From assembly GCA_964291285.2 (NCBI GenBank), contig OZ219788.1, positions 640,001 through 704,000 on the forward strand: 64,000 bases of DNA, in the 5' to 3' direction. Made by a program: the position numbers and the translations under genes. This document shows, piece by piece, positions 1 through 64,000 of the stretch. The stretch comes from Alphaproteobacteria bacterium (GTDB taxonomy: Bacteria; Pseudomonadota; Alphaproteobacteria; Bin95). Position 1 is the first letter of the stretch, and the number at the start of each line of letters is the position of its first letter. The notes beneath the pieces are model-generated. The model was not told the DNA's origin, did no database searches, and was given only the letters and a program-made list of their open reading frames with translations.

Positions 1-446
1 ACGCCGCTGATCCAGTTGGGCGAGCCGACATGGTTCATGAAGCGCCGGCAGAGGCCGTGGTCGGACAGGCCGGTGGCGCCGCTCTGGCCGACCGCGAAGG
101 CTTCCGGCCCGTAGCGGTCGATCACCGCCCGGAGGCGCTCGGCGATGTCGTCCATCGCCTCGTCCCAGGTGACCCGCTGCCACTGGCCGTCGCCGCGCGC
201 GCCCACGCGCTTCAGCGGATAGAGGATGCGGTCGGGATGCGCGAAATGCTTCGGCGCATAGGCGCCCTTCATGCAGATCACGTCCTTGAGGATCGGGTGG
301 TCGCGCGTCGTGACCTTGACCACGCGCCCGTCCTCGACCTTGGCCGCGACCGGGCAGAACCCGTCGCAGCTCGTGCAGACCACGTTCTTGAGGACGCCGC
401 CGCTCCCGTTCCCGAACCTCTCCTGTCCTGACAAGCCGTCGGGCAT
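1..446 (-). CDS. Molybdopterin (Mo/W-bisPGD) oxidoreductase, acetylene hydratase-like, 5' part (runs off window start)
   Basis: Not in the ORF track; translated by hand from ATG at 446, with a GAGGAGG SD at ~452-459. MPDG...NVVCTSCDGFCPV...VICMKG...HPDRILYPLKRVGARGDGQWQRVTWDEAMDDIA...YGPEAF...RRFMNHVGSPNWISG: a CxxCxxxC...C [4Fe-4S] motif and the typical DMSO-reductase-family N-terminus. Confidence 0.85.
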   Translation of the reverse strand, partial: MPDGLSGQERFGNGSGGVLKNVVCTSCDGFCPVAAKVEDGRVVKVTTRDHPILKDVICMKGAYAPKHFAHPDRILYPLKRVGARGDGQWQRVTWDEAMDDIAERLRAVIDRYGPEAFAVGQSGATGLSDHGLCRRFMNHVGSPNWISG

Positions 447-598
447 CGCGCGCCTCCTCATGCGATCATGACTGCGGCCGGTCCACGGCCAATCTGCCAG
501 CCAAGCAGGAAAATTGCGCCGGGTCAACGGGTAAGCCAGGGAAAATTTTTAGTCGAACCGCGGGCTTTGTCTGAGTGATGTCGGTCTGGCTGCCGGTG

Positions 599-1014
599 TT
601 TGCCGTGAAAATTGTTGGGGATCGGGCGCAAAAAAAACCTCCCCGCCAAAGCACTGCTCCCGAGGCGTCCGATACTCGCCATCTGCGGCGCCCGTCTTGC
701 GGACCCTGACCGGTAGGCAACCCCGTAAAAGCCCGAAGTCCCGCCCGCGCGGCCGGCACCTGTTTTCATGATACGGGGTGGCCGACCCGCCCGACAATGA
801 AGGTTTTGCCGTGAAAATTGTTGGGGATCGGGCGCAAAAAAAACCTCCCCGCCAAAGCACTGCTCCCGAGGCGTCCGATACTCGCCATCTGCGGCGCCCG
901 TCTTGCGGACCCTGACCGGTAGGCAACCCCGTAAAAGCCCGAAGTCCCGCCCGCGCGGCCGGCACCTGTTTTCATGATACGGGGTGGCCGACCCGCCCGA
1001 CAATGAAGGTTTTG
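599..1014. repeat. 206-bp tandem direct repeat (2 copies) in the non-coding tail of the ISAs1 element
   Basis: TGCCGTGAAAATTGTTGGGGATCGGGCGC...GACAATGAAGGTTTTG starts at 601 and again at 807. Confidence 0.95.
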
Positions 1015-1151
1015 GGGAACCCCAGACGTTTCTGGCCGCCGTCATGGTGGTTTCTTGATGCCGCGGTCCAGTGTTTTCGTCCTCGACGGGCGCAGTTGTT
1101 TTGCTGCGCCGTTCTTCGGCCCGAGCCTGTATTGCGGTGGGGGGTGGGGTA

Positions 1152-2948
1152 TCAGCCTCTGGGCGCGATCATAATCGCGTCGAGGGCCTCTTGGGCGCGG
1201 GCGGCGTAGTGCCGGTTGGCCTCGGGTACATATCGGAAGCGTCCGTCGCAGCGCACGATAGCGATGGCCGCGTTGCTCAAGCAGGCCAGATTTCCGGGCA
1301 GGTGGCGCACATATGCCCGGCAACGGTCTTCGTCATAGGTGAAGTCACGCACATAGTGCACACGGTTCTCAATGTGCCAGTGGTTGCGCACCAGATCGAG
1401 AAGCTCCTTGGGGCCGGCTCGCTCTGCGCCAAGCGACGTCAGGCTCCAGGTGACCTCGATGCTGCGCTTGCCGGTTTTGAGCATCTTGCGCTCGCGTTCC
1501 ATGCGCATTGCCTGGCGGCGCCCGTGAAGGTGGGCGTAGCCGTCCCACTCGGCAGCGCAGAGGTCGACGACGGCGCAGCGTCGGCGCTCAATGCGACCAT
1601 GGCCCTTGTCGACGGTTTCGTGCCAGGGCGCATCGCTGAAGTCGATCGCCTTGAGGTCTTCGAGGATGGTCTGCTGGTTGCCCTTCACCGCGCTGACCAC
1701 GTAGTCGGCACGGCGTTCGAGCAGGCAACGCGCGGTCTCGTGCTGGGCGTGCATCGCATCGATGGTGACGATCCGGCCTGTGAGGTCGAGACCGCTGGAG
1801 AGTTCGCGCACGGCCGGGATTTCGTTGCTTTTGGAGCTGACTTCGACCTGCCCGAGGACCACGCCGGTGTCATGCGCCACCGCAGCGACCATCCTCCTGC
1901 GCCGGTCTTCGCTCTGCTTCGAGGCACCGCGCAAATCCTTTCCGTCCATGGCCACAGGCGCGTGCGCACTGCTGTGCTGTCCGGCCCACTGGCCGATGGC
2001 ATTGTCCAGGGTCTGTGGCGGCAGGGCGGCGAGGATGTTGTGGAAGGTGGTGACCGCCGGCGGCGTGTAGCACTGCCTGGATGGGCTCCAGAAGGCGCCC
2101 ACCGCCTTGAGTTGCTTCTGGGAGAGCAGGGCGGCGAACTGGGCGAAGGCGTTCACACCCCGGTATCCGGCAAGCCGGGCGGCAACGGCCAGCGTCAGAA
2201 TGGTGGTGAGCGCATAGCGCTTGCCCCGGGCATGGCGGTATTCGGGCACCTCGCCCAAACACTCGAACAGGCTGCGCAGCCGGGGCGCCGCCATCGGCTC
2301 GGTGTGCTGCTCAGCGTTCCAGTCTGCCGGTATCTCGGGATGGCTCAGCGCCTCGGGGGCGCCGTGTGTCAGTTCGAACACGAAGACCTCCTTGGGCTGG
2401 CCGTGGTGACGCCAGCGCGCCACCCCTCCGGGCTCGCGGGCAAAGCCGCGCGTCAGACCCAAAGAGCGCCAGTTGGCCGCGCGGTAGCAGGTGCCGGCGA
2501 AGCGCGAGACGTCCACAAACGTCTCCGCCACAACAGCCGGATAGCCATGCGCCGCCCGCAGGTCCTGCGACAGCCGCCGCACGCTCAGCCCCAGCACCCG
2601 CGAGGCAAGGTTGGGAACCCGCTCAGGCGTCAGGATGACAAAGCGCGAGTTGTTGGCAACCAGATGCAGGCGACGGAACTGCTGCTCCGCCGACCACCCG
2701 ATCCAGCGGTCCCGCGCTCCCACCTTGAACGCTCCAGGCTGCCAGCCAACCAGGGCAAGCCAGGCCTCGCCATGAACCGCGACATGGCGCAGACCCTTGC
2801 CGATGATGCCGTGGAACCGCAGATAGTGGTGCGCCGCTACCAAATCGTCCCAGCGCCGGTGCTCCCGTGCCCCCCAGGTCGGGCGCACCGTGACCGCGCG
2901 AAGATCAACCCAAACACCCGCAAACAGAAACCTCGCCATGACCGGCAC
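1152..2948 (-). CDS. ISAs1-family DDE transposase with N-terminal DUF4338 (DruA-like) domain
   Basis: N-terminus HHYL...RDRWIGW...ANNSRFVIL...NLASRVL...ETFVD...GTCYRAANW (DUF4338). Then RGKRYAL (H-repeat associated), AMDGKDLRG, SKSNEIPA, VTIDAMHAQ, RNHWHIEN...RDFTYDED (ISAs1 DDE). Confidence 0.9.
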   Translation of the reverse strand: MPVMARFLFAGVWVDLRAVTVRPTWGAREHRRWDDLVAAHHYLRFHGIIGKGLRHVAVHGEAWLALVGWQPGAFKVGARDRWIGWSAEQQFRRLHLVANNSRFVILTPERVPNLASRVLGLSVRRLSQDLRAAHGYPAVVAETFVDVSRFAGTCYRAANWRSLGLTRGFAREPGGVARWRHHGQPKEVFVFELTHGAPEALSHPEIPADWNAEQHTEPMAAPRLRSLFECLGEVPEYRHARGKRYALTTILTLAVAARLAGYRGVNAFAQFAALLSQKQLKAVGAFWSPSRQCYTPPAVTTFHNILAALPPQTLDNAIGQWAGQHSSAHAPVAMDGKDLRGASKQSEDRRRRMVAAVAHDTGVVLGQVEVSSKSNEIPAVRELSSGLDLTGRIVTIDAMHAQHETARCLLERRADYVVSAVKGNQQTILEDLKAIDFSDAPWHETVDKGHGRIERRRCAVVDLCAAEWDGYAHLHGRRQAMRMERERKMLKTGKRSIEVTWSLTSLGAERAGPKELLDLVRNHWHIENRVHYVRDFTYDEDRCRAYVRHLPGNLACLSNAAIAIVRCDGRFRYVPEANRHYAARAQEALDAIMIAPRG

Positions 2949-3045
2949 ACTGCCATATCAAGAAAAAAATAGCCACCCCGGACCCCACCTCAACATGGCC
3001 CAAAGGCAGACAATTAATTCGCCCTGCGGGTAAGCGAAACCGGCG

Positions 3046-3834
3046 TCAGGGCCAGACGGCGGGGAATTGCCCGCTGTCGAGCGGGTCGCCGTCGGCGAGC
3101 GCCGGGTTGCGCAGGTCGGCGTTCGGGCCGGGGCCGGCGAAATAGCTGCAGCCCTCGCCGCAATAGCGCACCGCATAGCCGCGCCGGCGCGTGTCGGAGG
3201 TCAGGTTCCCGCCCGCGCCGTGGACGGTCATGGCGTGGAAGGCGAGCGCGTCGCCCGGCTCCATGTCCCAGGAGAGGATGTCGTAGCCGCCGGCGTCGAT
3301 GTCCGGCATCGGCTCGTAACCCTCGCCGCGCTCGTATGCCGCGGCGCCCTTCGCGAAAGGCTCCGGCTGGAACCAGCGCTCCCAGCGGTGCGAGCCGGCG
3401 ACGAAGGAGAGCGCGCCGCTCTCGCGCGTCACCGGGTCGAGCGGCAGCCAGAAGGACATGACCGGCCAGCCGCGCACCGGCCAGTAGGGCTGGTCGTTGT
3501 GCCAGCGGGTCGGCTGCGGCGTGCCCGGCTCCTTCACGAACAGCTGGTCGTAGAAGAGGTTGAGCCGCCTGGCCCCCAGGAACCGCGCCGCGACCTCCCG
3601 GAGCGGGCCCTCGCAGCAGAAGGCGCGGAAGCCTTCATGCGTCTCCCAGATGCGGAGGTTGCCGTGGAAGCGCCCGGCGTCCGGCATGTAGCCGTTGAAG
3701 AAGGGGCCCGGCTCGGCGATGTCGCGCTCCACCGCGTCGGCCAGCACGTCCAGCCACGCGCCCGGCACGACGCCCTTCATCAGCACCGCGCCGTCGCGGT
3801 CGAAATCCGCCTGTTCGCGTTCCGTCGGGCGCAT
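3046..3834 (-). CDS. Phytanoyl-CoA dioxygenase (PhyH) family Fe(II)/2-oxoglutarate dioxygenase
   Basis: KEPGTPQPTRWHNDQPYW (HxD), GALSFVAGSH, MEPGDALAFHAMTVHGAGGN...RR. Confidence 0.9.
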   Translation of the reverse strand: MRPTEREQADFDRDGAVLMKGVVPGAWLDVLADAVERDIAEPGPFFNGYMPDAGRFHGNLRIWETHEGFRAFCCEGPLREVAARFLGARRLNLFYDQLFVKEPGTPQPTRWHNDQPYWPVRGWPVMSFWLPLDPVTRESGALSFVAGSHRWERWFQPEPFAKGAAAYERGEGYEPMPDIDAGGYDILSWDMEPGDALAFHAMTVHGAGGNLTSDTRRRGYAVRYCGEGCSYFAGPGPNADLRNPALADGDPLDSGQFPAVWP

Positions 3835-3931
3835 GGGGCTCCTCCCTTTCCGGCCGGTATCGCGGGCCGGGCGCTATACCACCCTTCGCGGGTCGGAGCC
3901 GGCGGCCGGCGGGACGGTGCGGCCGGTCCGG

Positions 3932-4261
3932 TCAGTTGCAGGGCGGGTTGGTGGAAAAGGCGCCGTTGCAAACGAACAGCTTCTTGACGTCATACCATTG
4001 CACCGACGTCTCGATCCATATCCTGGTGTTTGCCAGAAAGGTGGGTTTGCAATGGGCCCGGACCCTGCAGCCGCTTGTCCACGGAACGGAAATTTCGGCG
4101 TTGATGCAGAAATTGGCCTCTGCGGGAGACTTGTTCCACTCCTGGGTGCAGTGCTGAACGGTCGCGGAAACCTCCCGGCCCGGCAGGCAGGCCAGCGCAA
4201 GCGCCAGGACGGCAAACGGGAGCCTGAGGCGGCGAAGGGCTGCGGCTGGCGGGTTCGGCAT
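3932..4261 (-). CDS. Small secreted cysteine-rich protein (109 aa), unknown function
   Basis: ATG at 4261 with AGGAGGA SD. Signal-peptide-like RRLRLPFAVLALALACLPGREVSA, then a mature part with six Cys. AT-richer than flanks. Confidence 0.65.
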   Translation of the reverse strand: MPNPPAAALRRLRLPFAVLALALACLPGREVSATVQHCTQEWNKSPAEANFCINAEISVPWTSGCRVRAHCKPTFLANTRIWIETSVQWYDVKKLFVCNGAFSTNPPCN

Positions 4262-4570
4262 GGACTTCCTCCTGTCAGAAACGTCACGGCCTGCCCGACA
4301 TGGCCCGCTGCCGGGCGGGCCGAAAGAGCATGCCGATGACGATACATGTTTCAGGCGGCGCCCTCCACCGGCCCGGCGCCGGGTCGTTCGGGCGGTCCCC
4401 GCAGCGTCTCCGCCCCGGTCGTCCGCAAGGCATCGCAGCCTCCTTGCCGGTCCGCGGTCCCCGGCGCCCCCGTCGCCGGCGGCGCGTCCCTCGCCCGCGC
4501 ATAATGCGCGCCTGCCCGTGCGTGCGCGCCCGCCCGCGCGAGGCGGCGGGACCGGCCTCCCCACCGTGGA

Positions 4571-4640
4571 CGTCATGGAATGTCATGTTCTGTCATGAGA
4601 GACCCCTGCCGCATGTCATGAGATGTCATGTTTTGTCATG
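4571..4640. repeat. Two triplets of 10-bp-phased GTCATG motifs
   Basis: GTCATG at 4572, 4582, 4592 and 4615, 4625, 4635. Confidence 0.85.
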
Positions 4641-4644
4641 CGGC

Positions 4645-5214
4645 TGGAGTGGGCCCCTTGGGTCGGACAGTTTCAAGCGGCATTTTTTGACAGGGTTGCG
4701 ATGTTGTTTTTCCTCGAAGCGGTTTGGGCTCAGATATCCGAGCGCGGAGTGCAGGCGTCTGTGGTTGTAGCTGTCGATGAAGCGTGGCAGTTGCCTTGCG
4801 ACGTCTTCGGCGGTCTCGAAGGCCATGGGATAGACGCCCTCGACCTTCAGGGTTTTCATGAAGCTCTCCATCATGGCGTTGTCGTAGGGGTTGGCTCGTC
4901 GTCCCATGGAGCCGACCATCCCGTGTTTGTCGAGCCGGGTCCGGTAGGCATGGGCGGCGTATTGCGAGCCCCTGTCGGAGTGGTGGATGCAGCCGGGCTG
5001 AGGGCTTCGGTTCCCGATCGCCTTGTCGAGCGCCGCGAGCGTCAGGCGCGCGTCGATGCGTTGCCCGAGCGCGTAGCCGACAATGCGGCGCGACCAGGCG
5101 TCCATGACCGCCGCCAGATAGACGAAGCCGTCCAGGATGGCGATGTAGGTCAGGTCGGCGACCCAGAGCCGGTTCGGGCCCTCGACCTCGCAGTCCCGGG
5201 ACCGGTCCGGGAAG
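4645..5214 (-). pseudogene. IS3-family OrfB 3' fragment with right end; truncated by the IS21 element
   Basis: PNRLWVADLTYI...MDAWSRRIVG...IHHSDRGSQY...YDNAMMESFMKTLK...YNHRRLHSALGYLSP. Terminus TGGAGTGGGCCCC...GTCGGACA at 4645. The frame is cut at 5215, where the IS21 IR begins. Confidence 0.9.
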
Positions 5215-5274
5215 TGTTAGCGACGGTTACAGAGCGCGCCTATTCGCTGACATTTTTCGGCCGGTTGCGGTTTT

Positions 5275-6147
5275 TCAGTTGATCTGTTGGTCATCGGTTT
5301 CGATTGGTTCGCCGGCTCGGTCGCGGATGAGCATGTCGTTCCAGTCCCGGTTGTCGAGTGCGGGTCGCAGCCGGACGATTCTGGTGTCGTTGCGGGCGAG
5401 GCGCCTTGCGGCGTGATCGCCGTTTGTGGTGGCGTCGTATGCACAGAAGATGAGGCGCGGGTTCCATGCCTCGATCCATTTGGGGACTTTGGTGGCGACG
5501 GCGCCGGTGGAGACGGTGGCGCATTCGGTGCGTTTTACCGGGCCGAGGTGGAGGGAGAGGATGGAGAGTGCGTCGAGGGCGTTGCCGGCCAGGATGACGG
5601 CGTGTGGCCATTCGGTCTCCCAGGACATCCAGAAGCCGCCGCCCGCGGTCGTTTTGCGGTCAGCGGTGACGGTTTCGATGCCGGTAGCCTCGCCGGCGGC
5701 GTTTCGGCGGACGAACACGGGGTTGCCGTGAGGGTCGGCATGGACCAGGCCGAGGTCGCGGCACAGGGTGACGAGCGCGTCCGCGAGGCCGCGCCGCTCG
5801 ACGAGGTATCGCCGGAGGTTGGGCCAGCGGGGGTCCTTGGCCGGCGCCTGCCGGCGGCCGCCTGGGGGCATTGAGAGGTCGGACAGTTCGGCGAGGAAGT
5901 CGATGGCGTCCGGCGGGGTGCATCCGAGCGCATGGACCGCCAGTTCGATAGCCCCGGCTCCCTCCTCTGCGCGCAGATGGTCGTAGAACATGAAGCGGTT
6001 GATGGAGAGGACCGATCCTGGCCGTCTCCAGCGCACGGCATTGTCGGGATCGCTGCGGTAGCCGAGGGCTCGGGCGACGGGTTCGAGGGGATAGCCCCGC
6101 AGGCTCTCGGCCCGCACCCGCCGCTCGCGGGGGCGGGAGGGATGCAT
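5275..6147 (-). CDS. DUF3991/Toprim primase-like protein, catalytic acidic residues apparently degenerate
   Basis: GAGAIELAVHALGC...AIDFL (primase-like N-terminus), YLVERRGL...NPVFVRRN...TGIE (DUF3991-like), LAGNALDALS, CAYDATTNG, RLRP...DWNDML (Toprim). ATG lies 3 nt from the istB stop. Confidence 0.7.
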   Translation of the reverse strand: MHPSRPRERRVRAESLRGYPLEPVARALGYRSDPDNAVRWRRPGSVLSINRFMFYDHLRAEEGAGAIELAVHALGCTPPDAIDFLAELSDLSMPPGGRRQAPAKDPRWPNLRRYLVERRGLADALVTLCRDLGLVHADPHGNPVFVRRNAAGEATGIETVTADRKTTAGGGFWMSWETEWPHAVILAGNALDALSILSLHLGPVKRTECATVSTGAVATKVPKWIEAWNPRLIFCAYDATTNGDHAARRLARNDTRIVRLRPALDNRDWNDMLIRDRAGEPIETDDQQIN

Positions 6148-6149
6148 GG

Positions 6150-6944
6150 CTATGGCGACGGGACCGGGTTCGCCTTTCCAGTGCTTTGCCCGGCTTTCGG
6201 TCCGCGCCGGCGGCGGCGTTCGGCGCTGCGCTGCTTCTGACGTTCCTCGGCTTCCTTGCGGCGCCAGGAGTCGCCGTCGATGGCGACGATCTCGGCGTTG
6301 TGGACGAGCCGGTCGACGAGGGCGACCAGGCAGGCGGCGTTTGGGAAGGCCTCGCTCCACTCGGCGAAGGGGCGGTTCGTGGTGATTATGGTTGAGTTCT
6401 GCTGGCTGCGGCTTGAGACGATGTTGAACAGCAGGTCGGCGTGGCGGTTGGAGTAGGAGAGATATCCGACTTCGTCGATGACCAGCAGGTGCTGTCGGGC
6501 GTAGAAGCGCAGCCTGCGCTGGAGCAGGGTGTCGGAGTCGATGGCGGCGAGTTCGCCGAGCAGGCTGGCGGCGGTTGCGAAGCGCACGATGTGGCCTTCG
6601 AGGACGGCGCGGTGGGCGATATTGGCGGCGATGGTGGACTTTCCGACGCCGTTGGGTCCGACCAGTACGAGGTTTGCGGCCTCCTTGAGGAAGTCGAGGG
6701 TCATGAGGTCCTCGACGGCCATGCGGTCGCAGCGCCTTGGCCAGTCCCAGTCGAAGTCTGCGAGCGGCTTGAACTGTCCGAGGCGGGCGTCGGCGAGGCG
6801 GCGTTTGAGGCTTCGGGCGCGCTTCTCATCTTCTTCCCACGCGATCAGGGAGGCGAGCCAGTCGCGCTCCGCGACTTCGCCCCAATGGGCGAGGAGGCCG
6901 TGCAGGCCCAGCGCGCGGGCGCGGTTCATGAGGGTGTCGGTCAT
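6150..6944 (-). CDS. istB: IS21 helper ATPase IstB
   Basis: GPNGVGKS Walker A, LLVIDEVGY Walker B, TTNRPFAEW, DRLVHNAE...GDSWR. Confidence 0.95.
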   Translation of the reverse strand: MTDTLMNRARALGLHGLLAHWGEVAERDWLASLIAWEEDEKRARSLKRRLADARLGQFKPLADFDWDWPRRCDRMAVEDLMTLDFLKEAANLVLVGPNGVGKSTIAANIAHRAVLEGHIVRFATAASLLGELAAIDSDTLLQRRLRFYARQHLLVIDEVGYLSYSNRHADLLFNIVSSRSQQNSTIITTNRPFAEWSEAFPNAACLVALVDRLVHNAEIVAIDGDSWRRKEAEERQKQRSAERRRRRGPKAGQSTGKANPVPSP

Positions 6945-8446
6945 TCTTCGCTGTCCTTTTCATGGTAGCCGGCCAGCCCGTCGTATCCGCCGAGATCGTG
7001 ATCGCGCACGGCGATGTCGCGCACGCGCGGGTCCCTGGGCAGGTCGATGGGGATCGGCGGCGGCCTGTCCTGCAGTTCGCGCCGCCGTGTGAGGCTGAGG
7101 CGCACGGCATTGGGATGGGGGACGCCGCGTTCGAGGGCCTCGTCGATGGCGGCTTCGAGCTCGGCGGCGCCGTATTGGTCGAGCAGGCGCAGCAGGGCGG
7201 CGACGGTGGCGCCGATATAAGCGCCGCGGGGGGCGGCCTCGGCGATCAGGCGCTCGCTGTTGGGCGCGGCCTGGAGCAGCCGGCTCTGCCCGCGCAGGCT
7301 GCGGGCGTGACGCTTGCGCCTGACCAGCTCCTCAATGTGTTCGGGGTTCTCGATGCGGGCCGCCTTGTCGAAGCTGCGCGGATGGCGGGCGATGACCTCC
7401 ATGCCGTCGAGGATGCGCACCTCTTCCAGCGTCGCGGCCACGGTGAGGGTGCGCCGGACATGGGTATGCGGGACGCTGTAGTCATTGAGGTCGAACCTGG
7501 CATAGGGGGTCTTGGCGATCCTGACCTCGACCCTCTCGTCGACGGGGGGACGGTCGTCGGGCAGCGCCATCAGGGAGCCGCGCTCGCGCTCGAAGGCCTC
7601 GCTCACGGTGAGGGAGCGGTCGTCCGGCCAGGGGCGGTCGGCGGCGACGCCCTCGCACCACTCCCGGGCCTGGGCGTTGAGATCGTCGAGGTCACGCCAG
7701 GCGCGGGCGGCGAAGAAGCTGTCGCGCACATAGCGTATGGCCCGCTCGACGCGGCCCTTCTCGTTGCCTCGGGCGACCGCGACCGGCTTCGGCAGGAAGC
7801 GGTAGGCGCCTGCGAAGTCGAGAAGCCGGGGATTGAAGCGGATGGCGTCGCCGCGCCGCTCCAGCACGACGCTCTTCAGATTGTCGTACCAGAGCTCGCG
7901 GGGCACGCCCTGCCAAGCCTCGAAGGCCTCGACATGGCCGCGCAGGAAGTTGTCCATCCCGGCGTTGAGGTAGAAGCGCAGGAAGAGGCGGCGCGAGTGG
8001 CCGAGCACCATCACGAAGGCCATCAGCGGGCGCTCCGCACGCCCGATCCTCACCTTGCCGAAGTGGGCCCAGTCGACCTGGGCCTGCTCGCCGGGCAGGG
8101 CCTTGAGGCGCAGATAGGCCTCGGCCACCGGCCGCGGACGCCCGGGCGCGATCATGCGCCGGAAGTGGCTCTCGCACCCCCGGTAACCGCGCTCGACCGC
8201 CATCCGGTAGAGCCGGCTGGAGGGCAACTTCGGCCAGACCGCCAGGGTCTGGCGGACGAAGGGCAGGAACGGATCGATCATCGAAGATCTGCGCCGCTTC
8301 TCAGGCGTGGGCGCCCCGGCGGCCGCCACCGCGCGCTCGACCGTGCCGTGGTGGACGCCGAGCTGGCGCGCGATCGTGCCGATCCGCCACTTCTCGGCAA
8401 AATACAGCCGCAGGATCTCGGCCCGGGTCTGCTGGTCGATCGCCAT
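6941..8446 (-). CDS. istA: IS21 transposase IstA
   Basis: N-terminal HTH, PGEQAQVDWAHF, WYDNLKS, GNEKGRVERAIRYVR. 4-nt overlap with istB. Confidence 0.95.
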   Translation of the reverse strand: MAIDQQTRAEILRLYFAEKWRIGTIARQLGVHHGTVERAVAAAGAPTPEKRRRSSMIDPFLPFVRQTLAVWPKLPSSRLYRMAVERGYRGCESHFRRMIAPGRPRPVAEAYLRLKALPGEQAQVDWAHFGKVRIGRAERPLMAFVMVLGHSRRLFLRFYLNAGMDNFLRGHVEAFEAWQGVPRELWYDNLKSVVLERRGDAIRFNPRLLDFAGAYRFLPKPVAVARGNEKGRVERAIRYVRDSFFAARAWRDLDDLNAQAREWCEGVAADRPWPDDRSLTVSEAFERERGSLMALPDDRPPVDERVEVRIAKTPYARFDLNDYSVPHTHVRRTLTVAATLEEVRILDGMEVIARHPRSFDKAARIENPEHIEELVRRKRHARSLRGQSRLLQAAPNSERLIAEAAPRGAYIGATVAALLRLLDQYGAAELEAAIDEALERGVPHPNAVRLSLTRRRELQDRPPPIPIDLPRDPRVRDIAVRDHDLGGYDGLAGYHEKDSEE

Positions 8447-8447
8447 C

Positions 8448-8882
8448 TCACTCCCTTCGCGCCGGGCGCAGGCCCGGATAGACCGCCCGGGCGCAGAACC
8501 GCCCGCAGTGATCGCAGCGGAACACTCCGGCGGGACGGTCGGGTCCGAAGGGCCTCCTTCCCGAGCGCCCCGCCGGCATGCCCGCCACAACAGGACGGCG
8601 CGGTGAACGGGTCAAAGGGTGATGCGTCACTTTCTGCGCACGGCGCCCCTCCTCAGGCGCACGGACGCGACGGCGCTCGCGGTAGCGCCGCTGGCGTTCG
8701 GCATGCTTGTGACGGCCCCGCCGGCTGTTCTGGTAGCGACGCCCGGCAAGGCGCAGCGAGCGCCGCCGCGCCCGGCCGCTGCACGGACGCGAGCAGTAGA
8801 TGTTGCCGTGGTCGCACCGCCGGCACAGCACAACCTGGCGATGGCACGAAGCGCAGGTGAACAGGCGGGCGGCGTTCCTCAT
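8448..8882 (-). CDS. Small basic Cys-rich (putative Zn-binding) protein upstream of istA
   Basis: CASC...CRRCDHGNIYCSRPC...RRYQ...HAERQRRYR...KVTHH...CDHC. Stop codon lies 1 nt before the istA start. Confidence 0.65.
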   Translation of the reverse strand: MRNAARLFTCASCHRQVVLCRRCDHGNIYCSRPCSGRARRRSLRLAGRRYQNSRRGRHKHAERQRRYRERRRVRAPEEGRRAQKVTHHPLTRSPRRPVVAGMPAGRSGRRPFGPDRPAGVFRCDHCGRFCARAVYPGLRPARRE

Positions 8883-8969
8883 CGCAAAGACCGATGAGAA
8901 CGGGGTGGACCCACGCCCGAACGCCTACGATACTGCGCATACGGGCCGTGCCTTGCATGGCTCGGGGGG

Positions 8970-9014
8970 TGCGGCGCCGGTCGTTGCCACCTAGCAAACG
9001 GGGCCGGCGCCGCA
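8970..9014. promoter_or_regulatory. Strong hairpin in the IS21 operon leader
   Basis: Perfect 11-bp stem TGCGGCGCCGG/CCGGCGCCGCA plus inner CGTTGC/GCAAACG pairing. Confidence 0.4.
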
Positions 9015-9411
9015 TCGTTCTCAGCAGCCCCAGTCTACCCCCTCGCGCAGCCCGGCGACCCCCGCCGACAGCGCCAGGACACCCTCCCCTCGGCAGGCGA
9101 AAATATCAACGCGACGGGGGCCGGCGACTCCAGTCGGGCTACGCCCTCCTTCCGTCCCAGGCCCCCGTCACAAACACCGCCGCACCACAATCACTGCGAT
9201 CATCACGCCCCGCAAAAACGCGCAACGCCAGCAAATAAGCGCCTTTTACGACCGTCACCTACACAGGGCGATCTTCCGCACCACTCGCCGACTTTCCGCA
9301 CCACTCCGCCCAGGAGCTTCTACGCCCGGGTGCTTCTGCTGCGCGCGCGTGCCCCGACAGGACATCACAACGGGGATCGGCCCCGAACGTGAAAACCGAA
9401 AGGAAAACGAC

Positions 9412-10338
9412 ATGACCTTCCATACCGACGCCACCGAAACCGCAGCGCAGTCCGCAACCGCGATCGTCTGCGACAACGCCGCTCTCTTCGGCGCAACCCC
9501 CGAGCGCGACGAGTTCGACACCCGCGAGATCTGGGACCAGGACGAGGCCATCACCGCCGTCGCCGAAGCCTTCCGCATCCTCAGCCGGGGCGTCGCGCCC
9601 GATGGCTACCAGATGGCAGACGAACGCGAACACCTCCTCTGGGGCTTCGTCAACATGCTCCACGCCCAGACGCAGCGCCTCGACCGCAGCGTCGACAGGC
9701 TCACCCCCGAACTCCAGGACCTCCAGCGCACCCAGGACGGCTCCGAGATCAGGTCACTGGAACTGGAACTCACGACCGACCGCGCACAGTGCCTCACCGC
9801 ACGCCGCGACGCCTTCGAGACTCTCCGCGACGAGGCCGTCGAAGCCTACCGCGCAGACACCGGCGATACTTGGCGGCCCCGGCGCGGCAGCCACGCCAGC
9901 CAAACCGGACATCTGACCTCCGCTGCCATCGACGCCCGCGACTTCGTCCGCGCCCGAAAGGACCGCAAGACACAGGCCCACCTGCCCCAGGGAACCCTCG
10001 TCGCCATCGCAGGCGGCAAGGACATCGCAAACCCGGCGGCCGTCATCGAGCGCCTCGACAAGGTCCGCGCCAGGTATGCCGACCTCGTCCTCGTCCATGG
10101 CGGCGGCCTCGGCGTCAAGAAGATCGCCGCCAGCTGGGCCGAGCGCAACGGCGTCCACCAGGTCGTCTGCAAGCCCGACTGGGACCGCCACGGTCGCGCC
10201 GCCCCCTTCCGCCGCAACGACGAACTGCTCAACCTCCTGCCCAGGGGCGTCATCGCCTTCCCCGGCTCCGGCATCACCGAAAACCTCGTCGACAAGGCGA
10301 AGCAGCTCGGCATCCCGGTCATGCGCTGCCCCGCCTGA
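9412..10338 (+). CDS. DUF2493 (SLOG/YspA-like) domain protein typical of plasmid/ICE backbones
   Basis: C-terminus VAIAGGKD...LVHGG...AASWAERNGVHQV...PDWDRHGRAAPFRRNDELL...IAFPGSGITENLVDKAKQLGIPV. AAGGAAA SD before ATG 9412. Confidence 0.8.
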   Translation: MTFHTDATETAAQSATAIVCDNAALFGATPERDEFDTREIWDQDEAITAVAEAFRILSRGVAPDGYQMADEREHLLWGFVNMLHAQTQRLDRSVDRLTPELQDLQRTQDGSEIRSLELELTTDRAQCLTARRDAFETLRDEAVEAYRADTGDTWRPRRGSHASQTGHLTSAAIDARDFVRARKDRKTQAHLPQGTLVAIAGGKDIANPAAVIERLDKVRARYADLVLVHGGGLGVKKIAASWAERNGVHQVVCKPDWDRHGRAAPFRRNDELLNLLPRGVIAFPGSGITENLVDKAKQLGIPVMRCPA

Positions 10339-11405
10339 CACGCAGCACCCACGGGCCGCGTCGTCTCCGCTCCGGCGGCGGCGCGGTCCGTCTCCGTATG
10401 CGCACACCCGTCGCGCTGCGCCGCCGACACCTCGCGCGCGCTTCGCGCCGCGTTCGTGCGGCGCCTGCCCCGGACTGCGGTCCGGGGCTGCCGCGTCACG
10501 CGCCGCTGCACCATGCTCCGCATGGGTGCATCGCGGGCTGCGCCGGGCCCGGCGCAGGGCCGCCGGCACTGCTGACCCGCCCACTGCCGGCGCTGCTGCC
10601 GGACCGGCACGACACCGTGCTTCGCACCGCTGCCCGCAGTCGTGCAGGCGCCGCCGTCGGCGCTTCCGATCGCAACGGCTATCGCAACCGTCACCGCACC
10701 CGCGCGGCTGACGCCGCGGTAACGGGTGCGCCATCACCGTCTGCGTCTGCGGTAATGTGTGAGCAGCACGCGATCACCCTGAACAGCCCCGCTTTCGTCC
10801 AGCACGCCTGTATCGCGGTAACATGTGCGCGGCGTCCTTCGGCTCCGCGGAACATGTGCGGCGGCGCCCGTGCCGCCGAGGTAACGCCGCCGGCTCCGGT
10901 GCGCCATGTGTGAAGACTGCCCTCCGCCGTTTGCACTCCGCGCCGCGTTCTGTTACCTCTGCGACCGAACGACAACGCGGAACGCGCCCGAAGATCGCGG
11001 ACCGGTCGTCTCGCTCAATCGCCGCGACGGCTCCCGTCCCTTGTGACGCCGGCGTTTCAGGCGATGGTGGTGTGCAGGGCAACCTCGCCCGATCTCGACT
11101 CCGTTCGGAGTTTTACCGTCACACCCGACGCATCCTTGATGCAGGCGTTGCCATGGCTGCCCGTGTCCGCTGCTGGCTGCCCATGCCGCGGGCGGGCGCA
11201 GGACTGTCCGCTCCTGTCACGCCGGGAAAGGTCGCACCGGATTGGTAGCTCCCGTGTTTGCCGCAAACACATGCGCGATATCAGGAGGTTGGGCGCCGCC
11301 TCGCCGGACTCCACCGGACATGGAGGCCCCTTCCGCCCCCGCTGGATATGGACTTGCTCCTGCGAAACTACCAGTCTGGTATCGCCCTCGCATACGCTGC
11401 ACCAT

Positions 11406-11430
11406 GACAGCTACCGGTCCGGTAGCTGTC
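11406..11430. promoter_or_regulatory. Perfect palindrome, candidate operator upstream of RHH gene
   Basis: GACAGCTACCGG-T-CCGGTAGCTGTC. Related sites at 11368-11382 and 11234-11249. Confidence 0.5.
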
Positions 11431-11557
11431 CGAAGGCCGCGTTCGCCCGCGAGTTCGGTCCGCCACGCCGGACGACCGGGGCGGCGCGGCTCCGGGGATC
11501 TGAAAGAACCGGAACCGGAACTCTCCCGAATCCATACGCAAGAACGGGCAAAACCGC

Positions 11558-11908
11558 ATGGCATCGTCACTCCAGAAGAACATCCGGGTCACCGCAGACC
11601 AATGGAAGCGTATCGAAACGGCGGCAAGGGAGCGGCAGGTTTCGCCCAATCGGCTCGTCGTCGAGCTCGCCATCGAAGCCCTCGACCGGCGCGAATGGCC
11701 CGATACCGAGGCCGAAATCAAGGTGGCCAGGGCCTCGCTGTTCGCCGCCCAGGCCATCGCCCGGGACCTCATCGCCGACGGGCGCCAAGCCGAAGTCGAG
11801 GAAATCCGGGAGTTCATCTCGACGATCGTGCCGGACCCCGATGCGGAGCGCCCTGCCGATGGCGTTCTCACAGCTCCGTCCACGCTTGCGGACCATGACA
11901 CCGGGTGA
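11558..11908 (+). CDS. Ribbon-helix-helix-like DNA-binding protein
   Basis: KNIRVTADQWKRIETAARERQVSPNRLVVELAIEAL: beta-strand plus two helices, CopG/MobC-like pattern. Confidence 0.6.
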   Translation: MASSLQKNIRVTADQWKRIETAARERQVSPNRLVVELAIEALDRREWPDTEAEIKVARASLFAAQAIARDLIADGRQAEVEEIREFISTIVPDPDAERPADGVLTAPSTLADHDTG

Positions 11909-12087
11909 GTCTCCGCGCCGCGGCGCTGCCCGATCGCGCCACCTTATCGCCCGGGTCTGGACCGCAGCGTCCCCGTTCCGGCCACTTCGTTCGTGGTCTC
12001 CAGCGTCGGCAACATCCCGATTGCCGCCCGGAACGACCCGGGTGCACGCCGCCACGCGCCGGCTCCTGCGAATGCGGTCAGCCGGAA

Positions 12088-12150
12088 CTGCCAAATCGTG
12101 GGTTCGAGCTCCTGAAGCTCAATGCGTACCCGCGCGATTCGTTCGCTCAC
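12088..12150 (-). pseudogene. Remnant of pRiA4b ORF-3-like gene (N-terminus only)
   Basis: VSERIARVRIELQELEPTIW resembles the family N-terminus; similarity stops immediately after. Confidence 0.45.
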
Positions 12151-12278
12151 CACCCGGCTCCGTCGGCCTGCCCTCGGTCCTTGGGGGGCATAGGACCGCC
12201 GCCGCGCAACGTCAACTGGCACCGAAAATCTCGCATCCATCGTCGCAGACTTTCATGAAATGTCGGGACTTATGAGGG

Positions 12279-13010
12279 CTAATAGCGCTTGCAAATTTCA
12301 TCAAGTTGGGACTGGATGACGAGCTCCTGACCCCACTCTGGACTGATCAGACGTGCGATTTTCAGGGCACAGATCCCAACTTGGACAGTTTCCTTCAGGT
12401 GTACGTCCAGCTTTGGCCCAACACCGTGAAGATGAACATAGGTTACTTCGTACTGATTCCCTTTACTTGAGGAATGCTCTATCGCGGAGCTCAGAAATAC
12501 GCCCCGTTCATTTGGGTGAGCACCATAGTCTATCGTCATATCGTATAGCCTTTTATAGATATTGCCCAAGGTAGCATCTGCTGCGGCGAGAGTATCAGAG
12601 ACCTTGCGGTGGGTGAACTCGGCGCGCACGGCCTTGCGCGTATCAGTATCGTCATGGCGGTTCAACCATCGCTTATATCGCTCGTGGTTGCCGTTGACGA
12701 AATAGCCGTAAGCCGCCAGCTCGAGACAGACTCGCAGCAAGCTTTGCGACTCGAACAATTGACCTGCCAGAACCGCGCCTGTAGCAGACAAATGGGCGCT
12801 GTGCGCTCGGGACAGAAACGACATCGGTAGTAATGCTTCTTCGTTGGAGATATGGCCTGGCAGACTCCGGAACATATTGTCGATAGCGATAAGGTCTTCA
12901 AATTGCGAACGCTTGTTTGCAAATGTCGCAAATTGGTTGGTCCGGCAATCGTCGAGATATTGCGACACGGGGTCCTGTCCCCATCCGGGCGGTGAATGCT
13001 GAGTGATCAT
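12279..13010 (-). CDS. Helical hypothetical protein, DUF5677/HEPN-like
   Basis: SLLRVCLELAAY and YKRLYDMTIDYGAHPN motifs. AT-richer codon usage. Start uncertain. Confidence 0.5.
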   Translation of the reverse strand: MITQHSPPGWGQDPVSQYLDDCRTNQFATFANKRSQFEDLIAIDNMFRSLPGHISNEEALLPMSFLSRAHSAHLSATGAVLAGQLFESQSLLRVCLELAAYGYFVNGNHERYKRWLNRHDDTDTRKAVRAEFTHRKVSDTLAAADATLGNIYKRLYDMTIDYGAHPNERGVFLSSAIEHSSSKGNQYEVTYVHLHGVGPKLDVHLKETVQVGICALKIARLISPEWGQELVIQSQLDEICKRY

Positions 13011-13193
13011 GATAAGTATTGTACACGCAATTCGTAGCTGCAACAGAGATTACGGAGAGCAGGGCTCGATCGCGGCTCGTGGCTGCCGGTATCGAAGAAC
13101 GCCGCGTCCTGAATGCCGACCGTCTCCACGGCGAGTGCACTCCCGCCGGATAGCGGAATCCCGGCTTTGCTGCGCGCAGGCATTGCGTTCGGT

Positions 13194-16100
13194 TCACCCG
13201 TTCGGCTTTTCGGCCCCGCTCAAGCGCAGGCCGGGGTTGGCGCTTTTCAGGATATCGTTGATGGATGCCGCCGTTTCGGCGTGCAGTTCGCCACCGTCCC
13301 CCAGCGTCATGCGAAGATGGAACCGCAAGGGGACGCCAGCGGCGGCAGTGATGACTTCCGGCAGCGCTTCGACCAGATCCTGCAACTCGTTGGGCGCAAG
13401 ATCGGCAGAGCCGATGTGCAGGCCCTTGCGAACCGACGCGGGTTCGCTGCCGCCGTCCTCGAAGCCGGCGGGTTCGGGTTCCTGCAGCATGACGGTTGCC
13501 GCACCTGCGGCCGGGCACGGCCAGGCGCCGCTTTCGGGCGCCAGGGCGAGCCACCGTCCGTCGAGCGCGTCGTTGATCGCCCGGCGCAGGATCGCCCAGG
13601 GCAGCGGTGCGCCGGCCTGCACCGAGAGCGCAGCGGAAAGGGCCAGGGCGCTGGCCTGTCCGTCTTTCCATGCCTCCGGCACCGAATCCTTCGTCAACCG
13701 GTTCACTGATAGCGGCGGCAAAGGCGCGCGCAGTTCGGCGGTGTCCGACAGGATGCCGGGCGGCAGCGTTTCGTCCTGGAAGCTTGCGGGGCCGTTCACG
13801 AGCCACAGCACACCCTGGCGGACGGCTTCCGCGACGGCTGCTTCGACGGCGGCGCGGGGACAGGCCGGAATACCGACCGGTTCCGCATAGCCCTCCCGCT
13901 GCACAGTTACCATCCGCCCGCCGGCGAAGTAGGCGGCGAGGTCCGCCACCGCGACGGAGGCGCCAGTCCACAGTTCCGGCAGCACATCCGGTGCCAGCGC
14001 CTGCGGGTCGAGTTCCGACAGCGTGGCCCTGTCGGGCAGGAACAGCTCCAATGCCGGATCCGACCGGGCCTGCTCGTCGACCGGCGTCCGCCACCAGGTT
14101 CTGACCGATCCGTCGGGCCTGACCAGCGACGCAACGAAGACGCCGTCGCGCACACCCCGGTCGATCGTGCCGAGGATATCCCTTCGCCGGAGCATCTTCG
14201 GCAGTTTCGGATTCTCCGCGAAGGCGCCGGCAATATCCTTCACGCGGCGCGATACCTCGTCGGCGCGCCAGAGATCGTAGGGGCCGCCGGGCAGCATCGC
14301 TTCGGCGCTGATCGCGGTCTCCTGGATGCGCGCACGCCGGTCCGCCTTGACGACCGCAAACAGCGGTTCCGCGCCGATGGTTGTCTTGAACGCCTGGATG
14401 TCGTTGTGCTCGTTGACGGCGACGACCATGGCCCAGGCTTGGCGGATCGCATCGGGGATGCGCTTGCGCGCTTTCTCCGTCGAGGCGGCGAGCATCCCTT
14501 CACGTACCGGATCGCCGCCCTGGCCGTCGAGCTGGCGGCGCACCTCCTCCCAGCCGAGATATTCGCGGATGCTTGCCCGGGCGGCGTCCAGGCCGTCGCG
14601 CGAAGGTACCGCCAGAACCACGGCGTTGCGTCGGATTCGCGGCCGGTCCGGCCCCGTCGTCTCGTCGATGAAGCGCCGCGCTTGCGCGCTCGGCCGGCCC
14701 GAATCGGAAACCGCGTCCGGCCCCAGGACGGCGAAATGGAACTCTCCGTCGTCGCCGATGTCGCGCGGCCGCTCCGGCAGCATGTGCACCCTTGCGCCTG
14801 CCGCCGCCGCACCCTGGGTGAGGCTCTTCGCCCGCCGCACCTCCTCCAGCAGCGCCTGTTCCACCTGCTCCGCCGCGACCCGGTTGGCGCAGGCGTCGTC
14901 ATGCATCTGCCTGAGGTTGGGCCTGTTGCCGAGACGCCACGCCCGGGGCAGCGTCGCGGCGTCGGCGAACTCCGCCTCGTCGAGGAACCAGGAGAGTTCG
15001 GTCCAGCGGCGCAGGCCCTTCTCGACATCGATCCGGTCCGGGCCTGCCGCGCCGACAAGAGCCATCAACTCCGGCGTATGCGCCTTCTGGCCGATAGGCT
15101 GCGAACTCAGGAACACGGCGCACACCGCCTGCTCCATTTCGCGGAACTTCAGCGCCGGGTGGTCGTCCTGCACGGCCCGCGCCTTCGCAAGCTCGCCCTC
15201 CAGCACAGCGCTCCACACATTGCCGGCGCCCTCCGTGACCTCGCGCGTGGCGGTGCCGGCAAGCTCGCGCGCCGCCTCGGAGAGAGCGTTTTCGCCGGGT
15301 GCGGGCAAAAGGACATTGGGGCCGACCAGCGGCGCCCTGTCCCACTTCTCGGCGTCGCGCAGCGCGATGGCGAAGGTCCTCAGGATGCCGCGCGTACGCT
15401 GGAACCCGTCCAGCTGGGTCCACTTGGCATAGAAAATATCGGTCAGCCCTGGATGGAAGGGGTAGCTGTCGAGGAAACGCTGTTCCTCGCCCGCCCTGTT
15501 CTTGCCGACCGTTTCGTCGACCCCGGCGATATTGGCGACCGCCGCCGTGACATGGGGGCGGAAGGCGTCGGGATCGGCGATCGAACCGGACTCGAAGAAG
15601 CGCCGGCGCAGCACTTCGGCCACATCCTCCTTCTGCACCGGCTGGATCCCCTCTTCGCGCTGCCGGTTGAAAATGTCGAAAATCTGCCGGGTCAGCTGCT
15701 TGCCGAGCGCGTCGCTCTTCGCGGGATCGGAGGCGAGCAGCGAGGCGACGAGGGCGCAGCGGTCCACCCTGACCGCCGCCTGGCACAGATACTGGAAGAA
15801 GTCGGTCAGCCGCGCATGCCAGCCCTCCTCCATCGCCGCCTTCTCGCGGGCATACATCAGCACTTCGTCGATCAGCACCAGGGTGGCGAGCCCGCTTGCC
15901 TGCGGCCGCGACAGCAGCTCGGCGAGCAGCGGCTCGGCAGGCGCCGTTTCCCGCTCCTCGTTCGCGCCGTCGGGATGAAGCGCGCGCAGGCCCTCCTCGC
16001 CCGCCAGCTGAAACGCCAGCACGCTCCAGGGATGCTTGAGCCAGCGCAGCCCGCTGCCGGGGCCGCGCACCTCCATGCCTTTTTCCACATCGAGCTTGTC

Positions 16101-16511
16101 GAAGCAGAGCGCCGCGACACGCGCCGCCGGCAGGGGTGCACCGACATGGGAGCGGAACTGCTCGACTGCCGGGAGCGTCGGCAACGACTGCGGATCGTGC
16201 GCCAAATGGTAGAGCGTCACCAGCGTATGGGTCTTGCCTCCGCCATAGGTAAGTTCGAGCTGGCGGATCGCTTTGGTGTTCCTGCCGGCGAGGCGCAGCG
16301 CCACGTCGCGCGCGAGTTCCCGCAACGGGAAGGTCGGATAGGTCAGCGCAAAGAACCGGCCCGGATCCTCATAGACCGGCCGCGCGCCCTTCTGCATCGC
16401 TACATCGTGAAGGTCGGCGGCAAAGTCGGCCAGCGAGAGCGCGCCCGTGCGCACATCCTCGCGCAGCGTCACGACCTCATGCCAGGGCGTCCGGGGTGGT
16501 CTTTGCGCCAT
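13194..16511 (-). CDS. DUF499 family AAA+ ATPase (system 1)
   Basis: PWHEVV.LREDV...FAADL...FFALTYPT, TYGGGKTHTL Walker A, LVLIDE Walker B, SYPFHP, FQRTRGILR. Confidence 0.9.
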   Translation of the reverse strand: MAQRPPRTPWHEVVTLREDVRTGALSLADFAADLHDVAMQKGARPVYEDPGRFFALTYPTFPLRELARDVALRLAGRNTKAIRQLELTYGGGKTHTLVTLYHLAHDPQSLPTLPAVEQFRSHVGAPLPAARVAALCFDKLDVEKGMEVRGPGSGLRWLKHPWSVLAFQLAGEEGLRALHPDGANEERETAPAEPLLAELLSRPQASGLATLVLIDEVLMYAREKAAMEEGWHARLTDFFQYLCQAAVRVDRCALVASLLASDPAKSDALGKQLTRQIFDIFNRQREEGIQPVQKEDVAEVLRRRFFESGSIADPDAFRPHVTAAVANIAGVDETVGKNRAGEEQRFLDSYPFHPGLTDIFYAKWTQLDGFQRTRGILRTFAIALRDAEKWDRAPLVGPNVLLPAPGENALSEAARELAGTATREVTEGAGNVWSAVLEGELAKARAVQDDHPALKFREMEQAVCAVFLSSQPIGQKAHTPELMALVGAAGPDRIDVEKGLRRWTELSWFLDEAEFADAATLPRAWRLGNRPNLRQMHDDACANRVAAEQVEQALLEEVRRAKSLTQGAAAAGARVHMLPERPRDIGDDGEFHFAVLGPDAVSDSGRPSAQARRFIDETTGPDRPRIRRNAVVLAVPSRDGLDAARASIREYLGWEEVRRQLDGQGGDPVREGMLAASTEKARKRIPDAIRQAWAMVVAVNEHNDIQAFKTTIGAEPLFAVVKADRRARIQETAISAEAMLPGGPYDLWRADEVSRRVKDIAGAFAENPKLPKMLRRRDILGTIDRGVRDGVFVASLVRPDGSVRTWWRTPVDEQARSDPALELFLPDRATLSELDPQALAPDVLPELWTGASVAVADLAAYFAGGRMVTVQREGYAEPVGIPACPRAAVEAAVAEAVRQGVLWLVNGPASFQDETLPPGILSDTAELRAPLPPLSVNRLTKDSVPEAWKDGQASALALSAALSVQAGAPLPWAILRRAINDALDGRWLALAPESGAWPCPAAGAATVMLQEPEPAGFEDGGSEPASVRKGLHIGSADLAPNELQDLVEALPEVITAAAGVPLRFHLRMTLGDGGELHAETAASINDILKSANPGLRLSGAEKPNG

Positions 16512-16731
16512 GTCGTCCTCGCTCGATGGGTTCAGGCGGCGTCGAGGCGCCGGGCGAGCGCGTCGGAGCCGTTGCGGCGCGCCCGGCGGGCCGTCAGATC
16601 GTTGTGCACGGATCGCGCAATTCCGAGGGCTTCCCGGCCGATGCAGGCTCGGCTTGCGGGGACTGCGCCTGCTCCAGCCGAATGGAATCCGCGATCGCCG
16701 CCTCCAGGCATCAATGAAATCGTGGTGCCCA

Positions 16732-17940
16732 TTATCGGGCGAAGAGGCGTACGACGAACCGCTCGCCGTCCTCGACGAGATCGGGTTCCGTTCCGTTGTG
16801 CTGCTTCATGCCGCGAACGATCTTTCTCGGCACTCCCATCCCCATATGCTCAAGATAGCCATAGTCCCGCATCACGTCCTTCAACAGCTGGTTTCGGGCG
16901 GCTCTGGTCCCGGCGCGCATGCGTTCGGTCGTTATGCCGTTGGGAAGCCTCCCGGGCGAGACGATCTCCAGCCGGTTTCGATATATTGCCAGTTCGATAT
17001 CCGTATTCGCCAGGAGATAGTCCCGGTGGATCAGGGCGTTCACGACAGCTTCGCGCACCGCTTCATCCGGATAGGCCGGGCGCTGCGCGCGGCGCGCGCC
17101 GTCCTTGAGGCCGCCGCCCACCGGCGTGTTGCGCCCGACGAACGCCAGCGCCTGCTCGACGAGGCCGGCTTCCAGAAGATTGCCCTTGCCGTCCATGAGG
17201 GGGGTCATCGGGCCGCGCAGCGTTTTCCGCTCAAGTGCCGCGTAGTCCTTTTCCAATCCGGGAAACGCCGCTGCATCGATGCCCGCCTGCGGCAGGAAGC
17301 GATTAGGCGCGGTCCCGAAGAGCAGCAGGCCTGAAAGGCTCGCGCTGCCCTCGACCATGATCTCCGTGTTGACCAGCAAGGTCCGCCAACCCGTTTCGTC
17401 GTCGTCAGCGGGGACATCCTGTTGACGGATCGACCTGAAATACTCTTCGAGCCGACGACGGTCCAGATCGCCGACAGCCGCCCCGTGCACCGGCCGCAGG
17501 TCGACGCGGAAGGCGCCTCGCTGCTGGAAGAGCCGGCTCAATTCCTGGGGCGTCGGCTCCCGGCTCTGCGTACCGACCCGGATGAAATAGGCGTTTCTGT
17601 TGTTGTGCCACTGGCTGTGCACATCGACACCGCGTGGCGCCCGCACGATCGCCACGTCAGCGCCGGGGCGCACCTCCCTGACTGTCTCGAAGAACGGGAT
17701 AATGCCCGGCCTGATCTTGTCCCGGCACGCAGTCATCACCCATTCCTCCAGACGGTCCCGCGTCAGCCCGACGACGGACCCGTCATCGTCCACACCGAGC
17801 AGGACCATGCCGCCTTCGAGGTTGGAGAATGCGACCAGTTCCCTGGCGAGATCGTGGTTTCGTACATCGTCGCGCTTGAACTCGACGCCGGAATTCTCGC
17901 CGTTCGCAATGATCTCCAGAAGCTCTGTCCGTGTCGTCAT
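16732..17940 (-). CDS. Schlafen/AlbA_2 domain + HATPase_c_4 protein
   Basis: GENSGVEFKRD...LVAFSNLEGGMVLLGVDDDG; REAVVNALIHRDY...RLEIVSPGRLP...RNQLL...GMGVP. Confidence 0.9.
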   Translation of the reverse strand: MTTRTELLEIIANGENSGVEFKRDDVRNHDLARELVAFSNLEGGMVLLGVDDDGSVVGLTRDRLEEWVMTACRDKIRPGIIPFFETVREVRPGADVAIVRAPRGVDVHSQWHNNRNAYFIRVGTQSREPTPQELSRLFQQRGAFRVDLRPVHGAAVGDLDRRRLEEYFRSIRQQDVPADDDETGWRTLLVNTEIMVEGSASLSGLLLFGTAPNRFLPQAGIDAAAFPGLEKDYAALERKTLRGPMTPLMDGKGNLLEAGLVEQALAFVGRNTPVGGGLKDGARRAQRPAYPDEAVREAVVNALIHRDYLLANTDIELAIYRNRLEIVSPGRLPNGITTERMRAGTRAARNQLLKDVMRDYGYLEHMGMGVPRKIVRGMKQHNGTEPDLVEDGERFVVRLFAR

Positions 17941-17942
17941 GC

Positions 17943-20669
17943 TCAGAACCCGTATTTCGAGCGGCGCATCTCGAAGGCGTTCCTGCCGCCTTCCAGCGTC
18001 TCCTCGACCAGTTCACGGACAGCTTCCGAGTCGATGGATCCCATATGCTCGGGCGCGATATTCGCTTGACCGCCGCCGGCCTCGCCGGACGCGGCGAGGC
18101 CGAGGATCAGTTCGGCGTCGCCGAGGACGGGAATGTTGGCGTTATGCGTCGAGAAAACGAACTGCCGCCGCCGCTTCTCGCGCCGCACGATCGGAACGAT
18201 CCTCTCGGCGATGAACCTGTTGTCGAGATCGTCTTCAGGCTGGTCGATCACCAGAGGCGCCTCGGCGTCGAGCAGCAGAAGCAGCAGGACCGCCGTCGCC
18301 TTCTGCCCCTTGGAGAGCGCTTCCAGCGGGCGCCATGCCTCCGGTTCGCCCTTGGGAGCCGTGTTCAATTCGATATGGGTTGTCGCGGGTAGTTCGAGCT
18401 CCTCGATTTTCATGTGCAGGTCCCGGCCGGCGTCGGCGATCCGTTCCGCAGCGCCCGGCGGGAGGTCGTAAGTCGAGATCAGGGAGTCCTTGCCTTCCCG
18501 GCAGCATTGCGAAAGCCCGGGCAGCGATAACGGGTCGGACTTGTGCAGGCGCTCAAGCGCGGCCGCAAGGTTTCCCCCGACGACCGTCCGAAGCAGATTT
18601 TCCAGAGGTTCGCGGTCGCCCGCCATTCTGACTTCGACCTTGACCTGCTGGCGGAGCTTGCCGTTTATCTCCTTCGCCGCCTTCGCCAGCGCACGATATT
18701 CCCGTGCCTTGATATCCTCCCATTCCGAAACCAGATCGCGGCGGTGCGCTTCGTGCATCTCCATATCCTTGCGGAGATGTTCCAGCCGGTCCTTCAGCGG
18801 GCGCAGATATTCGAGCTGCTTGCGCAGCTCGATGAATTCCGCGCCGTCGATGCCGGATTTCTGGTGATCGCGCAGCAGTTTTTCATACGCGCTTTCGATA
18901 GCGCCGCGCCGCTCGTCCCAGCGTTCCCGGATATCTGTAATCGCCGCATCGGCCTCGGTCAGGGCAGCGGCGAACCCGGCGCGGGCCTCGTCGAGCCGTG
19001 CGCCCAGGGTTTGCAGGACATCGCCCGTCTCGCGCAAGATATCCGCGTTCGGCAGAGAGGCCAGCGCCCTGGCGGAAACGAATGCGGCGTCGATGGGAAG
19101 ATCCTCCCCCAACGCCCTGAGCAACGCCCGAAAGGGTTCGAGCCGTTCGTCCAGAATCGAGAACAGCCGCTCCTCCCTGACGAGGAGGCTTCGCTCCCTG
19201 AACCGCTCTTCCAGCCCCGCTTCGCGAAAGCGCTTCTGTGTCTCTTCCAGGCCGGGCAGGGCGTCAAGCCGGGCCATCAATTCCTCGATTTCCCGCCAGG
19301 TTTCCACGATACGCAGGCGCGATTTCTCGAGCACCAACCTCATTTCCGCCTTGTGGGCCGAGAGCGATGCATCGCGTCCCGCACGGCGCTCGATAAAGCT
19401 TGTCAGTCTTTCCGGGCTCCCTGTCAGTTCGGAGATTTCGTGCTGGCCGAACACCTGCGCGCCCGGCATCAGCTCTCTCGGCGCCATGGCCAGCAGGTTG
19501 CCCGCATCGTCCCTGACGACCGGCGGATTGGGCACGGTGCGCTCGATTGCATAATGCGCTTCGGACGGGTGATGCGAGCGGACCAGAAGCGAGACCTTCG
19601 TTCCCGGTTTCAGGACATGCCTGACCGTCTCTTCATGCATCTTGCGCGCCTCGTCCCCCAGGGGGTCGAGGCCGAGCGCGTAGCGTATGCTCTCGATCAC
19701 CGTGGACTTGCCGGTGCCGCGGCCGCCGATCAACGTGTTGAGATTGCCGTTGAAGCGAACGGACACGCCGTCCAGAAACCCGCCTTCCCACGCTGCGGCG
19801 ACCAGTTCGGCATGGGGTTCAGACGGTGGGTCGCTGTGCAACCGGATTCGCGACCACGAATCGAGGAACGCCTGGCGGAATGCCTCGACCGAGACTTTCG
19901 ACATCTTGATGAAGCAGGATGCGCTGTCTTTCTCCAGATCCGCCGGGTCGTTGACATCCGAGGCGTTGACAACCGCTACCGCGCGGGTGCGCCGGTGCTG
20001 GGGATCCTTGTTCTCAAGGATTCGTCGGATCCCATCCGGCGCCTTCACGGTCGCTCCCGGCAGCGCGCAGGCAAGCAGATCCGGCGAGGTCCAGGCATTG
20101 ATCCGGGGCTGCCCGCTGAGGGTTTTCAGCAATCCGCCATTGGAAGCCACATGCGCGGCGATGGCGACCGCGCCCCACTCACGCGCCTTCGCCAGTAATT
20201 CAAGAGAGTCGAGGCTTCCCACGGGAGAAGCTGCGCTCGAATCGTGGACGCCGCAGTCCCCGATCACTCTTTCCAGCCTTGCTTCCTGCTCCGGGTCGAA
20301 AATGCAAAGGAAATGGACGCCGTCCTTCGTAACCGCCTCGAAGCCGGTGAACGCGAAAAGGCCGGCCTCGCGGCAGGCCCGCAAGAGCGCCCGGGACGTC
20401 TCGACGCGGTAGTGGTCGGTGACCGCCACGACTTCGATACCGGCCTTGCAACAAGCCCGGACGATCGCCGCATTGTAGTCCGCCTCCGAACGGAAGTTGG
20501 TCGATTTGCCGTGGCGCTCGAGATAGGCGAACGGATTGACCTGCAGGGCGCAGCGGTAGAAGCGCGCGCCGTTCGGCAGCAGCCGGGCGGCTTCCAATGG
20601 CTCGGATCCTGCAATTGTCGGACTGGTCGCCGCCTTCGTCTTGCGTTGTCTCTCGCCGCTGGTGCGCAT
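17943..20669 (-). CDS. PHP-domain + ABC/SMC-like ATPase fusion (Ppl/TrlF-like)
   Basis: PHP-like AVTDHY, GFE...VHFLCIF, AAHV, NASD. ATPase GGRGTGKS, coiled coil, LSKGQK, LVIDQPEDDLD, STHNAN. Confidence 0.85.
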   Translation of the reverse strand: MRTSGERQRKTKAATSPTIAGSEPLEAARLLPNGARFYRCALQVNPFAYLERHGKSTNFRSEADYNAAIVRACCKAGIEVVAVTDHYRVETSRALLRACREAGLFAFTGFEAVTKDGVHFLCIFDPEQEARLERVIGDCGVHDSSAASPVGSLDSLELLAKAREWGAVAIAAHVASNGGLLKTLSGQPRINAWTSPDLLACALPGATVKAPDGIRRILENKDPQHRRTRAVAVVNASDVNDPADLEKDSASCFIKMSKVSVEAFRQAFLDSWSRIRLHSDPPSEPHAELVAAAWEGGFLDGVSVRFNGNLNTLIGGRGTGKSTVIESIRYALGLDPLGDEARKMHEETVRHVLKPGTKVSLLVRSHHPSEAHYAIERTVPNPPVVRDDAGNLLAMAPRELMPGAQVFGQHEISELTGSPERLTSFIERRAGRDASLSAHKAEMRLVLEKSRLRIVETWREIEELMARLDALPGLEETQKRFREAGLEERFRERSLLVREERLFSILDERLEPFRALLRALGEDLPIDAAFVSARALASLPNADILRETGDVLQTLGARLDEARAGFAAALTEADAAITDIRERWDERRGAIESAYEKLLRDHQKSGIDGAEFIELRKQLEYLRPLKDRLEHLRKDMEMHEAHRRDLVSEWEDIKAREYRALAKAAKEINGKLRQQVKVEVRMAGDREPLENLLRTVVGGNLAAALERLHKSDPLSLPGLSQCCREGKDSLISTYDLPPGAAERIADAGRDLHMKIEELELPATTHIELNTAPKGEPEAWRPLEALSKGQKATAVLLLLLLDAEAPLVIDQPEDDLDNRFIAERIVPIVRREKRRRQFVFSTHNANIPVLGDAELILGLAASGEAGGGQANIAPEHMGSIDSEAVRELVEETLEGGRNAFEMRRSKYGF

Positions 20670-20670
20670 G

Positions 20671-23600
20671 TTAGACTTCCAGCCTTGCCTGGCGCGGGGC
20701 GGCGAGGCCGGCGCGGGTGGCGAGGTGGTTGGAGAGGGATTCGAGGATCGCGCGTTCCTCCGAGCCGGCTGGCGCCAGTTCGATCAGCGCCTGCAGCAGC
20801 CGCGCGAACAGGGCGTGGCGCGCGAGGCCGCTGTCGTCGATATAGGCGTTCACCTTCGCCTCGTCGCCCGCGCGCCAGAGCTGCATCAGCCGGTGCGCCC
20901 GGTCGATCAGCGGCGCGGGGCGCCCGCCCGGACCTTCGAGTCCCAGCCCTCTGGCCTTGCGCCGGTTCCAGGGCAGCAGCTTCGCCTTGCCGCCCCCGCC
21001 GCCGGCACCCGCAGCGCCGCCGCCGTCCTCGTCTTCCTCGCCGGTCCCGTCGTCATCTGATTCGTCGGATTGGACGCGGCCAGGTCGTGACAGGATGGCG
21101 AATCGGTCGGAGAGGTCGCGGTCGGACAGGTTGCAGGACAGCGCATAGAGGATGCAGGCCCCGGCGGGGGCCTCGCCCAGGCCGAAATCGCCGCGGTGCA
21201 GCAGGTAATAGGTCGTCACATCATCGAGGCCGCGCACCGCCTCGGGGTCGCCGTCGCCGGTCAGCACCCGGCCGACGACGAAATCGACCACCATGCGGCG
21301 CACCTCGCGCAGGAATTCGGAGACCGCCATGGTCTCGCCGGGCGCATCGGCCTTCTTCACCGCCGGATGCCGGGAGAAGGCTTCGAGCGCCGGCCCCGTC
21401 GCGGCCCACACGAAGTCCGGCCCGCGGATGCCGGCATCCCAGAAGCCGCGCAGCCGCCGCACGATGTTCTCGCGCATCTCGGCCAGCACCGCGCTGTCCC
21501 AGCCCGGCCGGGCCGGCGGGCGCTTGCGGCAGACGAGCCAGACCGAGGAGGCGAGGGCGGCAGAGGACAGCGAACGCTGCCGGGTCTGCATCTCGGTCTG
21601 GATCGGCCAGGAGCCGGTGACGACGAACCCGGCGCGGATCAGCGCCGCGACCAGGGTCTCCCAGGCGTCGGGGGACTTGTTCGCGAAGACGACGACCAGC
21701 CGGCCCTCCGGCTTCAGCGCCTCGTGGCAGGCCTGGAAGGCGCGGGCCATGCCGTCTTCATAGGCCTGCTTGGACGCCGCCCGGTCGCCGCCGAACCGGC
21801 TGGCGTCGTCGATCAGTTCGCCGTCGCTGCCGGCCGCATTCCATTTCGGGCCGAGAGGGTCGGCGAACGCCGGTTCGGCGTCCGGCACGACGCCATGCAG
21901 CGCCCGGCGCAGCCAGACATGGAAGAAATCCATCAGGTCCGAATAGGGGATGGCGTCGTAATAGGGCGGGTCCGTGACGATGGCGTCGAAACCGCCGGGA
22001 ACGGATGCGAGGGCCGACTGCCGCAGCACCGTTACGCTGGGCGCGCCGTTTGTCGCGTCTTGCAGATGTTCGACGACGCGGGCGATCCACTCGACGGCCT
22101 GGACGAAGCCGCCGGTGGTGTCGGCTAGCGGACAGGATTCGGCGAAGTCCCAGACGACGGGCAGCGCGAAACGAGCGAACGTGCTGCGGATTTTCTCCGG
22201 GTCGTTGGTCCAGGTCGCAAGCGCGCTGCCCCGGTCGGCGAGGCGGCCGAGCGACGGGGCCAGACAGGCCAGGATAGCCTCCCGCCATTCTGGCGGGAGG
22301 TCCGCCATCGCGTCGGCGCACCGGCGCATCTCCCGCAGCACCGAACCCAGCGCCAGAAGCTGCCGGTCGGTGAACAGCTTGCCCCAGCGGTCGAGGCCGT
22401 AATTCTCCACCGAGAAGGCGCGGGCAGCGCCCCGCCCCTGGCGCGGTGTTAGCTCCATCGGCAGCCCGAAGGGAATGTCGGCATACAGCGCTTCCAGTTC
22501 GTCGGCGGAGACTTCCGCGGCGCGCAGTTCCTCGTCTTGCGGCAGCCGGTATTCCTTGCCCTTCGGCCCGTCCACGACCACGGCGGTCATGATAGCGCCC
22601 AGCCGCCCGGCGCGGCCTTCGAGGCGGATATCCTCCATGGTCATGATCGTTGGGCAGCAAGGGCAGCGCGCACCGCTGCGGCTCATCGTGCCTGCGCCGA
22701 GCCGTTTGTCGTGCTCGCGCTGCTGCGCCGCATTGCCGCCAGCCCGTGGCACGTCGGTCTCGACGCCGAAATCGACGCCGGTGCCGTCCGCGTTCGACGC
22801 CATCGTGAGCAGGATACGCTTGTTGTCCTTCTTGCAGAGCCAGCGCGTCTTGAGCAGGGGCAATGTCGCCCGGCAGCCCTTGCAGCGCACCGTGCGCGCC
22901 CACAGATACGCCACTGTCGGTTTCGGCACCCAGCGCGGGTTGCGCGGGTCCTCCAGATGTGCCCCGTCGAACCTGTCGTTCAATGGCCCGGCGTCAGTCT
23001 CGCCCCTTTCATCCGGCGCCAGCAGCGCGAGCGGCCGTTCCTCACAGGACTTGCCGCCGGGCACGAGCGCCTGGAATTCGGCATAGGTGGGATAGCGCTC
23101 CGCCAGCGCCGCGCGGACGCGGGCCAGCACATATCGGCCCCAGGCGCGCAACTGCCAGGCGAGGTCGGCCTGGAGAAGATCGCCGCCGGTTTCCGGGGCG
23201 TCGTCGAGCAGCCCCGGCTCCGCATCGCCAGCGTCCTCGCCTAGGCCGAGCGCGGCAAGTTGGCGGGCCAGGGCCTTGCCCTTGAACCCCCTGGCCTTGA
23301 GGAACGCCGCCATGAAGTCGCTGTCGGCGCGCGCAAAATCAGGCAGCGGGAGGGCCTCGCCAGCAAGGCGGTACGGATAGTCGAGCGTGCATTTCAGGAT
23401 GAACCAGGCGACCGGGTTGATGTCGATGGCGGTGGCCTCGCAGCCCAGCCGCATCGCCTCCAACGGAATCGCGCCGCCGCCGGCGAACGGGTCCAGCACC
23501 CTGGGCGCGCGTCCGCCATGGGCCTGGCGGATGCGCTCGCGGAACCATTGCAGGTCCGGGCCGTCCTCGCGCCCCCAGTGCAGCAGGCCGCCTGAGGTCT

Positions 23601-23892
23601 CGCGTCGGTGCTGATCCAACGCGCGGCCGCCGCGGCGTTCGGCCTTGACCGTCTCGATGACCTCGCCCGCCAGCCGGCTGTAGAGGGCCTGCCGTGCCGC
23701 CGCATCACCGGGATCGGGCAGCAGCGTCGCCACCAGCGCCGCCCGGCACGCCGCCAAGGGTCGCCGCGCCGGCCAGATATGCAGGGTCGAGATATGCCCG
23801 TGCCGGACGTTCTTCTCATGCACGGAGTCGATCGAGACCCGCTCCAGCGGAAAATCCACCTCGATCAGGCGGGTGTCGCGCTCGGCGGTCAT
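20671..23892 (-). CDS. DUF1156 family adenine-specific DNA methyltransferase (system 1)
   Basis: LIEVDFP...RHGHISTLHIWPARRPLAACRA, VLDPFAGGGAIP (motif I), AYLWARTVRCKGC, TDPPYYD (motif IV). Confidence 0.9.
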   Translation of the reverse strand: MTAERDTRLIEVDFPLERVSIDSVHEKNVRHGHISTLHIWPARRPLAACRAALVATLLPDPGDAAARQALYSRLAGEVIETVKAERRGGRALDQHRRETSGGLLHWGREDGPDLQWFRERIRQAHGGRAPRVLDPFAGGGAIPLEAMRLGCEATAIDINPVAWFILKCTLDYPYRLAGEALPLPDFARADSDFMAAFLKARGFKGKALARQLAALGLGEDAGDAEPGLLDDAPETGGDLLQADLAWQLRAWGRYVLARVRAALAERYPTYAEFQALVPGGKSCEERPLALLAPDERGETDAGPLNDRFDGAHLEDPRNPRWVPKPTVAYLWARTVRCKGCRATLPLLKTRWLCKKDNKRILLTMASNADGTGVDFGVETDVPRAGGNAAQQREHDKRLGAGTMSRSGARCPCCPTIMTMEDIRLEGRAGRLGAIMTAVVVDGPKGKEYRLPQDEELRAAEVSADELEALYADIPFGLPMELTPRQGRGAARAFSVENYGLDRWGKLFTDRQLLALGSVLREMRRCADAMADLPPEWREAILACLAPSLGRLADRGSALATWTNDPEKIRSTFARFALPVVWDFAESCPLADTTGGFVQAVEWIARVVEHLQDATNGAPSVTVLRQSALASVPGGFDAIVTDPPYYDAIPYSDLMDFFHVWLRRALHGVVPDAEPAFADPLGPKWNAAGSDGELIDDASRFGGDRAASKQAYEDGMARAFQACHEALKPEGRLVVVFANKSPDAWETLVAALIRAGFVVTGSWPIQTEMQTRQRSLSSAALASSVWLVCRKRPPARPGWDSAVLAEMRENIVRRLRGFWDAGIRGPDFVWAATGPALEAFSRHPAVKKADAPGETMAVSEFLREVRRMVVDFVVGRVLTGDGDPEAVRGLDDVTTYYLLHRGDFGLGEAPAGACILYALSCNLSDRDLSDRFAILSRPGRVQSDESDDDGTGEEDEDGGGAAGAGGGGGKAKLLPWNRRKARGLGLEGPGGRPAPLIDRAHRLMQLWRAGDEAKVNAYIDDSGLARHALFARLLQALIELAPAGSEERAILESLSNHLATRAGLAAPRQARLEV

Positions 23893-23959
23893 GGGGCGGC
23901 GCCGCGCGGCTGTGCGGGTCCGGTCGGCCCGGTGATGATCAGAATCTTGCGGCGCGCGG

Positions 23960-25894
23960 TCATACGCCAATCCCTGTTTCGAGCAGTTGCGCGCCTTTGA
24001 CCGGATTCGGTCTTCTAGGACCCAGCTCGTGGATGAAGCGTGAGGTAATGGTCGGAACAACATTCTTTCGACCGGTTATACGCACTTTAAGTTGATAAGC
24101 CAAGTTTCGAGGCAAGTGTGTGACGCTCGACAGAATTAGTGTATCACGTGAACGAGTCACGGCAACATAGAACAGTCGCCGTTGTTCTTCGAGATCCTTG
24201 TTCTTCTCTGCCTCCGATAGCGAATCACCAACGTGTGAAGTTAGTCCTTCAACACAACCCATCACGATTACGAGATCGGCGGTCAGACCCTTTGATTTGT
24301 GCAGACTCATTACGCGAACATAATTGACATCTGTCGGCAATTCAGGTTGGGTGATGCGTGTGCGAAGTATATCCAGGAGAGATTTGGCATCGGCACCCTC
24401 AGGAAGACTAGAAGTCAGTTCGCGAAGCTCCTCAAAGTCGGAGTCGTCCGCTGGAAACAATGCATCCACAAAAGCTTGGCCAACCAAATTCTCAAGAACC
24501 TGTAGCCGCTGTCGAAGTTCAGAAAGCCTGTCGCGGAGAGAGTTGCCATAACACAACGAAATGCGCTCATCCCGAATGCCTTCAAGCACATCCGTTAGGG
24601 AATGGTCCGGTTGCTGACACAATTCGCGAATCCGTCCCCAAGCGGGGGCGTGAAGAGAGTGATTGCCGAAACCGCACCAGCAGCGAAGCGCTGCTGCGTC
24701 AGTTGGATCGGCCGCAAGCGTCAAAAGGGTAAATACCTGCTGCTTCTTGCTACCGTCCCTGCTCTTTGGATCGCCTTCGAGCGCCTGTTCCTGAAAGAAG
24801 CTGTGGGCCGGCACATCTAGCGCCGTCAAGGCATCACGAACCGCATAGCCGAACACCCGGCGTGGAGCGAGAACGAGAACCCGACCGGGATGGACTCGTT
24901 CATCGACGATACGCTGTCGGATGAATTGAGCTAACCCGTTCGCCTCCGCCTCGATATCTGTCCATTGGACGATATGGACTTCCCCTTGGCCGTTTTCCAC
25001 ATGCGGCAACAGAGATCGATTGACTCTATCGTTATTGTTGCTGATTAATTCATTGGCCGGTGCGACAATTGTGGTTGGGCACCGCCGAAATACCTCCAAC
25101 GTTTCGTCTGCAGTTCCGGTATTTCTCAGGTCAAACTCCTCGATCCCTTCCGGGTGTGCGCACTTGAAAGAATAGATCGATTGATCTTCGTCACCAATAA
25201 CTGTCAACTTCGCGTCTATGGCAAGTAGATCGATCACCTCCTGCTCGGCGACGTTCAGGTCTTGATACTCGTCAACGAGAATCTCCGTGAACTGATCAAA
25301 GTCCCGTGCCGCGGGGTTGTTCCGAAGATAACGCAAGACTTCCGGTACAAGTTCGCCGATCAACATTGCCCCATGAAAGCGCAACCAATCAAGAAGCGCG
25401 GCTTGGAAAGCCTTATCCGTTGCATCGTTTGGCCAACCTGGCTGCTCGTCTTGGAGTCTCGCCCAAGCCGCCTCAAAGGCCATGAGCCGTTTCCGCTTGC
25501 CGTGGATCGTGCCGAAGGCGTTTCCCGGTAGATCCTCCAAGAGAAAGCGCCGCTCAAACTCCAATAGCGGCCGAGGAACCCGAGAGGTCGAAGCCAAAAC
25601 ATCATCTCGCATGAGGATTCCGAAACAATGGCCATGGATGGTAGTCGTTTTTACACTATCTGCTCCAGGCGCATTCAACGCAACGACGGCTTCTTTCAGA
25701 TCAGCCGCGGCTGTCCGAGTAAATGTACATACAAGAATGCGCTCTGGTTCGATTCCCTGCTCCAGGAAACGCGCGATCCGGCGCATCAACGTAAAAGTCT
25801 TGCCGGTGCCAGGGCCTGCACGTACACGCAGGGGTGATGCGTCTGACGCAGCAATGTTAAGCGCGGCACCGTGTAAATCGTCATTCCACGGCAT
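23960..25894 (-). CDS. UvrD/Rep superfamily 1 helicase (644 aa)
   Basis: AGPGTGKT, TFTRTAA, VDEYQD, IGDEDQSIYSF, MSLHKSKGL, EEQRRLFYVAVTR. TAATG-coupled to the SNF2 gene. AT-richer than neighbours. Confidence 0.9.
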   Translation of the reverse strand: MPWNDDLHGAALNIAASDASPLRVRAGPGTGKTFTLMRRIARFLEQGIEPERILVCTFTRTAAADLKEAVVALNAPGADSVKTTTIHGHCFGILMRDDVLASTSRVPRPLLEFERRFLLEDLPGNAFGTIHGKRKRLMAFEAAWARLQDEQPGWPNDATDKAFQAALLDWLRFHGAMLIGELVPEVLRYLRNNPAARDFDQFTEILVDEYQDLNVAEQEVIDLLAIDAKLTVIGDEDQSIYSFKCAHPEGIEEFDLRNTGTADETLEVFRRCPTTIVAPANELISNNNDRVNRSLLPHVENGQGEVHIVQWTDIEAEANGLAQFIRQRIVDERVHPGRVLVLAPRRVFGYAVRDALTALDVPAHSFFQEQALEGDPKSRDGSKKQQVFTLLTLAADPTDAAALRCWCGFGNHSLHAPAWGRIRELCQQPDHSLTDVLEGIRDERISLCYGNSLRDRLSELRQRLQVLENLVGQAFVDALFPADDSDFEELRELTSSLPEGADAKSLLDILRTRITQPELPTDVNYVRVMSLHKSKGLTADLVIVMGCVEGLTSHVGDSLSEAEKNKDLEEQRRLFYVAVTRSRDTLILSSVTHLPRNLAYQLKVRITGRKNVVPTITSRFIHELGPRRPNPVKGAQLLETGIGV

Positions 25895-28800
25895 TACGCC
25901 ACCCTCTCGTCCGTGCTTGCCGACAAGATTTCCGACGCCGAGATGACGACGCCGCCTTTCGTCCGGGCCAGCAGGCGGCCGAAGGGGTCGCGCACCCTGA
26001 CCAGGCGGGGGCGCGGCCCGGCGCAATCGAAGACGACATAGAGCCAGTAGCGCTCGCGCAGGTTGCAGGCCGCCGCCCATTCGTTTTCGCTCACTTCCAC
26101 CGCGCCCGATCCGGCGCGGCCCTTGACCTCTATGGCGCGGTCCTCGGCCGGCCCGCCCGCTCCGGCCGGGCGCAGCGAACGAAGGTCGAAGCCGGGCCAG
26201 TCGCCCAAGCCGGCGCGCCGCGCCAGCGCGGGCCGCGACACGTCTCGAACCGAAGCCCCCGCCGCTTCCTCATGGGCGCGCGCATGGGCCATGGCGATCG
26301 CCTCGACTTCGGCGTCGTGCCGCTGCCGCTCTTCCGGGTCACCGGTCGGCAGGACCAGTGCATGGGCGATCATCGCTGCCTCGCCGGGCCCGATCGAGGC
26401 AGGCTCCGCCTCCAGCGCCGCCAGATGGCAGCGCTGCTCCGCGACCAGGCGGTTCTGCTCTTCCTTCACGATGGCGAGCTCCGCTTGCGCTTGCGAATCG
26501 CCCTGGCGGGCCTCCCCGCTCATGCTCCGGCGCCTCGTCATCAATTCGGCGGTCTTGTAGTCGTAGCCGCGCGCGGTCCAACGGCGCCGTTCCGGCAGCG
26601 CCTCCTCAAGGCGCACGCGATGTTTCGCCGCCATGCGCAGTGCAGTCTCCTTCAGCGACGCCCTGGCGTTCTCCGTGAGCCTGTGCGCCGCGCGGGCCAG
26701 CGGTATGCTGCCGGGCGCGACGCCGCCAATGCCGCGCAACAAGAGCAGATGCTCCGGCGGGCAGGGCGAAACGGCGCCGTCGCTCTCCTGCCGCAGCCCG
26801 ACCGGGCGTATCTCGACCGTCTCCACCCGGTTCCGGCCGCGCCGCACCACCGAGACCCGGGCCAGGTGAAAGAGGTAGGGTTCCTCGGCGTGGGGATCGA
26901 CGAATATCGCGCCGCGCAGCGCCTCGCCGCCGTGGCGCGCCAGCAGAGCGGCGTGAAAGCACTCGAACACCGGCTCGCCGGGATGCATCCAGATGGTGTC
27001 GCCGCCAGATTCCGGACGCTGGAACGTCAACCGGCCCCGCATCGCTTCGGGGTAGACGTCCATCGCGGCGCGCATATCGTCGGCGGCGCGCGGGCGTTGG
27101 GGCACGAAGTCGAACACGCCGCCCGCGTCGCCCTCCAGCCGCAGGTCGATCAAGGGGGCCGCGGTCTCGACGAAGTGGCGGACATGGCCGGGGAGCAGGC
27201 GGCGATACTGTTCCCGCTCCATGGTCGCGTTGAGTTCGGGAAGGCGGGCGCGGACCTCGCCGCTGCCGTAGAGGCCACGCTCCCGCGCTTCAATGGCGAC
27301 CGCCCGTTCCGGCGTCAGATTGGCCTCGAACGCCTCGACAGCGGCGCGGGCGCCAGCCTCCGTCACCGCCTGCTCCAGATAGTCCTTGAGCGGCAGATTC
27401 TCGAACAGGTGCCCGACGACATCGAACACCTTGTCCGAGCGGAGTTCCTTGCGGATCGCCTCGAGCTTGTCGAGCAGCACCTTGAGGACCCGGCCTTCGC
27501 GCGTCTCCCCGGCGACCAGGTTGACGATCACCACCGGGTCGCGCGTCTGCCCGTAGCGGTGGATGCGCCCCATCCTCTGCTCCAGCCGCGCCGGGTTCCA
27601 GGGCAGGTCGTAATTCACCATCAGCCAGCAGAACTGGAGATTGATGCCCTCGCCGGCGGCATCGGTCGCGACCAGATAGCTGGCGCCGCCGCGCTCCGCC
27701 GGACGCCGGAACAGTTCCACCTGCGCCTCGCGCGCGCGGTAGTCCAGCCCGCCGTGGACCAGGGCGACCCGCCCGGCGAAGCCGAGACCTTCCAGGCGGC
27801 GCACCAGAAACGCCGCCGTGTCGCGGTGCTCGGTGAAGACGATGAGCTTCTCCCGGGCGAAGGCCGGATCGCCCATGACCGCGCGCAGCTTCTCGAACTT
27901 GGAGTCCTCGCCAGCTTCGGCGAGGCGGCGCGCCTGGAACAGAAGGACCTCGACCTCCGCCCGCTCCTCCCGGAGTTGCGTCAGGGTGAGCGCGGCGAAA
28001 CCGCCGAGCGCGGCCTCTTCGAATTCCTCGTGGCGCTCCCGTTCGCCGCTGTCGTCCGCCTCCTCGTCGGCGGTGCGGGATTCGAAGAAATCCGGTGTCT
28101 TACCGAGCCGGGTCTGGCCCCGCTCCAGCTCCTCGCTGCGGCCCGCCCGGACGAGCGCGACGGCCTCGTCCAGGCGGGCGAGGCGGCGCTCGAACGAGCG
28201 CATCACGGCATAGGTCGAGCTGGCGAGCCGACGCTGGAACACGCTCATCGCAAGACGGGCCGCGGAACGGTTCAGAATGCGCGCCTTGTTGTAGGTTTCC
28301 TCAATGTACTGCGTCGTCGCGTCGTAGAGTTCCTGCTCGGCCGGATTGAGCGCGTAGCTGAGGGTGTCGCACTTGCGTTGCGGGTAGAGGGGTCGGCCGT
28401 CGGCGTGGACCATCTCTTCCTTGGTGCGGCGGATGAAGTGGCGGCGGCGCTGCGCTTCGGGGAAGTCCGCGAACGCCTCGAAGGTCGCCAGCGCGTCCGG
28501 CGCGAGCAGGCGCCACAGGCAGTAGTAGGGGAAATCCTTGCCCATGTGCGGCGTCGCGGTCAGCAGCAGGATGTTCGGCGCCGACCAGCCCAGGCGCCAG
28601 CGCGCACAGTCTACGGGCAGGCCGGCCAGAGCTTCGGCGAGGCGGTAGCGGTCGGTCTTGCGGACTCGGAAATCCTGCTCGCGGGCGGCGGCCAGCTTGT
28701 GGGCCTCGTCGAACACCACGAGGTCATAGGGCCGCGCGGCACCCGATTCCACCGCCTCGCGAAGGCGCCCGAACATGCGCTCGCCGACAAGCGTGTCGAT

Positions 28801-29448
28801 GCTGACGACGATGCGGTCGCCCCCCGGTCCGGCGAACGGGTTCCCGGCGCGGGCGTCGGTGCCGCGCACGATGCGGAAGGGGAGGCGGAACAGCATGCGC
28901 ATCTCGCGTTCCCAGTTGCCGACCAGCCCGGCCGGCGCCGCCACAAGCACACGGGTCACCAGCCGTCGCACGAGCATCTCGCGGAGATACAGCCCCGTCA
29001 TGATCGTCTTTCCGGCGCCGGCGTCGTCGGCAAGGAGAAACCGCAGCGGCGACTGGCCGATCATGTGCTCGTAGACGGCGATACGCTGGTGCGGCAACGG
29101 GTCGATCGAGGATATCTCGCTGGCGAAAGCCGGGTTGGACAGGTGGCCGTAGGCGAGCCGCGTCGCCGCCGCAACGGCAGCCACCGCTGCCGGCTCGGAG
29201 CCAAAGTCGAGTGTTGGCGTCGCCGAAGCGGCGGGCGGCTCGGCCGGCCGGGTCAAGTGCCGGACCTCGGCTTCCAGATCGACGATCCCGCGCCACGCCA
29301 GGCGCCCGGGCCTGGACTGGCTGTTCTCCCAGCGGTTCACTGTCGCGAACGACACGCCGACGCGCTCCGCCATCTGCGCCTGCGTGAGCCCCAACCGCCC
29401 ACGCAAGTCCTTGACCCGGAGTGGATAGTCTTCCGGAATGTCGCCCAT
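25894..29448 (-). CDS. XRE-HTH + SNF2 helicase + DUF3883 nuclease fusion (system 1)
   Basis: LRGRLGLTQAQMAERVGVSFATVNRWEN (XRE); LADDAGAGKT, DEAHK, LTATPH, EGINLQ, QRMGRIHRYGQ; C-terminal GFDLRS...IEVKG...ENEW. Confidence 0.9.
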   Translation of the reverse strand: MGDIPEDYPLRVKDLRGRLGLTQAQMAERVGVSFATVNRWENSQSRPGRLAWRGIVDLEAEVRHLTRPAEPPAASATPTLDFGSEPAAVAAVAAATRLAYGHLSNPAFASEISSIDPLPHQRIAVYEHMIGQSPLRFLLADDAGAGKTIMTGLYLREMLVRRLVTRVLVAAPAGLVGNWEREMRMLFRLPFRIVRGTDARAGNPFAGPGGDRIVVSIDTLVGERMFGRLREAVESGAARPYDLVVFDEAHKLAAAREQDFRVRKTDRYRLAEALAGLPVDCARWRLGWSAPNILLLTATPHMGKDFPYYCLWRLLAPDALATFEAFADFPEAQRRRHFIRRTKEEMVHADGRPLYPQRKCDTLSYALNPAEQELYDATTQYIEETYNKARILNRSAARLAMSVFQRRLASSTYAVMRSFERRLARLDEAVALVRAGRSEELERGQTRLGKTPDFFESRTADEEADDSGERERHEEFEEAALGGFAALTLTQLREERAEVEVLLFQARRLAEAGEDSKFEKLRAVMGDPAFAREKLIVFTEHRDTAAFLVRRLEGLGFAGRVALVHGGLDYRAREAQVELFRRPAERGGASYLVATDAAGEGINLQFCWLMVNYDLPWNPARLEQRMGRIHRYGQTRDPVVIVNLVAGETREGRVLKVLLDKLEAIRKELRSDKVFDVVGHLFENLPLKDYLEQAVTEAGARAAVEAFEANLTPERAVAIEARERGLYGSGEVRARLPELNATMEREQYRRLLPGHVRHFVETAAPLIDLRLEGDAGGVFDFVPQRPRAADDMRAAMDVYPEAMRGRLTFQRPESGGDTIWMHPGEPVFECFHAALLARHGGEALRGAIFVDPHAEEPYLFHLARVSVVRRGRNRVETVEIRPVGLRQESDGAVSPCPPEHLLLLRGIGGVAPGSIPLARAAHRLTENARASLKETALRMAAKHRVRLEEALPERRRWTARGYDYKTAELMTRRRSMSGEARQGDSQAQAELAIVKEEQNRLVAEQRCHLAALEAEPASIGPGEAAMIAHALVLPTGDPEERQRHDAEVEAIAMAHARAHEEAAGASVRDVSRPALARRAGLGDWPGFDLRSLRPAGAGGPAEDRAIEVKGRAGSGAVEVSENEWAAACNLRERYWLYVVFDCAGPRPRLVRVRDPFGRLLARTKGGVVISASEILSASTDERVA

Positions 29449-29502
29449 TCCCGGTCGCCCGTCGTTTCTCGATTACATGGGGCGCAAGGATTAGACCATC
29501 TC

Positions 29503-29530
29503 GTGCGACATAGCAAATGCTATATCGCAC
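29503..29530. promoter_or_regulatory. 28-bp palindrome, candidate operator for the XRE-helicase operon
   Basis: GTGCGACATAGCA-AA-TGCTATATCGCAC; 12 of 13 arm pairs match; 55-82 nt upstream of the ATG at 29448. Confidence 0.65.
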
Positions 29531-30031
29531 TTTCCATGTCCCGATCATGCCGAGCGAAGAGACGGCCCTTGCCATAGGAGCGCTGCGGCAGTCCCAATTC
29601 CGACAGAGGTACCCAACCTTCCGCCAATCCGCCGTTCATACGGCCCGGTTCGGCTCAGGGAGCCGTTCGTCGGCCCTGTCGGCAGCGCAGGCCTGAGCGG
29701 CGCCGGGAATCCGGCTGTTGCCGGTCGTTCGAGCGTCCGCGCAGGGCTTCCGCCTCGCGTGACAACTCCTCCACAGCACGGCCAGCCCGCGGGGGGCAAG
29801 ATGCCCGGGATGAATGCTCCAGAGACACATGTCCGCATTCTCAATGCTGGAGGGTCGCCGGGCAACACGAGCCTTATGAGACCCGCGGGTTGCCTTCCCC
29901 GCACAGCTTTCCGCGACGATGCGGTCTTCGTGATGACATAGTGTTGATACGTTTCTGGAAATATCCTGTGTTCTCACTGTAATATATTGTAATTACTGTA
30001 TTAATTCAGCCCATTATCCGTCATGCCATTC

Positions 30032-30147
30032 AAATCAAACGCTTCAAACGCATCGCCCTGCGCTGCGAAAAGACCGCCACAAACTTCAGCTCCTTCGTCG
30101 CACTCGCCGCTGCCTTCATCTTGATCAAATCCGTCCACAGGACCTAA
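30032..30147 (+). pseudogene. IS5-family (IS427-like) transposase 3' remnant with terminal sequence
   Basis: IKRFKRIALRCEKTATNFSSFVALAAAFILIKSVHRT*, ending GTCCACAGGACC-TA. Confidence 0.75.
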
Positions 30148-30159
30148 AAATTTTCCCTG
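30144..30159 (+). mobile_element. Solo terminal IR of the ISAs1 element
   Basis: CTAAAAATTTTCCCTG is the exact reverse complement of 537-552 (16/16). Confidence 0.7.
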
Positions 30160-30177
30160 GGGCCGGAATTTCATATG

Positions 30178-30205
30178 TTGACTTCGCCGCCCCCCCCCGT
30201 ATTTG
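30178..30205 (+). promoter_or_regulatory. Putative sigma70 promoter of RTX gene 1 with C9 tract in spacer
   Basis: TTGACT-TCGCCG-C9-G-TATTTG, ~40 nt before the ATG at 30245. Confidence 0.45.
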
Positions 30206-30244
30206 GGGACGACATTGTTCATCTGACGAGCGGAGATATCCGAG

Positions 30245-32464
30245 ATGGCGACGAAACCCATGGAGTATTTTGTTGACAGCGAGGAGACGCTGGATCTGTC
30301 CCGCACTACCGGGGTGAACCACATCTCGCGCGCGGAGGGGCACTACGGCTCGATGCACGTCCTGGGCGGGCAGGGCCACGATTCCTTCACAGGGAACTGG
30401 GGCGACGACTACTTCAAGGATGCCGGCGGCGGCAGCCTCGCGAAAGGCGGCGAGGGGCAGGACTATCTCGAAGGCGGCTACGGCATGAATGTCCTCCATG
30501 GCGGCCGGGGCAGCGACACCCTGGTCGGGAACCGGGAGGACGCGTTCTCCGACCGTCTCTACGGCGGCGCCGACAGCGACTATCTGATTGCAGGCCGGGT
30601 CAAGGACAGCAGCCGGGTGGACGACGGCACAGGCGCGCTCACCGGCACAACGAGGGGCAGGGGTCCGCAGAGCGACCAGGAGGTCGAAAACCCGCGGGGG
30701 AACATCCTCAACGGCGGCACGGGGTTGGACAAATTCATCCTGAACCCCGACAGCTACGTCTACATTGAGGACTACGAGCGTCCGTGGGGATCGAACAACA
30801 CCAGGGACTCCATCATTGTGACCGGTCTCGGGGACGGACCGAGGCCCACGATCGTTCACCACCCCGATGGCGTCTACGGGAATGCCCACTTCCGGATCAT
30901 GCTGGGCGACAAGGTGCTCGCCGAGCTCAACTACGGGGTGGATGTCGATCCCGAGGACCCGTATGCCGTCGATGCCGCGATCGACTGGATCGGCCAGAGC
31001 CTCTCGCCGCAGCGCGGGGAGTGGGTCCAGGGTACGCAGGCGGGCGATAACCTTTCGGGCAGCGCCTTCGAAGACAAGATCTATGGCCATGGCGGCGATG
31101 ACCGGATCGACGGCGGCGCGGGCACTGATCATATTGATGGCGGCCGCGGCAACGACATCCTCCGCGGCGGGGACGGTTACGACTTAATGCTTGGTGGTCG
31201 CGGCAACGACACGCTTTACGGCGGTGCGGACGATGACGCGCTTGTTGGCGCTGGCGGCAACGACCTGCTCTACGGCGGCGCCGGCGAGGATGAGCTCATC
31301 GGCGGCGACGGCCACGACCGGCTTGACGGCGGTGCGGGCCAGGACAAGCTCTATGGCGACAGTGGCCGGGACATCTTCGTCATCAGCACGACCGACGAGG
31401 CTCCCGACATCATCGCGGACTTCAATGTGGCTGAGGACTATGTCCGGCTGCCGTTCGGTCTCGCATGGGACGATGTGCGGTTCGAGGCGGGCACCCTCGA
31501 CGCCCCGCTGTGGGGCATCGAAGGCGAGAAGGCGCATTTCCTCGTCACCGGTACAGGGGAGGCGAAGAAACAGCTTGCCGCGTTCCAGGGTCTCGACGAG
31601 AACGACCTGTCGAAGGTCGAGTTCATCTGGGACTTCGATCCGACCGAGGAACGGCCGGATCCGGATGCCGGGAAGACGATCACGGGCACGAACAGGAAGG
31701 ACCTGCTCGTCGGCGGCAGCGGTAACGACACCATCAATGGCAAGGGCGCGTTTGACGTGCTCTACGGCCGCGGCGGCGACGACACGCTGTATGGCGGCAA
31801 TGGCAAGGACACGCTCCATGGCGGCAGCGGCAACGACCTCCTGTTCGGGGATGGCAACAACGACATCCTCCACGGCGGCGCTGGCCGCGACACGCTGAAC
31901 GGCGGCAACAGCGCCGACCGGCTATACGGCGAAGACGGCGACGACACGCTCAATGGCGGCAATGGCGACGACATGCTGTATGGCGGCGCCGGCAGCGACA
32001 TGCTGGACGGCGGGGACGGCAACGACCGCCTGGAAGGCGGCGAGGGCGGTCTCGATGTGCTGGCCGGCGGCGCGGGCGACGACCGGCTGTTCGGCAACGG
32101 CGGCAACGACCGTCTGGAGGGCGGCGAGGGCTCCGACCGTCTGCGTGGCGGCGAGGGCGCCGACGAGTTCCTGTTCCGCCGGGGCGACGGTGTGGATGTC
32201 ATCACCGACTTCTCGGTCGAGGATAATGACACGATCATCTTCCTGGCGCAGACCGAGGCGCAGGCGATGGCCGGAAACGGGGAGAAGTTCCTTGATGTTT
32301 CCGACCTGAAGATCGTCGACGACTACGATGCGGGCGGCGTCAGGATCACGTCGAAGAGGTTCGACAACGAGATCGTCCTCGAGGGCGTGACGTTCGAGCA
32401 GCTGTCGGTCGACAGCTTCAGCTTCGTGACGGTGGACGATTACAAAGATCTCCTGATGGGCTGA
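30245..32464 (+). CDS. RTX (hemolysin-type Ca2+-binding repeat) protein 1, T1SS substrate
   Basis: Many GGxGxDxLx nonapeptides; C-terminal FLFRRGDGVDVITDF...LEGV cap; no signal peptide. Confidence 0.9.
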   Translation: MATKPMEYFVDSEETLDLSRTTGVNHISRAEGHYGSMHVLGGQGHDSFTGNWGDDYFKDAGGGSLAKGGEGQDYLEGGYGMNVLHGGRGSDTLVGNREDAFSDRLYGGADSDYLIAGRVKDSSRVDDGTGALTGTTRGRGPQSDQEVENPRGNILNGGTGLDKFILNPDSYVYIEDYERPWGSNNTRDSIIVTGLGDGPRPTIVHHPDGVYGNAHFRIMLGDKVLAELNYGVDVDPEDPYAVDAAIDWIGQSLSPQRGEWVQGTQAGDNLSGSAFEDKIYGHGGDDRIDGGAGTDHIDGGRGNDILRGGDGYDLMLGGRGNDTLYGGADDDALVGAGGNDLLYGGAGEDELIGGDGHDRLDGGAGQDKLYGDSGRDIFVISTTDEAPDIIADFNVAEDYVRLPFGLAWDDVRFEAGTLDAPLWGIEGEKAHFLVTGTGEAKKQLAAFQGLDENDLSKVEFIWDFDPTEERPDPDAGKTITGTNRKDLLVGGSGNDTINGKGAFDVLYGRGGDDTLYGGNGKDTLHGGSGNDLLFGDGNNDILHGGAGRDTLNGGNSADRLYGEDGDDTLNGGNGDDMLYGGAGSDMLDGGDGNDRLEGGEGGLDVLAGGAGDDRLFGNGGNDRLEGGEGSDRLRGGEGADEFLFRRGDGVDVITDFSVEDNDTIIFLAQTEAQAMAGNGEKFLDVSDLKIVDDYDAGGVRITSKRFDNEIVLEGVTFEQLSVDSFSFVTVDDYKDLLMG

Positions 32465-32749
32465 GCCGACCGGCCAGCCGGAAGACTGCGGCCGCTCCTC
32501 GGCGAGGGGCGGCCGCAGCCGCGATTACCGCAATCAGGGCAGGGGGCAACCGGCGCCAACCGGTGTGCCGGCAGACCGCAAGCCCGGTGGACGGGCCGCC
32601 AGGGCGATGCGGGAGCGGGCGGTTTCGTGCGGGCCATGTCCTTGTCGCGGGAGCCGTTTCTGTGGCATCTGCTTGCACGGGGCGCGCCGCTGCCGGGTAG
32701 CCGGCGCGGGCGGTGACACGCGGCGGTGCGGGGGGCAACTTTCATCATT

Positions 32750-34540
32750 ATGCACACCGGACGCCCTGAGCCCTCCTCGCGGTCGGGATTGCAGCCCCGG
32801 GCGGCGCTTTTCCGTTATCGCGGCGCTCTGCTTGTGGTGGTGATGCTGAGCGCGGTGGTGAACCTGCTGATGCTCACCGGTCCGCTTTTCATGCTGCAGA
32901 TCTACGACCGCGTCCTGACCAGCCGGTCGGAGGCGACGCTTGTGATGCTGCTTGCGATCGTGGTGTATCTGTATGGGTTGAAGGGCCTTCTCGACGGTCT
33001 TCGCGGGCGCATTCTGTCGCGGGTCGGGGCGGGGTTTCAGGATGCGCTTGACGAGCGGGTGTTCGATGCCGCCGGGCGGTCGGCGCGCGACCCGTCCCGG
33101 CGCGGCGATCCGGGGCAGGCGCTGCAGCATCTGGAGACGGTGCGCGCGTTTCTGGCGTCTCCGGCGCCCGGGGCGGTCATGGACCTGCCGTGGACGCCGT
33201 TCTTTGTAGCGGTCATCTTCATCTTCCACCCGCTTCTGGGCTGGCTTTCGGTTGCGGGCGGCGTGGTTCTGGTGGTGCTTGCGCTGGCGAACCGTTGGGC
33301 GACGCGCAAGCCGCAGGACCAGGCAGCCGCGCTCTCTGCGGAGGCGGCGCGGCGGGCCGAGGATGTCCGGCGCGAGCTGGAGACGGTGACGGGCCTCGGC
33401 ATGGCGGGGCCGCTCCGGTCGCGCTGGAAGGAGTTGCGCGGGGCGGCTCTGGACCGGTCGATGCGGGCGTCGGACGCGGGCGGCGGGTATACGGCGGCGA
33501 GCCGGGCGTTCCGTCTTCTGCTGCAGTCGGGGATGCTGGGTCTCGGCGCCTGGCTGGTTCTGAGGGGCGAGTTGACGGCGGGGGCGATGATTGCGGCGTC
33601 GATTTTGCTGGGCCGGGCGTTGCAGCCTCTGGAGCAGACGATCGCGCAGTCGGCACTGATCCAGCGGGCGCGGGCTGGCTGGCTGTCGGTGTCGCGGCTT
33701 CTGGCGGAGGTTCCGCCGGAGGTTTCGCCGATGGCGCTGCCGCGTCCTGCGGCGCGTCTTCTGGTGCGCGACCTGACGGTGCTGTCCCCGGCGCGCCGGG
33801 ATGTGCTGCTGCGGGGCGTGGCCTTCGACGTCATGCCGGGCGAGGCGGTGGCGGTTGTGGGTCCGAGCGGTGCGGGCAAGTCGACGCTTGCGAAGGCGGT
33901 TGCCGGTCTGTGGCCGCCGGCGCAGGGCGAGGTCCGGCTTGGCGGGGCGAAACTGTCGGCTTGGGGAGAGGCGCTGTGGCGGGAGCATCTGGGCTACCTG
34001 CCTCAGGATGTGGTCCTGTTTGCGGGCAGCGTGGCGGAGAACATATCGCGTTTCGCCCCCGGTGGGGGCGAGGAGGCGGTGGTGCGGGCGGCGAAGGCGG
34101 CCGGGGCGCATGAGATGATCCTGTCGCTGCCCGACGCATACGACACGATGCTCACGGGCGGCGGCGGCGGTGTGTCGGGCGGGCAGCGCCAGCGCATCGG
34201 GCTTGCGCGGGCGCTTTACGGCGATCCTGTGCTTCTGGTGCTGGACGAGCCGGACGCGGGCCTGGACGACGCCGGCACGCAGGCGCTGAACCATGCGATT
34301 GCCGGGGCGAAGGCGTCGGGGTGTGCGGTCGTAGTGGTGGCGCACCGCCGCGCGATGCTTGCCGAGTGCGCCCGGATCGCGGTGCTGGAGGACGGGCGGC
34401 TGCAGATGTTCGGTCCGGTCGCGGCGGTTATGGCGCGCCTTTCGGGGCCGCAGCCGCGGTTGGCCGTGGAGCGGGGGGAGGGGCCGCCGCGGGCGATCGA
34501 GGACGGCGGCAACCGGGAAGAGGCGGCGGGCGGTGACTGA
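32750..34540 (+). CDS. prtD: Type I secretion ABC transporter, PrtD family
   Basis: NLLMLTGPLFMLQIYDRVLTSRS, MDLPWTP, GPSGAGKST, SGGQRQRIGLARA, LDEP. Confidence 0.9.
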   Translation: MHTGRPEPSSRSGLQPRAALFRYRGALLVVVMLSAVVNLLMLTGPLFMLQIYDRVLTSRSEATLVMLLAIVVYLYGLKGLLDGLRGRILSRVGAGFQDALDERVFDAAGRSARDPSRRGDPGQALQHLETVRAFLASPAPGAVMDLPWTPFFVAVIFIFHPLLGWLSVAGGVVLVVLALANRWATRKPQDQAAALSAEAARRAEDVRRELETVTGLGMAGPLRSRWKELRGAALDRSMRASDAGGGYTAASRAFRLLLQSGMLGLGAWLVLRGELTAGAMIAASILLGRALQPLEQTIAQSALIQRARAGWLSVSRLLAEVPPEVSPMALPRPAARLLVRDLTVLSPARRDVLLRGVAFDVMPGEAVAVVGPSGAGKSTLAKAVAGLWPPAQGEVRLGGAKLSAWGEALWREHLGYLPQDVVLFAGSVAENISRFAPGGGEEAVVRAAKAAGAHEMILSLPDAYDTMLTGGGGGVSGGQRQRIGLARALYGDPVLLVLDEPDAGLDDAGTQALNHAIAGAKASGCAVVVVAHRRAMLAECARIAVLEDGRLQMFGPVAAVMARLSGPQPRLAVERGEGPPRAIEDGGNREEAAGGD

Positions 34541-36101
34541 GGCGGGGCGCCGGGTCTGGCCGGTGGGCGGTCCGGTTCGGTTTGGGCTGGTAATGCTTGG
34601 CGCGGGGTTTGCGGGCGCGCTGGCGTGGGCCTCGGTGGCGGAGATTCACGGTGCGGTGATCGCGTCGGGCAGCATGGAGCTGGAATCGCGGCGCCAGGCG
34701 ATCCAGCATCCGGACGGAGGGATCGTGGCGGCGTTGCCGGTGCGCGACGGGTCGCGTGTCGAGGCGGGGGCGGCGATCCTGGAGCTCGACGCCACCGGGC
34801 TTGCGGCGGAGCGGGCGATTCTGGTGCGTCAGTTGCAGGAGGTGCGGGCGCGCATCGACCGTCTTGCCTCGGAGGCCCGGTCCGGTGACGGGGTCTCGTT
34901 CCGGGACGCGGCGGCAGCCGAAGGGAACCCGGTGCTGGCGGCTTTGCTGGCCGGCGAGCGGCGGCTGTTCGAGAACGGGCGCGAGTCGCTGATGCAGACG
35001 GTTGCGCAGATCGGCGAGCGCAAGGCGCAGACCGCGGCCTTCATCGAAGCGCTGCGGCTGCAGACGGAGGCCGTGCGGGACCAGCTGGCCCTGGTCGGGG
35101 CGGAGGTCCGCGACAAGCAGGGGCTGCTCGAGAAGGACTTGGTTCGCAAGCCGGAGGTATCGCGGCTGCTCCGGGAGGAGGCGCGTCTCAGGGGCGTGCT
35201 CGGAGAACTGGAGGCGGAGACCGCGCGGGGCCGGAGCGCGCTGGCCTCCCACGAGATCGAGCGGCTGCGCCTGCTGGCGGAGCGCCGCGAGCAGGCGCAG
35301 GGCGAGATGCGCACGCTGCAGCCGCGCGAGGCGGAACTCGCCGAGCGCCTCCGGGTGGTGGAGACCCGCCTGTCGCGGCTCGTGCTGCGGGCGCCGATGG
35401 CGGGCGTGGTGCACGGGCTTCGGGTGTTCACCGTGGGCGGGGTGATCCCGGCGGGGACGGAGGTGGCGGCAATCGTGCCGGAAGGGGTGCCGCTGGCGCC
35501 CAGGGTCCGGGTCGAGGCGGCCCGGATCGACGAGGTCCGGGCCGGGCAGGAGGTGACGGTGGTCTTCCCCGCCTTCAATCTCCGCAGCGCGCCGGAGTTC
35601 ACCGGGCGGGTGCGCACGGTGTCGGCCGACGCGCTGGTCGACGAGGCCAGCGGCGCCCGCTACTACACTGCGGAGATCGTCCTGGACGAGGACTCCGAAG
35701 CCGCGGCCCGGGCGCGCGGCATCGTGCCCGGCATGCCGGTCGAGGCCTTCATCCGGACCCGCGCCCGCACGCCCCTCGCCTTCCTGCTCGACCCCTTCAT
35801 CGACTATGTCCGGCACGCCTTCCGCGAGGAGTTAAGCGCCCGGGAGAAGGGGGGCAATGCACGCCGGGACGGGGACGGCGCCGTCAGGCCGCGCACCGCC
35901 TTGCGGGCAGGAGACCGCCGCACGCCGTTCATGACCGGCTTGGCCGGCCATGATACGGCGGACACCACCGGGGCCGGCCTCGCGGCGCACCCGATACCGG
36001 AGCGGGAGGCCCGGAACGCGTGGCTTCGGGCGAATGCGGGAACAGGCCGGCTCTCGAGCATGCAGGATGCGGAACGCTGTTCCGGCAGCTTGCCGCGATA
36101 A
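34533..36101 (+). CDS. prtE: Type I secretion membrane fusion protein, HlyD/PrtE family; natural end probably ~35835
   Basis: IQHPDGGIV, LRAPMAGVV, PGMPVEAFIRT...AFREE. The family normally ends at FREE; here GAG TTA A reads through, one extra T away from a TAA. Confidence 0.85.
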   Translation: MTEAGRRVWPVGGPVRFGLVMLGAGFAGALAWASVAEIHGAVIASGSMELESRRQAIQHPDGGIVAALPVRDGSRVEAGAAILELDATGLAAERAILVRQLQEVRARIDRLASEARSGDGVSFRDAAAAEGNPVLAALLAGERRLFENGRESLMQTVAQIGERKAQTAAFIEALRLQTEAVRDQLALVGAEVRDKQGLLEKDLVRKPEVSRLLREEARLRGVLGELEAETARGRSALASHEIERLRLLAERREQAQGEMRTLQPREAELAERLRVVETRLSRLVLRAPMAGVVHGLRVFTVGGVIPAGTEVAAIVPEGVPLAPRVRVEAARIDEVRAGQEVTVVFPAFNLRSAPEFTGRVRTVSADALVDEASGARYYTAEIVLDEDSEAAARARGIVPGMPVEAFIRTRARTPLAFLLDPFIDYVRHAFREELSAREKGGNARRDGDGAVRPRTALRAGDRRTPFMTGLAGHDTADTTGAGLAAHPIPEREARNAWLRANAGTGRLSSMQDAERCSGSLPR

Positions 36102-36127
36102 AAGTCGCGGCCATGTCCTTCACCCGT

Positions 36128-36246
36128 TTGATGACGCCCCATGGGGCGGATCTTTGGCCGGTCCGTTGCAGGCAATGGCCCGGCCGGATACTCATACTCA
36201 CATCCTTGTGACCGCCGGAACATTGCCCCGGCCGCGGTTATGGGAG
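36128..36246 (+). repeat. ~120-bp inverted repeat, copy 1
   Basis: TTGATGACGCCCCATGGGGCGG...GGATACTCATACTCACATCCTTG...CATTGCCCCGG, near-identical to the reverse complement of 38742-38860. Confidence 0.9.
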
Positions 36247-36329
36247 AGGATTGCTGCACTGAACACCATCGACGCCTCCAAGCGAATATCGAGACGGACG
36301 GAAAATCACACTTCAATCTTACTGGCGCG

Positions 36330-38591
36330 TCAGCCGACGAAGTCGAAATCGGCCTCGGTCAGTTGCGACGCCTGGATCCCCACCACGGTAACAGTCCCCA
36401 GGGACCAGGTGATGACCGCGCCGCTGTCGGACTGCCGGATCACGAGGTCGTCGAAGTCGAGCTCCGAGTCTTCCGTGTAGAAGTCGATGCGGTCTATTCC
36501 GTCCTCAAAGCCGACGATCTTGTCGTCGCCGCCCTTCGCGAATCCGAACGAGTCGTAGCCCGGGCGGCCCCGGAGCGTGTCGTCGCCCTTGCTGTCGTCG
36601 AGTGCCCAGTCGGGCAGGCCGACGAAGTGAAAATCGGCCTCGGTCAGTTGCGAAGTCTGGATCCCCTCCAGGGTGATGGTCCCCAAGGACCAGTTGATGG
36701 CAGCGCCGCTGTCGGACTGCCAGATCTCAAGGTCCTCGAAGCCGAGTTCCCCGTCGATCGAGTGGAAGTCGAGGCGGTCCGTTCCGTCCTCGAAGTCAAG
36801 GATCGTATCGTCGCTGCCATCGTTGAATCCCCACTGGCTCCAGTAGCCCTTCTCGAAGAAACCGAATCGGTCGGCGCCCTCCCCGCCCCGGAGCGTGTCA
36901 ACCCCCAAACCACCCGAGAGGAAATCGTTGCCCTTGCCGCCTTCCAGCGTGTCATCGCCGTTACGACCGGTCAGAAAGTCGTGGCCTTCGCCACCCCAGA
37001 GCTCATCGTTGCCCGAATTGCCGCGGAGGAGGTCGTTACCCCCGCCGCCATAGATTATGTCATCGCCTTTTCGACCGTAGAGCTTGTCGTCACCCGAGTT
37101 GCCGTAGATCGTGTCGTCGCACGCGGTGCCAAAGAGCCAATCGCGGTCCGCGCTGCCACGAATGGTCACGCCGCAGGCCTCAACGTCTGGCGAATCATCG
37201 CCCGAAGTGCCCGGGATCGTGTCCGTGTCCTCGCCGCCATCGTTGCCGGCATTCGGGTCGCCGCCGTCGTTGTCGTCGTCGCTCGTACTGGCGCCGTAAG
37301 CGGCCTTTTCGTCGCCTCCACCGCCAGCAGGCAGGATGAAGTCGTCCGCGCCAAGGGAGGCCGCCGACACGCCCGACAGCCTGATCGTGTCGCCGCCGCC
37401 GCCGTAGCGAATGACGGTATCGGCGCCGTCCTGCTCGATGACCAGCGCCGTGAACCCGCCGGATATGCCGTCGAGGCGAATCCTGTCGCCGGCCCCGAAG
37501 TCGGTAATGATGTCGGCGCCGTCTCCCGCCTCGAACACGAAGGTATCGGCGCCGCGGCCGCCCCCCAGCGTGTCGTCGCCCGCCCCGCCGGTCAGCGTGT
37601 CGGCACCCCTGGCGCCACGCAGGGTGTCACCGCCATCGCCGCCGTCCAGCGTGTCGTCGCCCTTGCCGCCCCCCAGCGTATCGTCGCCGGCCCCGCCGGT
37701 GAGCGTGTCGTCGCCCATGCCGCCCATCAGCGTGTCGTCGCCCGCGCCGCCGGTGAGTGCGTCGCCACCCATGCCGCCACGCAGGGTGTCGTCGCCATCA
37801 CCACCTGCCAGCGTGTCCGCGCCCTTGCCGCCCGTGAGCACCGTCCCGCCGGCGGACCCGCCGCTCAAGTCATCATCGTCGCTGTCGCCGTCATCGTTGC
37901 CGTCCGGCGGCGCACCCTGTGCAGGAGCGTCCTCGCCGCCGCCCTCCGGCGGGGCTGCCTCGACGGGAAGGAACCGGAAGTCGTCCGCGCCAAGGGAGGC
38001 CGCCGTCACGCCCTCCAGCTTGATCGTGTCGCCGTCGCCGTAGCTGATGACGGTATTGAAGCCCTTCTGCTCGATCACAAGATCCCCGAAACCGCCCGGC
38101 ACCCCGGCAATCTCGATGATGTCGCCAGCCTCGAAATCGCCGATGTAATCGGCCCCGTCGCCGACCGCGAACGCAAAGACGTCATGGCCACTGCCGCCAT
38201 AGAGCGAGTCAGCGCCCCGGCCGCCGGTCAGCCTGTCAGCGCCCCGGCCGCCTTCCAGACGGTCGTTGCCCGCACCGCCATCCACCGTGTCGTCCCCGTC
38301 GCCGCCATACAGCGTGTCGTTGCCCGTGCCGCCGTCCAGCGTGTCATCGCCCGCGCCGCCGTCCAGCACATCGTTCCCCGCGCCGCCGTCCAGCGTGTCA
38401 TCGTCCGAGCTGCCGGGGTTCATGAGGAGAAAGTCCGCGTCGGCTCCCGCGCTTGCGGTTCCGCCGGTCAGCGTGTCGTCGCCGTCGCCGCCCGTCAGGA
38501 TGTCGTCGCCGAGGCCGCCCTTCAGGATGTCATTGCCGACGCCCCCCGTCAGGGTGTCGTCGCCAGCGCCGCCGGTCCGCTCGATAGCCAT
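36330..38591 (-). CDS. RTX Ca2+-binding repeat protein 2
   Basis: GGAGDDTLT repeats, two GDGAD.I.DF...AASLGADDF modules, two terminal DFEDG.DR.DF...QLTEADF modules; GGGAGG SD. Confidence 0.9.
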   Translation of the reverse strand: MAIERTGGAGDDTLTGGVGNDILKGGLGDDILTGGDGDDTLTGGTASAGADADFLLMNPGSSDDDTLDGGAGNDVLDGGAGDDTLDGGTGNDTLYGGDGDDTVDGGAGNDRLEGGRGADRLTGGRGADSLYGGSGHDVFAFAVGDGADYIGDFEAGDIIEIAGVPGGFGDLVIEQKGFNTVISYGDGDTIKLEGVTAASLGADDFRFLPVEAAPPEGGGEDAPAQGAPPDGNDDGDSDDDDLSGGSAGGTVLTGGKGADTLAGGDGDDTLRGGMGGDALTGGAGDDTLMGGMGDDTLTGGAGDDTLGGGKGDDTLDGGDGGDTLRGARGADTLTGGAGDDTLGGGRGADTFVFEAGDGADIITDFGAGDRIRLDGISGGFTALVIEQDGADTVIRYGGGGDTIRLSGVSAASLGADDFILPAGGGGDEKAAYGASTSDDDNDGGDPNAGNDGGEDTDTIPGTSGDDSPDVEACGVTIRGSADRDWLFGTACDDTIYGNSGDDKLYGRKGDDIIYGGGGNDLLRGNSGNDELWGGEGHDFLTGRNGDDTLEGGKGNDFLSGGLGVDTLRGGEGADRFGFFEKGYWSQWGFNDGSDDTILDFEDGTDRLDFHSIDGELGFEDLEIWQSDSGAAINWSLGTITLEGIQTSQLTEADFHFVGLPDWALDDSKGDDTLRGRPGYDSFGFAKGGDDKIVGFEDGIDRIDFYTEDSELDFDDLVIRQSDSGAVITWSLGTVTVVGIQASQLTEADFDFVG

Positions 38592-38624
38592 GATAAAATC
38601 CTCCCGATCCTGTTACGGACGCAA

Positions 38625-38647
38625 AGTCTACCCCCCCCCACCGTCAA
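38625..38647 (-). promoter_or_regulatory. Putative promoter of RTX gene 2 with G9 tract in spacer
   Basis: Minus strand TTGACG-GT-G9-TAGACT; spacer only 11 bp as assembled. Confidence 0.5.
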
Positions 38648-38741
38648 GCAAGTCCGAGAAGCTTGCGCTCATGGCGCCTGTTCGGCCGCAGGGGATGGGG
38701 CTCCATGGCAGGGCATGATATGCGTCTCGAGCCGATAGGCT

Positions 38742-38860
38742 GTTCCATGCCGGCAGCCGGGGCAATGCTCCGCCGGTCGCAAGGATGTGAGTATGAGTAT
38801 CCGGCCGGGCCATTGCCTGCAACGGACCGGCCAACAACCCGCCCCATGGGGCATCATCAA
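38742..38860 (-). repeat. ~120-bp inverted repeat, copy 2
   Basis: Reverse complement matches 36128-36246. Confidence 0.9.
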
Positions 38861-38921
38861 CAGTCTCTGGAGACCTGACGCGCCGCATGGGGTATTCCCG
38901 AACCATGGAATTGGCGGGTCG

Positions 38922-39968
38922 ATGATGAAAATGCGGGAATGCCTTGCGCGGCTTCTTCGGCGCCCTTGCCGCGCTGGCTGGCTGCCGGCGGTTTGCGCCG
39001 CCCTGGCGGGAGCGGGCGCGCAGGCGGCGGACCCGCCGGGCCTCCTCTTTCCGGTGCGCTGCGAGATCGGGCGGGACTGCCGGTTCTTCGCTTACATGGA
39101 CCTCCAGTCCGGGCCCGCCTACCGGGACTACCGCTGCGGGCTCAGGACCTATGAGGGGCACAAGGGGACGGATATCGCGCCCGTCGATCCGGGCGCGCGG
39201 CTGCCTGTCGTCGCAGCGGCCGACGGCGTGGTGCTGAGATGGCGCGACGGAATGGAGGACAGCCCGGCGAGGGGGTTCGACCCGAGCCGGGAAGGCAGGG
39301 AATGCGGCAACGGCGTGCGCCTGGACCACGGTGGCGGCTGGACGACCCAATACTGCCATCTGCAGCGCGGGAGCGTCACGGTGCGCAAGGGCGCGTGGGT
39401 CTCGGCGGGAGACCTGCTGGGGCGGACGGGAAGCTCCGGCCACTCGGAGCTTCCGCATCTGCATTTCCAGGTCGAGAGGAACGGCCGGCCGGTCGATCCC
39501 TTCGCCGGCGCGCAGTCCGCCGACCCGCCGCGCTGCGCGGCGTCGGCCTCCGGCCGGACGGGAACGGCACTGTGGCGGGCCTCCGACTATCCGGCGCGCT
39601 ACACGCCGACGATTGTCCATCGCGCCGGCCTGGCGGCGGAGGTTCCCGAGACGGACCGGGCGGTGCATGGCGGCTATCCGCAGGCCGCTTCGGCGACTGC
39701 GGCGGCGCTCGTCGGATACACGGTCCTGCTGGGCGCGTTTTCGGGCACATTGATCGAGACCGTCATTTCCGGCCCGGACGGCCGCATCCTGTTCCGCAAC
39801 CGGCATTCGATCGACGAGGACCGGGCGCGCTATTTCTCCTATGCCGGCAAGCGCCGAAAGTCCGCGAGTTGGGAGCCGGGCGTCTACCGCGCGGAGTTCA
39901 TCGTCTCCGGAGAGTCGCCGGCAGGACCCTTCCGGATCGGGCGCAGGGCGGAGGTCACACTGCGATAG
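38922..39968 (+). CDS. M23 family metallopeptidase, secreted
   Basis: Signal peptide, TYEGHKGTDI (HxxxD), VVAAADGVV, CGNGVRLDH, QYCHL, PHLHF. Confidence 0.9.
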   Translation: MMKMRECLARLLRRPCRAGWLPAVCAALAGAGAQAADPPGLLFPVRCEIGRDCRFFAYMDLQSGPAYRDYRCGLRTYEGHKGTDIAPVDPGARLPVVAAADGVVLRWRDGMEDSPARGFDPSREGRECGNGVRLDHGGGWTTQYCHLQRGSVTVRKGAWVSAGDLLGRTGSSGHSELPHLHFQVERNGRPVDPFAGAQSADPPRCAASASGRTGTALWRASDYPARYTPTIVHRAGLAAEVPETDRAVHGGYPQAASATAAALVGYTVLLGAFSGTLIETVISGPDGRILFRNRHSIDEDRARYFSYAGKRRKSASWEPGVYRAEFIVSGESPAGPFRIGRRAEVTLR

Positions 39969-40109
39969 GCGGGGATCGGGGCCGTCTTCCCTCTCGACCC
40001 GGCCGGCCAGGACGTCACGCGCGCAGACGCGGATGTTGATCAAGCCGGTCAGCCCGCTTTTCCGCTTGACATGCGCCCGCGGCTGCCGGCAGCAAAGGCG
40101 GAAGCCTTG

Positions 40110-41038
40110 ATGAAAGAGGCGGCAGCGGAGGAGTTTCGCGGCATGTCCGGAACCGGATCGCCATACCTGTTTTGCCGGCGGAAGGCCCGAATATCCGGTC
40201 CTTCCGGGGCTGTTGCGGCAGCCCTCCTGCTGACTTTGGGCGCCTGCTCCGGTTCCGATTTCAAGAAATTGGGCGGCGACTTCGGCGATCATGTCGCCAG
40301 GGAGGTGTTCGGCGTCGATCCGTCCGGGCCGGAGGGTCCGGAGGAGCAAAAGGCACGTGCCCGGGACTTTGCCCGGCGCGCGGATGCCCTCGTCGCGACC
40401 GGCGCCCATGCCGGAAGCAGTCCTGTCGCGACGCCCACATGCGCCCGGGCCGGCTGCCTGTGGACCGGTGAGGGCGCGTCCCCGGCCCGGACGATCTCCG
40501 ACCTGTTCCCGGCGGATATTTCAGGCGTCGCCAGGGGCGCCGCCCGCAACGGTGCAACCGACTTCCAATACCGCGGTCCGGCGACCGGAGAACCTACGGC
40601 TACTGGATGACGCACAGCGTGTTCGGCGTGGCCGAAGAACCCGGGCAGCCGATGACGCGCTTCGGGTTTGCGGGCGGAGACCTGACAGGGGCGCGACCGC
40701 CGGCCAGCGCGACATGGACCGGGCGCATGGTCGGGACGGCAGTCGAGGAAGCCGCGGCCGGAACCCGCCTGGCCGGGGACGCGACTCTCTCCTGGAGCGC
40801 TGCGGCCGTCACGATCGACGTGGCGATCGGCAACATCCGGGACAATGCGAACGGCAATGCCTGGCCCGTCGACGCCGTCAGCTTCGACGACGTTCCGGTC
40901 GGCGCGGACGGCACATTCGGTTCCGGAGCCTCGGGGGATATCATCCGGGGCGGCTTCCACGGCCCTAACCATGCCGAAGCAGCGGGCGCCTTCGAGAAAC
41001 GTGGCATCGTCGGCGGTTTCGGCGCCAGACGAGAGTGA
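40110..41038 (+). pseudogene. Lipoprotein with transferrin-binding-protein-like beta-barrel, frameshifted near 40590
   Basis: LLLTLGAC lipobox in frame 1. The second frame continues TYGYWMTHSVF...ATWTGRMVG...GGFHGPNHAEAAGAFEKRGIVGGFGARR. Confidence 0.7.
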
Positions 41039-41072
41039 CTTGCCTCCGTCAACCGGTCCGGGGTGAATGTCA

Positions 41073-42445
41073 TACCAAGCGCGGTTCGAATTGACTCATT
41101 GTTCCAACATGTTGTGTTGAGGTGAGGTGTTGAGGTGAGGTGCCGGACAACGTTGATAGAGTGATGTCAGGCAGTCTTGGGGTTGGAGGATGATGATGGG
41201 TGCGGCGACGCCGATAACCTGGACGGAGCATGGATCGGACGATCTCCATGATCTGGCGAAGCGCTGCGGTGAGGCGAAGCAAGCCTGTCGGGCGCGTGCG
41301 ATCGCGATGATCATGGATGGGGCGTCGCGCACGGAGGCGGCGCGGGCGCAGGGCATGGAGCTTCAAGTTCTGCGCGACTGGGTGCTGCGCTACAATGCGG
41401 AGGGGTTCGAGGGGCTTGCGGATCGTCCTCGCGGGGGCAGCGATGGTCGGTTGACGGAGGCTCGGATTGCCGAGATCGGGTTGTGGGTCGAGGCGGGTCC
41501 CGATCTTGAGCGGGACGGTGTCATACCAACGGTCGTTGATTGGAACCTATAGCAGAGCCTCCCTCCGCAGCTCGCCCCCTGAGCCGAGGCCTCCTACTGC
41601 AAGAGGTAATCTCCGCCGAGAGAGGCTAATCGGTTCTTATCTGTGGCCGGTGGTATCACGCGCTGGCGGGTTCAGGACATCATACGGAAAATCGAGGAGG
41701 CCTTCGGGGTCATTTATACGGAGAGCGGCGCCCGTATGATGCTCCGAAGGGCCGGGTTTCGTTTTGTCTCGGGACGGCCGGTCCACCCCAGGGCCGACGC
41801 GGAGCGGCAGGGGGCGTTCGTGGCGGACTTCGAGGCAAGGGTGACGTCGATGCTCAGTTCCGAGGCGCTGGCGGGCCCGATCGAAATCTGGTTCCAGGAC
41901 GAGGCGCGCATCGGCCAGAAAGGGATGACGACGCGCGTCTGGGCGCGCGGGAGGCAACGTCCGCGCATCGTGCGCGACCATCGCTATGGCTATGTCTATC
42001 TGTTCGGCGCCACCTGCGCACAGCGCGGCGTCGGCATCGCCCATGTGGCGGACAGGGCGAACACGGCGGCGATGAACGAGCATCTGGCGGCGATCGGCGC
42101 GGCCGTGGCGCCGGGTGCGCACGGCGTGGTCATACTGGACGGGGCAGGCTGGCATCGCTCGGGCGACCTTCTCGTCCCCCCCAATCTGACGCTCCTGCAT
42201 CTGCCGCCATACAGTCCGGAACTCAATCCCATGGAGCAGATCATACCGGTCCTGAAATCGAACCGCTTCGCCAACCGTGTGTTCAAGGATGTCGCCGCCC
42301 TGAGAGAAGCCTGCCGGACGGCATGGCAATGGCTCATCGAGCAACCCGACATCATCACCAAAACAACCCGGCGAAGCTGGGCCGTCGCAACATCGTGACG
42401 ATCCCCACGACCCAATGCATCGGTCTATATGACTTGCGGTTGGTA
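41073..42445 (+). mobile_element. IS630-family element interrupted by a MITE
   Basis: Ends TACCAAGCGC / GCGGTTGGTA flanked by TCA on both sides. ORFs 41190-41552 and 41643-42398 are in the same frame (RDWVLRYNAEG; WFQDEARIG, LDGAGWH, PPYSPELNPME). Confidence 0.9.
41524..41655. mobile_element. 132-bp MITE with IS630-like ends
   Basis: TCA[TACCAACGGTC...GGCCGGTGGTA]TCA. Removing 135 bp restores DGVTRWR and a continuous transposase ORF. Confidence 0.85.
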
Positions 42446-42848
42446 TCAGCGCATTGCGAACGCCATGCGCCGCAATCCGCCGTGCTCCTGTGAATTGGGT
42501 CGAGTTATAGCCGGATGGGGTAATGCCCTCCGAGAGGCCTGTGCCTGGTTCAGGACCCTCGGCATCCCGTTCGCCGCCTGCTCCAATGAGAGTTGCCGGC
42601 TCTCTTCATGCTCCAACCCGGCCCCGACACGCGGGTTCGAACTCGATTCCCACATCACCCAGCATCCCGACGAACGCCCGTGCGATTTCCGGATACGGGC
42701 CAGAGCCTGTGTCGCGGCGGGCTCGTTCCGCAACGCCCCTTCAGGAACGCCATGCGCCAGCACGCTCACCGATCACGTCCCCCGGTTTGTCCGTCCGATG
42801 GCTTTTCGCTGGATGGCGGGCGGTTCGCCCCCGCCGCGGGCAGGATCG

Positions 42849-44303
42849 CTATTCTGTCCCACTTCCGCCGAATATCGCGCCCGGGTCCCATCGGAAGGCG
42901 CGGACACGGTCGTAGTTGGCGCGGAAATCATATTGCGTGACCGGCACCTGTTGGGCCTCGACGGTGAGCCGGCCCGTCGCAGCAGCCAACCGGTAGCTGG
43001 CCACCGCTTCCGAGCGCTTCGTGCGCACGACATTCACGCGGGCGTCCAGAAGGTCCTGCTCCGCGTCCAGGACGTCCAGCAGCGTGCGGGTGCCAACCTC
43101 GGCTTCCTGCTGGAGGCCGTCCAGCGCGATCTCCGAAGCACGGACCTCGGTCGCAAGCGACTCCAGCCTGGCGCGGGCGGAGGCCAGGCTTTCCCATGCC
43201 CTGACCGCCTGTTCAACGGCGAAGCGGCGGCGATCCTCGGCCATGGCGCGCAAGCGCGCGGCGGCCTCTATCGCCGCACGGCGGCGTGACGTGACATTGC
43301 CGGCCTCGTAGAGGGGCATCGACACGGTAACCATAACGGTCACATCGTTGCTGCGCGTGCCGCGCCCGTTGGGGTCGGTCGCATGGGAGAGGGTCCCGAC
43401 CAGGTTCACTCCCGGGTGCAACTCGCGCCGGATCGCCTCGGCGTCCTTCAGCGCCGCACGCTCCTCCAGGGACGCCGCTGCTGCATCCGGATGGTCCCGC
43501 GACGCAGCCTCGACCGCTTCCTCCTTCGTCTGCGGCAGGCCGGAGAGCGGCGGCGGCGCCTCCAGCCGGCCGGGAAGCTCGCCGACCGCGCGCTGATAGG
43601 CGGCGCGCGAGGCCTCGAGCTGGCCCTCGGCGCCCGCCCGCTCGGCGATGGCGCGCGACAGCCGCGCTTCCGCCTGCGCCACATCGGTGCGCGTCACCTC
43701 GCCGACCTCGAACTGATCCTGAGCCGCCTGGAGGCGTCGGCGCAGCACATTGACGTTGCTTGCCGTCAACTCGACCACAGCCTGGTCGCGGACCACATCC
43801 ATGAACGCAAGGCCGGTGTCGAGAAAGACGGCCTGCTCGGCGGCCACGAGCCGCGCCCGCTGCGCGGAAACGCGGTGCTCCGCCGCACCCAACCTGGCCG
43901 TCGTCCGCCCCCCGTCATGGAGCGGCTGCGTCATTTCGATCCGCGCGGTCGCCGGGTTGCTCGAGGTGGTCCGTTCGGCCCGTGGACCACCCGGGTAGCT
44001 GACCCGCTTGCTCCGGTACTGGCCGTAGCCGATGCTGCCTCGCGCCGTCACGACCGGGCGCCTGCCGGACAGCGCCTGCGGCACACCTTCGTCCTCGGCG
44101 CGCAGGCGGGCGCGTTCGGCCTCCAGCAGCGGATTTGCGGCATAGGCCCTGGCCATTGCCTCCAGCAGGGTGTCGGCGGCCGCAGGCAGGGCAAGGGCCG
44201 CGGGCAGGGCAAACGCCAGCACCGCGGCCAAAAGGGACGCAAGTCGCAATCGTCCAGCACTCAAGACAAGAACTCCTGTCCCGGTTCGAAGCCCTTGAGA
44301 CAT
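42849..44303 (-). CDS. tolC: TolC family outer membrane channel
   Basis: Signal peptide then ADTLLEAMARAYAANP, FEVGEVTRTDVAQAEARL, EVGTRTLLDVLDAEQDL. Start uncertain (alternative GTG 44447). Confidence 0.9.
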   Translation of the reverse strand: MSQGLRTGTGVLVLSAGRLRLASLLAAVLAFALPAALALPAAADTLLEAMARAYAANPLLEAERARLRAEDEGVPQALSGRRPVVTARGSIGYGQYRSKRVSYPGGPRAERTTSSNPATARIEMTQPLHDGGRTTARLGAAEHRVSAQRARLVAAEQAVFLDTGLAFMDVVRDQAVVELTASNVNVLRRRLQAAQDQFEVGEVTRTDVAQAEARLSRAIAERAGAEGQLEASRAAYQRAVGELPGRLEAPPPLSGLPQTKEEAVEAASRDHPDAAAASLEERAALKDAEAIRRELHPGVNLVGTLSHATDPNGRGTRSNDVTVMVTVSMPLYEAGNVTSRRRAAIEAAARLRAMAEDRRRFAVEQAVRAWESLASARARLESLATEVRASEIALDGLQQEAEVGTRTLLDVLDAEQDLLDARVNVVRTKRSEAVASYRLAAATGRLTVEAQQVPVTQYDFRANYDRVRAFRWDPGAIFGGSGTE

Positions 44304-44443
44304 CGGCACAGGCGCTCCACGCTCTGCGGACGGGCCCGGCCGAAATGAACGAAGCGGCGCGTTGTCCTGCAACGGTTTTGTTGCCGTGATTGCGGCCGCT
44401 CCCCGACCGGAAACGACCGCAGCCTGCTCACGCTTCCGACCGC

Positions 44444-46651
44444 TCACACGATAATCAGTTGGTCATTATAGGCGTCCATCGTGAGGAAGTCGATGTCTTC
44501 GTCCGTCAGCTGCCCGGAGGTGACGCCCTGCACCGTGATCTGCTGGCCCTCGGCGAACTCCTCCGACGTGATGACGACGAAGCCGCGGCCATCGCTGTCC
44601 TGGTCGTTGCCCAGATTCAGGTCATCGAAGTCAATGAACATCTCCCCCTGGCCGGCCTGCGCCTGCGCCTCGGTCTGGGCCAGGATCACGATGGTGTCGG
44701 CGCCGGCCTCGAAGTCGGTGATGACATCCGCCCCGTCTCCCTTGCGGAAGAGGAAGTTGTCATTGCCCCCGCCGCCGGTCAGGGTGTCGTTGCCCGCGCC
44801 GCCATGGAGGACGTCGTTGCCCGCGCCGCCATGGAGGACGTCGTTGCCCGCGCCGCCATGGAGGACGTCGTCGCCCGCGCCGCCATGGAGGACGTCGTCG
44901 CCCGCGCCGCCATGGAGGACGTCGTCGCCCGCGCCGCCATGGAGGACGTCGTCGCCCGTGCCGCCATGGAGGACGTCGTCGCCCGCGCCGCCATGGAGGA
45001 CGTCGTCGCCCGCGCTGCCGTTGAGGGTGTCGGCGCCCTGATCGCCGTGGAGCCGGTCGTTGCCGGCCTCTCCGTGGAGGACGTCGTCGCCGATGCCGCC
45101 GAAGAGGAGGTCGATGCCGTCACCCCCGTAGAGCGTGTCGGCGCCCTCGTTGCCGTACAGGACGTTGCGTTTCGCGCCGCCGTCCATCGTGTCGTTGCCG
45201 CCCTGGCCGTAGAGCGTGTCCATGCCGCCCTGGCCGTTGATGGTGTCGGCGCCGCCGACAAGCAGGTCCCTCCTCGCCGTCCCGTCGATCGTCTCCTCGG
45301 GGACCGGCTCGGGGGCGGGGTCGAAGTCCCGGATGAAATGGACGTTCGCGTTCAGGTAAGCCGCGTTGTGGGCGCTCCCCAGGTTCGCGAAGCGCGCCAA
45401 CACCTTCTGCGCCGCGCCCGTGCCCGTGACCAGCTGATGCTCCTTCCGGGCATCGTTCCACACGAACCGCATGTCGGCCTGGCGCACACCGACCGGCAGC
45501 CGGATGACGTCCTCGGAAACGTTGAAGTCCATGATAAGGTCCGGACCGGCCTGCAGCGACGCGATGACAAAGATGTCCCGGCCGCCCTCGCCGAAGAGGA
45601 TGTCCCGGCCGGCGCCGCCGTCGAGGCGGTCGTTGCCGGCGCCGCCGATGATGTAGTCGTCGCCGTCGCCGCCCCGGAGGGTGTCGTTGCCATGCGCGCC
45701 GTGCAGTTCGTCGTCACCGTCGCCGCCTTCAAGGATGTCGCTGCCCTTGCCGCCGATGATGTAATCGTCGCCGGCCCAGGCGTGAATCTCGTCGGCGTGC
45801 CCGGTGCCCTGCAGGATGTCGTCGCCAGCGGTGCCGTTGAGCCACTCGCCCTTCTCGTAGTCGATCTGTCCCGAGATCTGCCGGACCGCAGCGGCGACGG
45901 CCTCCTCGTCGTCGGGATCGACCGGATCGTGGTGGTTGATCTCGGCGAGCACCTTGTTGCCGAGCTTGAGCCGGAACGTGGCCGTGCCGTACGCCCCGCC
46001 GGGGTGGTGGACCACGGTGAAGTCGTCAACCGTGTAGTCGTCGCCGAGCCCGGCCACCACGATGCGGTCCCAATTCGCGGTGTATTCCGTCATGTGGGGC
46101 AGCGTCAGGTCCTGGAGGTAGACGTAGCTGTCGGAGTTCAGCACGAACCAGTCGTCGCCGGGACCGCCGATGAAGGTGTTGCCTGTCGGATTGTCATTGC
46201 CGTCCTTGCCCCCGGACCACCCCGTGCCTTTCGTGCTGTCGGTCAGGGCGCCGGTGCCGTCGTCGATGCGGCTGCCATCCCGGACCCGCCCCGCAATCAG
46301 CCGGTCACCGCCGTGGCCGCCGTAGATCAGGTCGGCGAACGCGTCGTCCTGATTGCCGACCAGCCAGTCGTAACCCCGGCCGCCTGTCAGGACGTTCGCT
46401 CCCTTGCCGCCGGCGAGGTAGTCATTGCCATCGCCGCCTCTCGCGAAGACATATGCGGCCCGGCCGCCATCGCCGGCCTGGAACCAGTCGTCGTCGCCGC
46501 GGCCCAGGAACCGGTCGTTGCCGTGACCCCCGAAGACATACAGCGGGTCGTCATATCCCTCCGCCCCGCTGTAGATGTTGCCCCCGGTATCGCCGGAGTG
46601 GTCCCTGACGGTCTTGCTGTCGATGAATACGCGGTCGCGAGACTCCGACAT
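44444..46651 (-). CDS. RTX Ca2+-binding repeat protein 3, paralog of RTX 1
   Basis: Shares LIAGRV.D.SR.DDGTGALT, DSYVY, VHHP.G.YG.A.FR..LG.KVLAE and LAQTEAQA with the gene at 30245; GGGAGG SD. Confidence 0.9.
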   Translation of the reverse strand: MSESRDRVFIDSKTVRDHSGDTGGNIYSGAEGYDDPLYVFGGHGNDRFLGRGDDDWFQAGDGGRAAYVFARGGDGNDYLAGGKGANVLTGGRGYDWLVGNQDDAFADLIYGGHGGDRLIAGRVRDGSRIDDGTGALTDSTKGTGWSGGKDGNDNPTGNTFIGGPGDDWFVLNSDSYVYLQDLTLPHMTEYTANWDRIVVAGLGDDYTVDDFTVVHHPGGAYGTATFRLKLGNKVLAEINHHDPVDPDDEEAVAAAVRQISGQIDYEKGEWLNGTAGDDILQGTGHADEIHAWAGDDYIIGGKGSDILEGGDGDDELHGAHGNDTLRGGDGDDYIIGGAGNDRLDGGAGRDILFGEGGRDIFVIASLQAGPDLIMDFNVSEDVIRLPVGVRQADMRFVWNDARKEHQLVTGTGAAQKVLARFANLGSAHNAAYLNANVHFIRDFDPAPEPVPEETIDGTARRDLLVGGADTINGQGGMDTLYGQGGNDTMDGGAKRNVLYGNEGADTLYGGDGIDLLFGGIGDDVLHGEAGNDRLHGDQGADTLNGSAGDDVLHGGAGDDVLHGGTGDDVLHGGAGDDVLHGGAGDDVLHGGAGDDVLHGGAGNDVLHGGAGNDVLHGGAGNDTLTGGGGNDNFLFRKGDGADVITDFEAGADTIVILAQTEAQAQAGQGEMFIDFDDLNLGNDQDSDGRGFVVITSEEFAEGQQITVQGVTSGQLTDEDIDFLTMDAYNDQLIIV
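44787..45015. repeat. 27-bp tandem repeat x8 encoding GGAGDDVLH
   Basis: CATGGAGG recurs every 27 bp from 44803 to 44992 with near-identical units. Confidence 0.95.
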
Positions 46652-47468
46652 GTCAGAACCTCCCTGCCGAGGTGCATGAAGACATCCGTCCCCGGCAACC
46701 TGACTGCACAGCGCAGCCAGAGGGAAAGCTTGCCACAAAGGGGACGGTGCGGCAAGTCGAGAAATTTGCCCCCTGATCGGCGAGCTTTGGTGGGGTGGCA
46801 AGTGTTCTGATCGCTTGTGTAGCAAAAGCAGAGAAAGATTTTGCAGCTGCTACACATGACATGAAGTTCGATGGAGTCCCGTTTCTATGATGAAGATACA
46901 ATGAGTTATGATGCCTGTCAAGCATATGGTCCTGAGATGAAAAGGCATATAATTGTGCTGGCAGGTGAGGAAAAATGATGCATATGGGTGCGGCAGGAGA
47001 TTGAACCCGGTATGCGGGAATGATCCGGACAGGGTGAGGAACCATGATGATTGCACAGCAAGGCATATGGAAAGAATTATATGGATAATTGATTGGAATG
47101 GGGTTACGATCCATCGCGATTCTATGGGTATGCAGGTGAAACATGCCTTTCTGGTATTATATGAGAGTAGATTCTATGGATAGGAGCAGCGCGCGGGACC
47201 GTTCCGGAGGCCGGCATATGGCGGCGAGGTTCCGGAGACGGAAAAGGAATGCGTTGCGGCGAGATGCCGGGCGATGCAGGCCGGCCGTTCCTGCGGGAGA
47301 CAACCGGAACCGGACGGCTGCGGGTCGCCGGTCTTGCGGTGCAAGCGATACGCGCCTGGCAGGCATGGACGCTTCCGACGGGCGGCGGGTCCGGAGCGGA
47401 CGGGAGGCGGGCTCTCGGCTGAAGTCGATACCGGCAGCCGCAACCGCTTTCTGCTGGAAGGAAATGGC

Positions 47469-47801
47469 ATGAAGCTGGCGAAACAGCGTTGCTTCTACTG
47501 TTCCCCGGAAGTGTGGGAACGGATCCGCAGGCGTGCAGGGAAGGCGAAGCTGAAGGTCTCGCGCTTCATATGGCTCTGCTGCCGGCAGGCTGGCGAGGGA
47601 GACGGCGGCGCCCGACCGGACGCCGCCGGGCATCCCGTTGTGCTGACGCAGGAGGAACAGCGCCGCCTTCACGAGAACGCCCGCAGGCTGTGCGGCGCCG
47701 GTCGTCTTGCGGTTCGGGCTCCGGGAGGCGAAGAGGCGAGTGTCACGTTCGGCGAGGCGGTGCGTTTCCTGCGCCTTGCCGAACGGGGGGACGGGGCATG
47801 A
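47469..47801 (+). CDS. RHH/MobC-like small protein
   Basis: RCFYCSPEVWERIRRRAGKAKLKVSRFIWLC...PVVLTQEEQRRL. Confidence 0.55.
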   Translation: MKLAKQRCFYCSPEVWERIRRRAGKAKLKVSRFIWLCCRQAGEGDGGARPDAAGHPVVLTQEEQRRLHENARRLCGAGRLAVRAPGGEEASVTFGEAVRFLRLAERGDGA

Positions 47802-48322
47802 GGAAGCCGCGCGCCGCCAGGCCGGATACGAACGCCATGAACCGCACGGTCTCGCTGACCGACGGGGAGTGGGGTTCGATCGGGCAATGGTCGGCCGCCC
47901 GCGGCAAGTCGAGGGCGCAATGGATGCGCGAATGCGCGCTGACGGTGGACCTGCCGGCGAAGAAGGCCGGGGCCCGGCCTCTGGTGCTGGACGCCGGGGA
48001 ACAGCGCTGCATTTCCCGCACGGTCGGGGATTTGGCGGGCCGGCTGTCTTCTTCGGGAAACGAAGCGGGCGGGCCCCCCGGAGACGACCTGCGGGCATTG
48101 CTGGCGGCGCGGCTGCGGACCATGGTCGGGGCCGGCCGGCGCGAGGCCGCGGTCGAACTGCTTCGCCATGTGTTCGGCGAAGAACGGGCAGCCGTGATCG
48201 CGGCGGCGTTCATCCCGGAGCCGCAGCCGATGGACCGAACGGATGACGGGTCATCGGAAACCCGCCCGGACGATCATTCCGGGCGGAAACCGGTACCGCA
48301 GCAAAACCTGTTCGATGACTGA
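47798..48322 (+). CDS. RHH/MobC-like protein, paralog of upstream gene
   Basis: RTVSLTDGEWGSIGQWSAARGKSRAQWMREC...PLVLDAGEQRCI; ATGA overlap with the upstream gene. Confidence 0.55.
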   Translation: MRKPRAARPDTNAMNRTVSLTDGEWGSIGQWSAARGKSRAQWMRECALTVDLPAKKAGARPLVLDAGEQRCISRTVGDLAGRLSSSGNEAGGPPGDDLRALLAARLRTMVGAGRREAAVELLRHVFGEERAAVIAAAFIPEPQPMDRTDDGSSETRPDDHSGRKPVPQQNLFDD

Positions 48323-48524
48323 ATGCCAGCGCGCCTCCACGCCTGCATAGCGCGGCGTCATGGCAACGGATGCCGGGTAAGCCGACATTCGCGCGCAGGC
48401 CGAAGCGGCCGGGTTGTCGATATCCGACCGTGTCATGCACACCCTGGTCGACTCGCTTCGTCCCCCTTGCTCAGAAAGGCCTTCCGAACAGCGCACACGC
48501 CTCTCGCCTCCAAAGTCCGGATAA

Positions 48525-48893
<369 letters not shown>

Positions 48894-48911
48894 GATCGGC
48901 GGTCGGCTCCA

Positions 48912-49361
48912 ATGCGCTATTTCGACACCAGTTTCCTCGTTCCCCTCATCCTCCCCGAGGCCACCAGCGAATCGGTTGCGGCGTTCTTCGCGGTTTTGCC
49001 GCAGGACGATCTGGCGGTCAGCCATTGGACGCGGGTCGAGTTCGCCTCGCTGCTTGCCCGTGAGGCGCGCATGGGCCATCTGAACGCCGCGAGCGTACGG
49101 AAGGCGGGGACGCGATTCGAGGCGTTGGTCGAAGAGTCATTTATCGTCGTGCTGCCGAACCGTGACGACTTCGATCAGGCCAGGGATTGGCTCGGCCGTT
49201 TCGAGACCGGGCTGAGGGCCGGAGATGCACTGCACCTTGCCGTTGCGGGCAACCGCGGGGCGGCAGCAATCCACAGCCTAGACAAGCGCATGGTCGCGGC
49301 GGGGAAGGCGCTGGGTCTGCCGACGAGCGCCGCAATCCACATTCCGGGTCATGGCGATTGA
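48912..49361 (+). CDS. vapC: VapC family PIN-domain toxin
   Basis: YFDTSFL, WTRVEFAS, LRAGDALHLAVA, SLDKRM. Confidence 0.9.
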   Translation: MRYFDTSFLVPLILPEATSESVAAFFAVLPQDDLAVSHWTRVEFASLLAREARMGHLNAASVRKAGTRFEALVEESFIVVLPNRDDFDQARDWLGRFETGLRAGDALHLAVAGNRGAAAIHSLDKRMVAAGKALGLPTSAAIHIPGHGD

Positions 49362-49369
49362 CAGTCTCG

Positions 49370-52300
49370 ATGAGCGACCCGCCCCCCATTCGCGACGGAC
49401 AGATTCTGACCGGCGCCCTGTTCAGCGAACCGATGCGGGTCGAGACCGTGCGTGCGAACGGCGCCGGTTCCTGGGTTGCGGGCCTGGTCGGAACGCGGAC
49501 GGAGCGCTTCCGCAGTGTCGCTCTCACCGCCGACGATATCGCCAGCCTCACAATTTCGGGCTCTGCGATGTCCTACGATGGCGACGGCCGCCTGCTCCGG
49601 CTCGGTCTGAAGGCCCATGCGCTCGGCATCGCCCACGAGTTCGATCCGTATTTCGGCCTTTCGATCTCCCGCGTGGACCCGCTGCCGCACCAGCTCGAAG
49701 CCGTCTACGAGCACCTGCTCAAGCTGTCGACCGTCCGGTTCCTGCTCGCCGACGACGCCGGCGCGGGCAAGACGGTCATGGCCGGCCTGCTGGTGCGCGA
49801 GCTCAAGCTGCGCGGTCTGGCGGAGCGCATTCTCGTCGTCTGCCCGGCAAACCTGACTTTCCAGTGGCAGCGGGAACTGCGGGAGAAGTTCGACGAGAAG
49901 TTCCTGGTGCTCAAGGGCGGTGATATCCGCGACCAGTTCGGCGTCAACCAGTGGCTGGAGCAGCCACAGGTCCTCACCTCCCTCGACCTTGCGAAACGGG
50001 ACGACATCCTGCCCGGCTTGCGCCAGGTGCATTGGGATCTGGTGATCGTCGACGAGGCGCACCGCATGTCCTGGTCGCCGCCGGCCGGGAAGACCGCGCG
50101 CTACGCCCTCGGCGAACTGCTCCGCGACCGTGCCGACCACATCCTCCTGCTGACCGCGACGCCGCACAAGGGCGACCCGCAGAACTTCACCCGGTTCCTG
50201 CAACTTCTCGACCGCGACGCCTATGCCGACATCAAGTCCATTCGCGAGGCGATGGCCCGGCGCCGGGCGCCCTTCTACCTGCGGCGTACCAAGGAGGCGA
50301 TGGTCTATTTTCCGGAGCGCCAGTCGAACGGCGAATGGCAGGCGCGCCCGGTGTTCACCCGGCGCATTCCCCGCACGGTCGGGTTCGCGATCGACGATGC
50401 CGAACTGGAATTGTACAAGGAGATCACCCGCTTCGTGAAACGGCAGAGCAAGAAGGCGGCGGACCAGGGGGACGATCCGCGAGCCCGCGCCGTCGGCTTC
50501 CTGATGGCGCTCTACCAGAGACGCCTCGCCTCCAGCACCTGCGCGATGCGCCGCTCGCTCGATAACCGGGCGAGACGCCTGGAAGAAGGGTTGAAGCGGG
50601 CGCAGACCATGGCGCAATCGGCGCCGCCTGTCCTCCCTGACCCGGAAGAGATCGAGGAAATGGAGGAGGCGGAGCGCGAGCGCCTCGAAGCCCTGCTCGA
50701 CGCGGTCACCCTGGCCGGCAACGCTGAACAGGTGCGCGCCGAGATCACCGAGCTGAAACAGTTTGCGGAAAGCGCGCGAGCGGTCGAGCAGGCCGGCAAC
50801 GAGGCCAAGTTGGCCCGGCTCAAGGACATCCTGCTGAAGGAGGGATTCTTCGACCGCCCGGACCAGCGCCTGCTCCTGTTCACGGAGTTCAGGGACACGC
50901 TCGACTACCTCATGGACCGCCTCACGGCCTGGGGCTTCCGGGTCGGCTGCATTCATGGCGGCATGAAGCCCGGTTCCCGGGACGAGCCGAACAGCCGCCT
51001 GCACGCCGAACAGCAGTTCCGGGAAGGCAACATCCAGATCCTCGTCGCCACCGAGGCGGCGGGTGAGGGCATCAACCTCCAGTGCTGCCACATCCTGTTC
51101 AACTACGATATCCCCTGGAACCCCAACCGCCTCGAACAGCGCATGGGCCGCATCCACCGCTACGGCCAGCGCGAAGACTGCCTGATCTTCAACTTCGTCG
51201 CGACGAACACCATCGAAGGGCGTGTGCTCGAACGGCTGATGACCAAGCTGCAGGAGATCCGCGACGCGCTGGACGACGACGCCGTGTTCAACGTGGTTGG
51301 AGAAGTCCTGCCGGCCGCACAGGTCGAGCGCGTGCTGCGGGACTATTACGCCGGCAGGCTGGGGGACGCCGATCTCGAAGATCGCATATTGAGGGATGTG
51401 GACGAGGGCCGGTTCCGGGCGATCTGCCAGACGGCTCTCGAAGGCCTCGCTACGAGGAAGCTCAACCTCGACATGCTGGTCGAGCGCCAGGCGAAAGCGC
51501 AGGAACAGCGTGTCGTGCCGGAGGACATTGCGCGTTTCATGCAGGAATGCGCCAGGGACGCTGCCCTGACGCTGAAGCCTGCAGGAGGTCTGGCCCATGC
51601 GTTCGATCCGGGACGGACGCCGCCCGCCCTGAGGAAATACGAGCGCGACGCCGACTGGAAGCTCCCGCAACTCACGGCGCGCTACCCGCGCCTGTCAACG
51701 GACAGGGAGACGGCCGATGCGAACAACCTCGAATGGGTCACGCCCGGTCATCCGCTGTTCGAGGCGCTGCGCCGGCGCGGCCTCGAAGCCGCAGAAGGCG
51801 CCTTTGCCCGAGGCGCTTGTTTCCATTCCCTGAACCACGAGGCGCCGGCACGGTTCGATGTCTACCGGGCGAAAGCCGTGGACGGCCTGGGCCGTAGCGT
51901 ACATGAGCGGCTGTTCGCGGTCGAACTGGCGGCTGATGGCGAACCGCGGCTGCGGGAGCCGCAGTTCCTCGGCGACCTGACCCCCGCTGCCGTTCCGCAG
52001 GCACTTCCCGCGGCGGCATCTCTGCCGGAGGCCAGAGATTGGCTTTACGAAGCCGCGCTTGTGACGTTTCTCGAAGAGGTCCGGTCGGAACGCGCGGCCG
52101 AGGTCACGCGCGTCGCCAAGCATGTCGAGCTGTCCCTCACCGAGGTACTGCTCCGCGCCGACGAAGAGATCGGCCGTACCGCCGAAGACGCAAAGGAAGG
52201 CGTTGCCGGCGCCGAAGGGCGCCTTGCCCAGGCCGAAGCGCGCCATGCCGAGGCGCTGGAACGCCGTGACCGGCGCCGCGCCGAGCTCGAGCGGGAACGC

Positions 52301-52774
52301 GCCGTGACGTTGCAGGGTGTCGAACGGCTGGCAAGCGCCCTGATCCTGCCCCACCCCGGGCGCGAGTCGGCGGAAGTCCGGCGGCTGCGCCCCAATCCGG
52401 AAACCGAGATGACCGCGATGCGCGTGGTCATGGAGTTCGAAACGGCGCGGGGATGCCGGGTCGATGACGTGCACGAGCAGAATCTCGGCTACGACATCAC
52501 CAGCCTCGACCTGCAATCCGGCGAGCTTCGCCTGATCGAGATCAAGGGGCTCGCCGGAACGACCGGCAGCATCCTGTTGACCCCGAACGAGCGCCGGGTC
52601 GCCGAAGACCGTCGCGACTGCTACTGGCTCTATGTAGTGACCGATTGCGCCGGCGAACCCCGGCTTCAGGAGCCGGTCCCGGACCCGGCCCGGTTCCCGT
52701 GGCGCGAGGTCACCGAGGTGCAGCACTACTGGCTCGACATGGATGCGCTCCATGCCACTGGAGGGGACCGATGA
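49370..52774 (+). CDS. SNF2 helicase + DUF3883 nuclease (system 2)
   Basis: DPLPHQ, LADDAGAGKT, DEAHR, LTATPH, EGINLQ, QRMGRIHRYGQ; C-terminal GYDITS...IEIKG...TPNE...YWLYVV. Confidence 0.92.
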   Translation: MSDPPPIRDGQILTGALFSEPMRVETVRANGAGSWVAGLVGTRTERFRSVALTADDIASLTISGSAMSYDGDGRLLRLGLKAHALGIAHEFDPYFGLSISRVDPLPHQLEAVYEHLLKLSTVRFLLADDAGAGKTVMAGLLVRELKLRGLAERILVVCPANLTFQWQRELREKFDEKFLVLKGGDIRDQFGVNQWLEQPQVLTSLDLAKRDDILPGLRQVHWDLVIVDEAHRMSWSPPAGKTARYALGELLRDRADHILLLTATPHKGDPQNFTRFLQLLDRDAYADIKSIREAMARRRAPFYLRRTKEAMVYFPERQSNGEWQARPVFTRRIPRTVGFAIDDAELELYKEITRFVKRQSKKAADQGDDPRARAVGFLMALYQRRLASSTCAMRRSLDNRARRLEEGLKRAQTMAQSAPPVLPDPEEIEEMEEAERERLEALLDAVTLAGNAEQVRAEITELKQFAESARAVEQAGNEAKLARLKDILLKEGFFDRPDQRLLLFTEFRDTLDYLMDRLTAWGFRVGCIHGGMKPGSRDEPNSRLHAEQQFREGNIQILVATEAAGEGINLQCCHILFNYDIPWNPNRLEQRMGRIHRYGQREDCLIFNFVATNTIEGRVLERLMTKLQEIRDALDDDAVFNVVGEVLPAAQVERVLRDYYAGRLGDADLEDRILRDVDEGRFRAICQTALEGLATRKLNLDMLVERQAKAQEQRVVPEDIARFMQECARDAALTLKPAGGLAHAFDPGRTPPALRKYERDADWKLPQLTARYPRLSTDRETADANNLEWVTPGHPLFEALRRRGLEAAEGAFARGACFHSLNHEAPARFDVYRAKAVDGLGRSVHERLFAVELAADGEPRLREPQFLGDLTPAAVPQALPAAASLPEARDWLYEAALVTFLEEVRSERAAEVTRVAKHVELSLTEVLLRADEEIGRTAEDAKEGVAGAEGRLAQAEARHAEALERRDRRRAELERERAVTLQGVERLASALILPHPGRESAEVRRLRPNPETEMTAMRVVMEFETARGCRVDDVHEQNLGYDITSLDLQSGELRLIEIKGLAGTTGSILLTPNERRVAEDRRDCYWLYVVTDCAGEPRLQEPVPDPARFPWREVTEVQHYWLDMDALHATGGDR

Positions 52775-53157
52775 CCGAGAAGGTCAAGCATCTTGAACTC
52801 ATTCAAGGCGTGGTCAATCGCCTTGCCACAAACTCGTTCCGTATCAAGGGATGGACCGTCATCCTCGTGTCGGCGCTTCTCGTTCTACTCGTCCGGGAAG
52901 GCCGGACCGATCTCGCCTGGGTCGGCTTCGTCCCGGTGTTCGTCTTCTGGGGGCTTGACGGCTACTTCCTGTGGCAGGAGCGACGGTTTCGCGATCTTTA
53001 CGATCATGTCCGCGTGCTGCAGAAGGATGATACAGACTTCTCGATGGATACCTCGGCGTTTCGCCGCCCCTGGCTTGGCGCGGTATTTTCGATCACCTTG
53101 TGCCCGTTCTATCTTGCATTGGCCATTTCGGTCGCTGTCGCCCTGTTGCTCGGATAA
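52771..53157 (+). CDS. Small multi-pass membrane protein, putative TIR-partner effector
   Basis: KHLELIQGVVNRLATNSFRIKGW...FWGLDGYFLWQERRFRDLY; three or more hydrophobic segments; ATGA-coupled to the helicase. Confidence 0.75.
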   Translation: MTEKVKHLELIQGVVNRLATNSFRIKGWTVILVSALLVLLVREGRTDLAWVGFVPVFVFWGLDGYFLWQERRFRDLYDHVRVLQKDDTDFSMDTSAFRRPWLGAVFSITLCPFYLALAISVAVALLLG

Positions 53158-53181
53158 TCAGGTACAAGGAGATATGACACC

Positions 53182-53670
53182 ATGAAACGCCGCGTGTTTT
53201 ACAGCTTTCACTACGATCGGGACTCTTGGAGAGCCGCCATGGTGAGAAACATCGGAGCCCTGGACGGGAATGAACCAGCTACCGACAATGACTGGGAGAA
53301 GGTCAAGAGGGGTGGCGACCTCGCTATCAAGAGATGGATTGCCGAACAGATGGAAGGCCGCACATGCTGCGTTGTTCTGGTAGGGTCAAGAACTGCCAAT
53401 CGAAAGTGGATTAATTACGAGATCATCAAGGCATGGAACAAGGGTATGGGTCTGGTTGGCATATGCATACACGGTTTGAAAGACCGTGAGGGGCACATCT
53501 CTTCAAAGGGCAATAATCCGTTCGATTACATCACCTATCGGGGCACAAAGTTATCGTCTATTGTAAAGCGCTACGATCCACCAGGAAACAGCCGCGAACG
53601 CTATAACTGGATCGCTGAGCACCTTGCGAATGCGGTTGAGGAGGCCATCCGGATTCGGAATGGACAATAA
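53182..53670 (+). CDS. TIR-domain protein, ThsB/DUF1863 (MTH538-like)
   Basis: RRVFYSFHY..DSWRA, IKRWI, VVLVGSRT..RKWINYEI (catalytic-position Glu). Confidence 0.9.
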   Translation: MKRRVFYSFHYDRDSWRAAMVRNIGALDGNEPATDNDWEKVKRGGDLAIKRWIAEQMEGRTCCVVLVGSRTANRKWINYEIIKAWNKGMGLVGICIHGLKDREGHISSKGNNPFDYITYRGTKLSSIVKRYDPPGNSRERYNWIAEHLANAVEEAIRIRNGQ

Positions 53671-53703
53671 CTGCGTAGTTCGGCTTGTTGGCGAGGTGCG
53701 CCG

Positions 53704-56685
53704 ATGATCCCCCGGGGATGCAAGCGTCTGGCTGAGGTGGATTTTCCGATCGCGGCGGTGTCGCGCCATGCGGTGCGCGAGAAGTCGATCCGCCACGGCC
53801 ATCCCTCGACGCTGCATCTGTGGTGGGCGCGGCGGCCTCTGGCCTCCTCGCGGGCCATGCTCCTGGCGCTCCTGTTCCCGGACCCCTGCGATCCCGAATG
53901 TCCGGACGACTTCAAGGAAGCGGCGCGCAAGGCTCTGCCGGCGGTCGGTTGCGGGCGCGGCGAAACCGATGCGGATATCCGGCGCGGCCTGCTGAAGTTC
54001 ATCGCAGACTTCGCCAACTGGGACCTCAGCACAAAGCTACCTTGGCTGGAGGCGGGCCGAGCGCTCGTCAGGGCCGCCCATGGAGAAGAACCGCCCCTGG
54101 TGGTGGATCCGTTTGCCGGCGGCGGGTCGATCCCGCTGGAGGCACTGCGGCTCGGCTGCGAGGCGTTCGCGAGCGATCTCAACCCCGTGGCCTGCCTCAT
54201 CCTCAAGGCGATGCTCGAGGACATTCCGCGCCACGGCCCGGAATTGGCCGACGAGCTGCGCAAGGCTGGCGCGGAAATCAGGCGGCAGGCCGAACGGGAA
54301 CTGTCCGACCTGTATCCGGCCGACCCCGACGGCGCGGTGCCCATCGCCTATCTGTGGGCGCGCACGGTGCGCTGCGAGGCGCCGGACTGCGGCGCCGAAA
54401 TCCCGCTCATGCGCTCCTTCTGGCTGTGCCGGAAGGCGAAGCGCAAGCGCGCCTTGCGCCATGCCGTCGAACGGGTCGAGGGAGCGCCGCCGCGGGTGGC
54501 GTTCGAAGTGTTCGAACCCGTGGCCGAAAGCGAGGTGCGCGGCGGCACGGTGACGCGCGCCAGGGCGACCTGCCTGTGCTGCGGCGCGGTCCTGCCGCCG
54601 GAGCGCGTGCGCGCGCAACTCGCCGCCCGGCGCGGCGGCGCGGATGTGGTTTTCGACGAGACCGGCAACCGGGCCGGCGGGGCGCGGATGACGGCGGTGG
54701 TGACCCTCCGGCCGAACGAGGCGGGACGGCACTATCGCCTGCCGACGAAGGCCGACTACGCCGCGGTCCGGGCGGCACAGGCGCGGGTTGCCGGAATCCT
54801 GGAAGACTGGGAGCGCGGCGGCAAGCAGGGGTTGTGTCCCATACCGGATGAACCCCTGCCGCCCATAGGCACGTTGGGCTTCCGCGTCCAGCGCTACGGG
54901 ATGCTCCGGTGGGGCGACCTGTTCACCGCTCGGCAGAAGGCGGCTTTATACTCGGTCGCTTCGAAAATCGCGAAAACCAATACCCGGGCAATCTCGGGAA
55001 TAGTGTCGCTAGCGCTGGGGAAGTTGGCAGATCTTGGGAATGCTGGTGCACCATGGAAGCCGGATGCGGAGTGTCCAGTGCACATGCTTTCTAGTCAGAA
55101 AATCCCACCATTTTGGGATTGGACAGAATCGTTACCCTTCGGAGAAAGCAGCGGCTCTTTCTTTTCTTCATTTGACCGTAGCGCCCATACGCTTGGCGCT
55201 GCTTTCTCTATTCCATTTCCTACCACCGGAACAGTTCAGTTAGCCGACTCTGCGATTCACCCACTGCCCGACCAAACTACCAATATCTGGTTCACCGATC
55301 CGCCATACTACGATGCCATTCCCTACTCGGATCTCTCCGACTTCTTTCTGGTCTGGCTGAAACGCAGTCTACCCGATCACTTTCTTCTTCGGGACCCCTT
55401 CGATCCTGAAAATCCCCTCTCACCCAAGACACGCGAAGCGGTGCAGGACGAAACGAAGGAGACCGACGGTCGATCCAAGGACCGCGAATGGTTCGAAGAC
55501 ACGATGGGAAAGGCCTTCGCCGAGGGGCGGCGCGTTCTCGCCGAGGACGGCATCGGATCGGTCGTGTTCGCCCACAAGACCACCGAAGGCTGGGAAGCCC
55601 TGCTCTCCGGCATGATCCGGGGCGGCTGGACCATCACGGGTTCCTGGCCGATCGCAACGGAAATGGGATCTCGCCTCCGCGCCCGGGACTCCGCCGCCCT
55701 CGCGACCAGCGTCCACCTTGTCTGCCGCCCGCGCCCGGCGGATGCCCCGGTTGGCGAGTGGGCCGAGGTGCTCAAGGAACTGCCCCTGCGGGTTGCCGAC
55801 TGGATGGCGCGCCTGCAAGGCGAAGGCGTGCGGGGCGCCGATCTCGTCTTCGCCTGCATCGGCCCCGCCCTGGAGATCTTCAGCCGCTGCCGCGCCGTCG
55901 AGACGGCGGAGGGCCAAACGGTCAGCCTGTCGACATATCTGGAGAAGGTCTGGGAAGTGGTAGGCCGCGCCGCCCTCGAACAGGTGCTCGGCACGGCGGA
56001 GGCCGCCGCCCGCAACGGCATGACCGGCGCGCTGGAGGAAGACGCCCGCCTGTCCGCCCTCTTCCTGTGGGCGTTTCAGGGGACGAACGAATTGCGGGAC
56101 AGTGGACCGGACGATTCCGCGGCCTCCGAACCGGACGACACCCTCGAAGAAGAGGTCGCCAGGGCGACCGCCGGGGGATTCCGCTTGCCGTTCGATGTCG
56201 TGCGGCGCTTCTCCCAGCCCATGGGCATCGACCTCGACCGTTGGACAGGGCGGGTAATTGCCCAGGAGAAAGGCATCGTCCGCCTGCTCCCGGTTGCGGA
56301 ACGCGCAAAGACGCTGCTTGGCGCCGACGGTGCCCGCAGCGTCCCCGAATGGATCGAGGCCGGCGCAAGTGCCGACGCGCAGCCAACGCTGTTCTCCGAG
56401 CTTGACCCGGCGCCGGACGCCTCGCGGCCCGAGCGGGCGGGGCGCAACGGTTTCGACCCGGATTCCGACCTGCAATCGCCGGATGCGACCGTCCTGGACC
56501 GGGTTCATACGGCGATGCTGCTCCAGACGGGCGGGCATTCGAACGCCTTGCGTCGATTGATCGTTTCCGAACAGGAGCGCGGACCGGACTTCCTGCGCCT
56601 CGCCAACGCGCTTTCCGCCCTCTACCCGCGCGGCAGCCGCGAGAAGCGGGTTCTGGACGCCATGCTGCTGGCGGCGCCGAGGTGA
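53704..56685 (+). CDS. DUF1156 family adenine-specific DNA methyltransferase (system 2)
   Basis: EKSIRHGHPSTLHLWWARRPLA, VDPFAGGGSIP, AYLWARTVRC, TDPPYYD. Confidence 0.92.
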   Translation: MIPRGCKRLAEVDFPIAAVSRHAVREKSIRHGHPSTLHLWWARRPLASSRAMLLALLFPDPCDPECPDDFKEAARKALPAVGCGRGETDADIRRGLLKFIADFANWDLSTKLPWLEAGRALVRAAHGEEPPLVVDPFAGGGSIPLEALRLGCEAFASDLNPVACLILKAMLEDIPRHGPELADELRKAGAEIRRQAERELSDLYPADPDGAVPIAYLWARTVRCEAPDCGAEIPLMRSFWLCRKAKRKRALRHAVERVEGAPPRVAFEVFEPVAESEVRGGTVTRARATCLCCGAVLPPERVRAQLAARRGGADVVFDETGNRAGGARMTAVVTLRPNEAGRHYRLPTKADYAAVRAAQARVAGILEDWERGGKQGLCPIPDEPLPPIGTLGFRVQRYGMLRWGDLFTARQKAALYSVASKIAKTNTRAISGIVSLALGKLADLGNAGAPWKPDAECPVHMLSSQKIPPFWDWTESLPFGESSGSFFSSFDRSAHTLGAAFSIPFPTTGTVQLADSAIHPLPDQTTNIWFTDPPYYDAIPYSDLSDFFLVWLKRSLPDHFLLRDPFDPENPLSPKTREAVQDETKETDGRSKDREWFEDTMGKAFAEGRRVLAEDGIGSVVFAHKTTEGWEALLSGMIRGGWTITGSWPIATEMGSRLRARDSAALATSVHLVCRPRPADAPVGEWAEVLKELPLRVADWMARLQGEGVRGADLVFACIGPALEIFSRCRAVETAEGQTVSLSTYLEKVWEVVGRAALEQVLGTAEAAARNGMTGALEEDARLSALFLWAFQGTNELRDSGPDDSAASEPDDTLEEEVARATAGGFRLPFDVVRRFSQPMGIDLDRWTGRVIAQEKGIVRLLPVAERAKTLLGADGARSVPEWIEAGASADAQPTLFSELDPAPDASRPERAGRNGFDPDSDLQSPDATVLDRVHTAMLLQTGGHSNALRRLIVSEQERGPDFLRLANALSALYPRGSREKRVLDAMLLAAPR

Positions 56686-56811
56686 CGCCATGACGCCCCG
56701 GATCGCCGAACGACAATCCCCGGGCCTGTCGGCGCCGCGAGACCGGGCCGGCGGCGGGCTTCATCCGGCGGGGCCGGGAACCAGGGAACGTAATCGAAGG
56801 AGGACAGGATC

Positions 56812-57069
56812 ATGACGGAAGAAACCGAACTGCTGGACCGTATCACCGTGCGGGCCGATATCTTCGGCGGCAAGCCGATCATCCGCGACATGCGCATCGC
56901 GGTGGAGCATGTGCTGGGCAAGCTGGCGGCGGGAGACAGTGCGGAAAGCATCCTCGACGAGTATCCGTTTCTCGAGCCCGAGGATATCCGGGCCTGCCTG
57001 GTCTTCGCCCATCGTTCGCTGGCCGGCGAGCGTGTCCATGACCGCATTTCCGTGCGACAGGCTTCGTGA
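56812..57069 (+). CDS. DUF433 family antitoxin-like protein
   Basis: RIT...IFGGKPIIRDMRIAVE...ILDEYPFLEPEDIRACL. Confidence 0.9.
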   Translation: MTEETELLDRITVRADIFGGKPIIRDMRIAVEHVLGKLAAGDSAESILDEYPFLEPEDIRACLVFAHRSLAGERVHDRISVRQAS

Positions 57070-57440
57070 AGTTTCTTCTCGATGTCTGCGTGGCGTCGCG
57101 CATCCTGCACCGGACCCTGATCGATCTCGGGCACGATGTGCTGTCCGCCCGCGACGGACATGCGAACGCCTCGGACGAGGCGCTGCTCGCCATCGCCCGC
57201 CGCGAAGACCGGGTGCTGGTCACCGAGGACAAGGACTTCGGCGAGCTTGTCTTTCTGCGCGGCCTGCCGCATCCGTGTATCGTTCGGCTCGACGGGTTGA
57301 CGGCCATGGAGGAAGCGGCAGTCATGCGGGACCTGATCGAGCGCCAGGGCGCTGCAATGCGCAAGGGTGCCATTATCGTGGTCACCGGAAGGCGCGTGCG
57401 GATACGGCCGGCGGGAAATGTCGAGAGCGGCAATGACTAG
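57066..57440 (+). CDS. DUF5615 PIN-like (VapC45-type) toxin
   Basis: MKFLLD...GHDV...SDEALL..A..EDRVLVTEDKDFGEL; GTGA overlap with the DUF433 gene. Confidence 0.88.
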   Translation: MKFLLDVCVASRILHRTLIDLGHDVLSARDGHANASDEALLAIARREDRVLVTEDKDFGELVFLRGLPHPCIVRLDGLTAMEEAAVMRDLIERQGAAMRKGAIIVVTGRRVRIRPAGNVESGND

Positions 57441-60236
57441 GCATCCCTGGCACAAGGTCGTCACGCCCCGGCAGGAGGTGCGGGAAGGGCGCTCCTTCAG
57501 CCCGGACGAATTCGCCATCGCGCTGGAACAGGTGGTTGTCGGCACGGCGCCGCCCGACTACCGCGACCCGGCGCAGTTCTTCTCGCGCACCTGCTTCACC
57601 CGTGCGCTGACAGACCATGCCGGCATGGTGCTGCGCCGCCTCGCCGGCGCAACGCAGAACACTTCGCCGGTGCTTACCCTCGTCACCCAGTTCGGCGGCG
57701 GCAAGACCCATACCTTGACGGCGCTCTACCATCTCGCCAACGCCGGCAACGGGGTTGCAAGCCTGCCGGGCGTGTCCGGTCTGCTTGCGGCGGCAGGCGT
57801 TTCAAGCCTTCCCGAAGCGCGGGTCGGGGTGTTCGTGGGCAATGCCTGGGATCCCTCCGAAGGCCGCGAGACGCCGTGGATCGACTTGGCCCACCAGCTT
57901 GCCGGAGACCGGGGCGTCGCCGCCCTCGGAACGGCGGCGAAGACCACGCCGCCCGGGACCGAGGCTCTCGGCCGGGTGTTCGCCGCCGCAGAGGCGCCCG
58001 TGCTGCTGCTCTTCGACGAGGTCCTGAACTTCGTCAACCGCCATCGCGACCGGGCCGAGAGCTTCCACGCCTTCATCCAGAATCTGACGGTCGCCGTTAC
58101 GGGGGCCGCCGGGGCGGCGGCGGTCATCAGCCTACCGCGCAGCCAGGTGGAGATGACGGACTGGGACCGCCAATGGCAGGACCGCATCACCAAGGTGGTG
58201 CGCCGCGTCGCCCGCGACCTGATCGCCAATGACGAGGCCGAGATCGGCGACGTGGTGCGTCGGCGGCTGTTCGAGGACCTCGGCGACGAGCGGATACGCA
58301 AGCGAGTTTCGAAGACCTGCGCGGACTGGTGTTTCGAGCGGACCGCCCGCCTGCCTTCAGAATGGATGTCCGTGGACAGTGCGACCACAGAGACCAGGGC
58401 GCGCGAGTTTCTGAGGCGCCGGTTCGAGGCCTGCTATCCCTTCCACCCTTCGACGCTCTCCGTCTTCCGGAGGAAATGGAGCGCGCTTCCCCAGTTCCAG
58501 CAGACCCGCGGTACGCTTGCCATGCTGGCCCAGTGGATCTCCTGGGCGGCGCGCCAGCACTTCCGGCAGGCGCGGACGGAGCCGTTGATCACGCTCGGTT
58601 CGGCGCCGCTGCATGTGCCGGAGTTCCGCGCGGTCGTGCTCGGCCAGTTGGGCGAGCAACGGCTCGATGTGGCGATAGCCGCCGATCTTGTGGGCGACAC
58701 GGCCCATGCCCGCGCGCTGGATGCCGACACGAAAGGGGCGCTGCGCGACATTCACCGCCGGGTCGGCGCGGCCATCCTGTTCGAGTCTTCCGGCGGGCAG
58801 GTAGAGAAGGTGGCGCACCTTCCCGAACTGCGCTTCGCCCTGGGCGAACCCGAGGTGGATACCACGTCCGTCGACAATGCGGCCGGGGCGCTGGAAGCGG
58901 CGGGGTTCTTCATCCGCAAGATCGGTACGGACGGTTTCCGCATCCATCACCAGGCGACCCTGAAGAAGGTCGTCAGCGACCGCCGCGCCGCGCTCGACGA
59001 AGACACGGAAATCCGGCCGGCGATCCGCAAGCTGGTGAAGGAAGAATTCGACCGGGGCGCCAGTTTACCGGTCGTTGCCTTCCCGGAAGACGGCGCCGCC
59101 GTTCCGGACACGCCGCGCCTTGCGCTGGTCGTCGTCGACCCGGAGGCGGAGTGGCAGCCCGGCCAAGGCGCCGCGGAGCGGATTGCGCTATGGACAAGGC
59201 AGCGAGGCGCTTCGCCGCGGCTTTATCCCGCCTCCCTGGTCTGGTGCGTCAGGAAGCCGGGGCGCGAACTCAGGGAACGCGCGGAGCTGTGGCTCGCCTG
59301 GCAGCGGGTCTCCCGCGAAGTGGCCGAAGGCGTGCTCGGCACGGAGTTCGACCGGGCGGACCGGGACGAGGTGCGGACCAAGGTCAGGGACGCGGAAAAC
59401 GCAGCGCGGGACGAGGTGTGGGGCGGCTACCGCTTCGTGGCGCTCGCCGACGCCAGGGCCGAGACCGGACTCAAGACCATCGATCTCGGCGCGGGGCACA
59501 GCAGCGCCAGCGAGACGCTCTGCGGCCGCGTGATCACGGCGCTCAGGACCGAAGCACTGCTCAACGAATCCGTAGGCGCGGGCTATCTCGACCGCCACTG
59601 GCCGCCGGCCTTGAGGGAAAGCGGGGCCTGGCCGCTTACCGGCCTGCGCCAGAGCTTTCTCGACGGGTCGCTGACCCGGCTCGTCGATCCGGATGCCGTC
59701 CTGCGCCGCAAGATCGTCGAATTTGTCGCGAACGGCGACTTCGGCCTCGCATCGGGCACGATGGCGGACGGCGGGTACGGACGGATCTGGCACGCCGAGC
59801 CGGTCGGGGCGGAGGAAGTTGCGTTCGAACCGGACGTGTTCCTGTTGACCAGGGCCCGCAGCGAGGAGATTCGGGCGGTGGAAGCGCCCGGGCTGCAAAC
59901 GGCGCCAGACGCCGATGTACCAGACGCCGATACGCCGATACACCGACGCCTCCCAAACCCGGCCCCGATGCCGCGCAGGAGCCCGGGACTGAAAACGAAC
60001 CGCGCGGAAACGCCCCCCCGGTCCGATTGCGCCTGGCTGGAGTCGTACCGCCGGAAGTCTGGAACCGTCTCGGCACGAAGGTCGTTCCCAGGCTGCGGGC
60101 CGGCAAGGGGCTTGTCGTGGAGGTGAAGTTCGAAGCCGAGATTCCAGCAAACGCTCTCGCCGCCATGGAAGACGACCTCCGGCGAACACTGGAAGACCTG
60201 GACCTGGGGGATACAGTCCGTATCGAACGGCTATAG
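57433..60236 (+). CDS. DUF499 family AAA+ ATPase (system 2), frameshifted at ~59930 in a short repeat
   Basis: PWHKVVTPR, TQFGGGKTHTL, LLFDE, YPFHP, FQQTRG. Main frame stops at 60126. The family-like C-terminal domain (LRLAGVVPPEVWNRLGTKVVP...LEDLDL) is in another frame ending at 60236. Confidence 0.88.
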
Positions 60237-60305
60237 GCGCTGGCGGGTGGAAACGGTCGCTCGGGGAATATCGCCGTCCTGCAAGCTCTCCGGCGAGGAA
60301 ACAGT

Positions 60306-61075
60306 TCAACCCGCAACACCGGAAACATAGGATGGCTTTCTGGCATCCACGATTCGCATAAGGTGGTTCCCAGCATGATGACTTCCATGGCCTCCTGCGG
60401 ATCGTTCATGTGAACGTCGCGATGGGAATTCGGGTTCTTGTATGCGCCGATCGCCCCAGAGAAAAGCTGCATTCGTGCTGCCTTTTCATCCTTTCCCATA
60501 TCCATGTCGGTCAGAACCCCTCCCTCGGGTTTGAATGCTTCCTGCATGAGAACGCGGCCGATACAAGTATCAGGGAGGCGGGTGGCTTCCCGGACGAAAA
60601 CTTCGACGCCCTTCATGGCTTGAAATACGGCGACATCGAAGTCACCACGGACGAATGCACACCACACCTTGTCCGCAATCCGGGGATGGAGAACCTCTTT
60701 TGGGAGAATTCGCGCAACTCTGGAGTTTGCAAATTCCGTTTCATCTTCGTATTGATGTGCCCGTCGACTCAGGATGCGGAAACCGTGTTGACCATTCCTG
60801 TCAGGGCTCGGGATGAGCATCCCCTGCGCCTCCAGCCATGCCCAAGCCTCACAAATGGCGACCTTTATCTCTTCTTCGTGTTCCTCGACAGACCAAAAAT
60901 CGGATACGCGGTTTCCAGTTACTGTCATGCCGTTCAAGAAATTGCCAAGATGCACCGACTTGTCGCCTTTCTTGATCCGTCGACGCAGCACAAACAACAG
61001 CTTCGCGCCGAGTTCCTCCGGTTCCAGGGCCAGAAACTGTTCAGTATCTGGTATTCTTTCCGCGAGTTCCCGCAT
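60306..61075 (-). CDS. TIGR02391 (Ymh-like) family protein, 1-nt frameshift near C-terminus
   Basis: EAWAWLE..G, LHPRI, AVFQAMKGVE..VR, LFSGAIGAYKNPNSHR. The expected end NHLMRIVDA is out of frame at ~60368. Confidence 0.75.
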
Positions 61076-61269
61076 TGCTCTTCCTTTTTTCAACGAAGAT
61101 TGCGGATTTCAGTGATTCTGTCCAGGGGTTTCGGCAAGTCGCGACCAGCCTTGGGCGTGGCTCCGGGCACCTGGTTTTCGGTCAGCCGGGATTGACCGGG
61201 ACGGTGGCGGTCGCAGTCAAGTCAGGCTTGTCGTTCTTCCTTCTCATGCTTGCGCTGTTCTGGCTACCC

Positions 61270-61374
61270 TTTGGGCGCCCCCGCTCACCCGGCAGCCCCC
61301 AGCGTGCGGGGCGAGAGCCCGAGCCGCGCCGCCACATGCCGCGTGCCCATGAATTCCGGTTCGGTCGCGCCCAT
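61270..61374 (-). pseudogene. Excisionase/AlpA-like HTH remnant
   Basis: GGAGG SD, then MGATEPEFMGTRHVAARLGLSPRTL followed by out-of-frame CRVSGG. Confidence 0.5.
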
Positions 61375-61778
61375 CCCGCTCTCCTCCAGGTCCTTCCCGG
61401 CGCCGCCCGCAACGGCCCGGCAACCGGCGTCACTCTGGAGACCGCCGGCCTGCCTTGCGAAGGGATCGGTCAGGGGATTTCCACCGCCCCGGACATGCGC
61501 GCCAGCCCTGCCCCGAACCGCCGACACGCCGGATGCGCACGCTCCGAAGCTCACGGCCGCCGCACGATTGCCGCCCGGCGCATTCGGACCGGTGTCCGCG
61601 GATGTACGGCCAGTCCCGGCTTGCCCGTCCGCTCGCCGAACGACTCGACGGCGTTTCACGCGCGCGGCGGGAGACGGGCCGGGTTGTCATCCCGCAGCGG
61701 AATCATCGTCATGCCCTTCGGGCGTATCCGTTCGGGTTCCGGGGGATCGTATGCCTCCACGGATTTTCTGACTGGTAA

Positions 61779-62945
61779 TACCAGCGGTTGAGGGTTGAGA
61801 CTCATTGAGGGGATTCCCAAGGTTATCGAGTTCTGACTCAATAGCGATTCTGCGATTGGAGGGTCGTTATGAGGGCAGCAATCCCCTTGAGGGAGGATTT
61901 TGATGCGGCGCAGTTGCGCGGCTTGGCGCAGCGGAGCCGGGATGGTTCGCAGAACCGTCGCCTTCTTGCGCTTGCGGTGATTTACGACGGTTACCGTCGT
62001 TCGGATGCGGCGCGTTTTGCGGGGGTGGGCTTGCAGATCATCCGGGACTGGGTTCTTCGCTTCAACGCGGAAGGCCCGGAGGGATTGAAGGATCGCAAGG
62101 CCTCAGGTCCGCCGCGCAAGTTGAACGGGGAGCAGCGCGCGGCGCTGGCGGCGGTTGTGGAGAGCGGTCCGGACCCGGCGATCCACGGCGTGGTGCGGTG
62201 GCGGCGCTGCGACCTGGCGGCATGGCTCAGCGAGCAGTTCGGCATCTCGTTGGCGGAGACGACGGTCGGGCGGGAGTTGCGCCGGATGGGCTACGCCAAG
62301 CTCTCTGCGCGCCCGCGCCACTATGCCCAGGACGAAGCCGCGCTGGCAGGGTTCAAAAAAACTTCCCCGACCGCCTGAAGGAGATCCGCGCTGCACTCGG
62401 CGACGGCGTCGAGGTCGAAGTCTGGTGGCAGGACGAGGCGCGCGTCGGGCAGAAGAACAAGATCACCCGGCGATGGGCTAAACGCGGCACCCGACCGTCA
62501 GCGCCCAAGGACCAGAGAACCATCTCGGCCTACATCTTCGGCGCCATATGCCCGCAGAAGGGCAAGGCCGCCGGCCTCGTCATGCCCCACGCCAACACGG
62601 AGGCACTCAACGCCCACCTCGCCGAGGTCGCCCTCACCGTTGAACCCGGAGCCCATGCCCTCGTCATGCTCGACCGGGCCGGATGGCACACATCCCCGGC
62701 CCTCAAAGTCCCCGACAACATAACCCTGATGCCGCTCCCGCCCCGGTCCCCCGAGCTCAATCCCGTCGAGAATGTCTGGCAGTTCATGCGCGAAAATTGG
62801 CTCTCGAACCGCGTCTTCCAGAACTACGACGACATACTCGATCACTGCTGCCAGGCCTGGAACAATCTCGTCTCACAACCAGAACGCATCGCCTCCATCG
62901 GAACCCGAAAATGGGCCAATGGGTTCTGAACTATGCCCGCTGGTA
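61779..62945 (+). mobile_element. IS630-family element, complete, programmed -1 frameshift type
   Basis: Ends TACCAGCGG / CCGCTGGTA flanked by TAA on both sides; A7 slippery site TTCAAAAAAACT at 62352-62363. Confidence 0.92.
61869..62929 (+). CDS. IS630 transposase (OrfA 61869-62378 + OrfB via -1 frameshift)
   Basis: RDWVLRFNAEG, HGVVRWR, GFKK; WWQDEARVGQK, LDRAGWH, PPRSPELNPVENVW. Confidence 0.9.
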
Positions 62946-63053
62946 TAACTACTTCGCGCATGCGCTACGGTCTCGCGCATGGCGGTTTTCGACGCGGATT
63001 TCTGCACCGACCTGACGCTGGCCGAGGGGGGCGACACCTTGTGGTCGCCTCCC

Positions 63054-64000
63054 ATGGTGATGCCGGCGTGCGAGCCGCTCGACTGGGCGTCTGTGCTTGA
63101 AGAGGCAGAGGCGCGGATCGAGGAGGAACGGGGTCGCGCACGCGTGGCGGAGTTGCGCCGCGAGGAACTGCGCTGGTCGGAGAGGGACGCCTGTACGCGC
63201 GTGCGTTCTCTGGAGAGGCAGCTTGAGACTTGCCGGTTCAAGCTCAAGTTGGCCGTAACCGGGACCGCGTCGCGGGCCATGAAGGCGTTGGAGCGCAGGG
63301 TCGAGTATCAGGACGACGAGATCGCCGGTCTTTACCTCTCGTTGCGCCGGTCTCACGAGCACCGGGAGCGGGTCGAGGCGCGCCACCGGGACGAGATCAA
63401 CTGGTTGAAGCAGGACATCGACCGGGAGCGCTCGCGGCTCGCGAAGGTGCACCGCGAGGGCGAGCGCGTGGCCGAATCTCTGCGCAGGCGGTTCGACCGG
63501 CATCTCGCCGCGGCCAGGCGGCTGGTGAAGGCCCGGGAGGGCACGATCGCGTGGCTGCGCGCGCGCAACGACCGGCTGCGGGCGGCGGTCGTGCGGGCCA
63601 CGGAGCTGATCGGGTCGCTGCGGGAGAAGAATGCCGCGCTGGCCGCGCGGGTCGAGAAGCTGGAAGGCGACCTCGACAAGCTGCGCTCGACCCGCAGCGT
63701 CCTGTCGAAGGCGCTCTGCGGCAGCAGGAGCGAGCGGCAGAAGAAGCCGGGCACCGGGCGCGAGCGCGGCCAGCAGCGCGGCACCGCCGGGCACGGCCGC
63801 ACCCGGCGCCCCGGGCTCAGGAAGAAGAAGGAGACGCGCGACCCGCCGGAAGATGCGCGGATCTGCCCGCGTTGCGGCAAGCCCTATGTCGCCAACGGCG
63901 AGCGGCGCACCACCCTCTTCGAGATCGATGTCGAGGCCTGCGAGCGCACCATCGTCCGGTCGCGCTGGCGCCGGGCTTGCGACTGCGCCTCCGCGCCGCG
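63054..64000 (+). CDS. IS66-family transposase (TnpC-like) 5' part with long coiled-coil N-terminus; runs off window end
   Basis: Not in the ORF track; translated by hand. Coiled coil, then ALCGSRSERQ...RGQQRGTAGHGR...ICPRCG...FEIDV...RRACDC (IS66 leucine zipper + zinc ribbon). Confidence 0.8.
   Translation, partial: MVMPACEPLDWASVLEEAEARIEEERGRARVAELRREELRWSERDACTRVRSLERQLETCRFKLKLAVTGTASRAMKALERRVEYQDDEIAGLYLSLRRSHEHRERVEARHRDEINWLKQDIDRERSRLAKVHREGERVAESLRRRFDRHLAAARRLVKAREGTIAWLRARNDRLRAAVVRATELIGSLREKNAALAARVEKLEGDLDKLRSTRSVLSKALCGSRSERQKKPGTGRERGQQRGTAGHGRTRRPGLRKKKETRDPPEDARICPRCGKPYVANGERRTTLFEIDVEACERTIVRSRWRRACDCASAP

Follow-up and report, generated by a model that had tools for sequence, protein, structure and literature searches.

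Two probable Hma operons with other defence modules nested between their core genes in an alphaproteobacterial genome

Introduction

The closest described relatives of the locus studied here are the Hma systems (Payne et al. 2021, PMC8565338; 2024, bioRxiv 10.1101/2024.01.29.577857). They have the same three core families, the same gene order and the same nesting of additional genes on the core strand as our window, a stretch of 64,000 nucleotides from an alphaproteobacterial genome (contig OZ219788.1, positions 640,001 to 704,000). Of 1,485 Hma systems in the 2024 preprint, 931 (62.7%) carried embedded genes, and 376 cassettes and tests of nine candidates are also reported there; in the subfamily of our system 1, at least one slot was occupied in 68/68 loci. 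ABC/OLD ATPases, GmrSD-like proteins, Ppl and HEC-07 occur among the nested genes both there and here, and PDC-M50, which is present in the window, is one of the candidate systems of the same group, whose definition was based on genes lying inside other defence systems. The terms "recombination", "hotspot" and "GC content" did not turn up in the passages and word searches of the preprint.

The Type-1 "BREX-related" systems (Rakesh & Krishnan 2026, PMC12839542) have the same tripartite core of DUF499 ATPase, DUF1156 N6-methylase and helicase-REase, and backup effectors nested in their loci, namely Schlafen-histidine-kinase-like, PIN and OLD-ABC modules. That work is a catalogue of nuclease effectors and "TIR" has no occurrence in its text, so the TIR pair and the solo UvrD of the window are not covered by it. 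A TUDOR domain is described there at the N-terminal end of HmaA, where HmaA1 of the window has an XRE-type HTH. In Halomonas meridiana (PMC11232893) hmaA combines Snf2 and NOV_C, as in the window, and Septu, PARIS or Ppl are found between the hma genes; the AAA_21 ATPase with an unannotated partner between hmaB and hmaC matches the commonest slot-2 content of the relatives that we surveyed. The cargo of the window (UvrD, TrlF + Schlafen, PDC-M50, DUF433/DUF5615) is different. HmaA by itself defends through its nuclease domain, but HmaB methylation was not demonstrably protective for phage T4 (PMC11232893), and the restriction-modification logic of Hma itself is therefore not established.

Integron-type cassette platforms resemble the window in having set positions in an operon-like array and interchangeable, promoter-less genes. 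The window operons, in contrast, have no integrase inside or beside them (Pfam) and no attC-like or other repeats around the cargo, and the inserts replace the ends of the flanking genes. PrrC is an anticodon nuclease encoded within the EcoprrI type I restriction operon. Like BrxU in BREX, it is comparable to the window in being an effector gene inside a restriction-type operon, and for these two the Discussion of Payne et al. (2024) gives a backup or complementing role as demonstrated, whereas for the window cargo, scattered on the core trees, such a role is a possibility.

Results

Both operons of the window matched the HmaA, HmaB and HmaC profiles of PADLOC over their full length, and Pfam and PADLOC agreed on a common gene order: HmaA (SNF2 helicase + NOV_C/DUF3883), HmaB (DUF1156 methylase) and HmaC (DUF499 ATPase). 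This is the order given in the original prediction. System 1 lies on the minus strand (13194-29448) and system 2 on the plus strand (49370-60236); each slot between core genes holds one or two nested genes on the same strand as the core. The operons had been called twins, and they do belong to one family, but their cores are merely 33% (HmaA), 33% (HmaB) and 28% (HmaC) identical. The catalytic motifs are unbroken in all six core proteins. Very probably, then, both are Hma, alias Type-1 "BREX-related", restriction-like anti-phage systems with other, self-contained defence or toxin-antitoxin modules nested between the core cistrons, and they are two separate, deeply diverged systems. The cores scored 81 and 80 bits against the NCBIfam equivalog DUF499_antiphage (cut-off 1200), and 158 and 187 bits against DUF1156_antiphage (cut-off 1000), so far under the cut-offs that they belong to another subfamily than the equivalog training set.

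System 1 and its neighbour, in the order of transcription:
25894..29448, minus strand, HmaA1: SNF2 helicase, with an XRE-type HTH at the N-terminus and a nuclease-like NOV_C/DUF3883 domain at the C-terminus (PADLOC HmaA 3.2e-153 over residues 75-1141; Pfam Helicase_C, NOV_C, HTH_3, SNF2-rel_dom; motifs GAGKT, DEAH, QRMGRIHR, E-x-K)
23960..25894, minus strand, slot 1 cargo: UvrD/GajB-like helicase, 644 aa (Pfam UvrD-helicase 1.6e-38, UvrD_C; PADLOC GajB 1.2e-46)
20671..23892, minus strand, HmaB1: DUF1156 N6-adenine-type DNA methylase, 1073 aa, start picked from the alignment to HmaB2 (PADLOC HmaB 3.7e-112; Pfam DUF1156 6.4e-18; motifs FAGGG, DPPY)
17943..20669, minus strand, slot 2 cargo gene 1: TrlF-family/Ppl-like ABC-type ATPase, 908 aa (NCBIfam TrlF_fam_ATP 2e-139, 467 bits, cut-off 350; PADLOC Ppl 5e-38)
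16732..17940, minus strand, slot 2 cargo gene 2: Schlafen AlbA_2 + HATPase_c_4 protein, 402 aa (Pfam SLFN_AlbA_2 1.2e-16, HATPase_c_4 3.6e-21)
13194..16511, minus strand, HmaC1: DUF499 AAA+ ATPase, 1105 aa (PADLOC HmaC 8e-72; Pfam DUF499 1.5e-15; motifs GGGKT, LVLIDE)
12279..13010, minus strand, neighbour gene, 243 aa, DUF5677-like through its relatives alone (4 of 67 homologues carry PF18928)

The Pfam match confirms UvrD in slot 1. For slot 2 a PHP-ATPase and a Schlafen-HATPase had been proposed; the ATPase and the Schlafen-HATPase hold, and the PHP domain, at E=0.007 and 17 bits (cut-off 26.4), is weak. UvrD and HmaB1 do not overlap, HmaB1 starting 67 nt past the UvrD stop. The 12279-13010 gene (GC 0.514) had been counted as the distal operon member, but it lies about 180 nt past HmaC1 and beyond the 17-kb unit (13154-30146) that is repeated within the genome, is found at this one copy of the unit alone, and has no Pfam or NCBIfam match of its own even at E<=1.

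System 2 and its neighbours:
48654..49361, plus strand, Phd/YefM antitoxin (48654-48893) and PIN toxin (48912-49361) (Pfam PhdYeFM_antitox 3.3e-11, PIN 2.1e-13)
49370..52774, plus strand, HmaA2: SNF2 helicase + NOV_C/DUF3883, 1134 aa (PADLOC HmaA 2.1e-166; Pfam; motifs)
52771..53157, plus strand, slot 1 cargo gene 1: PDC-M50A membrane protein, 128 aa, with three hydrophobic stretches (PADLOC PDC-M50A 4e-45 over residues 1-125)
53182..53670, plus strand, slot 1 cargo gene 2: ThsB-like TIR protein, PDC-M50B, 162 aa (Pfam ThsB_TIR 1.4e-27; PADLOC ThsB 2.5e-67, PDC-M50B 1e-63)
53704..56685, plus strand, HmaB2: DUF1156 methylase, 993 aa (PADLOC HmaB 7.4e-105; motifs FAGGG, DPPY)
56812..57440, plus strand, slot 2 cargo: DUF433 (56812-57069) and DUF5615 PIN-like protein (57066-57440) (Pfam DUF433 3.2e-22, DUF5615 7.4e-19)
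57433..60236, plus strand, HmaC2: DUF499 ATPase, frameshifted (PADLOC HmaC 3.8e-93)
60338..61075, minus strand (ATG at 61075), TIGR02391/Hypoth_Ymh gene (Pfam PF09509 7e-24; NCBIfam TIGR02391 1e-15)

The transmembrane and TIR genes expected in slot 1 are adjacent and form a complete PDC-M50 pair (PADLOC); the real frame of the membrane gene is 52771-53157, and not 52793-53185. Slot 2 holds the DUF433/DUF5615 pair, as predicted. The Phd-PIN pair, missing from the original prediction, heads system 2, with the PIN stop 8 nt ahead of the HmaA2 ATG; it is part of the repeated unit and is kept with the operon in locus G275 and in C2 and C5, two further system-2 copies within this genome that are about 97% identical to it and are without the TIR pair.

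Compared with C2 and C5, HmaC2 has 23 extra bases near 59909-59945 that put its last ~95 residues out of frame; the open frame stops at 60126, while the homologous C-terminus reaches 60236. The TIGR02391 gene, proposed as the distal gene of the operon, is frameshifted too: compared with C2 and C5 it has lost 1 nt after 60369, and its stop with it. It is convergent with system 2 and, being on the other strand, not co-transcribed with it. At the 1-nt difference a contig depth of 437/899 in run X1 carries the extra G, so that both forms are present there. With these two frameshifts, in HmaC2 and in the adjacent TIGR02391 gene, system 2 of the window may be crippled.

The tight coupling of the cargo could be read at the junctions. 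In system 1 the HmaA1 stop and the UvrD start overlap in TAATG, and the gaps are 1 nt from the HmaB1 stop to the TrlF/Ppl-like ATPase gene and 2 nt from the TrlF stop to the Schlafen gene. In system 2 the HmaA2 stop overlaps the ATG of the membrane gene in ATGA, 24 nt separate the membrane and TIR genes, DUF433 and DUF5615 overlap in GTGA, and DUF5615 and HmaC2 overlap by 8 nt. The cargo is indeed AT-richer than the core, with a GC content of 0.533 for UvrD, 0.565 for the membrane gene, 0.511 for TIR and 0.639 for TrlF and Schlafen, as compared to 0.67-0.71 for the cores. We rejected this as a sign of recent arrival, because orthologous UvrD copies that have diverged as far as their own cores remain 11-19 GC points under them.

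To follow the slots outside the window we surveyed 68 complete relatives of system 1, one genome per species. Slot 1 varied from 85 to 8586 nt and slot 2 from 4 to 8358 nt, and both slots were empty in none of the 68. Slot content varied even among cores 97-100% identical; L076 and L077, with cores 98/100/97% identical, have different slots 1. The closest relative, L005 (cores 93/88/92% identical), has no cargo in common with the window, and its homology spans reach 25898, 23917-20688 and 16565-13113, which are the gene ends. The 69 tips showed 57 different states of slot 1 and 40 of slot 2, requiring at least 60 and at least 48 changes, respectively, on the HmaB tree. Thus cargo turnover is far faster than core divergence, and together with the TIR-less sister copies the survey supports the idea that the cargo is exchangeable.

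The genes between the cores were enriched in defence genes, PADLOC models matching 46/127 slot genes of the system 1 relatives and 15/115 control genes (Fisher p=3e-5). OLD/GajA-type ATPases were represented by 46 genes in 36 loci, beside GajB, short and long pAgo, SIR2-APAZ, CBASS cyclase + 2TM, Dsr2, HEC-07, GmrSD-like, KAP, HEPN/MNT, PIN, Zeta and RES proteins. Part of the cargo is stable, and not exchangeable: genome G013, with about 76% core identity to system 2, matches it in both slots, with the membrane-protein + TIR pair in slot 1 and DUF433/DUF5615 in slot 2.

Discussion

The observations behind the original prediction hold in part, with corrections to distal genes, frames and starts. 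Of its interpretation the exchangeable cargo stands, but the architecture is not undescribed, since nested defence genes in Hma had already been published (Payne et al. 2024; PMC11232893; PMC12839542), and the role of the core genes as recombination anchors found no direct support.

A possible, though rather doubtful, explanation to the nesting, inferred in the original prediction, is that the Hma core holds the effectors inactive, or that they sense its integrity, so that, when the core is knocked out by an anti-restriction protein of a phage, they act as an abortive second line, in the manner of PrrC in the EcoprrI operon. The same idea is put forward in the Discussion of Payne et al. (2024), with PrrC, Ocr-PARIS and BrxU as examples, and in PMC12839542. 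The junction sequences show cargo translationally coupled to core cistrons, and TIR, Schlafen, PIN-like and ABC/OLD-type ATPase proteins are effector types typical of abortive systems. However, no cargo family follows the core, and the gains and losses needed are about as many as the carriers; UvrD, with 7 carriers, needs 7 changes on the HmaA, HmaB and HmaC trees, as compared to 6.8 on average after shuffling. Dozens of unrelated modules are found with the same core, which speaks against specific contacts between the proteins, and C2 and C5 manage without the TIR pair.

It is unlikely that the cassettes move by homologous recombination from one Hma operon to another, with conserved stretches at the 3' end of hmaA, at either end of hmaB and at the 5' end of hmaC as the sites of exchange. 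The slot edges do fall at the ends of conserved coding sequence, slot 1 being bordered by the NOV_C domain and the DUF1156 motif, but such edges would also be expected from any type of insertion under selection for intact cores. In the cargo-free forms of slot 1 (C2/C5, L077) the HmaA stop overlaps the HmaB start in ATGA, and the HmaA tail is a different one in their partners with cargo, as if it had been brought in with the cassette. The cores do recombine: a sharply bounded mosaic patch in HmaB2 (54945-55257) has 71/150 residues identical to the sister copies, as compared to 45-50 of 50 elsewhere, between flanks that are ~97-100% identical. Nearest neighbours were the same for HmaA and HmaC in 47/62 tips, for HmaA and HmaB in 38/62 and for HmaB and HmaC in 35/62, so that HmaB agrees least. 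Against this, the flanks of the TIR-pair difference are evenly 97.1-97.8% identical as far as the junction and include no tract of other divergence, the same being true of L076 and L077, and the fit of slot-1 cargo to the HmaA tree is no better than that to the HmaB tree. No donor-recipient pair and no near-identical cassette in divergent cores was found among 667 pairs, although recent transfers could be missed with one genome per species; cargo identity was more than 15 points above all three cores in 4 of these pairs, and more than 15 points below the cores in 246. Nor were repeats found flanking the cassettes.

That new Hma subtypes include the nested genes as integral subunits, needed for activity, is improbable. 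An OLD-type ATPase occupies slot 2 in 32/69 tips, often beside a 205-aa partner, and DUF433/DUF5615 is retained in 4/7 system-2-type loci (the window, C2/C5, G275 and G013), which would fit such a role. The closest relatives of each system, however, hold other genes or none in the same slot, the nested modules are known stand-alone systems or candidates for such, and HmaA alone defends in Halomonas (PMC11232893).

Metagenome assembly or binning is hardly credible as the source of the twin and multi-copy operons, of the cassette difference and of the frameshifts: the assembly has 5 contigs and 4.77% estimated contamination, and two system-1 copies run off contig ends, but the operon layout is the same in 68 independent records, the copies are not identical (0.4-3% apart), and contigs from public runs span the TIR pair and also show the junction without the cassette and either form of the 1-nt difference. 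Given these assembly figures, the multi-copy picture carries the caveat that the sister copies need not be paralogues and may represent alleles of strains that co-exist.

We return to the reading of the two operons as Hma cores with nested modules. Judging from the protein families, HmaB would mark the host DNA through adenine methylation, unmarked DNA would be recognised by HmaC, an ORC/Cdc6-like ATPase, and HmaA would translocate on the unmarked DNA and cut it via its C-terminal PD-(D/E)xK-type domain. The slots are the cistron junctions, at which an insert replaces the final HmaA codons and re-creates the coupling, and the exchange is conceivable as insertion or deletion of the replacement type, with selection for an intact operon as the filter. 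With stop and start codons that overlap or almost abut, the cargo would ride on the transcription and translation of the operon. Most likely, the nested modules are extra layers, independent of the core or loosely coupled to it: the UvrD/GajB-like helicase, the TrlF/Ppl-like ATPase + Schlafen, the PDC-M50 membrane protein + TIR, and the DUF433/DUF5615 and Phd/PIN pairs.

Two Hma operons and their core genes

The two Hma operons of this locus, with the cargo embedded in them, are real and well formed. System 1 lies on the minus strand (13194-29448; hmaA1, hmaB1, hmaC1) and system 2 on the plus strand (49370-60236; hmaA2, hmaB2, hmaC2), and the gene order common to both is a SNF2 helicase with a C-terminal NOV_C/DUF3883 domain, a DUF1156 methylase and a DUF499 ATPase (Pfam). 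The PADLOC Hma models were the best models for all core proteins and matched near full length, at 3.2e-153 and 2.1e-166 for HmaA in systems 1 and 2, 3.7e-112 and 7.4e-105 for HmaB (also Pfam DUF1156), and 8e-72 and 3.8e-93 for HmaC. HmaA1 and HmaA2 both contain Pfam Helicase_C, SNF2-rel_dom and NOV_C, with GAGKT, DEAH and E-x-K motifs. The helicase motifs I, II and VI, the nuclease-like E-x-K, the FxGxG (FAGGG) and DPPY motifs, and the ATPase Walker A and B are intact in both core sets.

The Hma layout rule (Payne 2024 Methods) describes three genes on one strand, each present once, with at most 3 genes between neighbours. Both operons follow it, with hmaA, hmaB and hmaC once each on one strand and one plus two nested genes in system 1, two plus two in system 2. 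The scores for the NCBIfam equivalogs DUF499_antiphage (81 and 80 bits, cut-off 1200) and DUF1156_antiphage (158 and 187 bits, cut-off 1000) were below cut-off; the predicted HmaB and HmaC proteins are related to these equivalog groups and stand outside them. Between the two systems the core proteins are 33% (HmaA), 33% (HmaB) and 28% (HmaC) identical and, in sequence terms, the two operons are old lineages within a single family and did not arise by a recent duplication. The hmaB1 start was corrected to 23892.

An XRE-type helix-turn-helix is found at the N-terminus of HmaA1 (29343-29448, residues 12-47, 8.1e-9); HmaA2 is without it. It seems to be conserved in the system-1 subfamily, since the relatives align with HmaA1 from its first residues. 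A 119-aa frame upstream of HmaA1 (29545-29904) gave no family and is probably not a gene. An unrelated secretion cluster lies between the operons, and both sides are rich in insertion sequences.

Elements around the two operons
535-3027: 2.5-kb element, at least 10 near-identical copies in the genome; its gene (1152-2948, minus strand) encodes a 598-aa protein with a Druantia DruA domain (2.1e-19) and DDE transposase domains
5215-9263: IS21-type element (IstA/IstB), at least 20 copies, >99% identity
9264-11900: repeated 1.4-2.8-kb element adjoining the IS21-type element, about 20 copies, 83-97% identical; YAcAr/SLOG-domain protein
30245-46825: RTX/type I secretion cluster with three RTX-repeat proteins, an ABC exporter, an HlyD-type adaptor, a TolC-type channel and an M23 peptidase
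41190-42398: IS630-type element inside the RTX cluster

Nested genes and their junctions

The cargo is nested at the hmaA/hmaB junction (slot 1) and the hmaB/hmaC junction (slot 2).

Cargo of the two operons
System 1, slot 1, operon strand: UvrD/GajB-like helicase (PADLOC GajB 1.2e-46)
System 1, slot 2, operon strand: TrlF-family (Ppl-like) ATPase (NCBIfam TrlF_fam_ATP, 467 bits, cut-off 350)
System 1, slot 2, after TrlF, operon strand: Schlafen AlbA_2/HATPase_c_4 protein (Pfam)
System 2, slot 1, operon strand: PDC-M50A membrane protein, 128 aa (PADLOC 4e-45, residues 1-125)
System 2, slot 1, operon strand: ThsB-like TIR protein, PDC-M50B, 162 aa (PADLOC 1e-63, residues 1-160)
System 2, slot 2, operon strand: DUF433/DUF5615 pair, GTGA overlap (Pfam)
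System 2, ending 8 nt before hmaA2: Phd/PIN pair, 18-nt gap between the genes (Pfam)

The membrane and TIR genes match both halves of the PADLOC candidate system PDC-M50, adjacent on one strand with a 24-nt gap. The Phd/PIN pair, absent from the original prediction, and the DUF433/DUF5615 pair fit a type II toxin-antitoxin layout, in which a small antitoxin gene is followed by a putative PIN-type toxin. Three more specific assignments were rejected. The TIR gene matches ThsB_TIR (1.4e-27) and no ThsA-type gene for Thoeris is found among the operon's genes, the only GajA matches that could complete a Gabija system with the UvrD gene are weak ATPase-motif hits of TrlF (7.4e-5), and the TrlF gene scores 161 bits with the Ppl_antiphage equivalog, whose cut-off is 1000.

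Several gene descriptions in the original prediction had to be revised. The membrane gene, placed at 52793-53185, has its correct frame at 52771-53157. The PHP domain of the supposed PHP-ATPase is weak. The TIGR02391/Hypoth_Ymh gene, proposed as distal cargo of system 2, is encoded on the other strand, and a 1-nt deletion at 60369 has removed its stop. The 243/254-aa protein called DUF5677-like has no match in Pfam, NCBIfam or PADLOC, although PF18928 was found in 4 of its 67 homologues. Tight coupling of the cargo holds for six junctions (TAATG, ATGA, GTGA, an 8-nt overlap, and gaps of 1 and 2 nt), but not for four looser ones (24, 33, 67 and 126 nt) or the 220 nt before hmaC1. In scans of the two operons one promoter-like site was found in each, where shuffled sequence gave 2.1 and 1.4, and terminator-like sites were scarcer than in shuffled sequence (6 against 12.4 and 7 against 10.8); in neither operon was a site of either kind found in an intergenic gap on the operon strand.

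Copies in the same genome

In the assembly (6.13 Mb, 5 contigs) there are nine DUF1156 matches (C2:239587, C5:383283, C4:693743, C3:1433942, C3:2205721, C4:663701, C4:790624, C2:403908 and C5:224051, where C2-C5 are contigs), of which four are of the system-1 type with proteins 99-100% identical, three are of the system-2 type and two are of further types. For a single defence family so many copies are unusual. System 1 lies in a 17-kb unit (13154-30146) that occurs again on C3 at 99.6% identity and partly at two contig ends, and its cargo is unchanged in all copies; the 243-aa gene is outside the unit. System 2 lies in a unit of about 13 kb (48593-61747) with two more copies, on C2 and C5, about 97% identical. 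Insertion sequences lie at the borders of both units, which suggests that entire defence operons were duplicated through IS activity.

The C2 and C5 copies of system 2 retain the Phd/PIN and DUF433/DUF5615 pairs and the TIGR02391 gene, and are without the membrane-protein and TIR pair. The junction measures 52 nt in these copies, where the hmaA stop overlaps the hmaB start (ATGA), as compared to 952 nt in the window (52748-53699), and the HmaA tail differs too. In the window hmaC2 has 23 extra bases, made up of 15-nt and 8-nt local repeats (59909-59945), and its last ~95 residues are frame-shifted relative to C2 and C5; both hmaC and the TIGR02391 gene are intact in the two cargo-free copies. 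Furthermore, HmaB2 contains a sharply bounded patch just before DPPY (54945-55257) where 71 of 150 residues are identical to C2/C5, as compared to 45-50 of 50 elsewhere. The patch looks like an exchanged target-recognition segment, and the copies may therefore methylate different sites. Contigs from three public runs of one study cover the TIR pair. The junction without the cassette is seen in them as well, and so are the two variants of the 1-nt difference; the 23-base difference of hmaC2 was not among the differences tabulated for these runs, which thus speak neither for it nor against it. The copies may be paralogues within a single cell, or may belong as alleles to co-existing strains.

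Slot contents in relatives

With HmaB1 as query and one genome per species we collected 80 loci, 54-88% identical, with flanks of up to 10 kb per side, from metagenome-assembled genomes titled as several phyla. Slots were counted in the 68 loci where hmaA, hmaB and hmaC are complete, ordered and on one strand; in the other 12 a core gene is missing, cut by the contig end or out of order. Slot 1 ranges from 85 to 8586 nt (median 3097 nt, below 300 nt in 3 of 68) and slot 2 from 4 to 8358 nt (median 1888 nt, below 300 nt in 8 of 68), and none of these 68 relatives is a bare operon with both slots empty. The closest relative, L005, has cores 93, 88 and 92% identical and no cargo in common with the window. 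Nucleotide homology between the two ends at 25898, 23917-20688 and 16565-13113, that is, at the ends of the three core genes plus leaders of 25-54 nt. The UvrD cargo of the window is present in the same slot of L002, L023 and L024, and TrlF with Schlafen in the same slot of L017, L018, L035 and L037, in both cases a minority of the loci.

The 453 slot ORFs fall into 269 clusters and are enriched in defence genes, as tested on cluster representatives. PADLOC (E<=1e-5 for slots and controls) matched 46 of 127 representatives as compared to 15 of 115 control ORFs (Fisher p=3e-5), where the controls were taken from nine stretches chosen arbitrarily in the window's own genome, leave out the 12 ORFs of stretch L090 and are all at least 150 aa, a bias against the slot/control difference. 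The control is conservative because the whole genome is rich in defence genes. Control stretches L081-L084 match Mokosh MkoC, DISARM DrmC, DarT/DarG and several methylases.

Slot cargo in relatives of system 1
OLD/GajA-type ATPases (46 ORFs, 36 loci), often with a 205-aa partner; GajB
Complete Gabija GajA + GajB pairs, slot 1 (L019, L032, L065)
C5 methylase with a HATPase-nuclease protein
Short pAgo with SIR2-APAZ; long pAgo
CBASS cyclase with 2TM; Dsr2
HEC-07; GmrSD-like and KAP NTPases; AbiJ-like proteins
HEPN/MNT, PIN, Zeta and RES; five transposases

HmaB of the system-2 type was found in 6 of the 401 genomes searched in the class.

Slots in system-2-type operons of other genomes
G013: cores ~76%; slot 1, same membrane-protein and TIR pair; slot 2, DUF433/DUF5615 and one extra gene
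G275: hmaA 93%; slot 1 empty; slot 2, DUF433/DUF5615
G113: slot 1 empty; slot 2, other genes, 1.0 kb
G210: slot 1, other genes, 2.8 kb; slot 2, other genes, 2.2 kb
G155: slot 1, other genes, 1.8 kb; slot 2 empty

The variation across these genomes and the copies in the window's own genome implies that part of the cargo persists for long, and that part of it disappears between near-identical copies. Apart from its system-2-type Hma, G210 has a PDC-M50-like pair in another locus (L109, G210:C1:624200-644199, at 9765-10655 in it), with a TIR 69% identical and a GC of 0.47-0.51 inside 0.70 GC DNA.

Turnover and composition of the cargo

The cargo is essentially uncorrelated with the core phylogeny, even at 97-100% core identity. 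On the HmaB tree (69 tips) slot 1 has 57 distinct contents and at least 60 changes, and slot 2 has 40 distinct contents and at least 48 changes, where all trees are from FastTree only and the cargo states come from our own ORF picking and clustering, so that degraded copies are missed (the UvrD of L002 is visible by tblastn, not as a single ORF). For single cargo families the number of changes is about the number of carriers on all three core trees, a comparison that leaves out seven further loci with truncated core translations; UvrD, for instance, has 7 carriers and 7 changes as compared to a shuffled mean of 6.8. A modest tree signal was found only for the slot-2 OLD ATPase (12-16 changes against 20.4) and the slot-1 C5 methylase (5-6 against 8.5). 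The closest pair, L076 and L077, is on one contig of one record, with cores 98, 100 and 97% identical. The two differ only in slot 1, where one of them has a 343-aa gene that belongs to no known family. In the form that lacks this gene hmaA and hmaB overlap by ATGA, and in the form that has it both the HmaA tail and the HmaB start are different. With this pair, two Hma copies have been seen together in one genome a second time.

The cargo differs from the cores in composition. In the window, which is about 68% G+C, the cores have a GC of 0.67-0.71, and the UvrD, membrane, TIR, 243-aa and TIGR02391 genes 0.51-0.57. Among L001-L080 the GC of slot DNA is below that of the cores in 64 of 65 filled slot-1 regions (median gap -0.086) and 55 of 57 filled slot-2 regions (median -0.068). 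Even where UvrD orthologues have diverged as much as their cores, they are still at 0.53-0.59 as compared to 0.68-0.73, and the membrane-protein and TIR pair of G013 is at 0.54-0.58 as compared to 0.65-0.67. Low GC in cargo as diverged as the cores implies that the gap is general and persistent, and not a mark of recent arrival.

How the cargo may be exchanged

The original prediction held that cargo is exchanged by recombination in the conserved core genes. We consider this possible and rather unlikely. The most conserved coding sequence does abut the slot edges, the filled copies have a foreign HmaA tail, HmaB has a clear mosaic patch, and the history of HmaB fits those of HmaA and HmaC less than these fit each other. 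However, edges at gene ends would also result if selection kept the operon intact, whatever the kind of insertion or deletion, and the two best pairs with and without cargo have flanks uniformly ~97% identical up to the junction. No cassette of high identity was found in divergent cores, as cargo identity is more than 15 points above core identity in 4 of 667 pairs, and modestly so, and more than 15 points below it in 246 of 667; nor does slot-1 cargo fit the HmaA tree better than the HmaB tree. There is no recombinase and there are no repeats at the slot edges, and around the cassettes and the ends of the 17-kb unit we found only short, imperfect GC-rich matches.

A broader reading joins these observations. 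The Hma core of this subfamily would be an obligate two-slot carrier, a dedicated exchange process would target the hmaA-hmaB stop/start overlap and the hmaB-hmaC leader, the cassettes would come from a shared, persistently AT-rich pool that crosses phyla, and at least some of them would guard the core. As a whole we hold this improbable. An integron-like cassette platform was rejected, as the operons contain no integrase domain and no repeats flank the cassettes.

Relation to published systems

Hma was named by Payne et al. 2021 (PMC8565338). Payne et al. 2024 (bioRxiv 10.1101/2024.01.29.577857) found embedded genes in 931 of 1,485 Hma systems, with 376 distinct cassettes and nine candidates tested. 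They obtained the PDC candidates by applying the approach to BREX, DISARM and type I systems too, and weigh genomic-sink, selfish-linkage, PrrC-type guard and co-regulation explanations. Another report describes HmaA defence via its nuclease domain and insertions in ~66.5% of hma loci (PMC11232893). A third, in which these loci receive the new name Type-1 BREX-related systems, lists nested nuclease effectors, and the Schlafen type present in system 1 is among them (PMC12839542). The architecture that was thought undescribed, and its guard reading, are therefore already in print in these reports, and the architecture is in use as 'guilt by embedding'. Thus, the finding opens no new class. In the searched text of the Payne 2024 preprint no mention was found of the recombination-anchor mechanism or of the GC gap.

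The locus adds a measured lack of phylogenetic signal in the cargo, and a general difference in base composition between cargo and cores that is still present where the cargo is orthologous. It also offers a natural pair of one operon, at ~97% identity, with and without the PDC-M50 membrane-protein and TIR genes and with an exact junction, which is a ready construct design for asking whether the embedded module depends on its host system. The junction pair, the turnover measure and the GC gap all bear on the published question of whether embedding reflects a functional partnership or a permissive landing site.
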